Below are positions 1 through 64,000 of a DNA stretch of 64,000 bases, in pieces. The stretch lies in contig OZ253553.1 in assembly GCA_965262715.1 (NCBI GenBank), positions 64,001-128,000 on the forward strand, in the 5' to 3' direction. This stretch comes from Bdellovibrionales bacterium (lineage in GTDB: Bacteria > Bdellovibrionota > Bdellovibrionia > Bdellovibrionales > JAUICD01). The position numbers and the translations under genes are program-made. Each line of letters begins with the position of its first letter. The stretch's first letter is position 1. A model generated the notes under the pieces. The model made no database searches, was not told the origin of the DNA, and saw nothing but the letters and a program-made list of their open reading frames with translations.

Positions 1-1360
1 TACTGCAGCAACCTGTAGCATCAGTGCCATCGTTGGTACCTAAACACTGCCACTGATAATGAGTTTCTGAATCATCTATGTCATTTAAAGTACCTTGAAT
101 ACAACCATTTTTGACGGAGTTATTACATTCTCCATTTACGATTGAAGATGGATTGCGTGTAACAGCTTGGCCTAATATAGAATTGTCACAGGTCTGATAA
201 CTTAATGGACCAGGTAAAGGTCCGGAAAAATAACAATAGCTGCCATCTGATGGACAGTAATTATAATAAAACTGTTCAACTATATCATCTACCGAAGTTT
301 GACTATCTATAGTGGTAGAAGAAGAGGTTGAAGCTTGTATTGCTATAGTACTTTTTACACAGACTTCAGTTGAAGTGATGTCTATTACACCATCACTGCA
401 ATTTAGTACATCCTCACTGCCACTATCAATTTGAAATTCACATTGATTCGCATTTTGAATATTTGTATGTAATGTCCAAGTTCCACCTTCAGGTCTTAAA
501 TACTTATAAATGTTATTACTTTCTAACATCACAGCAATTTCTTCATCATTATGTTTAATAGTTATTGGATTAAAATGAGGTTTAGAATTAGAGCTCACTT
601 GCAAAACTTGTTTTCGATAGGTGAGGCAATCAGAATTGTCAGGATCTTCTGCAGACACCTCAATAGTAACAGAACCAGTAGATTCATCGGTAAAGTCTAA
701 TTCAATACTTTCACTATCATCTTCGTTTGTCTCCTCAGTTGAAGAAGGTAATGTGACTTTCCATATAATGTTCGAAAAATCTGTAGCATTCTTTAATTCA
801 AAAGTGGCAGTCTGTCCAACAGTCAAAGAACCGCTTTCAAGAAAGATCTCTAAGACATCTGTTAATGAGCATTCCTCACCAATCACGAGTTTTTTACTGG
901 CCACAGTTAACAAATCGGAGTTTTTATAAGATGTAGCAAAAATATCATAACTTCCAGGTTTTTTAAATTGATATTGATATTCTGGTTCAGTTGTTGTCTC
1001 TTCTCCATCAGTAACAGTTTCAAAGGATCTAGTAATTTTCCATTTAAAATTTTCAGAATCAGAATGACTATTCATAACCTTTAGTTTCACATCACTATCA
1101 ATTAGGAAATAATCTTCTATCGAGATGCTTTCATCTTCTGATGGTAAATAAGCAATAATATAACCTTTATCATTAGATACCGTTTGTTCAGAAAACAGGT
1201 TAGGAGCTTGACTTATATTTGAACCGCAGTTTTGAAAAGCTAATAACAATAAAAGTGAAGCCAATAGAAGTAGATAAAAAGCATTATTAAAACTTAACAA
1301 AAAATGCTTTTTTATGTTTTGTTTTTTTATAACCCTAAAGAATTTCATTATTTTTTTCAT
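1..1360 (-). CDS. Cys-rich repeat lipoprotein, copy 1 (N-terminal part; runs off the window start)
   Basis: Near-identical DNA to 11601-12949 and 20746-22108; start codon at 1360; LLLLAFQNC lipobox. Confidence 0.85.
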   Translation of the reverse strand, partial: MKKIMKFFRVIKKQNIKKHFLLSFNNAFYLLLLASLLLLLAFQNCGSNISQAPNLFSEQTVSNDKGYIIAYLPSEDESISIEDYFLIDSDVKLKVMNSHSDSENFKWKITRSFETVTDGEETTTEPEYQYQFKKPGSYDIFATSYKNSDLLTVASKKLVIGEECSLTDVLEIFLESGSLTVGQTATFELKNATDFSNIIWKVTLPSSTEETNEDDSESIELDFTDESTGSVTIEVSAEDPDNSDCLTYRKQVLQVSSNSKPHFNPITIKHNDEEIAVMLESNNIYKYLRPEGGTWTLHTNIQNANQCEFQIDSGSEDVLNCSDGVIDITSTEVCVKSTIAIQASTSSSTTIDSQTSVDDIVEQFYYNYCPSDGSYCYFSGPLPGPLSYQTCDNSILGQAVTRNPSSIVNGECNNSVKNGCIQGTLNDIDDSETHYQWQCLGTNDGTDATGCCS

Positions 1361-1514
1361 TGCTCTATACTTTCATCATCGTTGTATTACGAACCTTCTT
1401 TTATGTGCTATGTACTGCTAGTTGTCCAAAAATTTGAAAGGTAAAATGAATAAAAATATCAAAAATGTAAATCTTTAAAACCAAGCCAAAAGACTGGGTT
1501 TTTAGCCTACCTGG

Positions 1515-1692
1515 ACTGTAACTTACGTACAAAAGTTACAGTATTAAGTTATTGAAATAACTACCGATACAGGTATTGAAGGGCTTTAATTGCTAATAGT
1601 CTTTGGTGTAGAAAACGACCAAAAACATCAATGATTTTAAGGGGACAGGACTGTAACTTATGTACGTAAGTTACACTATCAAGTTATTGATT
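1515..1692. promoter_or_regulatory. Pair of 28-bp palindromes (ACTGTAACTT-N8-AAGTTACAGT) 135 bp apart, with IHF-like sites
   Basis: Sites at 1515-1542 and 1650-1677; caagttattgatt at 1680-1692 is the reverse complement of WATCAANNNNTTR. Confidence 0.6.
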
Positions 1693-1761
1693 TTATTGAG
1701 TTATTCGAAGTTTCTATCTTTTTTCGATATGGCATTAAGGTCATGAAAAAGTCCAGGACCG

Positions 1762-2854
1762 TTGTAAATTGATACAATATGTGCTTCTATGTGCCTTTCT
1801 TAAAAAAAACTTCTTATATTTCCATTTTAGTGAGTTTTAAAGATTTCCTTAACATGATGTAAGAGAATGAAGGGAGTCTCCTTACTAAAGAATAAACATG
1901 CTTTTGAGGTAGTCAGCTTTTTATTGAAGGTGTGAACCTTCAAGCTGACTACCCAAAAGTGGTCAGAGACCAGTTTATTTTTAGTGAAACAATTGCAAAT
2001 TGATACAATATGTGCTTCTATGTGCCTTTTTTAAAAATAACTTCTTATATTTCCATTTTAGTGAGTTTTAAAGATTTCCTTAACATGATGTAAGAGAATG
2101 AAGGGAGTCTCCTTACTAAAGAATAAACATGCTTTTGAGGTAGTCAGCTTTTTATTGAAGGTGTGAACCTTCAAGCTGACTACCCAAAAGTGGTCAGAGA
2201 CCAGTTTATTTTTAGTGAAACAATTGCAAATTGATACAATATGTGCTTCTATGTGCCTTTTTTAAAAATAACTCCTTATATTTCCATTTTAGTGAGTTTT
2301 AAAGATTTCCTTAACATGATGTAAGAGAATGAAGGGAGTCTCCTTACTAAAGAATAAACATGCTTTTGAGGTAGTCAGCTTTTTATTGAAGGTGTGAACC
2401 TTCAAGCTGATTAGATACATTTAAAGAGTCTATTATCTATAAATTAAACACTGTAATCTTTAAAAATCTCAGTGAGACAAGCCTTAACGCTTGTCTATTC
2501 CAAAAGTGGTCAGAGACCAGTTTATTTTTAGTGAAACAATTGCAAATTGATACAATATGTGCTTCTATATGCCTTTCTTAAAAATAACTTCTTATATTTC
2601 CATTTTAGTGAGTTTTAAAGATTTCCTTAACATGATGTAAGAGAATGAAGGGAGTCTCCTTACTAAAGAATAAACATGCTTTTGAGGTAGTCAGCTTTTT
2701 ATTGAAGGTGTGAACCTTCAAGCTGATTAGATACATTTAAAGAGTCTATCATCTATAAATTAAACACTGTAATCTTTAAAAATCTCAGTGAGACAAGCCT
2801 TAACGCTTGTCTATTCCAAAAGTGGTCAGAGACCAGTTTATTTTTAGTGAAACA
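1762..2854 (+). repeat. Tandem array 1 of structured non-coding units (231, 231, 316, ~315 bp)
   Basis: Units start at 1762, 1993, 2224, 2540. Confidence 0.95.
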
Positions 2855-2918
2855 GCATTGCCCTATTTGCCAAACGGCGTGAGCCAGTTTGGGGGCAATG
2901 CCAGAAAGTGGCCAGAGT
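2855..2918 (+). ncRNA. Partial diverged copy of the three-way-junction element
   Basis: gcattgccc...gggcaatgc stem, GTGA-loop hairpin, then cagaaagtggccagag as in the 27929/28186 variants. Confidence 0.5.
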
Positions 2919-3132
2919 TAGGAGATGGATTGTTTTTTAGAAAAACAAGGAAAAATCTTTGGAGCAATGATTTTGATGTTTTAAGCCATTTCTCGAAGTC
3001 CTCGATTGATCGCTTTGGTAGCGATCAATCTGCGGAAGATCTCGTCTTTGGCTTAAAACATCAACTCTTAATTCCTATGATAAAGATTATAGGTGATTTG
3101 TAAGGAGAAGAGACGGTAAGAGGAAGTTTTCC

Positions 3133-3276
3133 TTAACATTTTGTTAAAAAAGAAGAGATTCTCATTACTAAAAATAAACGGATTTTTTAGGCAATGAGTA
3201 TTTTACGAGGGCGTTAGCCGTCGTGCTCATTGCCCAAAAACAGTCAGAGACTGGTTTATTTTTAGTGAGACAGCAT
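3133..3276 (+). ncRNA. Diverged structured element (variant C) with upstream palindrome
   Basis: ttaacattttgttaa; actaaaaataaac/gtttatttttagt; ggcaatgagt/gctcattgcc; cagtc-aga-gactg. Confidence 0.65.
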
Positions 3277-3298
3277 CGAGATACATTTTAGTGAAATA

Positions 3299-3344
3299 TT
3301 TTACTAGGTTGACCTAGTAAAAATACTAGACATGCCTAGTAAAA
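3299..3344. promoter_or_regulatory. Operator-like palindrome(s) upstream of the ATPase gene
   Basis: ttttactagg-ttga-cctagtaaaa followed by a second imperfect copy tactagacatgcctagta. Confidence 0.5.
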
Positions 3345-3376
3345 TGATGCTACAGTTTAAGAAGGTTTTAAGATAA

Positions 3377-4546
3377 GTGTTGGAGGTAAATATTATGAGA
3401 AAACCCATAAGTAACTCTAATCTAGTGACCTTGCCCATTGTAAAAGATCTTAAATACAATCTCAAACAAAAAAATGCTTTAATACAAGTTGTTGTAGGTC
3501 CTAGGCAGGTAGGTAAAACTACTTCTGTAGATATGTATCTTAAGCATCTGAAAAAGGATCAATACCTATATGCATCTGCTGACGTGATAATTCAACGTTC
3601 AAATGCGTGGCTGCTTGAACAATGGGTTTTAGCCCAACAAAAGAATCCTAGAGGAACGTTGATTATAGATGAAATTCAGCAGGTGGAAAATTGGTCCACT
3701 CAGATCAAAAAACTATGGGATCAACAAAGAAGGCAAAGACACTCATTGAAAGTTATTCTTTTAGGCTCTAGTTCATTAGATATTCAAAAGGGTTTAGAAG
3801 AAAGCCTAACAGGACGTTATCAGTTGCATCAAATGCATCATTGGAATTTTGCAGAAAGTTATAAAGGTTATGGACTCTCCCATGAGGATTTCATAGTTTA
3901 TGGTGGATATCCTGGCAGTTATCGATTTCTCAATAATGAAGTAGAATGGTTAAAATATTTAAGGCATTCCATTATAGAGCCAGTGATAGGTAAGGATATT
4001 TTATCTCTAGCGAGAGTCAAATCAGCAGCCTTATTTAAACAGTGTTTTGATCTTGTGTGTTCTTATCCAGCTCAAGAGATCAGTTACACAAAATTGCTTG
4101 GTCAGTTACAAGATAAAGGCCACATTGATACAATAAAGTATTATTTGGAATTACTGGAGGGAGCTTTTTTAGTCAAACAGGTGTTTAAATTTTCTGTTAA
4201 GGAGAGGTTGGTGCGATCATCTTCGCCAAAACTTCTGCCTTTATGCCCGGCACTCTATTCTGTTTATAAAGATGCAGAATTAGATAGCAGTGAGAGAGGC
4301 AGAGCCTTTGAGGTGATTGTGGGCATGGTTTTAAACAGGCTGCCTGGCCAGGTGTTCTACTGGAGAGAACGCAATTATGAAGTAGATTATGTCTATAAAT
4401 ATAAAAAGAAGCTCTATGCCATAGAGGTCAAATCGGGACGTGCAAATAAAATAAAAGGACTGCAAAGGTTTATAGAAAAATTTAAGGGTAGCATCCCATT
4501 GATTGTCACTCCTCAAAATTATGAAAAGCTCCTCTCACAACTTTAG
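3377..4546 (+). CDS. AAA_14 / DUF4143 family ATP-binding protein
   Basis: Walker A GPRQVGKT, IIDEIQ, LGSS, YGGYP, C-terminal EVDY...AIEVKSG. Confidence 0.88.
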   Translation: MLEVNIMRKPISNSNLVTLPIVKDLKYNLKQKNALIQVVVGPRQVGKTTSVDMYLKHLKKDQYLYASADVIIQRSNAWLLEQWVLAQQKNPRGTLIIDEIQQVENWSTQIKKLWDQQRRQRHSLKVILLGSSSLDIQKGLEESLTGRYQLHQMHHWNFAESYKGYGLSHEDFIVYGGYPGSYRFLNNEVEWLKYLRHSIIEPVIGKDILSLARVKSAALFKQCFDLVCSYPAQEISYTKLLGQLQDKGHIDTIKYYLELLEGAFLVKQVFKFSVKERLVRSSSPKLLPLCPALYSVYKDAELDSSERGRAFEVIVGMVLNRLPGQVFYWRERNYEVDYVYKYKKKLYAIEVKSGRANKIKGLQRFIEKFKGSIPLIVTPQNYEKLLSQL

Positions 4547-4562
4547 CTGGCAACAAGTTTGA

Positions 4563-5280
4563 TTGAAAGTGAAAAAAGGATGTGACGACTTAATTTTAAA
4601 ATTAAGTCTTTCTAGAGAAAACCTTATTTCTTTATCGAGTCTTATAAAGAATACAGGGACTAAGAAGTATCTTAAGATTGACAAAAAAAATAAACAAGAG
4701 GCAACTTTAAATCAAAAGAAAATAGATGAAGATACTCAATGGGATGGTATTCACGGAGTTATCACTAATCATAAACCAGAAGATTTAACACCATCAGAGA
4801 TTTTAGAAAGATACAAGGGTTTATGGCAAATAGAGAATGCTTTTAGAGTTAATAAGCATGACCTTAAGATGCGTCCTATCTACCATTGGACACCGAGAAG
4901 AATTAGATCTCATATTTTAATTTGTTATATAGCATATAGTGTAATGACCTTTATTAAATTTCAATTAAAACAGAAGAACATTGATCTTAGTTTCAAAAGA
5001 CTTAGAGATGAGTTAAAGAGTATACAATATAGTATTGTATTAGATAAGACGACGAACAAGAGATTCATTTTACCTTTAAATATCACAAGTCTTCACAAAC
5101 AAATTTATGAAGCTCTTAATATTAAATTCACTCAAGCAAGATTCTTAGGAGAAAAAGAGTTTCCGACAAGTTAAATACAATCATAAAATCCTCTTAAATA
5201 AACAAAAAGTGTAGTGACCCCTGAACTACCTAAACTATTGTAATCATTACATGACGCATGCGCAATATGACGAAGTCGGG
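4563..5280 (+). mobile_element. IS1634-family transposase C-terminal fragment with right end
   Basis: WDGIHGVITN...YKGLWQIENAFR...RPIYHWT resembles the 47301 transposase; end atgacgaagtcggg resembles ccgtcgaagtcagg. Confidence 0.85.
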
Positions 5281-5575
5281 TGAAAATATGTAAAATTTAC
5301 ATGAATTTTAGAAAAAATTGTTTTTGCTTGCGATTTTATTTTTTTCGATTATTTTGCATAGGTAGATTTTAAAACAATTTGAAGTCAGAGGGTTTTGAAT
5401 ATATAAGAATATATAACATGACGGCTCTTATACCACTAAATAGGCAATTACATAACTTTTATTACAGTGCCCAATTTACAGGAGAGTTGGTATTATAGTA
5501 TTGTGGATGCAAGAGCTTACTTAATCTCTATTTTTTTATTTGTTAGTATGTTACTTAAAATGATCGGAAAATTCC

Positions 5576-6544
5576 ATGGCAAGAGCAGATATAATCGTTA
5601 ATCTTATAAAATCGGGCTATTCGGGGGATAGAACTTCATTTAGAAAAATTGTTGAAACACTAATTTCTGAAGAACAAGCAAAGAACCATTATGTTTTTGC
5701 CAACCAGTTGAGAAATATCCTTTATCATGAAATTCCACAGCAACAATCATTTCATAGTATCACTAAATGTGATGATTTAATTTTTGAGTCAATTCCCAAA
5801 AGAAAATTAGGCAGTCTAGTTCTAAATGATACCATTCTCAAGCCTTGCAAGGAATTAGTCGAAGAACACAATCGCTCTGAATTATTACGCTCTTATGGGC
5901 TTGAACCTCGACATAGAATACTGCTTAAAGGGCCTCCTGGAAATGGAAAAACTAGTTTAGCTGAAGCTATGGCAGTAGAGCTTATGTATCCCTTGTTTAC
6001 GATAAGGTATGAGAGCCTAATCGGGAGTTATCTGGGAGAAACGGCAACAAGACTTCAAAAAATATTCGATTATGTAGCTACCCGAAAATGTATCCTCTTT
6101 TTTGATGAGTTTGACACTTTGGCCAAGGAACGAGGAGATACACGAGAAACAGGAGAGATTAAGAGAGTTGTAAGCTCTCTCCTACTGCAGATAGATCGGC
6201 TACCAAGTTATGTTGTTGTTATTACGGCAAGTAATCATCCCGAATTGCTTGACCGAGCAGTATGGAGAAGGTTTCAGCTTAAATTAGATTTATCATTGCC
6301 AAAGAAAAAAGATATTGAACAATTTGTTAAAAGTTTTTCCGATAAAACAAAAATTACATTTGATTATAGATACGAATATCTAGCAAAACAACTTCAAGGG
6401 CTTAGTTTTTCAGATATAGAGAATTTTTGTTTAGACATTCTCAGGCAATTTATATTATCAAAAAATCATCAATCTACAAGAATAATTGTTAAAAATAGAC
6501 TAAATCAATTGCGGACAACTACCACCAATTCAAAAAATGCCTAG
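5576..6544 (+). CDS. ietA: AAA+ ATPase of IetAS-type ATPase/S8-protease pair
   Basis: GPPGNGKT, FFDEFD, GEIKRVVSSLL, LDRAVWRRF; overlaps the downstream S8 gene. Confidence 0.8.
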   Translation: MARADIIVNLIKSGYSGDRTSFRKIVETLISEEQAKNHYVFANQLRNILYHEIPQQQSFHSITKCDDLIFESIPKRKLGSLVLNDTILKPCKELVEEHNRSELLRSYGLEPRHRILLKGPPGNGKTSLAEAMAVELMYPLFTIRYESLIGSYLGETATRLQKIFDYVATRKCILFFDEFDTLAKERGDTRETGEIKRVVSSLLLQIDRLPSYVVVITASNHPELLDRAVWRRFQLKLDLSLPKKKDIEQFVKSFSDKTKITFDYRYEYLAKQLQGLSFSDIENFCLDILRQFILSKNHQSTRIIVKNRLNQLRTTTTNSKNA

Positions 6545-9251
6545 CGACAGACCAATACTGAGTTTTAATAAACCAATAAAATCTCAACGAGAAAGCAACT
6601 CTCGCTTCTTCTCTAATCCAATAATTCCACCTTCGAGAGAACATCAAAGTATTCGCTTTGACGAAAAAATAAAAAATATGAAAAATGCATTCATTGTTGA
6701 TCATCCGTCAGGGCTTGAAGTAGAACGAGTACTTGTCCTTGAGGTGATTGGTGGCAGTATTGAAAAACTAAAAAATGCAGCGATAAATGTGGGACTTAGA
6801 TGGCTAGCCGAGATAGACGAAGATGAGATAGTTTTAACTGAAGATAGCGGTTTTTTGAAAAAAGTAGAAATTTCAGAAAAATTTTTTAAAACTAAAAATG
6901 TTGTGGACAATAATGATGAGTCAAAAGAAATATTTGATGCCTTAATCAAAAGTGATTTCCTTGTAAAAGAAAGCCAAGGGAGCAAAGCACCTTATTGTTG
7001 GAATACAGAAAAACAACCAGAAGAATTTAAAAACTTAATCTCCACGAGGTTTGAAGATAAAAGAGAAGCGATTATTACATCTTTAAGAGATAAAATTGAG
7101 GAAATGAATAAAAAATCTGTCAAGGGAAGACTATTCCTTTTTATGAGCAATATGGCAGGCATGGATAAGCTTTTAGCTATTTGGAAAAAATACCAAAAAA
7201 ATGAAATGATGCACGGGGAAGGTATATGGAAGAATCTTTTTCAATATTTGAATAATATTCGTTATTGGGGCGAAAATGACCGTCTAGAAGAGAATAATGT
7301 CTTAGATAAATTTAGAGAAGATATCGAGATTCGAGGCGACAAAGATAGCGTGCCATTTGAGTTAGAACTTTGGTACAACAGTGATAACAATAAAAGAACT
7401 GCCTATGAGAAAGATATTTCTAACAGAATAGAAGAGCTGGGAGGAGATATTAGCACAGTCAGTTTTTATGAAAATAAAGAAACTGGAATTCACTTAGCAA
7501 AAGTTAATTTACAAGCTCAAGAAATTAAAAAACTAGTTCGAAAAAATCATTATAATATACTATTCAAAAGTGAATTTATAAAATTTGTTCGACCATCTGG
7601 TCAAAACATATTACAAATAAATGTTGATGAGACAACGCCGATTGTGCCACCCGCCATAGAGCCTCAGGATATTTTCAATACTCCCCCTATTATCGCTCTA
7701 TTAGATGGCCTTCCCATGGAAAACCATGAGGCAATCAAAGACAAAGTCATTATAGATGACCCTGATTCTATGAGTGAAAATTATATGGCAGAGCAGAGGG
7801 TTCACGGGACTAGCATGGCATCTCTAATTTGCAATGGAGACTTAGAAAAACCTTCAAAAGCACTTGCAAGAAGAATTTATGTTAGACCTATTATGGAACC
7901 ACACCTTCTTCCAATAGGAAACGAAGTTGTGCCAGAGAATATCTTTTTTGAAGATATAATTGAAAGGTCTGTAAAAAGAATTTTCGAAGATTTAAAACTG
8001 AATGTCAAAGTCATCAATCTTTCAGTTTGCCATTCTTCGAGGTGGCTTTATTCAAATATGACTTCTGGTGGAAGACTTTTAGATTGGCCCTCTTGGAAAT
8101 ATAAAGTGCTCTTTTGTGTTAGTGCTGGAAATTGCATAGAACCAATACCTATTAAAGATGAAAGAAACCCCCAAAATATTGTTAGACAAATGAAAGAAGA
8201 TAATAGAAATAAAAAAATCTTAATGCCTGCAGACTCAATAAATGCAATAACAGTAGGGGCCTTACACCAAGATAAATGTATTGATTTTAATATAGGTCAG
8301 AGGATTGATCTCCTAGTTGGTTATAGTAATGTGCCCTCACCAATTTCTTCATTTGGACACGGATTTTCTTCCTCGATAAAGCCTGAAATTTTACTTCCTG
8401 GAGGAAGACAGCTATATGATAAGATAGATGGATTCTATAAAATAAATCCTTATTCCTCTGCACCAGGCCAAAAAACTGCCATTGGAAGCTCTACAGGGGC
8501 TAACGAATATGTTTATTCCCGTGGAACGAGTAATGCAACTGCATTAGCAACAAGGAATGTCGGTCTTATTTTTGAAATGCTAGAAGACGTTGGGTTTGGA
8601 ATACCTGATACATATCAAGCAGTGGTTTTAAAAACATTACTTGTTCATGGTGCTCGCCAGGGAAAAATTAAAAAAGAATTTTGCAAACTTCTTGATGAAA
8701 GCTTGATTAAAAAAGAGTTGTCCAAGTATTTAGGTTATGGTGCTCCAGATATTTCTCGGGTTATGAATTGCACAGAAAAGAGAGTAACTCTCTTGGGATT
8801 CAACTCAATATCCAATGATCAAAAGCACGAATATTCATTTCCCTTGCCAGCAATTCTGAGCGGTTCACAAAAAAAGAGAACTTTGGTTGTAACTCTATCT
8901 TGGATAACTCCCGTAAATATCTTTGACTCAAAGTATAGAGTTGCTCGTTTGACATTGGCTTCTCTTGGAAAGAACAATCTGTTGAATTTAAAAAGAAAGG
9001 AAATCGATAGTCGTCAATCTATTCGTGGTACTACTCAACATGAAATATTATCATCACGGAATGAGATAGAAAATTTTACCAATGATAAAGAAATAAAAAT
9101 CCCTATTGAGTGCATTTTTTCAAAAGAAACTTCCTCAATAAATCAGGAGATACCTTATGCTTTAGCTGTCACCCTAGAGATTGAAGATGATATAGAAATA
9201 TACGAAAAGATTAGATCTGCTGTTATGATTCAAGAGACAATTCACGCTTAA
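6537..9251 (+). CDS. ietS: S8 (subtilisin-like) serine protease of IetAS-type system
   Basis: Triad motifs LLDG, HGTSMAS, GTSNA; SAGN; KPE; no signal peptide. Confidence 0.8.
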   Translation: MPSDRPILSFNKPIKSQRESNSRFFSNPIIPPSREHQSIRFDEKIKNMKNAFIVDHPSGLEVERVLVLEVIGGSIEKLKNAAINVGLRWLAEIDEDEIVLTEDSGFLKKVEISEKFFKTKNVVDNNDESKEIFDALIKSDFLVKESQGSKAPYCWNTEKQPEEFKNLISTRFEDKREAIITSLRDKIEEMNKKSVKGRLFLFMSNMAGMDKLLAIWKKYQKNEMMHGEGIWKNLFQYLNNIRYWGENDRLEENNVLDKFREDIEIRGDKDSVPFELELWYNSDNNKRTAYEKDISNRIEELGGDISTVSFYENKETGIHLAKVNLQAQEIKKLVRKNHYNILFKSEFIKFVRPSGQNILQINVDETTPIVPPAIEPQDIFNTPPIIALLDGLPMENHEAIKDKVIIDDPDSMSENYMAEQRVHGTSMASLICNGDLEKPSKALARRIYVRPIMEPHLLPIGNEVVPENIFFEDIIERSVKRIFEDLKLNVKVINLSVCHSSRWLYSNMTSGGRLLDWPSWKYKVLFCVSAGNCIEPIPIKDERNPQNIVRQMKEDNRNKKILMPADSINAITVGALHQDKCIDFNIGQRIDLLVGYSNVPSPISSFGHGFSSSIKPEILLPGGRQLYDKIDGFYKINPYSSAPGQKTAIGSSTGANEYVYSRGTSNATALATRNVGLIFEMLEDVGFGIPDTYQAVVLKTLLVHGARQGKIKKEFCKLLDESLIKKELSKYLGYGAPDISRVMNCTEKRVTLLGFNSISNDQKHEYSFPLPAILSGSQKKRTLVVTLSWITPVNIFDSKYRVARLTLASLGKNNLLNLKRKEIDSRQSIRGTTQHEILSSRNEIENFTNDKEIKIPIECIFSKETSSINQEIPYALAVTLEIEDDIEIYEKIRSAVMIQETIHA

Positions 9252-9364
9252 ACAAGGTTTTCTTGAAAGGAAAAACGCTGCGTCCATATGATGGACGGCA
9301 GTGGGCAATGAAAATATAGTAAAAACAGTCTCATGGAAGTGCCGGCGACACCTCCACCATTATA

Positions 9365-9560
9365 AGTTCAGTTTTTTTGTGCTCTCTTAAAGTTCTTAAA
9401 GTAGAACTTTTGGACCATGAGGACTGAGTGATTTTTTCAATATCACGAGTGGAAAGCTTGAGATCAACATACAATTTTAAGTAAAATTTCTAAACTTTTT
9501 CCTGGAACATTAAGGAAACGTGTAATAAATAAAGATACATAACTAGAACTATCGGAGGAA
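9365..9560 (-). pseudogene. Recurrent remnant ORF R1 (SSYVSLFIT...LKLSTRDIEK...SWSKSS)
   Basis: Homologous to 19085-19330, 27051-27341 and 32695-32890. Confidence 0.55.
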
Positions 9561-9724
9561 ATGCCTATAAACATAGCTACTGAAATATTATAGATTTTAG
9601 TTTTTGACAATTTGTAGCCGTACTGCCGCCTCTTGAACCTTCACAATGCCATCTGTAATGTGTATTTGTATCTGAGATGGCTGCATCATTTACTCTGCCA
9701 GCGTTGCAGCCATTTCGTTAGCTG

Positions 9725-12700
9725 TTATTTTGGTTTGTTACATCTTACCGTTTCACCGCCATTGAAACCTACACATTGCCATATATAAAATAGGCGACCT
9801 GATGGAAGTTCCTTTGCCGTGCCAACAGAGCAACCATTCCTTCGAGTCTGATCACAAACACCATCGATAGGTTTTGGTTTTTTGCAACGTGTAGCAGTAG
9901 CGCCGCCATTTGCACCTACACAGTGCCATGTATAATGTGTATTTGTATCTGCTATAGCACCGTCGTTTGCAGTGCCGGAAGAGCAGCCATTTCTTCGATT
10001 ATTATTACAAACACCGTTTACTGGTACAGGTTTTGCTCTGGTACAATGTAATGTATTTTTACCTCCATGCAAACCTTCACAAGTCCATAGATAAAGGGTG
10101 GAATGTGTATTATCTGGCAATGCCTTTGCAGTCCCAGCAGAGCAACCATTTCTTTGACTCGTATCACAAACGCCATCGATAGGTATCAGCTTTTGACAAT
10201 CTGTAGCAGTAGCGCCGCCATTTGCACCTACACAGTGCCATGTATAATGTGTATTTGTATCGTCTATAGCACCGTCGTTTGCAGTGCCGGAAGAGCAGCC
10301 ATTTTGTTGACTGTTATCACAAACACCGTTAACAGGTCTTGCCTTTTGACAATTTTGCGCTGTAGTGCCGCCATTTGAACCTTCACAGTGCCATGTATAA
10401 TGTGTATTTGTATCGGCTATTACGGCGTCGTTTGCTCTGCCAGCAGAGCAGCCATTTCGCTGACTGTTATTACAAACACCGTTTACTGGTGCAGGTTTTG
10501 CTTTTTGACAATTTTGTGCTGTAGTGCCGCCGTTTGCACCTACGCAGTGCCATGTATAATGTGTATTTGTATCGGCTATTACGGCGTCGTTTGCTCTGCC
10601 AGCAGAGCAGCCATTTCGCTGACTGTTATTACAAACACCGTTTACTGGTGCAGGTTTTGCTTTTTGACAATTTTGTGCTGTAGTGCCGCCATTTGCACCT
10701 ACGCAGTACCATCTATAATGTGTATTTGTATCTGCTATTGCGCTGTCGTTTGCAGTGCCGGAAGAGCAGCCATTTTGTTGGTTGTTATCACAAGCACCGT
10801 TAATAGATTTTGCCTTTTGACAATTTTGTGCTGTAGTGCCGCCGTTTGCACCTACGCAGTACCATCTATAATGTGTATTTGTATCTGCAATAGCGTTGTC
10901 ATTAGCAGTACCAGCAGAGCAGCCATTTTGTTGGTTGTTATCACAAGCACCGTTAATAGATTTTGCCTTTTGACAATTTTGTGCTGTAGTGCCGCCATTT
11001 GCACCTACGCAGTGCCATGTATAATGTGTATTTGTATCGGCTATTGCGCCATCGTTTGCAGTGCCGGAAGAACAACCATTTTGTTGACTGTTATTACAAA
11101 CGCCGTTGACTGGTGCAGGTTTCTCTTTTTGACAATTTGTAGCAGTAGTGCCGCCATTTGTACCTACACAGTGCCATGTATAATGTGTATTTGTATCTGC
11201 TATAGCTGAGTCATTTGCTGTGCCGGAAGAACAACCATTTTGTTGACTATTATTACAAACGCCATTGACAGGAGGGATAGTTTTTGTACAACTTGCTGTT
11301 GCACCACCATTTGAGCCAACACAATGCCATGTATAATGTGTATTTGTATCGGCTATAGCTGAGTCATTTGCTGTGCCCGAAGAACAACCATTTTGTTGAC
11401 TGTTATTACAAACGCCATTGACAGGAGGGATAGCTTTTGTACAACTTGCTGTTGCACCACCATTTGAGCCAACACAATGCCATGTATAATGAGTACTTGT
11501 ATCAGCTATTGCGCCGTCGTCTGGAGTCCCAGCAGTACAACCATTTCTGATGGTGTCATCGCCGCAAACACCATTTATTGGTGCTGCTGTATCAATGGCC
11601 ATACTGCAGCAACCTGTAGCATCAGTGCCATCGTTGGTACCTAAACACTGCCACTGATAATGAGTTTCTGAATCATCTATGTCATTTAAAGTACCTTGAA
11701 TACAACCATTCTTGACGGAGTTATTACATTCTCCATTTACGATTGAAGATGGATTACGTGTAACAGCTTGGCCTAATATAGAATTTTCACAGGTCTGATA
11801 ACTTAATGGGCCAGGTAAAGGTCCGGAAAAATAACAATAGCTGCCTTCTGATGGACAGTAATTATAATAAAACTGTTCAACTATATCATCTACCGAAGTT
11901 TGACTATCTATAGTGGTAGATGCTTGTATTGCTATAGTACTTTTTACACAGACTTCAGTTGAAGTGATGTCTATTACACCATCACTGCAATTTAGTACCT
12001 GCTCACTGCCACTATCAATTTGAAGTTCACATTGATTAGCATTTTGAATATTTGTATGTAATGTCCAAGTTCCACCTTCAGGTCTTAAATACTTATAAAT
12101 GTTATTACTTTCTAACATCACAGCAATTTCTTCATCATTATGTTTAATAGTTATTGGATTAAAATGAGGTTTAGAATTAGAGCTCACTTGCAAAACTTGT
12201 TTTCGATAGGTGAGGCAATCAGAATTGTCAGGATCTTCTGCAGACACCTCAATAGTAACAGAACCAGTAGATTCATCGGTAAAGTCTAATTCAATACTTT
12301 CACTATCATCTTCGTTTGTCTCCTCAGTTGAAGAAGGTAATGTGACTTTCCATATAATGTTCGAAAAATCTGTAGCATTCTTTAATTCAAAAGTGGCAGT
12401 CTGTCCAACAGTCAAAGAACCGCTTTCAAGAAATATCTCTAAGACATCTGTTAATGAACATTCCTCACCAATCACAAGTTTTTTACTGGCCACAGTTAAC
12501 AAATCGGAGTTTTTATAAGATGTAGCAAAAATATCATAACTTCCAGATTTTTTAAATTGATATTGATATTCTGGTTCAGTTGTTGTCTCTTCTCCATCAG
12601 TAACAATTTCAAAGGCTCTAGTGATTTTCCATTTAAAATCTTCAGAATCAGAATGACTATTCATAACCTTTAGTTTCACATCACTATCAATTAGGAAATA

Positions 12701-12949
12701 ATCTTCTATCGAGATGCTTTCATCTTCTGATGGTAAATAAGCAATAATATAACCTTTATCATTAGATACCGTTTGTTCAGAAAACAAGTTAGGAGCTTGA
12801 CTTACATTTGAACCGCAGTTTTGAAAAGCTAATAACAATAAAAGTGAAGCCAATAGAAGTAGATAAAAGGCATTATTAAAACTTAACAAAAAATGCTTTT
12901 TTATGTTTCGTTTTTTTATAACCCTAAAGAATTTCATTATTCTTGTCAT
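9725..12949 (-). CDS. Cys-rich repeat lipoprotein, copy 2 (1074 aa)
   Basis: AFQNC lipobox; beta-rich N-domain of ~400 aa; about 13 repeats of ~50-54 aa (NGVC..NGC..G....YTWHCVG.NGG....C). Confidence 0.9.
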   Translation of the reverse strand: MTRIMKFFRVIKKRNIKKHFLLSFNNAFYLLLLASLLLLLAFQNCGSNVSQAPNLFSEQTVSNDKGYIIAYLPSEDESISIEDYFLIDSDVKLKVMNSHSDSEDFKWKITRAFEIVTDGEETTTEPEYQYQFKKSGSYDIFATSYKNSDLLTVASKKLVIGEECSLTDVLEIFLESGSLTVGQTATFELKNATDFSNIIWKVTLPSSTEETNEDDSESIELDFTDESTGSVTIEVSAEDPDNSDCLTYRKQVLQVSSNSKPHFNPITIKHNDEEIAVMLESNNIYKYLRPEGGTWTLHTNIQNANQCELQIDSGSEQVLNCSDGVIDITSTEVCVKSTIAIQASTTIDSQTSVDDIVEQFYYNYCPSEGSYCYFSGPLPGPLSYQTCENSILGQAVTRNPSSIVNGECNNSVKNGCIQGTLNDIDDSETHYQWQCLGTNDGTDATGCCSMAIDTAAPINGVCGDDTIRNGCTAGTPDDGAIADTSTHYTWHCVGSNGGATASCTKAIPPVNGVCNNSQQNGCSSGTANDSAIADTNTHYTWHCVGSNGGATASCTKTIPPVNGVCNNSQQNGCSSGTANDSAIADTNTHYTWHCVGTNGGTTATNCQKEKPAPVNGVCNNSQQNGCSSGTANDGAIADTNTHYTWHCVGANGGTTAQNCQKAKSINGACDNNQQNGCSAGTANDNAIADTNTHYRWYCVGANGGTTAQNCQKAKSINGACDNNQQNGCSSGTANDSAIADTNTHYRWYCVGANGGTTAQNCQKAKPAPVNGVCNNSQRNGCSAGRANDAVIADTNTHYTWHCVGANGGTTAQNCQKAKPAPVNGVCNNSQRNGCSAGRANDAVIADTNTHYTWHCEGSNGGTTAQNCQKARPVNGVCDNSQQNGCSSGTANDGAIDDTNTHYTWHCVGANGGATATDCQKLIPIDGVCDTSQRNGCSAGTAKALPDNTHSTLYLWTCEGLHGGKNTLHCTRAKPVPVNGVCNNNRRNGCSSGTANDGAIADTNTHYTWHCVGANGGATATRCKKPKPIDGVCDQTRRNGCSVGTAKELPSGRLFYIWQCVGFNGGETVRCNKPK

Positions 12950-13103
12950 TGCTCTATACTTTCATCATCGTTGTATTACGAACCTTCTTTTATGTGCTAT
13001 GTGGTGCTAGTTGTCTAAAAACTTGAAAGGTAAAATGAATAAAAATATCAAAAATGTAAATCTTTAAAACCAAGCCAAAAGACTGGGTTTTTAGCCTGCC
13101 TAG

Positions 13104-13281
13104 ACTGTAACTTACGTACATAAGTTACAGTATTAAGTTATTGAAATAACTACCGATACAGGTATTGAAGGGCTTTAATTGCTAATAGTCTTTGGTGTAG
13201 AAAACGACCAAAAACATCAATGATTTTAAGGGGACAGGACTGTAACTTATGTACGTAAGTTACACTATCAAGTTATTGATT
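13104..13281. promoter_or_regulatory. Paired palindromes plus IHF-like site, copy 2
   Basis: Sites at 13104-13131 and 13239-13266. Confidence 0.6.
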
Positions 13282-13350
13282 TCATTGAGTTATTCGAAGT
13301 TTCTATCTTTTTTCGATATGGCATTAAGGTCATGAAAAAGTCCAGGACCG

Positions 13351-13897
13351 TTGCAAATTGATACAATATGTGCTTCTATGTGCCTTTTTTAAAAATAACT
13401 CCTTATATTTCCATTTTAGTGAGTTTTAAAGATTTCCTTAACATGATGTAAGAGAATGAAGGGAGTCTCCTTACTAAAGAATAAACATGCTTTTGAGGTA
13501 GTCAGTTTTTTATTGAAGGTGTGAACCTTCAAGCTGACTACCCAAAAGTGGTCAGAGACCAGTTTATTTTTAGTGAAACAATTGCAAATTGATACAATAT
13601 GTGCTTCTATGTGCCTTTCTTAAAAAAAACTTCTTATATTTCCATTTTAGTGAGTTTTAAAGATTTCCTTAACATGATGTAAGAGAATGAAGGGAGTCTC
13701 CTTACTAAAAATAAACAAGTTTTTGAGGCAATCAGCATTTTGCTGACAGGGATACATCCCGTAGTGTTAACTGTCACGCTGATTGCCCAAAAATAGCCAG
13801 AGGCTAGTTCATTTTTAGTGAAACAATTGCAAATTGATACAATATGTGCTTCTATATGCCTTTTTTGAAAATAACTCCTTATATTTCCATTTTAGTA
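13351..13897 (+). repeat. Tandem array 2 (231-bp unit, 245-bp variant-B unit, partial unit)
   Basis: Units start at 13351, 13582, 13827. Confidence 0.92.
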
Positions 13898-14469
13898 AGA
13901 AAAAACACAAGAAAAAGATTTCCCTATTACCATTTGCGTTCAATTCTTCCATTTGAAAACTGTAACTAAAGCTTATGGGTTTAGATAACTTGAAATTTGC
14001 CAAATACCCAAATGTTGTTTTCTTTAATCTTTAACTCTAAACAGTCTTGTTGCACAAAGATTTAGGGAATATGTCTATACAAGTTAGAGAATTATGTCAG
14101 GCATCTTCCATAGGCCTTAGGCAACTCCCGTGCCTTTTATTGCTAGTATTTTGAGATTTTATTATAGAATAAAATCCTTTAAGAGATATTTATTCCCTAA
14201 GGCACTGGCCTAGTCCTATTTCAGAAACCTGCCATAATTCTCCTAGATGTTTATGTAATAAACTTTTTTATTGGTTTAATATATCTATTATTTTTTAACT
14301 TCTTTAGAAGGCTTTCTTCTGCAAGTTGATAAATATCAAGCAGGAAACTAAGTCTTCTAAAAATAACTCCCATATTAACTTTAAATGCATATTTAGCTAG
14401 TTTGTTTATGTTAATTTTACTTCTCCCTATCCATAACCCTTTTGCAACCTCAGTGATCCCTCCACAATA

Positions 14470-14790
14470 TTGAGGGAGCTTAAGACCATCGATAATTGTC
14501 TTTTCAATATCACTTACAAATATTATTTCAGACGTTTCAATCCAGTGTTTTTCAACCCCAAAATAATGTGGCCATTATTACTAGATTTTGTCATTCCTAT
14601 TGCTATACAAAGTTTTAGTAAGTTTATGGAAGATAATTCAGATGAATATCTACGAGAATATATAGAAGATCTTGAATATAGAATTCAAACACTTGAGAAA
14701 AAAGTTAGAGCATTACAGATATGTTTTTTGATAGCAGGCCTATTAATAGGTATAGGATATATTGTTTTTTCAAGCCTACATTTCTTTTAG
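14470..14790 (+). CDS. Small coiled-coil membrane protein (true start may be MWPLL)
   Basis: YIEDLEYRIQTLEKKVR heptads, C-terminal hydrophobic helix. Confidence 0.45.
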   Translation: MRELKTIDNCLFNITYKYYFRRFNPVFFNPKIMWPLLLDFVIPIAIQSFSKFMEDNSDEYLREYIEDLEYRIQTLEKKVRALQICFLIAGLLIGIGYIVFSSLHFF

Positions 14791-15193
14791 TCCTTTTAAG
14801 AAAGAAAGAAGGTAACTTAGATAAAGCGAGTTTTTAAGGCTTATTGTAAAAAAGGTCATTTAACCATAAGATACGACAAGAAGTTTTCAAAAACATTATA
14901 CTGCCTTTTTTATTTTTTTAGCAGTTGTACCCTTTTGCGCTCACAAACTTTTCAATTTAAGCCTAAAGATATGAAGTATAACTTGGTGATAGGCTCATTT
15001 TGACACAAAGAGACACAGCAAGTAACCTTTCTGTAAAATTGGTAAGCTGCATTTAAATCTAGAGTTAATATTTTGCCTAAAAAGAACCAGTTCTTATTTT
15101 TTAAACAATCTTTATTATTTTGCAGATTAACTTGACAGTTTGAAATAATCCATATTAAAAGGTATAAATTTCTTTTCTCCTTGTATTATATGC

Positions 15194-16520
15194 TGTAACT
15201 TCAAATCGCAAGTGCAACACTTTTGCGGTTATAGATATTTTTAAAAGTTATATCATTTTAAGATTAATATTCCAACAAAGTTTTAATTATAGTGAAAGAT
15301 TACAGTAAATTATTTTATTTGAAGAGATATACTTTGATGTTTATAGTAAAGGCAAGTAGTCCTCGAGCTAAAGCTCTGCGGAAAAACTTGCCTTTACTAT
15401 AAACATCAATTTTTACTTACAAAAAGCTGTTATATAGGATAAGTAATTTTGAATTGATAATGATTTCAACAAATCATCTTCTGTCTATGAAACTCATTGG
15501 GAGTTAGAAAACCTAAACTCTTTCGAGGGCGGTGATTTAAAAGAAACTCAACCTTTTTTACATCCTTAGAGGTGATTTCTCTAAAGTCTGTCTTCTTTGG
15601 AAAATACTGACGGATTAAACCATTCGTGTTCTCATTTAAACCCCTCTGATATGAACTGTAAGGATGTGCAAAATAAACTTTACATCCGGTATATTCACTG
15701 ATCTTCTCATGACACGAAAACTCTTTACCATTATCCAAAGTCATTGTATGAACAACCTCTCTTTTAAGAGTTTTAGAAATAGCATGAAATACTGCCTCAG
15801 AACTCTTAGATTCTATTTTGACAATCCTCGTCTTCTTAGAACATCTATCTACCAGTGTGACTAAAGCTCCTTTATGATGTCTACCTATCATTAAATCACC
15901 TTCCCAGTCTCCTATGCGAATCCTCTTATCTACTATCTTAGGTCTTTTATCAATACTCACTCTATTCTGTATCTGACCCCTTTTATCAAACCTACTTGTA
16001 CCATATCGCTTCTTGCGTTTCTTCTGACATCTTAAAAATTTGTAGAGATCACCTCCTGATTTCTTATCTCGCAGAATATGTTGATAAATACTCTCATGAC
16101 TTATAGAAAAACCTTTTGTTTTAAGAAAACCGGATATTTGTTCCGGACTCCAACGTTCACAAAGAAACCTCTCAAGCTTATTAATGACTTTTTGTGTTAT
16201 CTTTATATGTCTATGAGAGTCTTGAAGACGATCGACTGCTTTTTCATGGGCTTGTTGAGCACGATAACCTCGCAAACCTTTGTTACGACTCAGCTCCCTA
16301 TATATCGTGCTTTTATCTCGACCTAGCTGCGTAGCAATTGAACTTATTGATTTTCCACTTTGCAAAAGTGCTAAAATCTGGTATCTGTCACTTTGGGTTA
16401 GATGAGTGTATTTACTCATGGAATACTCCTCTCGTTATGTAAAGGTATTGATTAGAGTATTCCTCTAACCCCCTTTAAACAACTAGGCAAGGAGTGTTGC
16501 ACTTACGACTTGAATCCACC
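15194..16520 (-). mobile_element. IS30-family insertion sequence
   Basis: Imperfect terminal IRs sharing ttcaa.tcg.aagtgcaacac; tgc duplicated at 15191-15193 and 16521-16523. Confidence 0.9.
15466..16419 (-). CDS. IS30-family transposase
   Basis: N-terminal HTH, GDWEGD, DNGKEF, NENTNGLIRQYFPK. Confidence 0.95.
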   Translation of the reverse strand: MSKYTHLTQSDRYQILALLQSGKSISSIATQLGRDKSTIYRELSRNKGLRGYRAQQAHEKAVDRLQDSHRHIKITQKVINKLERFLCERWSPEQISGFLKTKGFSISHESIYQHILRDKKSGGDLYKFLRCQKKRKKRYGTSRFDKRGQIQNRVSIDKRPKIVDKRIRIGDWEGDLMIGRHHKGALVTLVDRCSKKTRIVKIESKSSEAVFHAISKTLKREVVHTMTLDNGKEFSCHEKISEYTGCKVYFAHPYSSYQRGLNENTNGLIRQYFPKKTDFREITSKDVKKVEFLLNHRPRKSLGFLTPNEFHRQKMIC

Positions 16521-16621
16521 TGCTTTATTATGATACTCATTTACTACTTAGTTAATTTAGTTAATAATGGGCTATCATTTAATTTATACCGATAATAAAC
16601 ATAGGGGAACTTGAGACTTAT

Positions 16622-17311
16622 ATGAAAAAAATAAAATTGGAAAAAACTTCAATAGTTTTATTAACACAAGGTTACGTATCACCTGTAACTCATGATTTTT
16701 TAATTACTCAAAAGATAATTCCTAGTCAAGATTCAGGGTTTCAACTAATTCCAAATATTTCTTTTTTTGCTCCTCCTATAAGTCAGATGATTTTTCAAAA
16801 TGGACTTAGCATCATTAATGATCCAGAAAAAATAATATTCCAAGTATCAAAAGGTTCTGTTACAGAAAATGAACAAGAACATTGCTTAAGTTTATTACAG
16901 GATATATCTTCAAAATATGTTGAGTCTGAACCTTTTAAAAGTGCAAGATATCTAGCTATAGGAATTAATCTTCATTTTATAAGAGATGATTTAATCTTTA
17001 ACCCTTTTATTGAAAAGTCTATAACATCAGATAGTCCATGTTGGTTTTTTGAATCTCAAGGTAGTAAAGGTAAAGTCAATGATATCAAATTCTCTTACTT
17101 TTATGATAACAAGCAAGTCAATGTAACTATTAGCAAGCTCCCTTTCGTTACTCATCCTCAAAATAAAAGTAATGATCAAAATTCTGTTTCACGCTTTGAT
17201 GTAAATGTACATTATAATCAACCCAATAATCATACTAATATAAATAAAATCATCAAAGAAATTAGAGAAGACTACCAAAAATCAAAACACTTCATAGGAG
17301 GTCTTAAATGA
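16622..17311 (+). CDS. Hypothetical protein, TIGR04255-like
   Basis: AIGINLHF and RFDVNVH motifs; first of three overlapping genes. Confidence 0.5.
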   Translation: MKKIKLEKTSIVLLTQGYVSPVTHDFLITQKIIPSQDSGFQLIPNISFFAPPISQMIFQNGLSIINDPEKIIFQVSKGSVTENEQEHCLSLLQDISSKYVESEPFKSARYLAIGINLHFIRDDLIFNPFIEKSITSDSPCWFFESQGSKGKVNDIKFSYFYDNKQVNVTISKLPFVTHPQNKSNDQNSVSRFDVNVHYNQPNNHTNINKIIKEIREDYQKSKHFIGGLK

Positions 17312-18012
17312 AATCTACTTTTAATGAGAATTTATTTCATTTGTTTCACAGGCAAAACTCTTTCACTGAAACCCCATCCTTAATCAATGACCAAGTAACA
17401 AACGATATTAGTAAAACAACTGCACCTTTTCCAACTCCTTATAAAACACTGATTTCCATTTTGTCAACAGGGCCTTATAAAACTCTTTTAGATAAAGAAA
17501 ATAAACTTACTTCCTTTATTGATAGTAATTTGTCTAGATACTTTTTGGATAAGAAAAAATTCGACAATCTTTATAAAGACTTAGATAACTTACATAAAGA
17601 ATGTGAAGAAGAAGGGTATGAAGTATTTAATGAAATAGCAAGAGCAAATGCTAAGAAAGTTTTAGACTTTTTATTTAAAGAAATCCCTGCTTTTGATTAT
17701 TATATTTATTCTACAGCGGATCGTGAAATTGCCATTGATTACACTCAAGATGAAGGTTCAGGAAAAGGACTATTGATACTGTGTGCTTCTGATGGAACAA
17801 TAACTTACTTTAAAACCTACAATGGGACAAATACTAGTACCTGTCTTAAAAGTATTGATAACATCATTAATTTTTGTGAAAAATTAAAAGAAGCTTTCAA
17901 ACAATTTGAAATTAAAAACCCTTATATTACTACTGACTTCGAAGAAGACAAGAAGGGTATTAAAAGCGTTTGGATTAATCTTAATAATCTCATAAGTCAA
18001 AGTAAAATTTGA
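17308..18012 (+). CDS. Hypothetical protein (possible antitoxin)
   Basis: ATGA overlap with the upstream gene; IYSTADREIAIDY motif. Confidence 0.55.
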   Translation: MKSTFNENLFHLFHRQNSFTETPSLINDQVTNDISKTTAPFPTPYKTLISILSTGPYKTLLDKENKLTSFIDSNLSRYFLDKKKFDNLYKDLDNLHKECEEEGYEVFNEIARANAKKVLDFLFKEIPAFDYYIYSTADREIAIDYTQDEGSGKGLLILCASDGTITYFKTYNGTNTSTCLKSIDNIINFCEKLKEAFKQFEIKNPYITTDFEEDKKGIKSVWINLNNLISQSKI

Positions 18013-18461
18013 TAATGAGACTTTGCATGCCTACTGAATATATTGAGAATGATGAGCTACTTGGTAGGGGAGTTTTTTCAGAAAGACGTGCTAAATTAGC
18101 TGAGAAAGGAAAACTGACATTTGATAGATTTAAAGAAAAGCACCCATCTATTCCTATTTCAGTAGATCGCTTTGGTTTTTGCTCAGATAAAGATTTGACC
18201 AACATTCAAGACAAAGCAGCAAAATTAAGAAAAGGAAATAACGGAAAAACACAATTTTTTTATGGATGGTTTCAAATGAAAGCAGAAAACATTCGAAAAA
18301 AGGGTAGAGAAGTTAAACCTGACAAAACTGAAGACAATCCTTACCATGCTGAAATCTCTTTACCTGAAAATATAAAAAATAATGAATGGATAAAACACGC
18401 AAAAGAGCTTGCATCCTATTCTAAATGGCGTTCTAGAAAAAATAATATTGAAAATACATGA
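18009..18461 (+). CDS. Hypothetical protein, possible ADP-ribosyltransferase-like toxin
   Basis: LLGRG / ISVDR / NPYHAEI spacing recalls R-S-H ART-fold toxins. Confidence 0.45.
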   Translation: MIMRLCMPTEYIENDELLGRGVFSERRAKLAEKGKLTFDRFKEKHPSIPISVDRFGFCSDKDLTNIQDKAAKLRKGNNGKTQFFYGWFQMKAENIRKKGREVKPDKTEDNPYHAEISLPENIKNNEWIKHAKELASYSKWRSRKNNIENT

Positions 18462-18909
18462 TATATATAATAATGTACCTTAAAAAACCTTTGTCAAATT
18501 AATAAGTTTTAACCTAAAACTCAATATTTTCTAAATATCATTTTAATTGAACTATTGTTAATAGTACATAGACAATAAAACTTAAAGGAAATAAAAATCT
18601 ATATGAAAGAAAAAAGATTTGATAAATCTTATAAAACTTTAGAGCATTTACATAAAAAAGACACGAAATATTTGACAAAATAGCAAGACAAATGTCAATC
18701 ATAAATAATCTAAGAGCAATCAAATAATTATTGATTCCTTCTAGTATCACAAGTATAATTTAAAAAAGGTTATCTTATTTTAAAAAACCAATATTAAGGT
18801 TCAAGTTTGTATAAATAGTTCTATGTTCATAAGTATCTTAGACCTTATATCCGACAACATAAGAAACAAAAATATTATAGACTCATATATAGCATAGGTG
18901 TCTATATCC

Positions 18910-19330
18910 TAAATCATCAGAAAGGTAGCTTTGTACTAGTCAGTTTTCTAGAAAGTTGTTCTGATGATGAAAATCCTTTTTTGATCCTCTCAGTGGTTAT
19001 CTTCTCAACATCAAATAAAAACTCTTTGGCAAAATAACCCGACTCTAATAGTAATGATATATTTATAATCAATTTAATGAGTGTCTCCACTTTTCCTCCT
19101 TTTGCAAAAATTATAGTTTATAAATATCCTTTATGATTTTGTACCTTCTTAAAGCTCTTAAAATAGAGCTTTTTGAACATAAAAATTGAGTTAGCTTTTC
19201 AATATCACGAGTGGAAAGCTTGAGATCAACATAAAGTTTTAAGTAAAATTTTAGGATTTATTTCTGGAGTGTTAAGAAGATGTGTAATAAATAAAGATAC
19301 ATAACTAGAACTATCGGAGGAAATGCCTAT
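18910..19330 (-). pseudogene. Remnants R2 (...EQLSRKLTSTKLPF) and R1
   Basis: Collinear with 26870-27341. Confidence 0.55.
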
Positions 19331-19498
19331 AAACAAGGCTATTGCAATATAAGTTTTAGTTTTCGACAACCTGTAGCCGTAGTGCCGCCATTTGAACCTA
19401 CACAATGCCATCTGTAATGTGTATTTGTATCGGCATAGCTGCATCATTTGCTCTGCCAGCAGAGCAACCGTTTTGTTGACTCTCATCACAAACACCGT

Positions 19499-22108
19499 TT
19501 ACTGGTCTGGTATCGCTTTTTGACAATCTGTAGCAGTAGTGCCGCCTCTTCTACCTTCACAATGCCATCTATAGTGAGTACTTGTATCAGCTATAGCTCT
19601 GTCATTAGAAATTCCAGTAGTACAGCCATTTCTTTGGCTGTTATTACAAACTCCGGTGATAGGTTTTAGTCTCAAACAATTTGCTGTTCTACCTCCATGC
19701 AAACCTTCACAATGCCATCTATGATAGGCTGTATCTGAAAGTGCTTTTGCAGTGCCCGAAGAGCAACCATTCCTTTGACTCGTATCACAAACGCCATGGA
19801 TAGGTTTCCGTATCTGACAATTTGTTACAGTACTGCCACCATGCAGCCCTACACAATGCCATGTATAATGAGTATTTGTATCTGCTATTACGTCGTCGTT
19901 TGCTGTGCCCGAAGAGCAACCATTCCTTTGATTTTCATCACAAACACCATCGATAGGAGGAGGTATCAGTTTTTGACAATCTGTAGCCGTAGTGCCGCCA
20001 TTTAAACCTACACAGTGCCATGTATAATGTGTATTTGTATCTGCTATTACGGCATCGTTTGCAGTACCAGCAGTACAACCATTTTGTTGACTGTTATCAC
20101 AAACACCGTTAACAGGTTTTGCTTTTTGACAATTCGTAGCTGTAGTGCCGCCATTTGTACCTTCACAGTGCCATGTATAATGAGTACTTGTATCTGCTAT
20201 CGCTGCATCATTTGCTCTGCCAGCAGTACAGTTATTTCTTTGGCTGTTATTACAAACTCCGGTGATAGGTTTTAGTCTCAAACAATTTGCTGTTCTACCT
20301 CCATGCAAACCTTCACAATGCCATCTATGATAGGCTGTATCTGAAAGTGCTTTTGCAGTGCCCGAAGAGCAACCATTCCTTTGACTCGTATCACAAACGC
20401 CATGGATAGGTTTCCGTATCTGACAATTTGTTACAGTACTGCCACCATGCAGCCCTACACAATGCCATGTATAATGAGTATTTGTATCTGCTATTACGTC
20501 GTCGTTTGCTGTGCCCGAAGAGCAACCATTCCTTTGATTTTCATCACAAACACCATCGATAGGAGGAGGTATCAGTTTTTGACAATCTGTAGCCGTAGTG
20601 CCGCCATTTAAACCTACACAGTGCCATGTATAATGAGTACTTGTATCAGCTATTGCGCCGTCGTCTGGAGTCCCAGCAGTACAACCATTTTTGATGGTGT
20701 CATCGCCGCAAACACCATTTATTGGTGCTGCTGTATCAATGGCCATACTGCAGCAACCTGTAGCATCAGTGCCATCGTTGGTACCTAAACACTGCCACTG
20801 ATAATGAGTTTCTGAATCATCTATTAAAGTACCTTGAATACAACTATTCTTAACGGAGTTATTACATTCTCCATTTACGATTGAAGATGGATTGCGTGTA
20901 ACACTCTGGCTTAATATAGAATTGTCACAGGTCTGATAACTTAATGGACCAGGTAAAGGTCCGGAAAAATAACAATAGCTGCCTTCTGATGGACAGTAAT
21001 TATAATAAAACTGTTCAATTATATCATCTGCATCATCTACCGAAGTTTGACTATCTATAGTGGTAGAAGAAGAGGTTGAAGCTTGTATTGCTATAGTACT
21101 TTTTACACATGATTCACTTGAAGTGATATCTATTACACCATCACTGCAATTTAGTACATCCTCACTGCCACTATCAATTTGAAGTTCACATTGATTCGCA
21201 TTTTGAATATTTGTATGTAATGTCCAAGTTCCACCTTCAGGTCTTAAATATTTATAAATGTTATTACTTTCTAACATCACAGCAATTTCTTCATCATTAT
21301 GTTTAATAGTTATTGGATTAAAATGAGGTTTAGAATTAGAGCTCACTTGCAAAACTTGTTTTCGATAGGTGAGGCAATCAGAATTGTCAGGATCTTCTGC
21401 AGACACCTCAATAGTAACAGAACCAGCAGATTCATTGGTAAAGTCTAATTCAATACTTTCACTATCATCTTCGTTTGTCTCCTCAGTTGAAGAAGGTAAT
21501 GTGACCTTCCATAAGATGTTCGAAAAATCTATAGCATTCTTTAATTCAAAAGTGGCAGTCTGTCCAACAGTCAAAGAACCGCTTTCAAGAAAGATCTCTA
21601 AGACATCTGTTAATGAGCATTCCTCACCAATCACAAGTTTTTTACTGGCCACAGTTAACAAATCGGAGTTTTTATAAGATGTAGCAAAAATATCATAACT
21701 TCCAGGTTTTTTAAATTGATATTGATATTCTGGTTCAGTTGTTGTCTCTTCTCCATCAGTAACAGTTTCAAAGGATCTAGTGATTTTCCATTTAAAATTT
21801 TCAGAATCAGAATGACTATTCATAACCTTTAGTTTCACATCACTATCAATTAGGAAATAATCTTCTATCGAGATGCTTTCATCTTCTGATGGTAAATAAG
21901 CAATAATATAACCTTTATCATTAGATACCGTTTGTTCAGAAAACAAGTTAGGAGCTTGACTTACATTTGAACCGCAGTTTTGAAAAGCTAATAACAATAA
22001 AAGTGAAGCCAATAGAAGTAGATAAAAGGCATTATTAAAACTTAACAAAAAATGCTTTTTTATGTTTCGTTTTTTTATAACCCTAAAGAATTTCATTATT
22101 CTTGTCAT
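19499..22108 (-). CDS. Cys-rich repeat lipoprotein, copy 3 (869 aa)
   Basis: Same N-domain; repeats include an internal 606-bp duplication. Confidence 0.9.
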   Translation of the reverse strand: MTRIMKFFRVIKKRNIKKHFLLSFNNAFYLLLLASLLLLLAFQNCGSNVSQAPNLFSEQTVSNDKGYIIAYLPSEDESISIEDYFLIDSDVKLKVMNSHSDSENFKWKITRSFETVTDGEETTTEPEYQYQFKKPGSYDIFATSYKNSDLLTVASKKLVIGEECSLTDVLEIFLESGSLTVGQTATFELKNAIDFSNILWKVTLPSSTEETNEDDSESIELDFTNESAGSVTIEVSAEDPDNSDCLTYRKQVLQVSSNSKPHFNPITIKHNDEEIAVMLESNNIYKYLRPEGGTWTLHTNIQNANQCELQIDSGSEDVLNCSDGVIDITSSESCVKSTIAIQASTSSSTTIDSQTSVDDADDIIEQFYYNYCPSEGSYCYFSGPLPGPLSYQTCDNSILSQSVTRNPSSIVNGECNNSVKNSCIQGTLIDDSETHYQWQCLGTNDGTDATGCCSMAIDTAAPINGVCGDDTIKNGCTAGTPDDGAIADTSTHYTWHCVGLNGGTTATDCQKLIPPPIDGVCDENQRNGCSSGTANDDVIADTNTHYTWHCVGLHGGSTVTNCQIRKPIHGVCDTSQRNGCSSGTAKALSDTAYHRWHCEGLHGGRTANCLRLKPITGVCNNSQRNNCTAGRANDAAIADTSTHYTWHCEGTNGGTTATNCQKAKPVNGVCDNSQQNGCTAGTANDAVIADTNTHYTWHCVGLNGGTTATDCQKLIPPPIDGVCDENQRNGCSSGTANDDVIADTNTHYTWHCVGLHGGSTVTNCQIRKPIHGVCDTSQRNGCSSGTAKALSDTAYHRWHCEGLHGGRTANCLRLKPITGVCNNSQRNGCTTGISNDRAIADTSTHYRWHCEGRRGGTTATDCQKAIPDQ

Positions 22109-22262
22109 TGCTCTATACTTTCATCATTGTTGTATTACGAACCTTCTTTTATGTGCTATGTGCTGCTAGTTGTCCAAAAATTTGAAAGGTAAAATAAGTA
22201 AAAATATCAAAAATGTAAATCTTTAAAACCAAGCCAAAAGACTTGGTTTTTAGCCTACCTGG

Positions 22263-22440
22263 ACTGTAACTTACGTACAAAAGTTACAGTATTAAGTTAT
22301 TGAAATAACTACCGATACAGGTATTGAAGAGCTTTAATTGCTAATAGTCTTTGGTGTGGAAAATGACCAAAAACATCAATGATTTTAAGGGGTCAGGACT
22401 GTAACTTATGTACGTAAGTTACACTATCAAGTTATTGATT
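22263..22440. promoter_or_regulatory. Paired palindromes plus IHF-like site, copy 3
   Basis: Sites at 22263-22290 and 22398-22425. Confidence 0.6.
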
Positions 22441-22509
22441 TCATTGAGTTATTCGGAATTTCTATCTTTTCTCGATATGGCATTAAGGTCATGAAAAAGT
22501 CCAGGACCG

Positions 22510-24527
22510 TTGCAAATTGATACAATATATGCCTCTATATGCCTTTTTTGAAAATAACTCCTTATATTTCCATTTTAGTGAGTTTTAAAGATTTCCTTAA
22601 CATGATGTAAGAGAATGAAGGGAGTCTCCTTACTAAAGAATAAACATGCTTTTGAGGTAGTCAGTTTTTTATTGAAGGTGTGAACCTTCAAGCTGACTAC
22701 CCAAAAGTGGTCAGAGACCAGTTTATTTTTAGTGAAACAATTGCAAATTGATACAATATATGCCTCTATATGCCTTTTTTGAAAATAACTCCTTATATTT
22801 CCATTTTAGTGAGTTTTAAAGATTTCCTTAACATGATGTAAGAGAATGAAGGGAGTCTCCTTACTAAAGAATAAACATGCTTTTGAGGTAGTCAGTTTTT
22901 TATTGAAGGTGTGAACCTTCAAGCTGACTACCCAAAAGTGGTCAGAGACCAGTTTATTTTTAGTGAAACAATTGCAAATTGATACAATATATGCCTCTAT
23001 ATGCCTTTTTTGAAAATAACTCCTTATATTTCCATTTTAGTGAGTTTTAAAGATTTCCTTAACATGATGTAAGAGAATGAAGGGAGTCTCCTTACTAAAG
23101 AATAAACATGCTTTTGAGGTAGTCAGTTTTTTATTGAAGGTGTGAACCTTCAAGCTGACTACCCAAAAGTGGTCAGAGACCAGTTTATTTTTAGTGAAAC
23201 AATTGCAAATTGATACAATATATGCCTCTATATGCCTTTTTTGAAAATAACTCCTTATATTTCCATTTTAGTGAGTTTTAAAGATTTCCTTAACATGATG
23301 TAAGAGAATGAAGGGAGTCTCCTTACTAAAGAATAAACATGCTTTTGAGGTAGTCAGCTTTTTATTGAAGGTGTGAACCTTCAAGCTGACTACCCAAAAG
23401 TGGTCAGAGACCAGTTTATTTTTAGTGAAACAATTGCAAATTGATACAATATGTGCTTCTATATGCCTTTTTTGAAAATAACTCCTTATATTTCCATTTT
23501 AGTGAGTTTTAAAGATTTCCTTAACATGATGTAAGAGAATGAAGGGAGTCTCCTTACTAAAGAATAAACATGCTTTTGAGGTAGTCAGCTTTTTATTGAA
23601 GGTGTGAACCTTCAAGCTGACTACCCAAAAGTGGTCAGAGACCAGTTTATTTTTAGTGAAACAATTGCAAATTGATACAATATGTGCTTCTATGTGCCTT
23701 TCTTAAAAATAACTCCTTATATTTCCATTTTAGTGAGTTTTAAAGATTTCCTTAACATGATGTAAGAGAATGAAGGGAGTCTCCTTACTAAAGAATAAAC
23801 ATGCTTTTGAGGTAGTCAGTTTTTTATTGAAGGTGTGAACCTTCAAGCTGACTACCCAAAAGTGGTCAGAGACCAGTTTATTTTTAGTGAAACAATTGCA
23901 AATTGATACAATATGTGCTTCTATGTGCCTTTCTTAAAAATAACTCCTTATATTTCCATTTTAGTGAGTTTTAAAGATTTCCTTAACATGATGTAAGAGA
24001 ATGAAGGGAGTCTCCTTACTAAAGAATAAACATGCTTTTGAGGTAGTCAGCTTTTTATTGAAGGTGTGAACCTTCAAGCTGATTAGATACATTTAAAGAG
24101 TCTATCATCTATAAATTAAACACTGTAATCTTTAAAAATCTCAGTGAGACAAGCCTTAACGCTTGTCTATTCCAAAAGTGGTCAGAGACCAGTTTATTTT
24201 TAGTGAAACAATTGCAAATTGATACAATATGTGCTTCTATATGCCTTTTTTGAAAATAACTCCTTATATTTCCATTTTAGTGAGTTTTAAAGATTTCCTT
24301 AACATGATGTAAGAGAATGAAGGGAGTCTCCTTACTAAAAATAAACAAGTTTTTGAGGCAATCAGCATTTTGCTGACAGGGATACATCCCGTAGTGTTAA
24401 CTGTCACGCTGATTGCCCAAAAATAGCCAGAGGCTAGTTCATTTTTAGTGAAACAATTGCAAATTGATACAATATATGCTTCTATGTGCCTTTCTTGAAA
24501 ATAACTCCTTATATTTTCTTTTTAGTA
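22510..24527 (+). repeat. Tandem array 3 (6x231 bp, 1x316 bp, 1x245 bp, partial unit)
   Basis: Units start at 22510, 22741, 22972, 23203, 23434, 23665, 23896, 24212, 24457. Confidence 0.95.
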
Positions 24528-24689
24528 AGAAAAAACACAAGAAAAAAATTTCCTTAACATTTGCGTTCAATTCTTCCATTTGAAAACTGTAACTAAAGCT
24601 TATGGGTTTAGATAACTTGAGATTTGCCAAATACCCAAATATTGTTTTCTTTAACTTTTAACTCTAAACATGAAGGTTGTTCAGGCTGC

Positions 24690-24775
24690 GCTTAAATGTT
24701 CAAAAAAAACATACAAACCATGTTCTAACCTAAGTTCCTCTTTTACATAGTGATGAAATATACGAGGAGTGATAA
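24690..24775 (-). pseudogene. Fragment of a second AbiEi-like antitoxin gene
   Basis: catacaaaccatg...acatagt.atgaa..atacgagga matches 26645-26713. Confidence 0.5.
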
Positions 24776-24845
24776 GAATCGTGCAATAAGAAAATATCAT
24801 ACATGGTTATGTGGAGGCTTTGAAGTTTCCTTCTATTCCACTGGA

Positions 24846-25668
24846 TTAGTTTTTCTGAGAAGTGTTTAAGGTTTTCTTCATTTCATCTATACCCATAATT
24901 CTGTCCAAAATGGTAAAGCGATGACGATAGTTTGTTGCAGCAGCCTCTGAATTGAACAAGTATGGGTCATTATAAAATCCTCTATACGTTGTTAAATAAA
25001 TAGCCACTGCTTGAGCAAAGTCTTGCTCAATATCAAAATCCCTATCATCTTCAGAAAGCCTGATCTCACCATAAGTGAAGGTACCATCTCTTACAATAGC
25101 ATCATACCACTCTTGACTAGAATAACCAGATGCAGGGTGTCTTGCAATTAAATGTCCCAATTCATGTCGCATTGTTTGAGTAGCTTTAGCTCTATATCTT
25201 GCATCTTGGAAATCATAATAAAAATCGACTTGAATTGCGTTATAAATAAGATAAACAATACCACTGTCATCATCATTGATAACTCTTGGTGACAGTTGAG
25301 GAAACATTTGTTGTAGCCAGCCACATTCACTACAATCAGATATAAAAGAATTCGAAGAGGCTAAAAACTCACCATGTTGTCTGGGAGAATCAGTTTCCCT
25401 TTTTATTTTAATAAAATGCACTTTGCTTAACTATCTCTCCGGCATTTTACCCAAGATAGGTCTAACTTCTTGAAGTATTTCTGAAGAAGAATGTTCCCTA
25501 CTTTCTTCAACAGCAAGTATCAAAGACTTCTGCTGTCCATTTGCTAAAAAGGAAACATCATAAATATGATAACAAGTATTATTGAAAGGTAGTTCTTCCG
25601 GTATATCAATATCACAGGCATACTGCATTCTTATATCTTGTAAAAAGTATCCAAGTGTCAAATCTGCT
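24846..25668 (-). pseudogene. Zinc-metallopeptidase-like gene (HELGH), 5'-truncated, with internal TAG
   Basis: Paralog of 31425-32418; TAG at 25431 sits where the paralog has TGG (PERW). Confidence 0.7.
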
Positions 25669-26207
25669 GTCCCCAATTTTTCTGCAAATATAAATTCTGC
25701 AGGATAAACAGAAAGAGATATCTCTTTAATTTCAGGAAGTAAAAACAAGTCCTTTGATGTGATAAACTTCACATCAACATCATCTCCAGCGCATACATCA
25801 ATTTTTAAACTCTCTGATTGGCTACGATCAAATAAGCTCCAATTGATTTCAAAACGATCTCCTCCATAAGGAGTTTCTCGCTCCATTTTTGATTTACTTA
25901 AGCTTTTAAAATGAAATCCATCTTTCAAGTCTATTTTCATGGCTTCTAGTAAGACATCTTGAACTTGTACAATCTCCATGTCCCTTACCAAAAAATCAAT
26001 ATCAACTGTAAAACGAGGGATTTCAAGATGTTGATACAACCTTAAAAGTAAACTACCTCCTTTCCAAATATAATGACGACTCTCTCTAAGTTGACAAAGC
26101 CTCGCTAAAAACCTTTCTTGACTTAAAAGAGTTTGCATTTGAGGCATTCTAAGACCAAGCTCAGTAGCTTTCTTTTCAAGAGCCTCTCTTACTCTGCAGA
26201 TGTCCAT
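25431..26207 (-). pseudogene. abiEii: AbiEii nucleotidyltransferase toxin, C-terminally truncated and fused in frame to the peptidase fragment
   Basis: ERFLARL, WKGGSLL, RFTVDIDF, YPAEFIFAEKL, then abrupt switch to ADLTLGYFLQ. Confidence 0.8.
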
Positions 26208-26211
26208 ATCA

Positions 26212-26790
26212 TTATAAATAAGCCTCTATGAGCTTATCAAAATGTCCTTTCACTCGAAAATCAACAGCTAACTTTTTCATCTTTGAAATATTAATAGGAA
26301 TACCTTTCTTTTGAGCAGTGAACATAACTTTTAAAACCATAGAAATTGATTTTTGTGTGCGTAATAAGTCTATTAAAGTACGTTCAATTGAAGTTATTGG
26401 AATACCATTTACTTTTCTTACTGCTTTTTTATAAAGGGTATCTTTAACTCTATAAAACCTCACATCTTTAATTTTTCTTTTGGGAACATTAGAAAGAGGT
26501 ACTATCAAATGAATATTTCTGGGAGCCTCATCTGTCAGGTCATAAAACTTTAATGCAGATTCAAGCCCAAGAATAGCTTGTGGGATCATTTTGAGTTTTT
26601 CTTTGATTAAAGACTCAAAATCAAAGCTTAAATGTTCAGGAAAAGCATACAAACCATGCCCTAATCTAACTAAAACCTTCTTTTTTTTAACATAGTAATG
26701 AAGCATACGAGGACTTACACCTTTTTTCTGAGCCTGCTTAGTTCGAAAAGGACCTTGTCCTTTAAGTTTAAATAATCTTTGATTTCCCAT
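26212..26790 (-). CDS. abiEi: AbiEi type IV antitoxin
   Basis: LVRLGHGLY, SALKFYDLTD, ITSIERTLIDLLR; directly upstream of abiEii. Confidence 0.85.
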   Translation of the reverse strand: MGNQRLFKLKGQGPFRTKQAQKKGVSPRMLHYYVKKKKVLVRLGHGLYAFPEHLSFDFESLIKEKLKMIPQAILGLESALKFYDLTDEAPRNIHLIVPLSNVPKRKIKDVRFYRVKDTLYKKAVRKVNGIPITSIERTLIDLLRTQKSISMVLKVMFTAQKKGIPINISKMKKLAVDFRVKGHFDKLIEAYL

Positions 26791-26869
26791 ATGTAAATTA
26801 TAGGTTTTATTTATATGAATTACAACCTATTTATTACATTTTTTCTTTTCAACGATGTACTATATTTCT

Positions 26870-27341
26870 TAAATCATCAGAAGGCTAACTTTGTGCCAGT
26901 GAGCTTTCTGGCAAGTTCTTCTGATGATGAAAATCCCTGTTTAATCCTTTTTGTAGCCATTTTCTCAATATTAAATAAAATCTCTTTGGCGTGGGTAACC
27001 TGATCCAAATAGCAATGATATATTTATAATGATTTTAATGAGTGTTTCCATTATTCCCTCCTGTTTTTTAAAATTCGTGTATAAATATTCTTTATGATTT
27101 TACGTTCTCTTAAAGCCCTTAAAGTAGAGCTTTTTGACCATGAAAATTGAGTTAGCTTCTCAATATTACGAGTGGAAAGCTTGAGATCAATATAAAGTTT
27201 CTGTAGAATTTTAAAGCTTTTTTCTGGGGTATTAAAAAAATGTGTAATAAATAAAGATACATAGCTGGAGTCATAAGTGGAGATGTCCAATACTTCAGCT
27301 ACTCCACCAATCCCAGTTTTAGACGAACCTGGGCCTACCAA
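26870..27341 (-). pseudogene. Remnants R1 (96-aa ORF 27051-27341) and R2
   Basis: Most complete copy of the recurrent module. Confidence 0.55.
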
Positions 27342-27665
27342 ACGATCATTGTGATGTAAGGCATAAGTTCCAAATCCAACAGCTTTTCTTATATTTGAAA
27401 ACCGATCTTATTGAGATTTATTTTGATGAAACGATGCCTCAAGGGGTCTTGCAAGTTTACGAAAGGGCAATACGACTCCCGGTTGATGAGGAGTTTCTTT
27501 AAAACAAAATATCTACTAATCTGTTAACTATTCCTTCTTATAAAATCTATTACCGAAGTCCTTTGTAGCACACACTCTTCTACTAGTTTTGACTAGAAGT
27601 CATCTCAAAAATGCTCCTAGAGAGAAAAGTTTTAAAAAAGATACCAGTTTTGCATTTAATTTATT

Positions 27666-27803
27666 TCACTCAAAATAAATCAACCTCTGGTTGTTTTTGG
27701 GCAGCCAGCTTGACGGTTAACACCGTCAATAAAATGCTGACTGCCTCAAAAATCCATTTATTTTAAGTAAGGAGAATGTCTTCATTCTTTTACATCATGT
27801 TAA
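27666..27803 (-). ncRNA. Structured element variant D (opposite strand)
   Basis: On the minus strand: ttaacatgatgtaa; acttaaaataaat/atttattttgagt; ggcagtcagc/gctggctgcc; caacc-aga-ggttg. Confidence 0.65.
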
Positions 27804-27928
27804 AGAAAATTTCCTTCATTCTGTTTTACTCAAAATGAATAGAAGACAAGCCTCTCGAGGCTAGCCTTTTTGAGGATTGCCCATGAAATAAATCTAGGTA
27901 CTGATCCGATGGCAAGAATAAAACTTCC

Positions 27929-28083
27929 CTAACATTGTGTTAAGAAACAAGAAGATCCTCCTACTAAAATGCATTAGCCTTTCTAGGCAGTAAGCTATTT
28001 GCCAACGGCCATAAGAGCCGTCGGGCTTACTGCCAGAAAGTGACCAGAGGCTCGCCTCGAGAGGTCAGATGCATTTTAGTGAA
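27929..28083 (+). ncRNA. Structured element variant E
   Basis: taacattgtgttaa; actaaaatgcat/atgcattttagt; ctttct-a-ggcagtaagc/gcttactgcc-agaaag; tgacc...ggtca. Confidence 0.62.
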
Positions 28084-28185
28084 AAAAAAGCTGATTCATT
28101 TTGAGGAAGACAGCCCTTTTATATAAGAAATTAGAGGTAATAGGTACAAACGTTTATAGACTTTTACTGAAACAGCACGATTCCC

Positions 28186-28342
28186 TTAACATGATGTTAA
28201 ATAATGAGGAGTATCTGGTTTACTAAAATGCAGCAGGCTTTCTAGGCAGTAAGCTATTTGCCGACGGCCATAAGAGCCGTCGGGCTTACTGCCAGAAAAT
28301 GACCAGAGGCTCGCCTCGAGAGGCGAGATGCATTTTAGTGAA
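28186..28342 (+). ncRNA. Structured element variant F
   Basis: Perfect ttaacatgatgttaa; near-copy of variant E with perfect cgacggc/gccgtcg. Confidence 0.62.
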
Positions 28343-28406
28343 AATAGTTAGATAAAGTTATGAACTTCTGGCAATACTTATTAAACTTTTATTTTTGAGA
28401 CCGCTT

Positions 28407-30535
28407 CTAGTTAGGATCTTGTGTAAAATAAGGTCTAAATCTATTTGTCATACTCTCAGAAGGTCCTTCATATACTGTATTTAATCTATCTCTTATTTCC
28501 GACAAAGCCTCGTATGTTGGTGGTATGGAGGTAGCAAAAGCATGTGATGCAGCCCTTAAATTAAGAATTAAGTTATTCATTCTATCTATTAATTCTCCAA
28601 GTGGGGGTCTGTCGGCGAATCTATCTTTAAATGTAAGGCCATTTATAGCATCTAACTCATCTCTGCTTTCGTCTATTAACTTTTGATTACAATTTTCATC
28701 ACACTGTAGATTAGTCATTATGCCTCTTAAATCAGGCACAATGTCTTCTAATCTCTCATGCATTCTTGTAAAATATAGCACTTCAACAAAATCTGGCCTT
28801 CTATCTAAATCATCCAGTACTTCTTGTGCTAACATTGGTACTTCAACCCCAGCCGGTTCTTCAACCGATAGTGATTCTGTGTAGTTGTCAGTAACGGGAT
28901 CGTTTCCAGCCGGTTCCGGTGCTACAGCCGATGGTGATTCTGTATAATCGTCTCCAGCCGGTTCTTCAACCGATAGTGATTCTGTGTAGTTGTCAGTAAC
29001 GGGATCGTTTCCAGCCGGTTCCGGTGCTACAGCCGATGGTGATTCTGTATAATCGTCTCCAGCCGGTTCTTCAACCGATAGTGATTCTGTGTAGTTGTCA
29101 GTAAATCGTTTCCAGCCGGTTCCGGTGCTACAGCCGATGGTGATTCTGTATAATCGTCTCCAGCCGGTTCTTTAACCGATAGTGATTCTGTGTAGTTGTC
29201 AGTAACGGGATCGTTTCCAGCCGGTTCCGGTGCTACAGCCGATGGTGATTCTGTATAATCGTCTCCAGCCGGTTCTTCAACCGATAGTGATTCTGTGTAG
29301 TTGTCGTTAGGTACAGCCCATGTTCCATCATCAGTATCATTTATTGGTGCTTCTACCGTTGTTGGTATTTCCCCGTCGGGAACATATCTTGTATCATCAC
29401 CAAATCTGTCACGTACTTGCACCTCTAAATCTACTAGTTCATCTCTTATATCTATGATCCGTCCTGTATATTCTGTAGCATCTATTGTAAGAGCTAAATC
29501 ATTGATGTTCTGATATATTGCATTCAAAGCATAAATCAAATCCCATAATATACTTGCAGTGATCGTCTCAAATGCCTGTGGTGTATATCTTATATTATTA
29601 AATTGATTATTTATGATTTCACATAGATCAATAGCATCAGCATTTGGGCATAGCTCATCAAATAGGCTGGATAGCTTATTTAAAATACTTGTAAAGGAAC
29701 CACTCTCAAAGGAATCATTCTGAGAAGCAATTAAATCTATCTCTGAAAAGTCTGTGTCTTCTGGTACATATATTCGCACGTCGGGGTTTCTTTCATCGTC
29801 AGAACCGAATAACATTGGCAACAAACTTGATGTGATTGGATCTAAACCCAATGCCATGAGCTTTTCATTGGCAAAGCTTAGAAAATCACGAATATCTCTG
29901 GTCTCAGAGTAGGTCTCATCGGTGACCAGAGGTGTGTAAGTCTCATATTCAGAGCTTAACATAGCCAAGCTTGTTTGTGTAAAAATCCTTATAAATTCCA
30001 AGGCTTGTTGAGTTTGGTTGTATCTGGCTTGGGCCTCATCAAAAGGGATTTGTCCTAGTCTTTCCCATCTATTGCTTATTTCCTGTAATGCAGCTTCCAT
30101 CTCATCAACCATTTCAGGATTGCTTTCGTTTTGAATTCCTTGTGTTATTCTGTTTTGAGCTTGTTCGTATTCTTCTTTGACAAGGTTGTTCCATCTATAG
30201 CTTGCTTGTTGTAGCTGGCCATACATGGTTTTATCTAACTCCCGTAAAACAGCAAAAGGAGTTTGATCAGCATCATTGACAGCCAATAGATTGGCACCTT
30301 CCATAATAAGAGCTATCAGAGCATATATATTTTGAGGGTTAGCAGCCGCAACATGCAAGGGGGTTGTGGGTCGTCCGTTTTCATCAAGACAGTCTTGATT
30401 GACATCCCATCCTTGTGCGTAAATACCTGTATATATCTTAGAGGTTGCAATATTTTGCCACAGGCTAGGATCACAAAAATCTGCTTTCACATTAGAAAAA
30501 CTACAAACAATAAATAAAAATATGAAATATTTCAT
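28407..30535 (-). pseudogene. Secreted ankyrin-motif protein with 35-aa acidic repeats, frameshifted
   Basis: Signal peptide, TPLHVAA; the two ORFs join if the 4 bp missing at ~29104 are restored. Confidence 0.75.
28849..29305. repeat. 105-bp coding tandem repeat, about 4.4 copies
   Basis: Unit starts near 28849, 28954, 29059, 29160, 29265; one unit is 101 bp. Confidence 0.92.
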
Positions 30536-31006
30536 GGTTTTATATCTCCCTTAGGAATTTATGGTTGTGATTTCAAAATCACACCTTACATTTTTTAAAA
30601 GCTACTTTTACGGCAGTTATCGTTGAAAGTCAAGGTTTTTAAAGTCCAATGAAAACTTTTCATTATCTTGGATAAAGACTTAAATTTGCTTTTTTTTTGA
30701 CTATATTCACTCATTGATTAAGTGAGGAAAGATAAGCCTACAAAGCCTTTTTAGTCTAGCTTGATCTTCTCTAGGGCTTAACTCTACCGGACAAAGAACG
30801 ACTTGAAAACGACTCATATCTTTTAACATTTCGTGCGATATAATAGTCATTGAACTTGTCTTTATGCCTCGCGTTATTTTTTTATGTAGCATCAAACTCA
30901 ATGATTAAATCTAAAATACCTATTTTGGTATCTATCAGGATAACTCCATTACTGTTTAATTCAACGAATGGTTGAAACTGTGTATTATCTTTGAATTCAT
31001 TGCAGG

Positions 31007-31243
31007 ATTGAAGGACACTTCACAGAAAGAGAAGTTTCTGCAGCTGTAAAAGTAATTGAAAAAGTAACAGGAAAAAAACGTAAAGTAAGAGGAAGACCCA
31101 TAAAAGTAGAAAAAAACAAATATGTTCCTATTTCTATCAGATTACATCCAAGAGTTTTAAAGTGGGCTAAAAAAGAAGCGAAAGAAAAAAAAGTTGGTTA
31201 TCAAAGTATCATAAATGAGGTGTTAATAAAAAAATCTATTTAA
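31007..31243 (+). pseudogene. BrnA-like antitoxin fragment (not in ORF track)
   Basis: Hand translation RGRP...VPISIRLHPRVLKWAK...VGYQSIINEVL; no standard start codon. Confidence 0.6.
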
Positions 31244-31424
31244 GTTTCAACAATCTAGCTTCATGATAAGTGAATATCAAAGCAGCAAATAAAACAAATG
31301 ATACATTATGTTTCTTAAATCATCAAAAGGGTAACTTTGTGTTAGTGAGTTTTCTAGCAAGGTCTTCTAATGATGAAAGTCTTTTTTTTAATGCCCTTCT
31401 TCTCAACATTAAATAAAAACTCTT

Positions 31425-32418
31425 TTAGTTTCGCTGAGCGGCATTTAAGGTATTTATCATTTCATCTATACCCATAATTCTATCTAAAATAGCAAAGCGA
31501 TGATGATAGTCTGTTGCAGCAGCCTCTGACTTGAACAAATATGGGTCATTATAAAACCCTCTATACGTTGTTAAATAAATAGCCACTGTTTGAGCAAAGT
31601 CTTGCTCAATATCATACTCTATCATCTTCAGAAAGCCTAATCTCGCCATAAGTGAAGGTACCATCTCTTACAATAGCATCATGCCACTCTTGGCTAGAAT
31701 AACCAGAACCAGGGTGCCTTGCAATTAAATGTCCCAATTCATGTCGCATTGTTTGAGTAGCTTTAGCTCTATATCTTGCATCTTGGAAATCATAATAGAA
31801 ATCGACTTGAATTGCGTTATAAATAAGATAAGCAATACCACTGTCATCATTATTGATAACTCTTGGTGACAATTGAGGAAACATTTGTTGTAGCCAGGTG
31901 TTCTCGAGGCTCTCATTAAAATCAGGTATAAAACTACTTGAACTAGCTAAAAACTCACCACGGTTTCTATGAGAATCAACTTCCCTTTTTATCTTAATAA
32001 AATGCACTTCACTTAACCATCTCTCCGGCATCTTACCCAAAATAGCTCTAACTTCTTGAAGTATTTCTGAAGAAGAATGTTCCCTACTTTCTTCAACAGC
32101 AAGTATTAAAGACTTCTGCTGTCCATTTGCTAAAAAGGAAACATCATAAATATGATAACAAGTATCATTGAAAGGTAGTTCTTCCGGTATATCAATATCA
32201 CATGCATACTGCATTCTTATATCTTGTAAAAAGTATCCAAGTGTCAAATCTGCCACAAATAGAGTATATAACTCTCTTGTTCTTATGTTTGATTCACCGA
32301 CATGTTGTGCCTCCATCAGTTTGGACAACTCCGGGTCTATTGCCTCTTAAGCAAAAGTAGGTAAAGCAAAGCTATAAACAAATAAACTAAAAACCAAAAT
32401 ATTTCTAAAAAGTTTCAT
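31425..32418 (-). pseudogene. Secreted HELGH metallopeptidase-like gene with a TAA after the signal peptide and a 3' frameshift
   Basis: MKLFRNILVFSLFVYSFALPTFA*EAIDPEL is in frame with ORF 31612-32328; tail continues in 31425-31664. Confidence 0.72.
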
Positions 32419-32694
32419 AATTTTCACCTCTAATAAATTCATAAAATATGATTGCTAGATTTCTATTCAAAAGAATCTCATTCAAAAGAACCTCTATAAA
32501 TAACAATGATGTCATATACAGGCAATAAGTTATACACTCCAAAACCTATCTTAAATATCAACGATCAACAATAAGGCCTTGAAAAACCACATGGTCAAAT
32601 AAGTTCTCGTGTATGAGGTATACAACCATAAGAGTCAAGAAAAATCTATAAAAATGCAATACGCCGATAGTCATTTTAGTCAATGTTTCCATGA

Positions 32695-32995
32695 TTTCCT
32701 CCTGTTTTTAAAAATCTGTGTATATTCTTTATGATTTTATGCTCTCTTAATGCCCTTAAAATAGAGCTTTTTGACCATGAAAATTGAGTGAGTCCTCAAT
32801 ATCACGAGTGGAAAGTTTAAGATCAACATAAAGTTTTAAGTAAAATTCTAGTGGTTATTTCTGGAATATTAAGAAAATGTGTAATAAATGTAGAAGCAGA
32901 TATGAATGCTATAAATGGAGATGGCAATAAACCACTTATAGAGGTTATGAATAGAAACAATGTTCATGAGATAACAGTAGCTTTAATAAAATAAA
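32695..32995. pseudogene. Remnant R1 (minus) abutting an ankyrin-repeat fragment (plus)
   Basis: R1 homology; VEADMNAINGDGNKPLIEVM. Confidence 0.45.
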
Positions 32996-33084
32996 AGAAG
33001 ATGAGAATAGAAATAAACCAATTTGTTATGACCGTCTCATGAATTACTTTTATGCCTGTGATTGATAGCAAATGAAGGAATGTT

Positions 33085-34065
33085 ATGATCAGTGAAGCAG
33101 ATATTATTCATCGGATAAAAAACAGTTTTCCAAAGTATATTGGTCATGATACAGCAGAAATCGATGTGCCAACAGATTCATGTTGTGTTGTGACTAAAGA
33201 CCTTTTAATTGATAATATTCATTTTTGCACAAACTATGTTGAACCAAAGAGTTTGGCTTATAAAGCTCTGCATGCAAATTTAAGTGATCTGGCAGCGAGT
33301 GGCACACAACCTAAATTTATTATACTAGGACTATCTATTCCTAAATCCAAAGAGACCTATGTTTATGAATTTATAGATCACTTTCTAAGACTTTGTAAGT
33401 CTGAAAAAGTAGACATTATTGGAGGTGATACCACTGCAAGTCAATCCAGTTTATTCATCAGTATCACAGCTATTGGCTATACCCAAAAAGGTCATAGAAA
33501 AATAAGGTGCGGTGCTAAAAAGAATGATTTGATCTGCATTACAGGACCCATAGGCAAATCACATTTAGGTTTTTTAGCACTGGAAAATAAAGTAAATGGA
33601 TTGCTTGAATTTAAAAAGAGCTTTCTTTTCCCAAAAGCAAAGGTACAAGAAGGTATTTGGCTTGGAAAACACAGTACTGTCACGAGTATGATGGATATCT
33701 CTGATGGGCTTTTTATTGATTTAAAGCGTTTAGCAGAAACTTCAAAAGTTAGGGCAGAAATCAATTTGAACAAGTTGCCATTATCAGAGCCATTTATAAA
33801 GGCTTGTGAATTTTTGAAACTTAACCCTTTTAATATATTACTTATTGGAGGTGAGGACTATGGCTTGTTGTTTACAATACAAAAAGAGTATTTCACAAAA
33901 GTATCTCATCAATTTTTTAACACATTTGGTTATCAAATTCATTGTATCGGTAAAGTTGAGGATGGTGATGGTATAAATATTAAAAAGTGTGGTAATAAAA
34001 TTAACTTACCTTTAAAGCCATTTTCTCATTTTGGAGAAGACTTGGACTTACAAAGTCTAAAATAG
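33085..34065 (+). CDS. thiL: Thiamine-monophosphate kinase
   Basis: NLSDLAASG, IIGGDT, MMDISDGL, GGEDYGL. Confidence 0.93.
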   Translation: MISEADIIHRIKNSFPKYIGHDTAEIDVPTDSCCVVTKDLLIDNIHFCTNYVEPKSLAYKALHANLSDLAASGTQPKFIILGLSIPKSKETYVYEFIDHFLRLCKSEKVDIIGGDTTASQSSLFISITAIGYTQKGHRKIRCGAKKNDLICITGPIGKSHLGFLALENKVNGLLEFKKSFLFPKAKVQEGIWLGKHSTVTSMMDISDGLFIDLKRLAETSKVRAEINLNKLPLSEPFIKACEFLKLNPFNILLIGGEDYGLLFTIQKEYFTKVSHQFFNTFGYQIHCIGKVEDGDGINIKKCGNKINLPLKPFSHFGEDLDLQSLK

Positions 34066-34123
34066 AACTTTAAAAAAATTATTTATACCTCTTTTTTTAC
34101 TAAATTTTTTAGTCTTTAAATTT

Positions 34124-34362
34124 TGTAACTTCAAATCGCAAGTGCAACACTTTTGTGTTTATAGATATTTTTAAAAGTTGTATCATTTTAGGATTAATAT
34201 TCCAACAAAGTTTTAATTACCATGAAAGATTATTGTAAATTATTTAATTTGAATGAATGTATTTTGATATTTATGGCAAAGTCTCGTAGTCCTCGAGCTA
34301 AAGCTCTGTGTAAGAACGATCCTTTGCCATAAACATCAAGATTTACTTACTAAAAACTGTAA
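34124..34362. mobile_element. Orphan IS30 end (diverged copy of 15194-15430)
   Basis: tgtaacttcaaatcgcaagtgcaacac identical; about 240 bp collinear. Confidence 0.85.
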
Positions 34363-34856
34363 TACCACACCACAGTATGAATATAAAAAAGATACATAGC
34401 TGAAGTCATTAGTGGAGATGTCCAATATTTCAGCTACTCCACCAGTTTTTCTAAGAATTGGAACACCTGACTTTTTTAATGATAAGCAAGAGAGCGTGTT
34501 ACCTCATAATAAATTATTATGATAAGGTTTTGTTGACTATTTTCTCATATTTCTCTAACCTTTATTATATACATATTCTTTAAATCTTTCTGCAACAAAG
34601 CTATAAGGAATTATTATTAGAAGCCATCTCAAGAATAACGTTTTATAATATTTAAGAAGTCGAATTGTAAGAGGTTGTTTTGAAAACGTGAGCAAGTGAG
34701 TTTTCTGGCAAGTTCTTCTGATGACCGAAATCTCTTTTAATTCTCTTCGCCGTCAGCCTCTAACACTACTCTACTGGTATAGGGCCATCGCCTGAGGTTT
34801 ACCTGGATTCAGTTTGCGATTCTGCGTTGCCGTTGTTATCATCAGAGAGAACATTT

Positions 34857-35771
34857 TCATCGGATAGTAATATCCCATCTATTATCTGGTACATCTTCCG
34901 TTGTTTCGGCATTCGCTCTTGTATCATTACCAAATCTGTTACGTACTTCCACCTCTGAAGTTACTAATTCATTTCTTATATCCATGATCTGTTCTGTATA
35001 GTCTACAGGATTTGTTCTAAGAACTAAATCATTGATGTTCTGATATATTGCACTCAAATCATGAATCATATCCCATAATATACTTGCAGTGATCGTCACT
35101 TCAAATGTTTGTGGTGTGTATTTTAAACCATTAAACGCACTGACTCGAGCTTCTATGAGTTCACACAGATCAATATTAGCATTTGGACATAGCTGATCGA
35201 ATAAGTTTCTTAAATCATTAAAGAGGCTGAATAGCCTGTTTAAAATACCTACAGTGAGATCATCTTCATTAAAAGGGGTTTGTCCTAGTTTTTTCCATCT
35301 ATCGCTTATTTCCTGTAATGCAGCCTCCATCTCATCAACTACTTCAGGATTGCTTTCATTTTGAATTCCTTGTGCTATTCTGTTTTGAGCTTGCTCATAT
35401 TCTTCTTCGACAAGGTTGTTCCATCTGTAGCTTGCTTGTTGTAGTTGGCCATACATAGCTTTATCTAATTCCCATAAAACAGCATAAGGAGTTTGACCAG
35501 CATCATTGACAGCCAATACGTTCGCGTCTTCCATAATAAGAGCCGGAGCATACATATTTTGAGTGTTAGCAACCGCAACATACAAGGGGGTTGTGGGTCG
35601 TCCGTTTTCATCAAGACAATCTTGGTTGACATCCCATCCACGTACATAAATACCTGTATGTATCTGAGAGGTTACAATATTTTGCCACAGGCTAGGATCA
35701 CAAAAATCTGCTTTTACACTTTTCACACTAGAAAAACTACAAACAATAAATAAACATATGAAATATTTCAT
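34857..35771 (-). CDS. Shorter paralog of the 28407-30535 secreted protein, probably degenerate
   Basis: ADFCDPSLWQNI... shared; upstream ~260 bp also paralogous. Confidence 0.7.
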   Translation of the reverse strand: MKYFICLFIVCSFSSVKSVKADFCDPSLWQNIVTSQIHTGIYVRGWDVNQDCLDENGRPTTPLYVAVANTQNMYAPALIMEDANVLAVNDAGQTPYAVLWELDKAMYGQLQQASYRWNNLVEEEYEQAQNRIAQGIQNESNPEVVDEMEAALQEISDRWKKLGQTPFNEDDLTVGILNRLFSLFNDLRNLFDQLCPNANIDLCELIEARVSAFNGLKYTPQTFEVTITASILWDMIHDLSAIYQNINDLVLRTNPVDYTEQIMDIRNELVTSEVEVRNRFGNDTRANAETTEDVPDNRWDITIR

Positions 35772-36312
35772 GGTTTTATAACCCCTCTTAGGAATTTATG
35801 ATTGTGATTCCAGAATCACACCTTGCACTTTTAGAGCAATTATCGTTGAAGGTCAAGGTTTTTAAAGCCCAATGAAAACTTTTCATCATCTTACATAAAG
35901 ACTTAAATTTACTTTCTTTTTCTGAGTGTATTTATTGATAAATGAGGATAAATAAGCCTATAAAGCCTTTTTAATTTAACTTTATTTTCTTCAGGGCTTA
36001 ATTCTATTGGATTAAAAGTGACCTGAAGATGAGAATTTATTGATGAGCATTTATATACCAATTCTTTCCCATTAAAAATCTTTCTAAAGATACTTTCATG
36101 CTCTGTAGAGCAACAATTAAATACATTGTAAGTATTGTCATAAACCTATCCTTCATGAAGATTCTCTTTTCAAATAAACAGCAAGTGACAGTATCCTTTC
36201 AACGACTAATGAACATAAAAAATGCGTTTATCTACATTTCTAAAGATCGTTGAAGTTTTTTTCAAATGCCATAGTCACCATCATAGATAATGACTGATCA
36301 TTGTTTTAGGGT

Positions 36313-37254
36313 TTAACTTTTAAAAGAGCTTACTAAATTTTTAACTGCGCTTTCCCAGCTTGAAAATTCAAATTTAAAACCCAAATTAATCAGTTTTGTT
36401 GGAACAACTCGACGGCTTTTTAAAATAAGCTCTGTATCTGTTCTTAAAAAAAATGCACCAACTTCTGCCATCCATCTGGTTGCTGGAAGTCCTATTCTAA
36501 TGCCCCATGCTGATCTTAGTGATGCCATAAAGTTTAATTGCTTTATAGGCTTAGGAGAGGATAGGTTAACTATGCCTTTTATATCCTCTTTTGTAATAAA
36601 AAATTCTATAGCACGTATAAAGTCACTAGCATGTATCCATGAGACATATTGTTGTCCGCCGTTAATAGCTCCACCTAACCTCATTCGAGTCAATGAAAGG
36701 AGTACATTAAAGACTCCTTTTTTGCTTGTACTCATAACCATTGCTGTTCTCATTATAATTTTTCGAGTAAATGGTGTTTTAAACTTTATAAGGGCTTTTT
36801 CCCATGCTTTAGCTATTTCAATACTATAACTCCAGTAGTCAGGAACATTTGGTTCATTACCACCAATAATACCTGTGTATTCATCGTTATCTTTATCAAA
36901 AGAATGAGCATAAATAGTTGCGGTACTCATTTGAAGCCAAAGCTTAGGAGGCTTCTTTGCTTTTGAAATTGCTTGTCCAAGAATATGAGTTGAATTCACT
37001 CTGGAATCCATCATCTCTTTTAAATTTTTACTGTGATATCTACAATTCACGCTTCTTCCAGCAAGATTTATAACAACATCGCTACCATCAATTTCATTTT
37101 GCCATTTTCCTAAGGTTTTTACGTTCCAAGTTATATATGGTAGAGATACACTTTTGGACCTGGTTAATACTCGTACCTCATGTTTTTTAGTTTGAAAATG
37201 TTGAAGAAGTATATCTCCAAGGTGACCACTTCCTCCTGCAATAATAATTTTCAT
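36313..37254 (-). CDS. TIGR01777-family NAD-dependent epimerase (DUF1731)
   Basis: IAGGSGHLG, VINLAGRSVNCR, SWIH, KSRRVVP. Confidence 0.9.
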   Translation of the reverse strand: MKIIIAGGSGHLGDILLQHFQTKKHEVRVLTRSKSVSLPYITWNVKTLGKWQNEIDGSDVVINLAGRSVNCRYHSKNLKEMMDSRVNSTHILGQAISKAKKPPKLWLQMSTATIYAHSFDKDNDEYTGIIGGNEPNVPDYWSYSIEIAKAWEKALIKFKTPFTRKIIMRTAMVMSTSKKGVFNVLLSLTRMRLGGAINGGQQYVSWIHASDFIRAIEFFITKEDIKGIVNLSSPKPIKQLNFMASLRSAWGIRIGLPATRWMAEVGAFFLRTDTELILKSRRVVPTKLINLGFKFEFSSWESAVKNLVSSFKS

Positions 37255-37296
37255 AAAGCCTCCATATCATTATACTATAAATTAAATTTTTTATTT

Positions 37297-37998
37297 TCAC
37301 TTATCTTCTATATTGTTATTTTTTCCTGAATCTGGCATAAAATCTTCTAAAACTGATAAGGTTTTTTTCCTAAGAGGAGCCATAAATGGGTTTTGAAAAG
37401 TTTGATTTATTAAACTTATCAGTTGCACTGTTTTATTGATGACTTTGAAAGTTTTTTCCGAATTTTCAGAGTTATCATAAATCTAAAATAAAATGATTCC
37501 CATTTGATAAAGCCATAAATAGTTAGGTAGTATTTTTTTTAATTTGGGATGTATTTTTTCCTGACATCCTTTGACAACGTCTTCAAATATTTTTAGAGAT
37601 TTGAGCTTTAGTTGTTGAGATTCTTTACTCCATGGAGAAAGTGAGCTTTGAGGATTGGCTGCTATTTGATAAAGCGCACGTGCCATTTTCTTGTAGGGTT
37701 GTGCAACTTCAATTTTAGTGGTTAGTACTTTTTGAAGTCTTTTTTCAAATGCTCCTTCATTTTCTAAAAAATTACCAAGTGCTTTTATATGTTCATCATG
37801 GGATTGTTTATAATATTCATAAACAAAACTTTCTTTACTTTCAAAATAATAATAAGTCGTCCCTAATGCTACCCCTGCTTCGGATGCAATAGCTCTCATA
37901 GTTGTGTTTTTGAATCCTTTCTGTGAGATCATTCTAGTTGCAACTCGAAATAATTTTTCTTTGGTTGTTTCTGTTTTATGGGTTGTATATTTGTGCAT
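37297..37998 (-). pseudogene. TetR-family regulator with internal TAG
   Basis: HTH TTMRAIASEAGVALGTTYYYF; frame continues GIILF*IYDNS... to TGA at 37297. Confidence 0.8.
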
Positions 37999-38008
37999 TT
38001 AAACTACC

Positions 38009-38082
38009 TTTTGAACATGTTCAAAAAAGTGATAGCATATGACATTATTAAAATGCAAGACATTTTTTGAACATGTTCAAAA
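38009..38082. promoter_or_regulatory. Two perfect TTTTGAACATGTTCAAAA palindromes (likely TetR operators)
   Basis: 38009-38026 and 38065-38082, immediately upstream of tetR. Confidence 0.8.
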
Positions 38083-38624
38083 TAATGCTATACCACCTAA
38101 CTTTTTGTTATAAATAGGGTTTTTCTAATCGTGAGTTTGGCAGTTGAAAAAAAATAAAGTTGAGTAATTTTAATTATTTAAAGATTATTAATTGGTAGAG
38201 ATAGATAAAAGGGTATCCAAATCTCAAAAGGTTTTATCTCAAATAAGAAATAGATTATGATATTGACAATTAGCTTATTTGAAGTAGACATAGAATATGG
38301 ATAAGGTAAAACCTTTAAAGAGAGTAAATAAACGATCTCTCTATACTTGTTTTTAAATCGATAAACTTTAAAAAGCAAGTGAGCTATGAAAAATTTACAA
38401 GATTGTTAAAAACTCTAACTAGCAGTTTGTAAAATATACGCTTTTGGTTTATAATTGCCCTTAGTCCAAATTCGAAGTTAAATTGAAATATGAAAAATTA
38501 AAGAAGAAAACAGAAAAAGCACCCATAAAGAATTTTTCATTTATTTTACCAATTTTATAATCCCTTAGAATTATGAGATGAAAAAATTTGGAGATTTATA
38601 AAATTACTATATTGGAAATTTAAT

Positions 38625-40397
38625 ATGTATTTTAAAACTTTATATATCATTACTTGTATTTTGTTGTGTATAGGATGTAATCCTAAAAAAGATAAGCCTC
38701 CCATCAATACACCCCCCTCTGGCAATAATAAAAGCTTACAGGGAGGTGGTAGTTCAGGCAATAATGAAGGGTCACAAAAAGGTAGCAGTACAATCTATGC
38801 TGGGGTAGTACTAAATGAAGCTGAAGTTCCAGATGAGTTTTTAACAGCTCTTATTCTTTTAGATGCGGAAACTGTATCAAGTCATTTAAACAATGGAATT
38901 AGTTCAAATGATAGAATAGATAAAAGATATAATGATGACGAGCCAGGTATAACAGCTTTAATGTTATCCACTATAACACCCTATTTTATTATTGAAGATC
39001 CATCTCAAGATATGGAAGAAGCTACTTCCTCTTTATCTATAGATGAGAGAAGAGAAGAAGTATTAAATATTTTGATGAATAATGATGCAGATATAAATGC
39101 AAAAAATCGCTTTGGTCAAACTGTTTTAATATTTTTTATTGATCTGATGATAAATCATCATAGTTTTGGTTATGTAGAAGACACAGTTCTATCTGTATCA
39201 CCACTAAGCCTTAAAAATGAAATAGAAAAACCAAGTGATGAATTATTTAGAGATAGTAGATATACACCTCCTATATTATTGGACGACGGAATGGTAATAC
39301 ACCATGACCATATCCTTCAAGCAAGGACATTTCAATACCTCATTGATAGAGGTGCTGATGTAAATGCTACAGATAAAAATGGTCTAACGGCTCTCACATA
39401 TTTCTTTAAAGAAGTAGAAGACAGGAATTTTTTTGATAACGATAATTATCATTCAACCCAGATAAGGATATTACAAATACTTATCGATAAAGAAGTTAAT
39501 GTGGATGCTACAGATGAAGATGACTTAACACCTCTAATAAAAATATTTATACAAGCTGAAAGAAGAAAGGATCATCTTGACGAAGTATATCTGAAAACCC
39601 TTTCGCAAATATCAGAGCTGTTGATTGGAGCAGGAGCTGATGTGAATGCTACAGATCAACAAAGGCGAACAGGCTTGATAATAATAACAGAACTTATGTC
39701 ATATCTTGCTCGTCGCGATATAGTATTGGAAGAGGGGCCTTTTATACTAAATTTAGTTGGAGGAAGAAGCGCAATTAATCCCAGTGGTAGTAGAAATAGA
39801 AATTCTGGGAGTAGTAGTACAGGAAGTAGTGGATATGGAACCTCTGCAGGAAGTGGTAGTACGGGAGGTGAAAGACTTGGAAGAGATTATATTGGTAGTA
39901 GTACATCCTTTATACAATTATTTATAGACGCTAATCGATTTATTGACTTATCTAATTTACTAGATATAGTAAACAGCTTGATTGCAGCAGGAGCTGCTCT
40001 GGATGTTACAGATGAAGATGGTAAAACAGCTTTAATACATTTATTAGAATTAGCTAGTGAAAGATCAGATTTTGATATTTTAAAGATAGTCCAAGCGTTT
40101 GTTGCAGCAAATGCAAATATACATGCTGCGGATAACAATGGCAATACAGCATTGACACTTACTATTGAAGCTGAAAATCTAGATATAGATAAAAAATTAG
40201 ACATTATAAAGATACTTCTTTGTTCTGGAGATGCTTTAATTAACCAACAGCAAATTGAAGATCAAGTCAGGAATCAAATTGAACATTTATTACAAACAAA
40301 ACAAGCATTATCATTATCATCCCTACCAATATTTATTCAGTTGTGGAATGTTTTCCTTTTTAGTGGTCAACCTACGATAGAAGACCTTTGTAGATAA
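38625..40397 (+). CDS. Ankyrin-repeat lipoprotein
   Basis: LCIGC lipobox; multiple GADVNATDKNGLTAL-type repeats; Gly/Ser linker. Confidence 0.85.
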   Translation: MYFKTLYIITCILLCIGCNPKKDKPPINTPPSGNNKSLQGGGSSGNNEGSQKGSSTIYAGVVLNEAEVPDEFLTALILLDAETVSSHLNNGISSNDRIDKRYNDDEPGITALMLSTITPYFIIEDPSQDMEEATSSLSIDERREEVLNILMNNDADINAKNRFGQTVLIFFIDLMINHHSFGYVEDTVLSVSPLSLKNEIEKPSDELFRDSRYTPPILLDDGMVIHHDHILQARTFQYLIDRGADVNATDKNGLTALTYFFKEVEDRNFFDNDNYHSTQIRILQILIDKEVNVDATDEDDLTPLIKIFIQAERRKDHLDEVYLKTLSQISELLIGAGADVNATDQQRRTGLIIITELMSYLARRDIVLEEGPFILNLVGGRSAINPSGSRNRNSGSSSTGSSGYGTSAGSGSTGGERLGRDYIGSSTSFIQLFIDANRFIDLSNLLDIVNSLIAAGAALDVTDEDGKTALIHLLELASERSDFDILKIVQAFVAANANIHAADNNGNTALTLTIEAENLDIDKKLDIIKILLCSGDALINQQQIEDQVRNQIEHLLQTKQALSLSSLPIFIQLWNVFLFSGQPTIEDLCR

Positions 40398-40498
40398 TAA
40401 TAAAAGAAAAAATAGTTATCAAAGCATCATAAAAGAGGTATTAATAAAAAAATATATTTGAATACTAAAAATCTCACTTTTATGATAAGTGAATATCT

Positions 40499-41788
40499 AT
40501 GAAAAATTTAGTTCCTCTTCTTCCTACTTTAATTATTTTTCCAATAGGAGTTTTATTTTTTGAAAGTCCAGTGACAAAGCTTGTTTGGGCCATATTGGGA
40601 CTTCTATTTTTACAGAAAGTTAGTTCTCTAGTTCGGAATATTCAGTCCTCTCTTCCTATGCCAAGAGCATGGGGATGGCTTGCTTATTTATTTTTGTGGC
40701 CTGGAATGCGGCCAGAGGTTTTTACTAAACATTCACCGAATAATAAACCCTTGGGATATGTATTTGTCACAGGATTTTTATTTTTTATCCTCGGCTTTGG
40801 AACTCAAATCATTCTCTTTTTATATTGGGATTACCTCCCTACATTTATACGACCTTATTTGGGGTTGTTTTCCTTCTTGATTTTAATTCATTTTGGTTTT
40901 TCTTCTATTCTCTTTGTTGTCTTTAGAATTTCTGACTGGAAAGTTGAACCTCTTTTTATGTCACCTTTATTGAGCACCTCTCTTCGAGACTTTTGGAGCT
41001 GTCGATGGAATCTTGCTTTTGTCGATATGAATAAACGTCTTTTCCTTCCATTTTTTTCAAAAAAATTACCAAAAATGATAGGCTTTATTGGCATTTTTCT
41101 CTTATCAGGAATATTACATGAAATAGGAATTAGTTATCCAGCAAATGGTGGATGGGGAGGACCATTCTTGTACTTTTTTATTCATGGTGGACTAACCTGT
41201 ATAGAATCCAAAATTCCAATATTAAAGTTACCTTTATATGGAAGAATTTGGCTTTGGACTTGTATTCTTATTCCTCTACCTCTTTTATTTCACCAGCCAT
41301 TTATAGATACATTTATAGAGCCATATTTCATGTTTGGGTATAACTTTGTAAATTCATTAGAATTTGCAGAGATTCTTGAATGGGCCATTTTTATTTCTGG
41401 TTTTGGACACCTTATCATTTTGATAGCAAGTTTTCAGGTTCCAAAAAAATTAAATTGGAAAGAAGAACTCTCAAAATTAAGATCCTTTAACCAAAAGATC
41501 TTTTGGACCTACGGAGGCTATATAGTCTTTTGTATTATTTCTTTTGCCTTAGTGGATATTTTCAGCGCAACAGCTATTTTAGAAGCACATTCCAGTTCTC
41601 TTGCAATTGCGCTATTTATTGCTCTTTTTTGGACAATAAGAATAATTGTTGATCTTCTTTATTACAAACATACAGATTGGCCACCGGGAGAGGAATTTAT
41701 CGTAGGTCATATTTGTTTAACCACACTCTTTTGTATTTTAGCACTGACTCACTGGAGCCTTGTTTTATGGCAGATAGCTTTGATGTAA
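40499..41788 (+). CDS. MBOAT_2 (wax-synthase-like) membrane acyltransferase with extra C-terminal membrane domain
   Basis: SLRDFWSCRWN, FLLSGILHE; many TM helices. Confidence 0.8.
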   Translation: MKNLVPLLPTLIIFPIGVLFFESPVTKLVWAILGLLFLQKVSSLVRNIQSSLPMPRAWGWLAYLFLWPGMRPEVFTKHSPNNKPLGYVFVTGFLFFILGFGTQIILFLYWDYLPTFIRPYLGLFSFLILIHFGFSSILFVVFRISDWKVEPLFMSPLLSTSLRDFWSCRWNLAFVDMNKRLFLPFFSKKLPKMIGFIGIFLLSGILHEIGISYPANGGWGGPFLYFFIHGGLTCIESKIPILKLPLYGRIWLWTCILIPLPLLFHQPFIDTFIEPYFMFGYNFVNSLEFAEILEWAIFISGFGHLIILIASFQVPKKLNWKEELSKLRSFNQKIFWTYGGYIVFCIISFALVDIFSATAILEAHSSSLAIALFIALFWTIRIIVDLLYYKHTDWPPGEEFIVGHICLTTLFCILALTHWSLVLWQIALM

Positions 41789-41827
41789 AATTGAAACTAT
41801 GCTCCTTAAGCAAAGGAAAAAATCTAC

Positions 41828-43174
41828 CTAATGTGATGTCTGTTGTTGGATATGTTTTTGCCATATCTTGGCTTCGTGTATGGTTTCTGTGACATCGATT
41901 GTTTTGAGGTTTCCTTCTTGCAACACACGACGTCCTGCCACCCACACCTCTTGGACGTGACCACGTGTTGCTGTGTACACAATCTGAGAAATAGGATTAT
42001 AGACCGGTTGTGTATCTGGTCCACGAAGATCAATAGCCACAATGTCTGCTGCTTTCCCCGGCTCAAGTGATCCAATCTGATTTTCAAGTCCGAGACTACA
42101 AGCTCCACCAAGGGTCGCCATATGTAGTATCTCTGTAGCCGAGTTGGCTATTGGATTGTTGGCCTTGAATTTGCCAAGGAATGCTGCTGTACGCATCTCT
42201 CCTAGCATATCCATGTCGTTATTGCTTGCTGCTCCATCTGTTCCAATTGCAACATTGACGCCAGCTGCTGTTAGTTGAGGGACCGGGCAAATACCGCTTG
42301 CTAGTTTGAGATTTGATTCTGGACAGTGCAGGACCGATGCGCCACTACAAGCTAGCATCTCGATTTCCTCTGAAAGTAGCTGTGTCATGTGAACAGCAGC
42401 AAGCCGTTTATTGACAAGGCCAAGCCTGTCTAAGGTTGCAAGAGGACGTTCTCCGGTTTTATTTACTGCGTCTGCAACCTCTTGCTGTGTTTCCTGTAGA
42501 TGGATGTGTACCGGCAAATCAAATTGAGCAGAAAGCTCCCTTACTTGCTCTAAAGCTGGTTCATCGACCGTATAGAGTGCATGGGGTGCAAGTGCAGTTG
42601 TGATCATAGGATTGTCAGAAAAGGCACTATGTACTTCAAGTCCTCTTGAAAAGTACGATGCTATATCCTTTGCCCAAACAGTAGGTGTGTTCATGACTAT
42701 GAGACCGAGTACAGCACGAATACCCGCTAAATTGGCAACTTCACCTACTATATCAGGAAAGAAGTACATGTCGTTAAAGCAGGTTGTACCACTTTGCAAC
42801 ATTTCTGCAACAGCCAAGCGTGTTCCTGAACGTACAAATTCCTCTCTAAGGAACTGAGCTTCCAAAGGCCAAATGTATTTAGTCAACCAATCATAGAGAG
42901 GTATGTCATCAGCAATGCCACGAAACAAGGTCATTGGAGCATGAGTGTGAGCATTAACAAAACCTGGCACCAAAGCATGACCATTAAGATGTATTTTCTC
43001 TTTAGGGATAAACTTTGCCTCCAGTTCCTGTGGAGTTCCTAGAGCGACAATTGCTCCATCACTCACTGCAATTGCGTGGTCGTTGAAAACACATCCGACA
43101 GGCTTGACAGGAATGATCCACGAAGCATCCAGTAGGAGATCTATAGGCTCTTTTTCTTTAATGTGTGATTCCAT
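41828..43174 (-). CDS. mtaD: TRZ/ATZ amidohydrolase (MTA/SAH deaminase-like)
   Basis: PGFVNAHTH, HIHLQET, HCPESNLKLASG, GTDGAASNN. Confidence 0.85.
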   Translation of the reverse strand: MESHIKEKEPIDLLLDASWIIPVKPVGCVFNDHAIAVSDGAIVALGTPQELEAKFIPKEKIHLNGHALVPGFVNAHTHAPMTLFRGIADDIPLYDWLTKYIWPLEAQFLREEFVRSGTRLAVAEMLQSGTTCFNDMYFFPDIVGEVANLAGIRAVLGLIVMNTPTVWAKDIASYFSRGLEVHSAFSDNPMITTALAPHALYTVDEPALEQVRELSAQFDLPVHIHLQETQQEVADAVNKTGERPLATLDRLGLVNKRLAAVHMTQLLSEEIEMLACSGASVLHCPESNLKLASGICPVPQLTAAGVNVAIGTDGAASNNDMDMLGEMRTAAFLGKFKANNPIANSATEILHMATLGGACSLGLENQIGSLEPGKAADIVAIDLRGPDTQPVYNPISQIVYTATRGHVQEVWVAGRRVLQEGNLKTIDVTETIHEAKIWQKHIQQQTSH

Positions 43175-43524
43175 ATTTTATGCACTTTCTAAGCTAAAAA
43201 CTTCAAGAAAAAACATTCCAAAATAACTCAAAAAATAAAAGTAAGGTGCTGTTTAACGCTTCCATTTTAATAGATGTTTGCTATTTAAGTAAGTCTTTTT
43301 TGCTGTCTGAACATTTTTTTGTTACCAGTTATTTTTGATCTGATGTCTTCATTATTCCTATATTGCCATCTTTAATGATGGGATGACCATCAGCGTCTAC
43401 TTTAGGAATTAGACCTGAATACATCATATGTTCATAATTTTAAGATTGTTTTTGATAGTAGCAGTCACCAAGATGATTTAACTTGTATAGTTCTGCTAAG
43501 CCTTCTTCAATGCTGAGAATCTCT

Positions 43525-43746
43525 TTAGTTTTTTGTTTCTTGCTGTGTTGAATCATCTTTTTTTGTCTTATCTTCTACCTTATCTGTAGCCATATCTCTT
43601 TCTATTTGATTGACTCTATCCTCGTTTTTTTCTTCCACTTTTTCTATTTCACCTTTTATCGTCTCTAAGGCATTTAAGCTATTTTGATATTGAGCTTCAG
43701 CTAAGGTGGCAAATAAAAAACAAACTAATAAAAAAATAATTTTCAT
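43525..43746 (-). CDS. Small secreted protein
   Basis: Signal peptide ending AEA; AAGGAAG RBS. Confidence 0.6.
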   Translation of the reverse strand: MKIIFLLVCFLFATLAEAQYQNSLNALETIKGEIEKVEEKNEDRVNQIERDMATDKVEDKTKKDDSTQQETKN

Positions 43747-44052
43747 GATAACTTCCTTAATTTATTCTTTGTTAGAAACCTAATTACATTATATCAAACT
43801 TTTGGTTCATGACAAGCTTAATAGGAAGCTATTTACTGTTTAAGTGACATCTAGTACTAAAGTGGCATTGCTTTCATTTGGACATTGCTATTAGTTCATT
43901 AATCTTGTTGATTTTCTATGATTGTTTCAAAAAACCCCTTCAGATTAAAAGTATCTAGAGATTTTTACTTTTCTATTCTGCAATCCATATCATTTGTCTT
44001 AATTAAAAAAACTATGTATATATTTTATAGAACTGATTAGGAATAAAACAAG

Positions 44053-44454
44053 ATGGGTTTGAAATTGAATTTAAGAATTATTGATGGAAGTTATTCTATT
44101 TGTAGATTAGATGCTTCATCTAAGATACCTGATTGGGCTTTGAAAGGTGATTTCTACTCAATGGTAAAAACTAAAGACGAACTATCAATCGTCTGTGAAT
44201 CTAAAAATGTACCTACTGTTAAAAGCAGTACTGCTAAAATAGAAGAAGAAAAGAAATGGGGTCTAATAAAAATTGAAGGTCCTCTAGATCTTAATTTGAC
44301 CGGGGTTTCAGCATCATTACTAACTCCACTTGCAAAAGGGAAAGTAAATATTTTTGCAGTTTCAACTTATGACACTGATTACTTATTAGTAAAGATAGAA
44401 AAACTACAGGTTGCAAAACAAATTTTAGAAAAATCGGGCTTTAATTTTGTTTGA
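44053..44454 (+). CDS. ACT-domain protein (ACT_7/CASTOR-like)
   Basis: TKDELSIVC, GPLDLNLTGV, VSTYDTDYLLVK. Confidence 0.88.
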   Translation: MGLKLNLRIIDGSYSICRLDASSKIPDWALKGDFYSMVKTKDELSIVCESKNVPTVKSSTAKIEEEKKWGLIKIEGPLDLNLTGVSASLLTPLAKGKVNIFAVSTYDTDYLLVKIEKLQVAKQILEKSGFNFV

Positions 44455-44593
44455 TTAAAAAATTGATTTGAATAAAATTTTTAGTTGTATCCATAGTTTC
44501 ACAGATTAAGTAAGACAGTGATACAACTTTTTTTACCTTATTTATCTTATACTTTTTTATTATTTAAATTGGGCTATATATTGCCATTTTCCT

Positions 44594-45121
44594 TTATTCT
44601 AAAGCCGTACCCCACTGGCGTGCCAGTTCAACAGCTTGCCTTCTTCTATCTATGAAACGATTTAAGGCTCTACGATTTATGTCTACCTGTCTCGCAGCTT
44701 CATTTATTCCCACACGATCTGCAAAATCAGTTACCCCAACTATATAAGTTGGAGAAAGAAATGCAACAGAGCCACTTTTTACTTTATTCCCATTTTTTTC
44801 TGCCAACATTCTTTCATGTTGATAAATCCAATGAAGGACTTTTGGATAAGGAATTTCTAAACTTTCGACAACTTTTGTAACTTCTTCTTCATAAGAAAGC
44901 TTAACAACGGCATCTATATCTTCTTGAGAATAAGAATCCAAAGTATCACCACAACTATTTAATGAAGTTAAAGGACTTGCTATTAAGTGGATTGATGGAA
45001 TTGACAAACTTAAAATAAATATGGATAAAAATATGGATATTAAAACCTTCATAAAAAGACAGGCTCCTTTATTGTGATAGAGATGGTATAAAGTACTAGT
45101 CTCTATGTCAAATGAAATCAA
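44594..45121 (-). CDS. Putative secreted protein with HTH-like repeats
   Basis: MKVLISIFL signal-like segment; GINEAARQVDINRRALNRF. Confidence 0.55.
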   Translation of the reverse strand: MISFDIETSTLYHLYHNKGACLFMKVLISIFLSIFILSLSIPSIHLIASPLTSLNSCGDTLDSYSQEDIDAVVKLSYEEEVTKVVESLEIPYPKVLHWIYQHERMLAEKNGNKVKSGSVAFLSPTYIVGVTDFADRVGINEAARQVDINRRALNRFIDRRRQAVELARQWGTALE

Positions 45122-45696
45122 TAATAGTAGCGAAGGCCTCCTAATTCTTCTAAGAGATCATCACCATCCTTAATCAGCATTTCTGCAATATCATGATGAC
45201 CATTTGCACTAGCATGTGCTGAAGCTGTTATACCATTTTTATCTTTTCTATCTGTAAGAGCAAGTACACGGACTAGATTAATAACATCTGCTTTATGGCC
45301 ATTTTTAGCTGCATGCATTAAAGCCGTCATACCGTTAGAATCAGTTTCATTTACGTAAAATGTAAATATAATTTGTACTCCGACCACATCTAAAGGCAGC
45401 TTGAAAGCATGTCTTCTCGCAAGCCTTAATACAGAATTGACATAACCACTTTGAGCGACTTGTATTAAATCTGTTTCATCTTGTTTACCTGTAAATTCTA
45501 TGCCATTACGTTGTGCTTTTAGTTTTTCAAAGGCTAATTGTATTGATTCTTTTATTGATTTATTTCTACTTATAGATGTTGTTAAAGCTATATGACATCG
45601 TTTGATTATATCGAATATACCTCCATTTGCAACAGAAGCTCCAAAGGTTAGGCTCGTACAAAGAGTAACGACCAAGAAAAAATTCAGATATTTCAT
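45118..45696 (-). CDS. Secreted ankyrin-repeat protein
   Basis: Signal peptide; DSNGMTALMHAAKNGH. Confidence 0.8.
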   Translation of the reverse strand: MKYLNFFLVVTLCTSLTFGASVANGGIFDIIKRCHIALTTSISRNKSIKESIQLAFEKLKAQRNGIEFTGKQDETDLIQVAQSGYVNSVLRLARRHAFKLPLDVVGVQIIFTFYVNETDSNGMTALMHAAKNGHKADVINLVRVLALTDRKDKNGITASAHASANGHHDIAEMLIKDGDDLLEELGGLRYYY

Positions 45697-46084
45697 AACT
45701 TACCTTCTTTGTTAAGTTTGTTAAGGATTGAATATAATTGGATATAGAATAAAGATTAAAAAAATCAAATCAATTCACTTCTTAATAGAAATTCCTCATC
45801 AGAAGTATACAAACTTTAACTCATTAAAGTTGAATATTACACAATTCATCTTAAAAACTATTGTATTGCGTAAACTACTCTATAAGATATATAGCGATGT
45901 GTTATTTGTGAAATCAATGAGAATTATGTATAAGGTTTTATAAAGCTTTTAATACTTGATAATTTAGATATTTTATTTACCTCTTTTTCTAACTTGGTGT
46001 GTTATCTTGTGTTACCTCGCATTACGTCAGAATAAAATACAAGATCTATTTGTGAGTTTTTTATGCTTATGCTATATCTCCTGA

Positions 46085-47030
46085 ATGCGATTTTTCTTTA
46101 AGCCTTTTTTAATAACTCTTATTTGTATTTTACCCTATAAAGCCAAAAGCTATACAGAGGGTTTTAACCCAGAGGCTTGTAAAGAGGCTTTATTGAGGGG
46201 TAGAAGTGATTTTTTACTAGAAGTATTCAAGGCTATAGAGCCAGATGAGTTAGAGCATTTCTTAAAAGAACAAAACTATCAGGAAAAAATGCAATGGGAT
46301 TTACAAAATAATGTCGAAGTTTTCTTTTATTATGCAATCATCTTAGGTAAACCAGAGTCCATTCAAACTCTTGTGTCTGAATTAAAGCTTGATGTGAATA
46401 TAAGAGATTCAGAAGGTAGGACACCCCTGCATTATGCTGCCTTAAACAAAGATCCATTATCCCGGTTGGATACTATTTATGCTTTAATTAAGTTAGGGGT
46501 TAATCCAGAAACCACAGACCACTTAGGTAATCCTCCGTATTTTTATGTAGAGAAAGGAAAGAGACCGTTATATCCTAAAGAGCAAAGATTAAAAGGTGCA
46601 GAGTTAGCTTTACCCCCTTATGATATTATAGGTTGGCCTTATTTACTTGGATTATTTCAAACAAGTTCAAACTCTCTAAAAAGATGGATTAAAGAGTATA
46701 GAGAAGAAAATAATATGCCGGTAGAAAATAGCTTACCTTTACCCTAGAACTGTTAGAGCAATTGAGATATTTAACCAAGGAGTAACTGTTCCAAAGATTG
46801 CTAGGAGACTTGATATACCCCAATGGAGGGTCTTAGAATTGGTTGACCCAGAGGGTGCAAATAATAGTCAAGGTGACAAAGACTTAGCCCATGTTTATCG
46901 TAGTCCAAATTTAAAAGAGGCTGTCAGGAAAGTCTTAGAGGAAGGTATGTCTGTTCAAGAAGCGGCTGAAGGCCAATTTTTTTCTGAAGAACTTTTAGAA
47001 GTGAGAGTGAGAGAAGCTCGATATCGATAA
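46085..47030 (+). pseudogene. Secreted ankyrin + HTH-repeat protein, frameshifted near 46745
   Basis: GRTPLHYAA; alternative frame PRTVRAIEIFNQGVTVPKIARRLDIPQW runs into ORF 46839-47030. Confidence 0.65.
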
Positions 47031-47144
47031 ACTTCAAAGATCAAAAAAAGAAAAATGAGTTGTGAAAAGCTTAAAATCTGGAAATGAAAGCTTATTTCTT
47101 TAAAGATTGTTTCGCTAAAGAAGAAGCCTATGATGGGAGTTATT

Positions 47145-49064
47145 CCTGACTTCGACGGTTTATGTTCGGTATTGGTTTTGTAACATTGATGGTTATAGGA
47201 TTTTGGAGTAAGTTTTCGATGTAGTGCCTAGTAACACACCATGTCAGATTATTTTTATTTTTATTTTGACTTTTTTTTTAATAAGCATTAAATTATTTTT
47301 ATGTTTGTAAGAATCAAAAGCACACCAAACAGTCCAAGGCAGTCAGTTCAGATCGTTGATTCTATCCGTTATGGCAATAAAGTTCGCCAAAAGATCATCC
47401 GTCATGTCGGAGTGGCTCAAGATGAGGATGAGCTATTTCGTCTTCAAGAGCTTGGAGAATTCATCAAAGCTAAACTAACAAATGAAAATCAATTATCTTT
47501 TTTTGCTCCGGAAGAGATTTCTAAACAAGTGATTGAGTCCAAGTTTCGTCATTGCAATAAACCCTTAAAAGTAGATCTTAAGAAACTAAGGGAAGATCAA
47601 AGAGTCATTGTAGGTATTCATGAGGTTTATGGAGCTATGTACAAGGAATTAGGTTTAGATCGCATTTTACCAGTGAGTCGTTATCATTCATCACATTGGG
47701 TTTTATTTCATACAGTGATGGCTCGGATAGCTAATCCTCAAAGTAAAAGAGAGAGCAGTCGATTTTTAGAAGAGGATTTTGGAGTTCATATTTCGTTAGA
47801 GAAGATTTATCGCATGATGGATCGTTTAGATAGCAAAAGGATAGATAAGATAAAGAGACTGGCAGGTCAAGTGGCACAAAAGGTTTTTAAAGAGCCTTTG
47901 AAAGTTTTGTTTTTTGATTGTACGACACTGTATTTTGAATCAATTATTGAAGATGATTTAAGACAAAGAGGTTACAGTAAAGATGCTAAGTTTAAAGAAT
48001 CTCAAGTGTGTTTAGCAGTCGTTGTGACCAAAGAAGGTTTTCCTGTCAGTTACGAGACTTTCCCGGGTGCTATCTTCGAGGGTCATACCTTAAATCCAGT
48101 GATAAAAGAGATGAAGTCTAAATATAACTTAGAACAAGCTATTTATGTCGCTGATAGAGGAATGTTAAGTGAAGATAATTTAAAAGCACTAGAAGATGAG
48201 AATCTTCATTATATTGTAGGAGCTAAGCTTAAGAAATTACCAAAAGTAAAACAAGAGCTTGTATTAGATAAGTCAAAGTACAAAATTGTCAGTAAACAAG
48301 AAGGTTTCAAGATTCAATCATTAGAAGATAAAGATAATAAGAGGAAAGTGATAGTTTGTTATTCTTATAAGAGAGCGGAGAAAGATCGACATGATCGTCA
48401 ACAAACTATAGATAGTTTAGTTAAGAAACTCTCAAAGGCTCAAGATGTGAAGACTTTATTAAACAATTACGGTTATAAGAAGTATTTAAAAGTCACAGGC
48501 AAGAAACAAAAGCTTTCAGTCAATGAAAATCGAGTCAAAGAAGATCAAAAGTGGGATGGTTTGTTTGGAGTCATAACAAACCTCAAAGATATGGATGATT
48601 TAGACATTATTAGCCAATATAAGGGGTTATGGCAAGTCGAAGAAACATTCCGGATAGCTAAGCATGATTTAAAAATACGTCCTATATTTCACTGGACATC
48701 AGATCGGATCAAAGCACACATAGCCATTGCTTTTATCTGTTTAGTCTGTATAAGACACTTAGCTTACAGAATTAAGATACAATACCAATCCTGTTCACCG
48801 GAAGTTATACGAAATGCTTTAATCCATGTACAGCATAGTTTATTAGTAGATCAAACCAATAACAGAAAGTACTCTATACCTTCAAATATAAGTAAGGAAG
48901 CTCTGAAAATCTATCAGATTATGGGACTTAAGCACTCTACAACACCTTATCTTATTGAATAAAAATACACTTAATACATAACTAAAAATCAATTGTAGTG
49001 CCTATGATGTAATGTATCATCCAATGATCCCAGTAACTTATAAGTTTAAACCGTCGAAGTCAGG
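47145..49064 (+). mobile_element. Complete IS1634-family element
   Basis: Perfect 18-bp IRs cctgacttcgacggttta / taaaccgtcgaagtcagg; 87-bp flanking direct repeat. Confidence 0.95.
47301..48962 (+). CDS. IS1634-family DDE transposase
   Basis: FFDCTTLYFES, GYSKD, VADRGM, LWQVEETFR. Confidence 0.95.
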   Translation: MFVRIKSTPNSPRQSVQIVDSIRYGNKVRQKIIRHVGVAQDEDELFRLQELGEFIKAKLTNENQLSFFAPEEISKQVIESKFRHCNKPLKVDLKKLREDQRVIVGIHEVYGAMYKELGLDRILPVSRYHSSHWVLFHTVMARIANPQSKRESSRFLEEDFGVHISLEKIYRMMDRLDSKRIDKIKRLAGQVAQKVFKEPLKVLFFDCTTLYFESIIEDDLRQRGYSKDAKFKESQVCLAVVVTKEGFPVSYETFPGAIFEGHTLNPVIKEMKSKYNLEQAIYVADRGMLSEDNLKALEDENLHYIVGAKLKKLPKVKQELVLDKSKYKIVSKQEGFKIQSLEDKDNKRKVIVCYSYKRAEKDRHDRQQTIDSLVKKLSKAQDVKTLLNNYGYKKYLKVTGKKQKLSVNENRVKEDQKWDGLFGVITNLKDMDDLDIISQYKGLWQVEETFRIAKHDLKIRPIFHWTSDRIKAHIAIAFICLVCIRHLAYRIKIQYQSCSPEVIRNALIHVQHSLLVDQTNNRKYSIPSNISKEALKIYQIMGLKHSTTPYLIE

Positions 49065-49192
49065 AGTTGTGAAAAGCTTAAAATCTGGAAATGAAAGCTT
49101 ATTTCTTTAAAGATTGTTTCGCTAAAGAAGAAGCCTATGATGGGAGTTATTAAATCATTTGAACTTACGTCTTAAATAATCCCTTTAATATT

Positions 49193-50551
49193 CTAATTAG
49201 GAATTACCAGTCGTTTTCCTACATGAATTAAAGAACGGTTTTTGATAGAATTAACAAAAGCTATCTTGTGAATAGGTACTTGGTACCTTCTGGAGATATC
49301 AAATAGCGTTTCTCCTTTTTTTACAATATGTATAATTTTTTCATTTATTTTTTTTGATAAACTTGCTGTTTTACGGTTTGATCCTTGTCTTTGAGATTTG
49401 CGTTGAGGTATTCTTAATACCTGACCAGCTCTGATATGATAATCTGATCTTAAAGAATTCACACTTTTAATTTTTCTGGGTGTTGTCCTAAATCGTCTTG
49501 CAATGTGAGAGACTGTTTCTCCTCTTCTCACCTTATGGTATTTCTGATTGCGTGTAGAATGAATGCGCAGTCTTTTGTGACTGACATAACTTTTTGATAA
49601 AGCTGTCTGCAAATTATCTTCTTCATTTTGAACTGGCAGTTTAAGATATTGCTGCCTATCTGAAAAAACAGGCAGATAATGAGTTAAAGCACTTGGGTTA
49701 AGGCTTTTTAAAGTATCTCTTGAAATGCCACTGTGCTTAGCCATTAAGCTTAAATCTACAGGCTCATTAATAGGCACTTTTATGTACTCTAATTGAGGCT
49801 CATAAGTGATGTTTGTAAAACCATATTTTTCAGGATTTTTTGCGATCAAGCGCGCAGCTAAAAACTTAGGAACATAATTTGTTGTTTCAATAGGTAACTT
49901 ATGTTGATATGCTAGCTCCCAAAAATCTCTAGTTTGATTTTGCATAACAATACGTTTAATTTTATTTTCGCCGGCATTGTAAGCTGCCATACTTAAATAC
50001 CATGATCCAAATAAACTATAAAGACTTTTAAGATACTCTATTGCTGCAAGAGTTGAAAGCTCTGGATCCATACGTTCATCTACATACTGATTGATTTTCA
50101 AGTCGTATCGCAGCCCCGTTCCTTTAACAAATTGCCAAAAACCCATAGCAGCTGCATGACTTCTTGCCGTCCCACTAAATCCTGACTCAATAAAGACTAA
50201 GTAGATCAAATCTTCTGGCATTCCCTCTCTTTTTAGTAAAGAAGTCATAAGTTCTTGATATTTGCCCGACCGACTTAAATAGGTTTCCATGTATGTTCGG
50301 CCCCGACCTTGAAAGTAGTCTAGCCATTTTTGTACTGACATATTCATTGTTTCAGGTATGGGTTTAAAATTTAAGTCAGGGCTAGAAAGGGTATTCTGAT
50401 TAACTGAAGGTTTTTCTAAGTTTGAAACATCTGGTCCTTCTGGAAATAAATTTTCTACAAGTTTTTCAGGCGTGGTTTGACAACTAACCACTACAAAACA
50501 AGAAAGAACAAAAAATACGACCTTTATTATAGAAGCTCTAAAAAACGTCAT
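49193..50551 (-). CDS. mltD: Membrane-bound lytic murein transglycosylase D-like, 2 LysM domains
   Basis: Lipobox, IESGF, GFWQF, AAYNAGE, ETTNYVPK, LysM repeats. Confidence 0.9.
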   Translation of the reverse strand: MTFFRASIIKVVFFVLSCFVVVSCQTTPEKLVENLFPEGPDVSNLEKPSVNQNTLSSPDLNFKPIPETMNMSVQKWLDYFQGRGRTYMETYLSRSGKYQELMTSLLKREGMPEDLIYLVFIESGFSGTARSHAAAMGFWQFVKGTGLRYDLKINQYVDERMDPELSTLAAIEYLKSLYSLFGSWYLSMAAYNAGENKIKRIVMQNQTRDFWELAYQHKLPIETTNYVPKFLAARLIAKNPEKYGFTNITYEPQLEYIKVPINEPVDLSLMAKHSGISRDTLKSLNPSALTHYLPVFSDRQQYLKLPVQNEEDNLQTALSKSYVSHKRLRIHSTRNQKYHKVRRGETVSHIARRFRTTPRKIKSVNSLRSDYHIRAGQVLRIPQRKSQRQGSNRKTASLSKKINEKIIHIVKKGETLFDISRRYQVPIHKIAFVNSIKNRSLIHVGKRLVIPN

Positions 50552-51079
50552 TTAAATACCTCACTTTTTATAATATATTTATAATATGGCATCTAATTAT
50601 TGAAATAAACTTTAAATTTTTATTTACATCATCTAATGTATTTCATTTTCTTAATATAGTTTCCTCTACTATTATATATTATAACAACTTTTTATAGTAG
50701 ACTATTGTTTTAATTATATGTTTTAATTATAATACTCATTATTGGAATTTTAGTTTATTTGTTTCTTAATAATACACTTCGGATAGATATTAAAAAAAAT
50801 AACCCCCTTTAGTACGTAATTTTATTTTTACTACTTAAATATAGAACAATTCTCATCAGTTTTACCAACTAAAATCTTATTTAATTGATATACCTTCGTT
50901 GTGATCGCATAAACAGTGTATCAATCTCAATCATACTTGAGAACAAAAATAATGACTCTGTTTAAACCTATTAGGATATTTTTGCGAATGAAAGAATTGC
51001 TGTAAGAAATACCGCTAACATCCGATAGACACCTATAAGAAGAATATATAAAATGTTTTATAAATAAAGAGGTTGGAAG

Positions 51080-53284
51080 TTGGCATTTCATCCAAAAAGT
51101 CACTTAATTGCTGTTGTTGGAGGTAAAGGAGGCGTTGGGAAAAGTGTTGTAGCTGCTAATTTAGCTGTCACTATCACAAAAGACTTACATAAAAAATCTC
51201 TGTTGATTGATGCAGATGCCTTATCTTGTGGTGATCAAAATGTCATTTTAGGGATCCGCCCTCAAAAAATACTTTCTGAACTTACAAAATTCACAGGACA
51301 AGTCAATGCTCAAACTGCCCCTTCTCTTGTAACAAAACATAGCTCAGGTATAAGTTATGTTGGAGCTGTAAGGTTTCCAGAGGAAACACTTAAAGTTGAC
51401 CAAGGGTTGGTGGAAAGACCTTTAAACGCACTGAGTCATTTATTCCCATATACTGTTGTAGATTTAGGTTCTACAATGACATCACTTCAACAAGAGATAT
51501 TGCAAATGGCCAGCATTATATTGGTAGTCACTTCTCCAGAGATGTTAGCTGTCAACCAAACTTCTCGCTTGATTAGCGATTTTACAGCAGCTTCTATACC
51601 TGGAGATTTGATTTATGTTGTGGTCAACAAGATTTCTTCTACAGGATTTCTGCCTCCTCAATCTATTCAGAAGATATTAAAAACTCCTATTATAGGTACG
51701 CTAATTCAAGATGATAAACTAGCTTTTGCGGCTCTACAGAGAGGGATTCCTTTTGTAAGCCTGCAACCTACAGCCAATATCACTGCGTCTTATCATGAGA
51801 TAGTTCGTCGGGTTACAGGTGGTGGATTATTAGATAAGCTCAAAAATATATCAAAGCCAAGTAACATTTCTTTAAATGCCAGAGCAGTAAAAGCAGATGT
51901 TGCTATTAAAGGGGCAGCCTCTTCTGATGTGATGCAAGGAGGAAGTAATAAGCCTATAAGCCGCAGAAACCTTCTCAAGTTAAGTATTCATAGAGAACTT
52001 ATACAGGCCATGGATTTAAGAAAAGGCGAAGCAGATACTAAAGGAGATGCTGAGAAAGAAAAAGCCTTAAGAAATAAAACGCAAGCCATGATTTCAAAAA
52101 TTATAGATAAGGAGCATAAAAACACTTCACGTGGTGAAAGAAATATTCTTATAAAAGAGGTATTAGATGAAGCTCTTGGGCTGGGTGCCTTAGAAGAGCT
52201 CCTTGCAAATGATGATATCAGTGAAATCATGGTTAATGGACATGATCAAATATTTATAGAAAATAAAGGAAAACTTTCTTTAAGTAAAGTGACCTTCACC
52301 TCCAATTTTTATCTTAAAAAAGTTATAGAAAGAATTGTAACTCCTCTCGGTCGAAGAATCGACGAAACCTCTCCATATGTTGATGCTAGATTAAAAGATG
52401 GTAGTCGAGTCAATGCAATAATAGAACCTATTGCCATTGATGGACCTTCTATCACAATAAGAAAATTTTCTAAAAAACCATTTACCATCAACAATTATTT
52501 GCAATACAAATCTATCACAGAACCCATGATCAATTTTTTAAAAATCTGTGTTGAAAATGGAATGAATGTATTGATCTCTGGAGGTACAGGATCTGGTAAG
52601 ACCACTCTTCTTAACTCCTTATCTGGTTTTATTCCTGCAACAGAAAGAATTGTAACCATTGAAGATGCTGCTGAACTGCAACTGAAACAAGAACACGTGG
52701 TTCGTCTTGAGACAAGACCTGCTAACTTAGAAGGAACAGGCTCTGTAACTATTAGAGATTTAGTCAAAAACAGCTTAAGAATGCGCCCAGACCGTATCAT
52801 TGTGGGAGAATGTCGTGGAGGTGAAGCTTTAGACATGCTTCAAGCAATGAATACAGGACATGATGGTTCTATGACCACAGTACATGCTAATAATCCTACA
52901 GAAGCTATAGGACGTGTAGAAACTCTGTGTTTAATGTCGGGCATGGATCTTCCAGCAACAGCCATTCGAAAACAAATTGCCAGTGCAGTTCATCTTATTG
53001 TGCAAATATCCCGATTATCTGATGGCAGTCGAAAAATCAAAAGTATTACTGAAGTGGTAGGTATGTCAGGAGAAAATGTCACATTAACAGAAATTTTCCG
53101 ATTTAAAGAGGAAGGTTTCGATAAAAATAGAAAAATCATAGGTGTATTTCAACCTCTAGGAAGAATTCCTACATTTATCGAGGAATTTGAAAAACGTGGT
53201 ATCAAAATACCACGTACTCTTTTTACTGGAGGTTCCAATCAAAAAAGCTCAACACCTACTACTACTAACAAAAGGGCAAGTTAA
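51080..53284 (+). CDS. cpaF: Tad pilus ATPase, CpaE(MinD-like)-CpaF fusion
   Basis: N-terminal GGKGGVGKS; C-terminal SGGTGSGKTT, LRMRPDRIIVGECRG, AMNTGHDG. Confidence 0.92.
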   Translation: MAFHPKSHLIAVVGGKGGVGKSVVAANLAVTITKDLHKKSLLIDADALSCGDQNVILGIRPQKILSELTKFTGQVNAQTAPSLVTKHSSGISYVGAVRFPEETLKVDQGLVERPLNALSHLFPYTVVDLGSTMTSLQQEILQMASIILVVTSPEMLAVNQTSRLISDFTAASIPGDLIYVVVNKISSTGFLPPQSIQKILKTPIIGTLIQDDKLAFAALQRGIPFVSLQPTANITASYHEIVRRVTGGGLLDKLKNISKPSNISLNARAVKADVAIKGAASSDVMQGGSNKPISRRNLLKLSIHRELIQAMDLRKGEADTKGDAEKEKALRNKTQAMISKIIDKEHKNTSRGERNILIKEVLDEALGLGALEELLANDDISEIMVNGHDQIFIENKGKLSLSKVTFTSNFYLKKVIERIVTPLGRRIDETSPYVDARLKDGSRVNAIIEPIAIDGPSITIRKFSKKPFTINNYLQYKSITEPMINFLKICVENGMNVLISGGTGSGKTTLLNSLSGFIPATERIVTIEDAAELQLKQEHVVRLETRPANLEGTGSVTIRDLVKNSLRMRPDRIIVGECRGGEALDMLQAMNTGHDGSMTTVHANNPTEAIGRVETLCLMSGMDLPATAIRKQIASAVHLIVQISRLSDGSRKIKSITEVVGMSGENVTLTEIFRFKEEGFDKNRKIIGVFQPLGRIPTFIEEFEKRGIKIPRTLFTGGSNQKSSTPTTTNKRAS

Positions 53285-53286
53285 AG

Positions 53287-54162
53287 ATGTTCATACTAAT
53301 GGAACCCATTATTTTTTACCCCATTATAGGAGCACTTAGCGCTTTTGCCTCTTATGCTTACTGGGACAGGATTGTAGTATGGTTTCATGACAAAAGTCTA
53401 GGGAACAGACAGTTCGTTTTAGAAAAATTAGAAACTATGTTCGTTGAAACAGATTCTAAAAAAGTGACATTAACAATGATTACTATCAGTTTTGGCCCAG
53501 GATTTTTAATTTTTTTCATTTTGTTGCCGAACCTTATATTGGGGATGATTTTTGGCGGTATTGTAACGATCTTAGGGTGGCAAGTTCCTAAGTATGTCAT
53601 ACAATACCTCTTTAAAAAAAGATCAGCTCTTTTTGTAACCCAAATGGTAGATGGTTTAACTCTTTTAGCAAATGGTGTAAGAAGTGGACTGACTGTTCCA
53701 CAATCAATGGAACGTGTTGTAGAAAACTTACCTGCTCCTATTAACCAAGAGTTTGGATTGGTTTTATCGCAGATGAGATTAGGTTTGAGTTTAGAAGAAG
53801 CCTTGAACAATTTGGGAGAAAGAATTCCTATGCCTGATGTTCAAATGTTTGTAACAACGGTGAATATTTTAAAAGAAACAGGTGGAGATATGTCAGAGAC
53901 ATTTTCTATTATTGTAGAGACAATCCGTGAACGACAAAAAGTTCAAAAGAAGATTGAAGCACTTACTGCACAAGGACTTATGCAAGGAATAATTATGTCA
54001 TTGGTTCCATTTGTTTTAATGGTAGGATTTCTTATTTTTGATCGAGATTACGTAATGCCTATGTTTTCAACAACCCTTGGTCTTATTATGCTTTTTATTA
54101 TGCTGATACTGCAAGTTATTGGAGGAGTTGTTATAAAAAGAGTTGTAACTATTAAAGTATAA
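53287..54162 (+). CDS. tadB: Tad pilus platform protein TadB
   Basis: T2SS-F-like; ETGGDMSE...IRER; follows cpaF. Confidence 0.9.
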   Translation: MFILMEPIIFYPIIGALSAFASYAYWDRIVVWFHDKSLGNRQFVLEKLETMFVETDSKKVTLTMITISFGPGFLIFFILLPNLILGMIFGGIVTILGWQVPKYVIQYLFKKRSALFVTQMVDGLTLLANGVRSGLTVPQSMERVVENLPAPINQEFGLVLSQMRLGLSLEEALNNLGERIPMPDVQMFVTTVNILKETGGDMSETFSIIVETIRERQKVQKKIEALTAQGLMQGIIMSLVPFVLMVGFLIFDRDYVMPMFSTTLGLIMLFIMLILQVIGGVVIKRVVTIKV

Positions 54163-54202
54163 AAAATTTTTTGTTTATTTAAGGATTGTACTTAATAAAA
54201 AG

Positions 54203-55825
54203 GTGATTACTATGAAAAAGTATATTTTATTCATAATTATTTTTCCATCAATAAGCTACAGCTCTGTAGATATGAGGCTGGCAAACTATTTTGATTCATG
54301 GACAGATTTAGAAATTCCAGGAACAGGTTATAATTTAAGAGTGACAAGGACTTATAATAGCCGATCTTTATTTAATGGGATGTTTGGATTTGGCTGGTGT
54401 TCTGCTTTTGAAACAAAATTTGAAACGCAGGCTGATGGAAGCATCAAGCTTAAAGAGTGTGGTGATGGCCGTACAACACTTTATGTGCTTAAAAACTTTT
54501 CTGGTCGAAACACAAATAAGGCTGTAGGTCAAATCATTAGTAAAGTGAGAAAAAGCAGATCATTACCTCAGGCACAGGTTAAAAAATTACGAGCGCAACT
54601 CTTATCAAATTCTCAAATGCGACAGAATTACGCAAGACGATACAAGGTTTCATCTCGGATCCAGCAAGGAAAGATCTATTATGCTCTAGGAAATTCAATT
54701 GAAACACTTGTGCAAAAGGGAGCTTATTATGAAAGGGTTCTACCAGATGGAACAAAACAGAGGTTTAATAAACAAGGTCGACTTGTCTATCTTTACGATG
54801 CAAATGGAAATTATATTCAACTACTTTATAAAAACTCTTTAATCACTATCATTAAAGATAACACAAATAGACAACTTGCTCTAACTTATGGTTCAAACCA
54901 AAAGATACATTCAATAAGAGGTCCTGGTCGAGTAAAAGTTAGTTATAAATATGCTAATAACAATTTAATTGGTGTCTCCTCTGCATGGGGTAATCGTTAT
55001 ACGTATCAATATGATAGACTTCATAATCTCGTAAGAACAACTTACCCTGATAAAACATTTAAAAAGATTACCTATAATGCAAATAAGGATTGGGTAACAA
55101 GTTTTAAAGGTAGGACAGGTTGTTTAGAAACTTATAAGTATGGCTTTTCACCTAAAAACCCTAAAAATCACTATTGGGCAGATGTGGTTAAGCAATGTAA
55201 GAAAAAGATTGTTACAAAAGCTCGTTTTGAATATTGGTACGAATCTCGTAAATTAACAGCAGGTAAGTTTTTAGCAAGGACTCGTTTCAAAATCAATGAT
55301 GATACAAATGATATCTTTTATTCTGAAAAGTTTGCTCGTCCTATAAAAAACGTGTTTAATGGACAACCTACAGTTTTTGCATATTATCCAAATGGACTTC
55401 TGAAAACACGTAAGTTTGGTAATCAGCTTGTCGCTTTTAAATATAACCCAAAATTTGGTAAACCCTCAGAGGTTACAGTTGGAAAAGACAAGACAGTATT
55501 TTCTTATGATAAAAAAGGAAATATGGTGGTTGCTAGAAGTACAAGTGGACAAAGAGTGAACTTAGTTTATGATAAAAAAGGACGTATTCTCTCTCTTTCT
55601 GATCAAGCAAAACGCCAAGTGAAAATTAGATATGATGAACGTTTTGGAAAACCTAAAAGAATAGAACGTCCTGGAGTAGGCACTCTACATATTGCCTACC
55701 TCCCCAACGGAGAAATCAAGGCTGTTAAAAATACAGGAGGGCCCATTGTGGCAAGACAAGTTGCCTCTACATTCAATAATCTACTAGATGTAGTCTCTCC
55801 TGCAGGTATTGAATTAAACTTGTAA
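54203..55825 (+). CDS. RHS/YD-repeat periplasmic protein (Bd0109-like)
   Basis: RTYNSRS...GMFGFGW (DUF6531-like), YD repeats, no toxin tail. Confidence 0.82.
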   Translation: MITMKKYILFIIIFPSISYSSVDMRLANYFDSWTDLEIPGTGYNLRVTRTYNSRSLFNGMFGFGWCSAFETKFETQADGSIKLKECGDGRTTLYVLKNFSGRNTNKAVGQIISKVRKSRSLPQAQVKKLRAQLLSNSQMRQNYARRYKVSSRIQQGKIYYALGNSIETLVQKGAYYERVLPDGTKQRFNKQGRLVYLYDANGNYIQLLYKNSLITIIKDNTNRQLALTYGSNQKIHSIRGPGRVKVSYKYANNNLIGVSSAWGNRYTYQYDRLHNLVRTTYPDKTFKKITYNANKDWVTSFKGRTGCLETYKYGFSPKNPKNHYWADVVKQCKKKIVTKARFEYWYESRKLTAGKFLARTRFKINDDTNDIFYSEKFARPIKNVFNGQPTVFAYYPNGLLKTRKFGNQLVAFKYNPKFGKPSEVTVGKDKTVFSYDKKGNMVVARSTSGQRVNLVYDKKGRILSLSDQAKRQVKIRYDERFGKPKRIERPGVGTLHIAYLPNGEIKAVKNTGGPIVARQVASTFNNLLDVVSPAGIELNL

Positions 55826-55897
55826 TGAGGTACTTTATAGTTAAAAAGTTATTATAATTAAGGATTAAGTTTAGGAATCAAAAAACGAGGAGTATTT

Positions 55898-56128
55898 GTG
55901 AGATTATTTTTATTATTATTTATTATTTTCAGTTTTAATCTTTTGTCCTCTCAAGGGTTTGCCCAAGAGCAATCAAATGATGGTAGAGAGCAAAGAAGTG
56001 AGTCTGATACTTCTGCTCAGTCAGAAGGAGACTGTAACAGTATAGACGATATTGAATTGGGCACTGCTACAGCAGCTCTCTCTAATGGACCTTCTAATAA
56101 TACACAAGGACAAGGAAGAATCGATTGA
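55898..56128 (+). CDS. Small secreted disordered protein, positional Bd0108 (hit) equivalent
   Basis: GAGGAG RBS, signal peptide ending GFA, polar low-complexity mature part; synteny. Confidence 0.6.
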   Translation: MRLFLLLFIIFSFNLLSSQGFAQEQSNDGREQRSESDTSAQSEGDCNSIDDIELGTATAALSNGPSNNTQGQGRID

Positions 56129-56159
56129 TGATATTTTTATCATTATACAAAAGTTTTAA

Positions 56160-56609
56160 CTAACTTTTAGATGTTGAATTTTTAAGTTCTTCAAAAACAT
56201 CATCTTGTAGACTCATCATTTCTTCTGCTTTTTGTGGATCTGATTCATGCTCATAACCTAAAAGATGTAAAATACCATGTAAGATAAGATATCCCACTTC
56301 ATCAATAAAACCATGTTGGTTCCTATCAGCCTGTATTTGAACAACCTGTACAGCAAGAACAATTTCACCTAATGATGTGGGTTCTATTGGGTGAAAACTA
56401 AGCACATCAGTTGATCGATCCTTAAGACGAAATTCTTTATTGAGCTTATGAACCTCTTTCTCGTCTTTAAAAACAACAGTAAGGCTTTTTATTGATGGAG
56501 ATAGCATAATCTTCCTCTTTATTAAAAGATGAAGAATTTGATTTACCAAAGAGATAATTTTATCATCTTTAACGACAACCGGTGAATGATTGAGTATATT
56601 TATGTCCAT
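56160..56609 (-). CDS. ybeY: rRNA maturation endoribonuclease YbeY
   Basis: TDVLSF, HGILHLLGYEH. Confidence 0.95.
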   Translation of the reverse strand: MDINILNHSPVVVKDDKIISLVNQILHLLIKRKIMLSPSIKSLTVVFKDEKEVHKLNKEFRLKDRSTDVLSFHPIEPTSLGEIVLAVQVVQIQADRNQHGFIDEVGYLILHGILHLLGYEHESDPQKAEEMMSLQDDVFEELKNSTSKS

Positions 56610-56836
56610 AAAACTTTTACCATATTTCCTTAAAACTTATGGTTGGTGCCAACAATAGATTTAACATTTTATCCAAAGTTTTCGACGTTAAAAAAAGAAT
56701 CTGCCTTGACTTAACCTTTAAAAAGGTTGTACTAGTAAACCATATTTTAGTAAACAGGGGCTTACAAAACTTATCTTCTTAAAATTTGTTTTTCTAAAAT
56801 ATAACGCAAACTGTAAAATCATCAAGGAAGGTTTTT

Positions 56837-57712
56837 ATGGCGAGTTTAAAAGACTTTAGAGATAAAATTGCTAGTACACAAAAGACAAAGCAGACGACCA
56901 AAGCAATGAAGATGGTTTCTGCTGCGAAGCTCCGTCGCTCTCAAGAAAACATCTTCAATGCGCGCCCTTATGCTAAAAAGCTTTTAGATGTAATATACAG
57001 AATGGCTATGAATACGACTATTTCTCACCCATTTTTGAAAAGAGATCATGCTTCTCATGAAAAGCCAAAATTATTGCTTGTTATAGTCACTAGTGATAGA
57101 GGGCTTTGTGGCGGATTTAATAACGCTATATGTAAATACACAGAAAAATTCTTAAAAGAAGAAAAAGACAGCTATGAAAAGATTGATTTTATTTTCATTG
57201 GCCGTAAAGGTGCTAATTACTTTAAGCGAAAGGGCTTTACTTCTCAAAAAGACATCTTAAATTTAGCTAGAAATATAAATTACCAACTAGCTGCTGACAT
57301 TTCTGAAAACATCTTAGAAGCATATTCTAGTCAGGAGTACACTCAAGTCCATTTGATCTACAATGAATTTAAGTCAGCCTTAGCTCAAGATGTTGTTGAT
57401 GAACAAATTCTACCAGTTCAAAAAGAAGATGTTGAAGATACCCATCAAAGTTTTTCAGGAGATTTCATTTTCGAACCCAAAATAGAGGATATTTTAGACA
57501 CTTTATTAAAAAAACATTTTGCGATTCAAATTTATCGATGCCTGCAAGAAAGTGTCGCTTCTGAACATGGAGCTCGAATGAGCGCAATGGAAAATGCCAC
57601 TAAAAATGCTGGAGAAGTAATATCCAGGCTATCTTTAGAGTATAACAAGGCTAGGCAAGCGAAAATCACAACAGAGCTTATTGAAATCACTAGTGGTGCA
57701 AATGCTTTATAA
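56837..57712 (+). CDS. atpG: ATP synthase F1 gamma subunit
   Basis: TKAMKMVSAAKL, SDRGLCGGFN, YNKARQAKITTELIEI. Confidence 0.97.
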   Translation: MASLKDFRDKIASTQKTKQTTKAMKMVSAAKLRRSQENIFNARPYAKKLLDVIYRMAMNTTISHPFLKRDHASHEKPKLLLVIVTSDRGLCGGFNNAICKYTEKFLKEEKDSYEKIDFIFIGRKGANYFKRKGFTSQKDILNLARNINYQLAADISENILEAYSSQEYTQVHLIYNEFKSALAQDVVDEQILPVQKEDVEDTHQSFSGDFIFEPKIEDILDTLLKKHFAIQIYRCLQESVASEHGARMSAMENATKNAGEVISRLSLEYNKARQAKITTELIEITSGANAL

Positions 57713-58645
57713 GGCTTCTTGTCTAGTTGATGGTACAGAAGCATTTGCAAGTATTTGTATGTCATCCAGTACGCTTAAAAAATTGGAAGCTATTTGTATT
57801 AATGTAGAAGGCCTAATAATATCCTCTGGTAATAAAGCATTATCCTCAAGTATTGTGATACCTCTGTTAGAAAAAAGCTCATTTAAAAGAATATTATTAA
57901 GATTTGGATCGTCTATTATAGCTCTGAGTACAACATTAGTATTTGCATTCATAATAGCAAGGTTTCTTTCCTCATGACCTAAGCTAAGATCGCAATGACC
58001 TAATTGATGAAATAAAGTAATGTATTTATTTATATCTCTTAACGCCGATCTGTATTCATCAGAGAATCTTTCTGCTACTGACCTTACATATCTTTCTCTA
58101 AACCGGGCTTTTTCTTCTTCATCAGACATGCTTTTATAGTCTAGCCATAACTCTCTGAATGCATCTGGTAATTGATTTATTACCCCATTAGAATAATCAT
58201 CTAATAAGGAAAACATGCTATCTATTTCTGATGGAAGAGGGTTAAACCAAGCATTTTCTTCTATAAATATAAAATTAAAACCTGGAAAACTCACTCCGCT
58301 TCTTATTCGATCTTCATGATCTACTGGAAGTTTTGATCTGTCATAAAAAAAGATTCTAATATGAGGATTTATAGGTGAGCTTTTTGCAGCTTCATATTCT
58401 GCAATATAAGGTAGAAAGTCATCATGAGTTTCCCTTTGTTGTAAGTTTCTTATTAAATCTGAGTATTCTATAAGTAGACTTCTCATAGTTGGTAGAACAA
58501 ATCTCCAGCTAGGATATTGGGAATAGTGTTGGATGATTGGTTCTAAATGTGTATCGTCTGGATAAGGCTGCTGAGCTGATGCGCTTTCCAACAATCCTAG
58601 GGTGGTAAAAAGACAAAAATAAATCAATGAGTTTTTGTATAACAA
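57707..58645 (-). CDS. Secreted hypothetical protein with degenerate zinc motif
   Basis: Signal peptide; HQLGHCDLSLGH...IM. Confidence 0.6.
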   Translation of the reverse strand: MLYKNSLIYFCLFTTLGLLESASAQQPYPDDTHLEPIIQHYSQYPSWRFVLPTMRSLLIEYSDLIRNLQQRETHDDFLPYIAEYEAAKSSPINPHIRIFFYDRSKLPVDHEDRIRSGVSFPGFNFIFIEENAWFNPLPSEIDSMFSLLDDYSNGVINQLPDAFRELWLDYKSMSDEEEKARFRERYVRSVAERFSDEYRSALRDINKYITLFHQLGHCDLSLGHEERNLAIMNANTNVVLRAIIDDPNLNNILLNELFSNRGITILEDNALLPEDIIRPSTLIQIASNFLSVLDDIQILANASVPSTRQEAL

Positions 58646-58826
58646 CTTTGCAGTCCTAAAAATTTGTATCTATGTAAGGGGATCTTTTAGAGGTCATTGA
58701 TTGTAAATTTAATTTACTCTTAATATAGTATAGCATTATTTAATGACAATCATGTCAATGATTTATATTGACATCCTTTTCTAAAAATATATTTGATATA
58801 AAAAAAAGCAGTTTAGTTTAAGAAAG

Positions 58827-59615
58827 GTGGTTTTAAAAATGAATAGAAATTCTGCATTGATTACGGGGGCTACAAGTGGTTTTGGCAGAGCCACTGCCTG
58901 TCTTTTAGCTCAGAAGAAATATAATCTTTTTATTACAGGACGTAGACAAAAAAGACTTAAGGACTTAAGTCAAGAGCTTTCTAAGAAACATAACATAGAG
59001 TGCACACCTCTTTGCTTTGATGTGTCTTCTCGAGAACAATCAGAATCTACGGTGAAAGATCACAAAGATCAACTCAATGGATTAAATGTATTGGTTAATA
59101 ATGCAGGGCTTGCTTGTGGAGTAGAGAAAGTGGATGAAGCCCATCTGGACGATTGGGATGTTATGGTCAACACCAATATTTTGGGCTTGATGTATATGAC
59201 ACGTCTTCTATTGCCATTCTTAAAAAAGTCGAGCTGGGGACATATTGTCAATGTAGGAAGTGTAGCAGGTCGTTGGAGTTATCCTGGAGGTTCAGTATAC
59301 TGTGCAACTAAGTTTGCAGTTCGAGGATTCAGTGAGTGTATACGTTGGGATTTAGATGGCTCTCGTATTCGTGTCACCAATATTGAGCCTGGGAGAGCGG
59401 AGACAGAGTTTAGTTTAACTCGTTATAAAGGTGATGTAGAAAAGGCCCGCAGTATTTACAAAGATAACCATCCTATTACAAGTGAAGATATTGCAGAGAC
59501 TATTTTGTGGTGTTTAAATCGTCCTCAACATGTAAACATTCAAGAAATCGTGATTTTTCCTACTGATCAACCAGGAGTTCCTGCTCTTTCTAAAGCAGTA
59601 AATAAAAAAACCTAA
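58827..59615 (+). CDS. SDR oxidoreductase, YdfG-like
   Basis: TGATSGFG, NNAG, YCATK, PQHVNI. Confidence 0.9.
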   Translation: MVLKMNRNSALITGATSGFGRATACLLAQKKYNLFITGRRQKRLKDLSQELSKKHNIECTPLCFDVSSREQSESTVKDHKDQLNGLNVLVNNAGLACGVEKVDEAHLDDWDVMVNTNILGLMYMTRLLLPFLKKSSWGHIVNVGSVAGRWSYPGGSVYCATKFAVRGFSECIRWDLDGSRIRVTNIEPGRAETEFSLTRYKGDVEKARSIYKDNHPITSEDIAETILWCLNRPQHVNIQEIVIFPTDQPGVPALSKAVNKKT

Positions 59616-59733
59616 ACCAAGTCGTTTATCAAAAATTACCTTAAAGAGTCTAAGTTTTATTGGAAATAAAAAAGAAAAATCATCTGTGCTAAAATATGGA
59701 TAAAAAAACAAATATTTGAATTTACAATAACTT

Positions 59734-60483
59734 ATGGATAACGCATCTATTTTAATCAAAAGAAGGCCTTACATTCGATCAATGAAGTTGCACGTTATTT
59801 CCAGTGGAACTATTATTTGTCATGCCAATCAAAGCGCAAAAATATCTGATATCAATACCTTCGTATCTTCCAATAATATATGGATACAAAAACAAATGAA
59901 TAAATTAAAAAATTTAGCTAAAAAGTATCCTAATATATATTGGCATCCAAATATCCAAGTACCTTTTTTGGGACAATTCAAACCTTTAAAGACTTCTTTT
60001 GGAAGTTCTAAGAAAATTGTAGTTCACAAAGATATTATTGAAATTCATTTACCTCATTCTAAGGTTTCACAAACAGAATGGTCAGAGATTTTTAAGCAAC
60101 ATTATAAAAAATTAGGAATACATTTATTGCAATTAAGATTAAAAAGATGGTCTGATAAGATGTCTTTATTTCCTCAAAAAGTGACATTTAGAAAATATAA
60201 ATCTCAATGGGGAAGTTGCTCTCAAGATGGAAGTATTTGCTTAAACTGGAAACTTATTATAGCACATCCTTGTGTTATAGATTATGTGATTATTCATGAG
60301 CTATCTCATTTGAAACATCATAATCATTCTAAATTATTCTGGAATCTCGTTGATAAATATTCTGATCGGACCAAGGAGTGTCGCAAGTGGTTGAAAAACA
60401 ATCAATTTGCATTTGACTTTTTAGAGGATACCCCTGAACTTCATGCATCACCTTACTACAAATCCTCTGATAAAAATTTGTAA
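59734..60483 (+). CDS. YgjP/DUF45 (M48-like) metal-dependent hydrolase
   Basis: SQWGSCS, DYVIIHELSHLKHHNHS..FW. Confidence 0.9.
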   Translation: MDNASILIKRRPYIRSMKLHVISSGTIICHANQSAKISDINTFVSSNNIWIQKQMNKLKNLAKKYPNIYWHPNIQVPFLGQFKPLKTSFGSSKKIVVHKDIIEIHLPHSKVSQTEWSEIFKQHYKKLGIHLLQLRLKRWSDKMSLFPQKVTFRKYKSQWGSCSQDGSICLNWKLIIAHPCVIDYVIIHELSHLKHHNHSKLFWNLVDKYSDRTKECRKWLKNNQFAFDFLEDTPELHASPYYKSSDKNL

Positions 60484-60818
60484 ACTTTTTTTATGACTCA
60501 ATTTTTATCAGACAGAATTCATGTATTCAACGACTTTATTGCATAAACATCGGTTGTAATTTCTTATATATACTCATTGGTCATTAAGTATTTGTGCAAC
60601 AAGACCATATTCAAACATAGTAATGGCTTAGGCCTGAATTTTTCTCATATTTAAGGCCTTCTATAGCTTACAGACTTGACTTACTATTTTAATCAAGTTA
60701 TAAATTCAATATCATAATGTCAAAATATCAAGTGAATATAAAAAATTTCAATACAATACAATTATGCGAATATTCATTCATATCTTTCTAAATCATCTTA
60801 AGTCTTATAGGTAAAGAC

Positions 60819-61745
60819 ATGTTTTTAAAAAGTAAAAACTCATCTAACACATCTAAAAAATCTTCTGACTTATCTTTTTCTGAAGATTTTTTAAAGCAAG
60901 TAAGATTATTAGAAATCAATACTAAAAGGATTGTGAGCTCATTATTTGCTGGAGAATACCAAACAGCATTTAAAGGGCAAGGGATGACCTTTGCTGAGTT
61001 TAGAGAATATGTCCCAGGAGATGATGTTCGTCATATCAGTTGGAGCCTTACAGCTAAAACAGGCAAGCCATATATTAAAACTTATGATGAAGAAAGAGAG
61101 CTAACTATGATATTAGTTATAGATGTGAGTGGTTCATCCGACTATGGGACTGGTTTTTATCTCAAAAAAGACATTATTACACAGCTTTCTGCTCTTCTTG
61201 CCTTTACGGCTATCAAAAATAAAGACCGTGTTGGGTTGCTTCTATTTTCAAACCAAGTAGAACACTTTGTACCTCCTAAAAAGAATCGCAAGTCAATTTA
61301 TCGAATTTTACATGACATTCTTTACTTTAAGCCTCAAAAAAAAGGAACTCATCTGACAGAATGTTTTGAGCATTTAATGAATGTCTTGAAAAAAAAATCA
61401 TCCTTATTTATTTTCTCTGATTTTTTAGATAAAGGCTTTGAAAAAAGCCTACGCCAATTAGCTCAAAAACATGATGTGGTAGCTTTACAAATAACAGATC
61501 CAACAGAAATAAACCTACCTCGAACAGGAATTACTCACCTACAAGACCCTGAAACAGATCAAGTGATCACAGTAGATACATCTGATCCTATTGTAAGGAG
61601 AACCTATCACAAGGAAGCTTTAAGCTTCAAAAACACACAATTAAAAACTCTTAAGCAAGCTAAAGTTGACGTGGTAGAAATCATTTCAGACAAAGATTTT
61701 GTTGCTCCATTAGTTGCTTATTTCAAAAGGAGATATAGGAGATAG
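60819..61745 (+). CDS. DUF58 protein (MoxR-associated)
   Basis: GQGMTFAEFREYVPGDDVRHISW, DVSGS, SDF. Confidence 0.92.
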   Translation: MFLKSKNSSNTSKKSSDLSFSEDFLKQVRLLEINTKRIVSSLFAGEYQTAFKGQGMTFAEFREYVPGDDVRHISWSLTAKTGKPYIKTYDEERELTMILVIDVSGSSDYGTGFYLKKDIITQLSALLAFTAIKNKDRVGLLLFSNQVEHFVPPKKNRKSIYRILHDILYFKPQKKGTHLTECFEHLMNVLKKKSSLFIFSDFLDKGFEKSLRQLAQKHDVVALQITDPTEINLPRTGITHLQDPETDQVITVDTSDPIVRRTYHKEALSFKNTQLKTLKQAKVDVVEIISDKDFVAPLVAYFKRRYRR

Positions 61746-61751
61746 AAATAT

Positions 61752-62744
61752 ATGGCAGAGCAAGTTTGGAATTGCCAAGTTTCTCGTAAAGCTAAAGAAG
61801 CTTTTCAAGATTTCATTAACGATTTAACTGTAGGCGAAAAATTCTATCTACAATGTCAAAATGCAGCAAGTATAAAAGATCATACAAAATCAAATCATAA
61901 AAATAACTTATCCTCCAAAGATATTCAACAAAATATGATTATTTTTTTCAAGCCACATACATGGCCACAATATGTGCTGAAACCTTTAAAAACTCTATCT
62001 GTATCTGATAATCACATTCTACTAGAGGTCACATCTTATACTCCTGGAAAATATAATACTCACCAAGGGTTATTTTTACAAAAAGCAGAGGATATCATTG
62101 CGCTTGAGGGATTTTCATGGCATATAAAATCTTCTCTTCCACAAGATTCACAGCAACAAATAGCTCAAATACAGCCTCATCCTATTCAGGGTTTTATAAA
62201 AATACCTTCACCTTATTTAGAAATAGCTTTTTGGATGACTGGCTTTTTAGCATTTTTAATCACTGTGATTTTTATATTTAGAAAAATTAAAAAACGAAAA
62301 GATGAATTCAGTGATATCAAAAATCTTAAAACGCTAAGGAGTCCTCTTTATGAATTTTACCATAACGTAAAAAGAATAGAGAGAAAATATCTAAGCCTCT
62401 CTAATAGATTAGATGATGAAGAAAAAGACAAGCCCTCTCAAAAAGACTCTCAAGAAGCTTTACGGTTTTTTTATAGAGACTTAAATCATACTTTCCGAAA
62501 GTTTTTAGCAGTGCAACTAGAGTTTCCAGCTCATATTTGGTCATCCCAAAAATCTTTAAGATATCTTAAAAAGCAATATTCTGATGCAGAAATCTTCAAG
62601 CGTATTAAAAGTACATTATATGAGTTAAATCAAATGGCATCCTCAAAAGGTCTTATCTCAGAGGAAGATTGTCATCAAAATCTATCCTTCTGCAAAGACG
62701 TAGCTAATCAGATAGTGCATTTACAAAAAAAGAAGGACTTCTGA
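61752..62744 (+). CDS. Bat-operon membrane protein
   Basis: Single TM helix; lies between DUF58 and batA. Confidence 0.65.
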   Translation: MAEQVWNCQVSRKAKEAFQDFINDLTVGEKFYLQCQNAASIKDHTKSNHKNNLSSKDIQQNMIIFFKPHTWPQYVLKPLKTLSVSDNHILLEVTSYTPGKYNTHQGLFLQKAEDIIALEGFSWHIKSSLPQDSQQQIAQIQPHPIQGFIKIPSPYLEIAFWMTGFLAFLITVIFIFRKIKKRKDEFSDIKNLKTLRSPLYEFYHNVKRIERKYLSLSNRLDDEEKDKPSQKDSQEALRFFYRDLNHTFRKFLAVQLEFPAHIWSSQKSLRYLKKQYSDAEIFKRIKSTLYELNQMASSKGLISEEDCHQNLSFCKDVANQIVHLQKKKDF

Positions 62745-63748
62745 TGGAATGGTTTTCTCCTATTTGGTTTTTAGCTTTTATTCCCTTAATATGTCTTATT
62801 TTATTTTTATTTTACAAAAGAAAAAAGCAAAAAGCGACCTTACAATATAGCTACATAAGCCTTTTCAAAAATATCCCAAAAGGATTCCGTTCATACTTAT
62901 CAGGGTTATTTTTAGTTTTAAAAATTTTTTCTATGATTCTTATTATCCTAGCTCTTGCTAGACCCAGAGCCAGTGATATACGTACTTTAAGAGATGTCGA
63001 TGGCATTGATATCATGATTGTCCTAGATATTTCTGACTCTATGTTGATTGAAGATATGAGCTTAGATAGCCGATTAGAATCTGCAAAGAAAACTATTGAA
63101 GAATTTGTTCAAAATAGATCTTTTGATCGTATAGGCCTTGTGCTTTTTTCAGGCGAAGCCTTTACTCAAGTCCCTTTAACCCTAGATTATTCTGTTTTTC
63201 TAGACAGACTTAGAGAAGTTCAAACCATTCCACTCATCAAAAAAGGAACAGCTATTGGGGTTGCTCTAGCAAATGGAGTAGGACGACTTAGAACTTCTAA
63301 AGCTAAAAGCCGTGTAGTGATCTTGTTGACCGATGGAGAAAACAATAGTGGAACTATTGACCCTCAAACAGCACTTGACTTAGCGAAAGGCTATGGTTTG
63401 CGCATTTATACAATTGGAATTGGAAAAGATGGAATGGCTCAAATCCCTGTTTACTTTAGGGACATTTTTGGAAATAAACGTAAAAGTTATCAATCCATTT
63501 ACAGTAAAATCAATGATCAACTCTTAAACCATTTGGCTTCAGAAACAAATGGCAAATACTTTAGAGCAACTGAAGGTTTAGAACTCCAAGACATTTTTTC
63601 TGAAATCAACTCATTAGAAAAGTCAAAGATAGAAACCTCACAATTCAATCGTTATCAAGAACTATTTCAGCTATTCCTTAAATGGGCATTGTTGTTGTTT
63701 ATGTCATCACTTATTTTGAAACATATCTTATTGAGGACATACCCATGA
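62744..63748 (+). CDS. batA: BatA-like vWA protein
   Basis: ALARP, MIDAS DISDS, LLTDGENNSG. Confidence 0.88.
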   Translation: MEWFSPIWFLAFIPLICLILFLFYKRKKQKATLQYSYISLFKNIPKGFRSYLSGLFLVLKIFSMILIILALARPRASDIRTLRDVDGIDIMIVLDISDSMLIEDMSLDSRLESAKKTIEEFVQNRSFDRIGLVLFSGEAFTQVPLTLDYSVFLDRLREVQTIPLIKKGTAIGVALANGVGRLRTSKAKSRVVILLTDGENNSGTIDPQTALDLAKGYGLRIYTIGIGKDGMAQIPVYFRDIFGNKRKSYQSIYSKINDQLLNHLASETNGKYFRATEGLELQDIFSEINSLEKSKIETSQFNRYQELFQLFLKWALLLFMSSLILKHILLRTYP

Positions 63749-64000
63749 GCTTTCGATTTGAACACTTAGAAGCTTTTTATTATCTTTGGTTTCTTTTAGG
63801 CTTTATACCTCTGCTTTTGATTTTGAGATATAAGAAACAAAAAGACGTAAAAGCTCTTTTTGGAAAAACATTGCCTTTTTTAACAAGAACAACTTCTTTG
63901 ACAAAGCAAAACATCAAATGGATATTAGAGTGCTTTATTTTTATTTTACTTGTAGTCTCTTATGCAAGACCTCAATTTGGAGAAGATATTCAAAAAATTC
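63745..64000 (+). CDS. batB: BatB-like vWA protein, N-terminus (runs off the window end)
   Basis: MSFRFEH...YARPQFG; ATGA overlap with batA. Confidence 0.7.
   Translation, partial: MSFRFEHLEAFYYLWFLLGFIPLLLILRYKKQKDVKALFGKTLPFLTRTTSLTKQNIKWILECFIFILLVVSYARPQFGEDIQKI

Follow-up and report, generated by a model that had tools for sequence, protein, structure and literature searches.

The recurrent three-way-junction sequence of the window (the whole 64,000-nt stretch of DNA analysed) is probably a previously undescribed, non-autonomous mobile interspersed repeat of ~150 nt, restricted to one genus and held as a population to one single-strand fold. In the best reading, the element belongs with REP/REPIN, ERIC or MITE-type repeats and does not represent one dedicated RNA gene. 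Several properties of the copies are typical of mobile interspersed repeats: their number, their length-proportional spread over intergenic regions, their near-random orientation, the lack of a conserved neighbour, and their nesting and dispersal. New here are nested insertions, swaps of whole hairpins between orthologous arrays, and element 3' ends that abut tRNA genes.

Copies in the window and conservation of the fold

A covariance model (CM) built from the six variants (A–F) of the initial annotation was used to search the window. Eighteen element copies were returned, and all six variants were recovered at their annotated positions. The copies are as follows:

1845..1991, plus strand: variant A, full copy with the 5' module and the P1/P2/P3 three-way junction, opening an array with a 231-nt period (CM 163.2 bits; TRF array 1762-2410; sequence)
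2076..2222, plus strand: variant A, full copy (CM 163.2 bits)
2307..2538, plus strand: variant A, P2 3' strand interrupted after GCTGA by an 85-89 nt insertion (CM 102.6 bits; sequence); the nhmmer match is split into profile 1-109 and 93-150
about 2622..2855, plus strand: variant A, second unit whose P2 3' strand contains an 85-89 nt insertion (CM match 2623-2795; nhmmer matches at genome 66622-66728 and 66796-66855)
3129..3272, plus strand: variant C, full, solitary (CM 149.9 bits; fold z -7.75 as RNA)
13434..13580, plus strand: variant A, full copy (CM 161 bits)
13665..13825, plus strand: variant B, full, with a longer apical hairpin (CM 156 bits)
22593..23894, plus strand: six tandem copies of variant A, period 231, at 22593-22739, 22824-22970, 23055-23201, 23286-23432, 23517-23663 and 23748-23894 (CM 161-163 bits; TRF 22510-24082, 6.8 copies, 99% matches)
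23979..24210, plus strand: variant A with insertion (CM 103.6 bits; sequence)
24295..24455, plus strand: variant B, full, last unit of the array (CM 156 bits)
27662..27807, minus strand: variant D, full copy (CM 165.4 bits); a 99.3% identical copy at genome 1621075-1621221 has ~80 nt of flank in common on each side
27925..28086, plus strand: variant E, full, P3 region lengthened by a CTCGCC..GGCGAG-type hairpin (CM 132.1 bits; sequence)
28182..28345, plus strand: variant F, full copy (CM 139.9 bits)

The element is composed of a conserved 5' module of ~40 nt followed by the three-way junction. The module, which consists of a TTTCCYTAACAT..TGTTAA hairpin and a GGAG..CTCC hairpin, is present in every copy, and the unit therefore measures ~150 nt. 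The length of 105-125 nt originally given corresponds to the P1-to-P1 core only, the 5' module having been overlooked. The unpaired features that had been singled out in the window are conserved at 92-99% over the 240 distinct full copies of the window's genome: 99% have A at the bulged position, the P3 loop is A, G and A in 98%, 98% and 95%, respectively, and the U-rich bulge is T in 92-98% at three positions. Within the 12 columns of the 5' TTTCCYTAACAT, nine are conserved at 97-100% and two at 80-84%, and the C of the Y column reaches 97%.

The flagged fold is real and is maintained through matched mutations. When 138 distinct sequences from three organisms are aligned to the model, paired cells amount to 96.5% (versus 80.3% in shuffles) and double-sided changes to 940 cells (versus 276), a level reached by none of 500 shuffles; slid-partner controls give at most 0.07 versus 0.472 observed. 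Both sides are altered in 29 of 40 pairs. The covariation that had been proposed is also strong in a MAFFT alignment, in which pair 75-108, for example, occurs as CG 91, GC 70, AT 40 and TA 16 times. On folding of single copies, the three-way junction is obtained with z from -6.2 to -9.5, as RNA or DNA and on both strands. Part of the covariation signal need not reflect selection, as matched changes in long inverted repeats may also come about mechanically, by template switching inside a hairpin or conversion of entire ones. The remark that non-canonical pairs are mostly G-U on the written strand is backed, though only moderately, with 271 G-U versus 161 A-C when one invariant U.G pair is left out of the count. 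The proposed preservation of a single-stranded fold seems to hold, because G-U exceeds A-C and because the bulged A and the asymmetric bulge have not been 'corrected' to a perfect palindrome.

The view that the element belongs to no known RNA family stands. No match at gathering score was found for the whole window in Rfam 15, and a scan of 1700-3400 with permissive filters gave best E values of 0.077-0.68; these matches involved unrelated families and the opposite strand, and their scores fell far short of gathering. ARAGORN identifies no tRNA or tmRNA gene in the window.

Abundance, range and recent movement

The initial annotation interpreted at least six versions of the fold as a candidate ncRNA gene family. 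This is not what the genome holds: 453 profile matches are found in its 2.94 Mb (290 full length, of which 240 are distinct), with near-random orientation, self-nesting and recent dispersal. The copies lie at 178 loci and account for 2.06% of the genome, and 280 of the 290 full copies fall outside crude ORFs. They are spread over all intergenic classes in line with class length, with 98 loci in tandem, 39 in convergent and 33 in divergent gaps, compared to a background by length of 57%, 19% and 24%, respectively. Within tandem gene gaps, 55 copies are co-oriented versus 43 anti-oriented, which is near random, and the replichores carry 87 leading versus 91 lagging. No conserved neighbour gene was found for the element, nor a clear neighbour-gene bias. 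Single copies make up 130 of the 178 loci; the arrays are head-to-tail, with up to 14 units. Copies truncated at the 3' side outnumber those truncated at the 5' side. Activity in the window's own genome may have ceased, since its dispersed copies are mostly 72-84% identical and the near-identical ones mostly share flanks.

The element is restricted to one genus of uncultured Bdellovibrionales-like bacteria. It is carried by the window's genome, by the one other species of the genus (hereafter, the congener) and by three contigs of a third assembly that show 82-95% identity and synteny with the window's genome. It was found in none of 36 other genomes of the order and none of 150 other genomes of the phylum, and viral and JGI metagenome collections gave no exact-pattern matches. 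The congener contains about 235 matches per 400 kb, including 32 dispersed copy pairs with at least 96% identity. Of the 30 best pairs, 28 have unrelated sequence on both sides, and in the recently moved copies the identity runs from TTTCC to GAGTGAAA; copies that are 96-99% identical within unrelated flanks indicate recent movement of the element. Gene identity between the window's genome and the congener is about 68-79%, and the element consensus is kept between them. Conservation of the fold and of its unpaired bases between the two species goes beyond that of most selfish repeats and leaves room for a host-level or RNA-level role.

Termini, nesting and adjacent sites

A subset of congener copies (20 of 110 in the first 400 kb) has the inverted 5' terminus, ATGTTAAGGAA(A), after the 3' end, with a match of 20-25 bp in some copies. 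Apart from this subset, the two ends of the element have only TTTC in common. A second, unrelated repeat family of the congener begins with the same 5' terminus, and several DDE insertion-sequence families are present in both genomes. These observations are consistent with a classical TIR-type MITE moved by a DDE transposase, in which the fold would be a passenger kept palindromic by mechanical hairpin correction. Such an origin is nonetheless improbable. The inverted terminus occurs at none of 300 3' ends in the window's genome and is often absent from the recently moved congener copies. No target-site duplication was seen for 46 copies with distinct flanks (direct repeats of 3-8 nt, offsets 0-9, versus shuffled pairing). 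A search for an insertion sequence with matching ends gave none: three abundant IS families have inverted ends unrelated to those of the element, and inverted terminus pairs 600-4500 nt apart (in the congener, within the first 400 kb) match at 20 of 40 positions at best and enclose no transposase, the genes inside the best pairs being ankyrin, kinase, ETF-QO and similar. Moreover, mechanical correction would remove the bulged A and the asymmetric bulge, yet both are conserved at the high levels given above.

The copies are also nested within one another. Forty-six truncated 5' parts run into a new copy, and 28 of them stop at profile positions 105-119. The linker TAAAYAAYAAYRRT is common to 25 distinct nesting junctions. 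In 9 of 21 composites the sequence of the outer copy continues beyond the inner one with GAGGxx(x)GTTTATTTT..., and three more retain a shorter remnant. Whole hairpins are swapped between orthologous arrays: in comparison to a ~90% relative, the 5' module, P1 and spacers are ~95% identical, while P2 is replaced with both arms matched.

Element 3' ends abut tRNA genes in 7 of 341 cases versus about 0.5 expected, and the association recurs in the congener. In two cases the 5' end of a co-oriented tRNA lies 0-6 nt downstream of the element, so that RNase P would set the element 3' end if the two were co-transcribed. This arrangement favours a reading of the copies as expressed structured RNAs, sRNA-like or cis-acting and very multicopy, with the junction selected for protein or RNA binding. 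The matched changes in the fold, the conserved bulged A, AGA loop and U-rich bulge, the excess of G-U on the written strand, which folds slightly better, the consensus kept between two species despite gene divergence to about 70-77% identity and the absence of an explanatory Rfam family all point the same way. However, no sigma-70-like promoters are predicted within units or array spacers, orientation to flanking genes is near random without conserved gene context, and the two strands fold nearly equally well. Hundreds of diverged copies, many of them truncated or nested, are furthermore unlike a functionally selected gene family, and on balance we regard this reading as distinctly unlikely.

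Terminator-like sites are present on both strands of every scanned copy, where GTTTATTTTT follows the P3 hairpin and TTTTTGGG the complement of that hairpin (8 versus 0.5 expected and 5 versus 0.7 expected). P1, an A-tract/U-tract pair, is the same on both strands, and the hairpins are therefore followed by a T-run in either orientation. The element could conceivably be a bidirectional terminator or insulator, spread by an old mobile repeat and domesticated by the host, with P2 and P3 as terminator hairpins. The P3 stem, however, has only five pairs, and divergent gaps, which contain only promoters, are not depleted (33 of 170 loci versus 19% by number and 24% by length). As neither the arrays, which reach 14 units, nor the conserved 5' module would be explained, there is little likelihood that termination accounts for the element.

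Mobilising genes and related systems

The congener has no match to PF01797 (Y1 transposase), a profile that returned three matches in an element-free member of the same family of bacteria. The sole PF01797 gene of the window's genome is IS200-like, is bounded by its own IS200-type hairpins and lies ~1.8 kb from the nearest element copy. PF01548 (DEDD, IS110) is matched in neither the window's genome nor the congener, and PF00078 (reverse transcriptase, RT) is not matched in the congener. Three RT genes occur in the window's genome, one of group II intron type and two others. An element copy is situated ~440 nt downstream of a 590-aa RT gene, on the same strand and inside a tRNA-bounded island; the remaining two RT genes have no adjacent copy. 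A search for Y2 transposases gave no matches, with its control silent too.

The evidence speaks against a number of candidate origins. An IS200/IS605 derivation of the palindrome is opposed by the congener's lack of a Y1 gene and by the even replichore counts, a lagging-strand orientation bias being usual in that family. An IS110-type bridge-RNA element is opposed by the absence of PF01548 from both genomes, and a retro-mobilised (SINE-like or group II intron-derived) element by the absence of PF00078 from the congener and by the excess of 3'-truncated copies. A REP/REPIN–RAYT pairing is opposed by the distance and separate hairpins of the lone Y1 gene and by the congener's lack of one, and the REP/REPIN doublet layout by the asymmetric three-way-junction unit, the predominance of single-copy loci and the head-to-tail arrays.

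For the mobile interspersed repeat that we favour, a trans-acting protein would copy or move the element, recognising the folded strand together with the conserved termini (5' TTTCCYTAACAT..., 3' ...TTTTAGTGAAA). Only variants that keep the fold would leave descendants, which would give rise to the matched changes between subfamilies. After insertion, ordinary recombination could expand two adjacent copies into tandem arrays of element plus spacer, and gene conversion could exchange whole P2 hairpins among copies. Copies may insert into, or recombine with, each other at the P2 3' strand and the P3 loop, and deletions between repeated 3' motifs would then shorten the composites. That a mobilising enzyme reads the fold is what we infer from these patterns, and any choice of the strand or nucleic acid read, or of the enzyme itself, would be inferential in the same way. 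It is possible, though unlikely, that the junction is the handle of a mobility or copying system outside the known classes, or that the copies are structured-RNA templates with tRNA-linked processing or targeting; a system outside the known classes is suggested by the lack of Y1, IS110 and RT genes in the most recently active genome (for Y2, no matches with a silent control).

REPs are single hairpins of ~20-40 nt, often in inverted doublets, and each REP family is associated with one Y1 transposase gene that is present in single copy and has REPs on its flanks. Like REP/REPIN, the present element has hundreds of intergenic copies with the hairpin fold conserved over the sequence, persists within its lineage, and is non-autonomous with no target duplication. 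It differs in its length of ~150 nt, its three-way junction and its asymmetric 5' module. REP/REPIN repeats are mobilised by RAYT (TnpA-REP) Y1 transposases, according to two reports (Bertels & Rainey 2011, PMC3116915; Corneloup et al. 2021, PMC8266576), whereas the one Y1 gene here is IS200-like with unrelated hairpins and there is none in the congener, where copies are most numerous.

By description, the element also resembles MITE-type repeats in being intergenic, 100-200 nt long and predicted to fold stably, with modular or mosaic forms and possible terminator-like side effects. Known repeats of this type with TIRs include Correia/NEMIS in Neisseria, RUP and BOX in Streptococcus pneumoniae, ERIC/IRU in enterobacteria and RPE in Rickettsia. 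The congener copies with inverted termini of 12-25 bp, and the second family with the same terminus, add to the likeness. The absence of a target-site duplication and of a partner IS among those found, and the lack of a right-hand inverted terminus in most copies, set the element apart, as do the three-way junction, the invariant bulged A and the AGA loop, which are conserved far past the termini.

In integron attC sites, inverse core-like ends close the stem, one base is extrahelical and the apical part is variable; the structure, and not the sequence, is conserved. The element shares this general design, namely a folded single strand whose structure is kept, with extrahelical bases and a variable apical part, and its element-plus-spacer arrays could be viewed as cassette arrays around a site-specific recombination site, attC-like or other, that folds as ssDNA. 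Partial tRNA 3' copies flank element copies at some loci, a feature that would be compatible with such a site. Against this, the copies occur in both orientations and chromosome-wide, the 'cassettes' within an array are identical and non-coding, and an AAC/GTT core is not kept (A-T in 122 copies and T-A in 97 at pair 57-135). There is no adjacent integrase, as the genome's only two tyrosine recombinase genes (PF00589) are both away from the arrays. This reading is highly improbable.

The element thus offers a clean natural case of a repeat population held to a complex fold with invariant bulges, in about 290 full copies, with proportionally several times more in the congener. A mobilising enzyme that reads the fold, if there is one, is none of the usual suspects and would imply a new structure-guided mechanism of DNA or RNA mobility; if the fold acts as RNA, the copies would represent a new and very abundant bacterial RNA class. 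Scans of these genomes for ncRNAs need the element masked first. The family explains much of their non-coding structure, their tandem arrays and, probably, their heavy rearrangement.

The repeat unit, its copies and their range

The initial annotation had described a fold recurring in at least six diverged versions (variants A–F) and made up of P1, a P2 with one bulged A, a U-rich bulge, a variable apical hairpin and a P3 capped by AGA. This description was borne out by reading of the sequence together with an alignment of the six variants. Every copy also carries, outside the limits then proposed, a conserved 5' module of approximately 40 nt, made up of two hairpins, TTTCCYTAACAT..TGTTAA and then GGAG..CTCC. 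Conservation extends to the 3' motif TTTTAGTGAAA, and the unit therefore amounts to approximately 150 nt. With a covariance model made from the six variants, 18 copies are identified in the window, three of which have an insertion of 85–89 nt in the 3' strand of P2. The insert contains small hairpins of its own, and the insert-split form was found again at genome positions 57487–57909, 1975587–1976151 and 2255500–2255733.

Arrays and inserts in the window
1762–2854: array with 231-nt period (Tandem Repeats Finder)
near 13330–13830: short array with 231-nt period (Tandem Repeats Finder)
22510–24082: array with 231-nt period (Tandem Repeats Finder)
approximately 2405–2494, 2716–2813 and 24085–24170: insert of 85–89 nt, present in certain units in place of 4 nt of the P2 3' strand

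The window's genome is a single contig of 2.94 Mb with 33.6% G+C. A profile search with the six variants returned 453 matches in it, occupying 2.06% of the sequence, of which 290 are full length (154 on the plus strand and 136 on the minus), representing 240 distinct sequences. The element is found at 178 loci, comprising 130 single copies and 48 arrays of 2–14 units with periods ranging from 158 to 431 nt. By a crude ORF call, 280 of the 290 full copies are intergenic. Loci fall in tandem (98), convergent (39) and divergent (33) gaps roughly in proportion to how much intergenic sequence each class contributes, and those in tandem gaps are co-oriented with the genes in 55 cases versus 43 anti-oriented. 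No bias was seen between replichores defined by GC skew (87 versus 91).

The covariance model detects the element both in the window's genome and in that of the single other species in the genus (hereafter, the congener), for which there is a complete chromosome of 2.57 Mb ('MAG: Bdellovibrionales bacterium'). The first 400 kb of the congener hold 235 profile matches, 129 of them full length, a density several times that of the window's genome. Genes bracketed by copies number 19 and 10 in the two species; the two sets gave one weak cross-match only, and none is bracketed in both. The element is also present on three contigs (C1, C4 and C11; loci L153–L157) of a 1.6-Mb assembly assigned to another genus. 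These contigs are syntenic with the window's genome at 82–95% identity, versus only about 68–79% for the congener, and on the simplest reading they are probably misbinned pieces of a third, closer relative in the window's genus (hereafter, the ~90% relative). The element was found in none of 36 other genomes of the order and in none of 150 genomes of the phylum, and an exact-pattern scan of a viral collection and JGI metagenomes returned 0 matches. A full-text literature search, with queries other than sequence motifs, found no account of it.

Gene order is almost gone between the window's genome and the congener, with nearly every conserved block of 1–3 kb mapping elsewhere, a pattern consistent with extensive rearrangement of genomes rich in repeats and IS. 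The congener also encodes eukaryote-like proteins (loci L135, L144, L146 and L147), among them large ankyrin-repeat proteins, a Ser/Thr kinase with a PEGA domain and an Arf-like small GTPase, and these suggest an intracellular, host-associated lifestyle.

Some 3' ends of the element abut tRNA genes. Five tRNA genes have an element 3' end 0–3 nt from their CCA end, in convergent orientation, and two more have one 0–6 nt upstream of their 5' end in the same orientation. Over all matches, 7 of 341 element 3' ends are no more than 6 nt from a tRNA end, versus 0 of 397 5' ends; random intergenic placement gave 0.49 on average and never more than 4 over 2000 trials. Two of the five tRNAs in the first 400 kb of the congener show the same pattern. 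At one locus, partial tRNA 3' copies separate copies of the element. A 100% identical atypical copy occurs at genome positions 937316–937720 and 948180–948430 with partial tRNA-Pro 3' copies beside it, and this pair points to recombination through tRNA 3' segments. ARAGORN predicts no tRNA genes in the window itself.

Conservation of the fold

The covariation claimed in the initial annotation is upheld by two alignments. The first, made with MAFFT from the 240 distinct copies, yields the three-way junction in RNAalifold, and between two and four kinds of Watson-Crick pair occur at most paired positions. Summed over all pairs, the cells are 8300 Watson-Crick, 490 G-U, 161 A-C and 319 of other types. 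Leaving aside one outer pair, invariantly U.G (219 copies), G-U versus A-C stands at 271 versus 161. The second alignment, of 138 distinct sequences from three organisms, was fitted to the model and leans towards its structure. Here 96.5% of cells are paired versus 80.3% in shuffles, both sides change in 29 of 40 pairs, and double-change cells number 940 versus 276 in shuffles, with none of 500 shuffles reaching the observed values; a slid-partner control gave at most 0.07 versus 0.472. The structure-blind MAFFT alignment agrees with the model-fitted one.

Unpaired bases are nearly invariant, including the bulged A (99%), the AGA loop (95–98%) and three T residues of the bulge (92–98%). Folding of single copies gives z-scores of −6 to −9.5 for RNA and DNA alike and on either strand, the written strand being slightly more stable. 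In variants E and F, the CTCGCC..GGCGAG hairpin is similar to the left-end stem of IS200, a likeness judged coincidental in view of the free variation of P3.

Part of the covariation signal appears to have arisen between lineages. When orthologous arrays of the window's genome and the ~90% relative are compared, the spacers, 5' module and P1 are approximately 95% identical, and P2 with its apical hairpin differs at many positions with both arms matched; units are homogeneous within each of the two genomes. Such a pattern suggests that the whole hairpin was replaced and the units then homogenised by concerted evolution, rather than that changes were compensated step by step, and part of the signal would thus reflect replacement between lineages. 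The same comparison contains a 25-nt deletion between two repeated 3' motifs of a nested pair.

Composites, termini and recent mobility

Truncated 5' parts of the element with a new copy directly after them number 46, and 28 of these end within the 3' strand of P2. The linker TAAAYAAYAAYRRT is present in all 25 distinct junctions of this class and resembles a weakly conserved A-rich leader 5' of solitary copies. Of 21 composites, 9 have the outer copy continuing beyond the inner one, namely as the 3' half of P3 and the 3' strand of P1; three further composites have a shorter outer remnant, and one locus is doubly nested. Copies thus insert into, or recombine with, each other at a preferred place. 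A second short repeat family of the window's genome (approximately 110 nt, TTCCCGG-rich, containing ...AAATCAGTAAACAACAAC...) has at least 15 copies, for example at 21293, 401125, 762864, 1504436 and 2420732, and its TAAACAACAAC segment resembles the linker.

Dispersed copies in the window's genome are mostly 72–84% identical. Near-identical pairs there nearly all have common flanks and are accordingly segmental duplications, as exemplified by the three arrays of the window, each of which lies upstream of a paralogous large lipoprotein gene.

Lipoprotein-like paralogues in the window, with a common N-terminal half
2–1360, minus strand: first paralogue
9725–12949, minus strand: second paralogue
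19499–22108, minus strand: third paralogue

These paralogues contain a variable number of 51-residue Cys-rich repeats (153-nt period in the DNA), and each has the same upstream region of approximately 300 nt followed by an array, of about 4, 2 and 8 units. The length of the array may vary in the manner of a contingency locus.

The congener holds 32 dispersed pairs of copies that are at least 96% identical, and both flanks are unrelated in 28 of the best 30 pairs. Identity within such pairs starts at TTTCC and stops at GAGTGAAA. No target-site duplication was detectable in 46 copies with distinct flanks. The inverse of the 5' terminus, ATGTTAAGGAA(A), follows 20 of 110 3' ends in the congener, with a match sometimes of 20–25 bp, and 0 of 300 in the window's genome. 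Another repeat family of the congener, GGATCCGGGA-rich and unrelated to the element, begins with this 5' terminus as well. The occurrence of the terminus on two families suggests that it could be read by a protein common to both.

Comparison of empty sites with the ~90% relative gave messy multi-repeat indels only. None of the public sequencing runs listed for the region was of RNA. Short-read contigs from four public runs of undefined kind break at every copy, and their joints link different copies only.

Candidate mobilisers and the nature of the element

Known classes of transposase were compared with the element for co-occurrence. The only Y1 transposase in the window's genome is IS200-like with different hairpins of its own; the congener has none, and an element-free family member has three. 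IS110 is absent from both element-bearing genomes. No Y2 transposase was found, a result of little weight given that the search was silent in the control genomes as well. Three reverse transcriptase genes (one of group II type and two others) are present in the window's genome, including one of 590 aa with a copy of the element approximately 440 nt downstream, inside a tRNA-bounded island, and none is present in the congener. Y1, IS110 and reverse transcriptase were rejected as mobiliser for want of co-occurrence with the element. Genes of the Transposase_31 (YhgA/Rpn-like) family number 19 in the window's genome, 16 in the congener and 16 in the element-free family member; about 7 of the 19 lie within approximately 600 nt of a copy by a count made by eye. 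They were also rejected, as co-occurrence is not clean and they are multicopy without the element as well.

Neither of the two tyrosine recombinases in the window's genome is at an array. No inverted pairs of termini enclose a transposase and no IS with matching ends was found, the congener being covered over its first 400 kb; the ends of three abundant IS families are unrelated to the element. One copy of an IS1634-like element of approximately 1.93 kb lies between 293-nt direct repeats that are 99.7% identical (genome 923817–924109 and 926027–926319), consistent with the very long target duplications of that IS family.

Within the window, an overlapping pair of genes (5576–6544 and 6537–9251, both plus strand) encodes an AAA ATPase of 322 aa and a 904-aa protein with a subtilase S8 domain. 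The region also holds a DUF4143 ATPase, IS fragments and AbiEii/AbiEi (25431–26790, minus strand), and the pair looks like a two-gene system of a defence island.

The initial annotation had proposed a new ncRNA family. That proposal is only partly supported: the fold speaks for it, as does the comparison with Rfam that the annotation had called for, in which no family matched at gathering or permissive thresholds, but an interspersed repeat is the better-supported reading. No sigma-70-like promoter is predicted inside the units, and P3 with its flanking T-runs is predicted to form a weak terminator-like site on both strands. For comparison, the features of REP/RAYT, attC, ERIC, Correia, RPE and BOX elements were considered. 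The element is best described as a new, genus-restricted and fold-constrained interspersed repeat, a new variant of the REP/MITE kind with a putative mobiliser that would lie outside the classes rejected above. The present analysis contributes the failure of those classes in co-occurrence tests, recent mobility in the congener, a terminus common to the element and a second congener family, a site for nested insertion, whole-hairpin replacement between orthologous arrays, and the association of element 3' ends with the ends of tRNAs.
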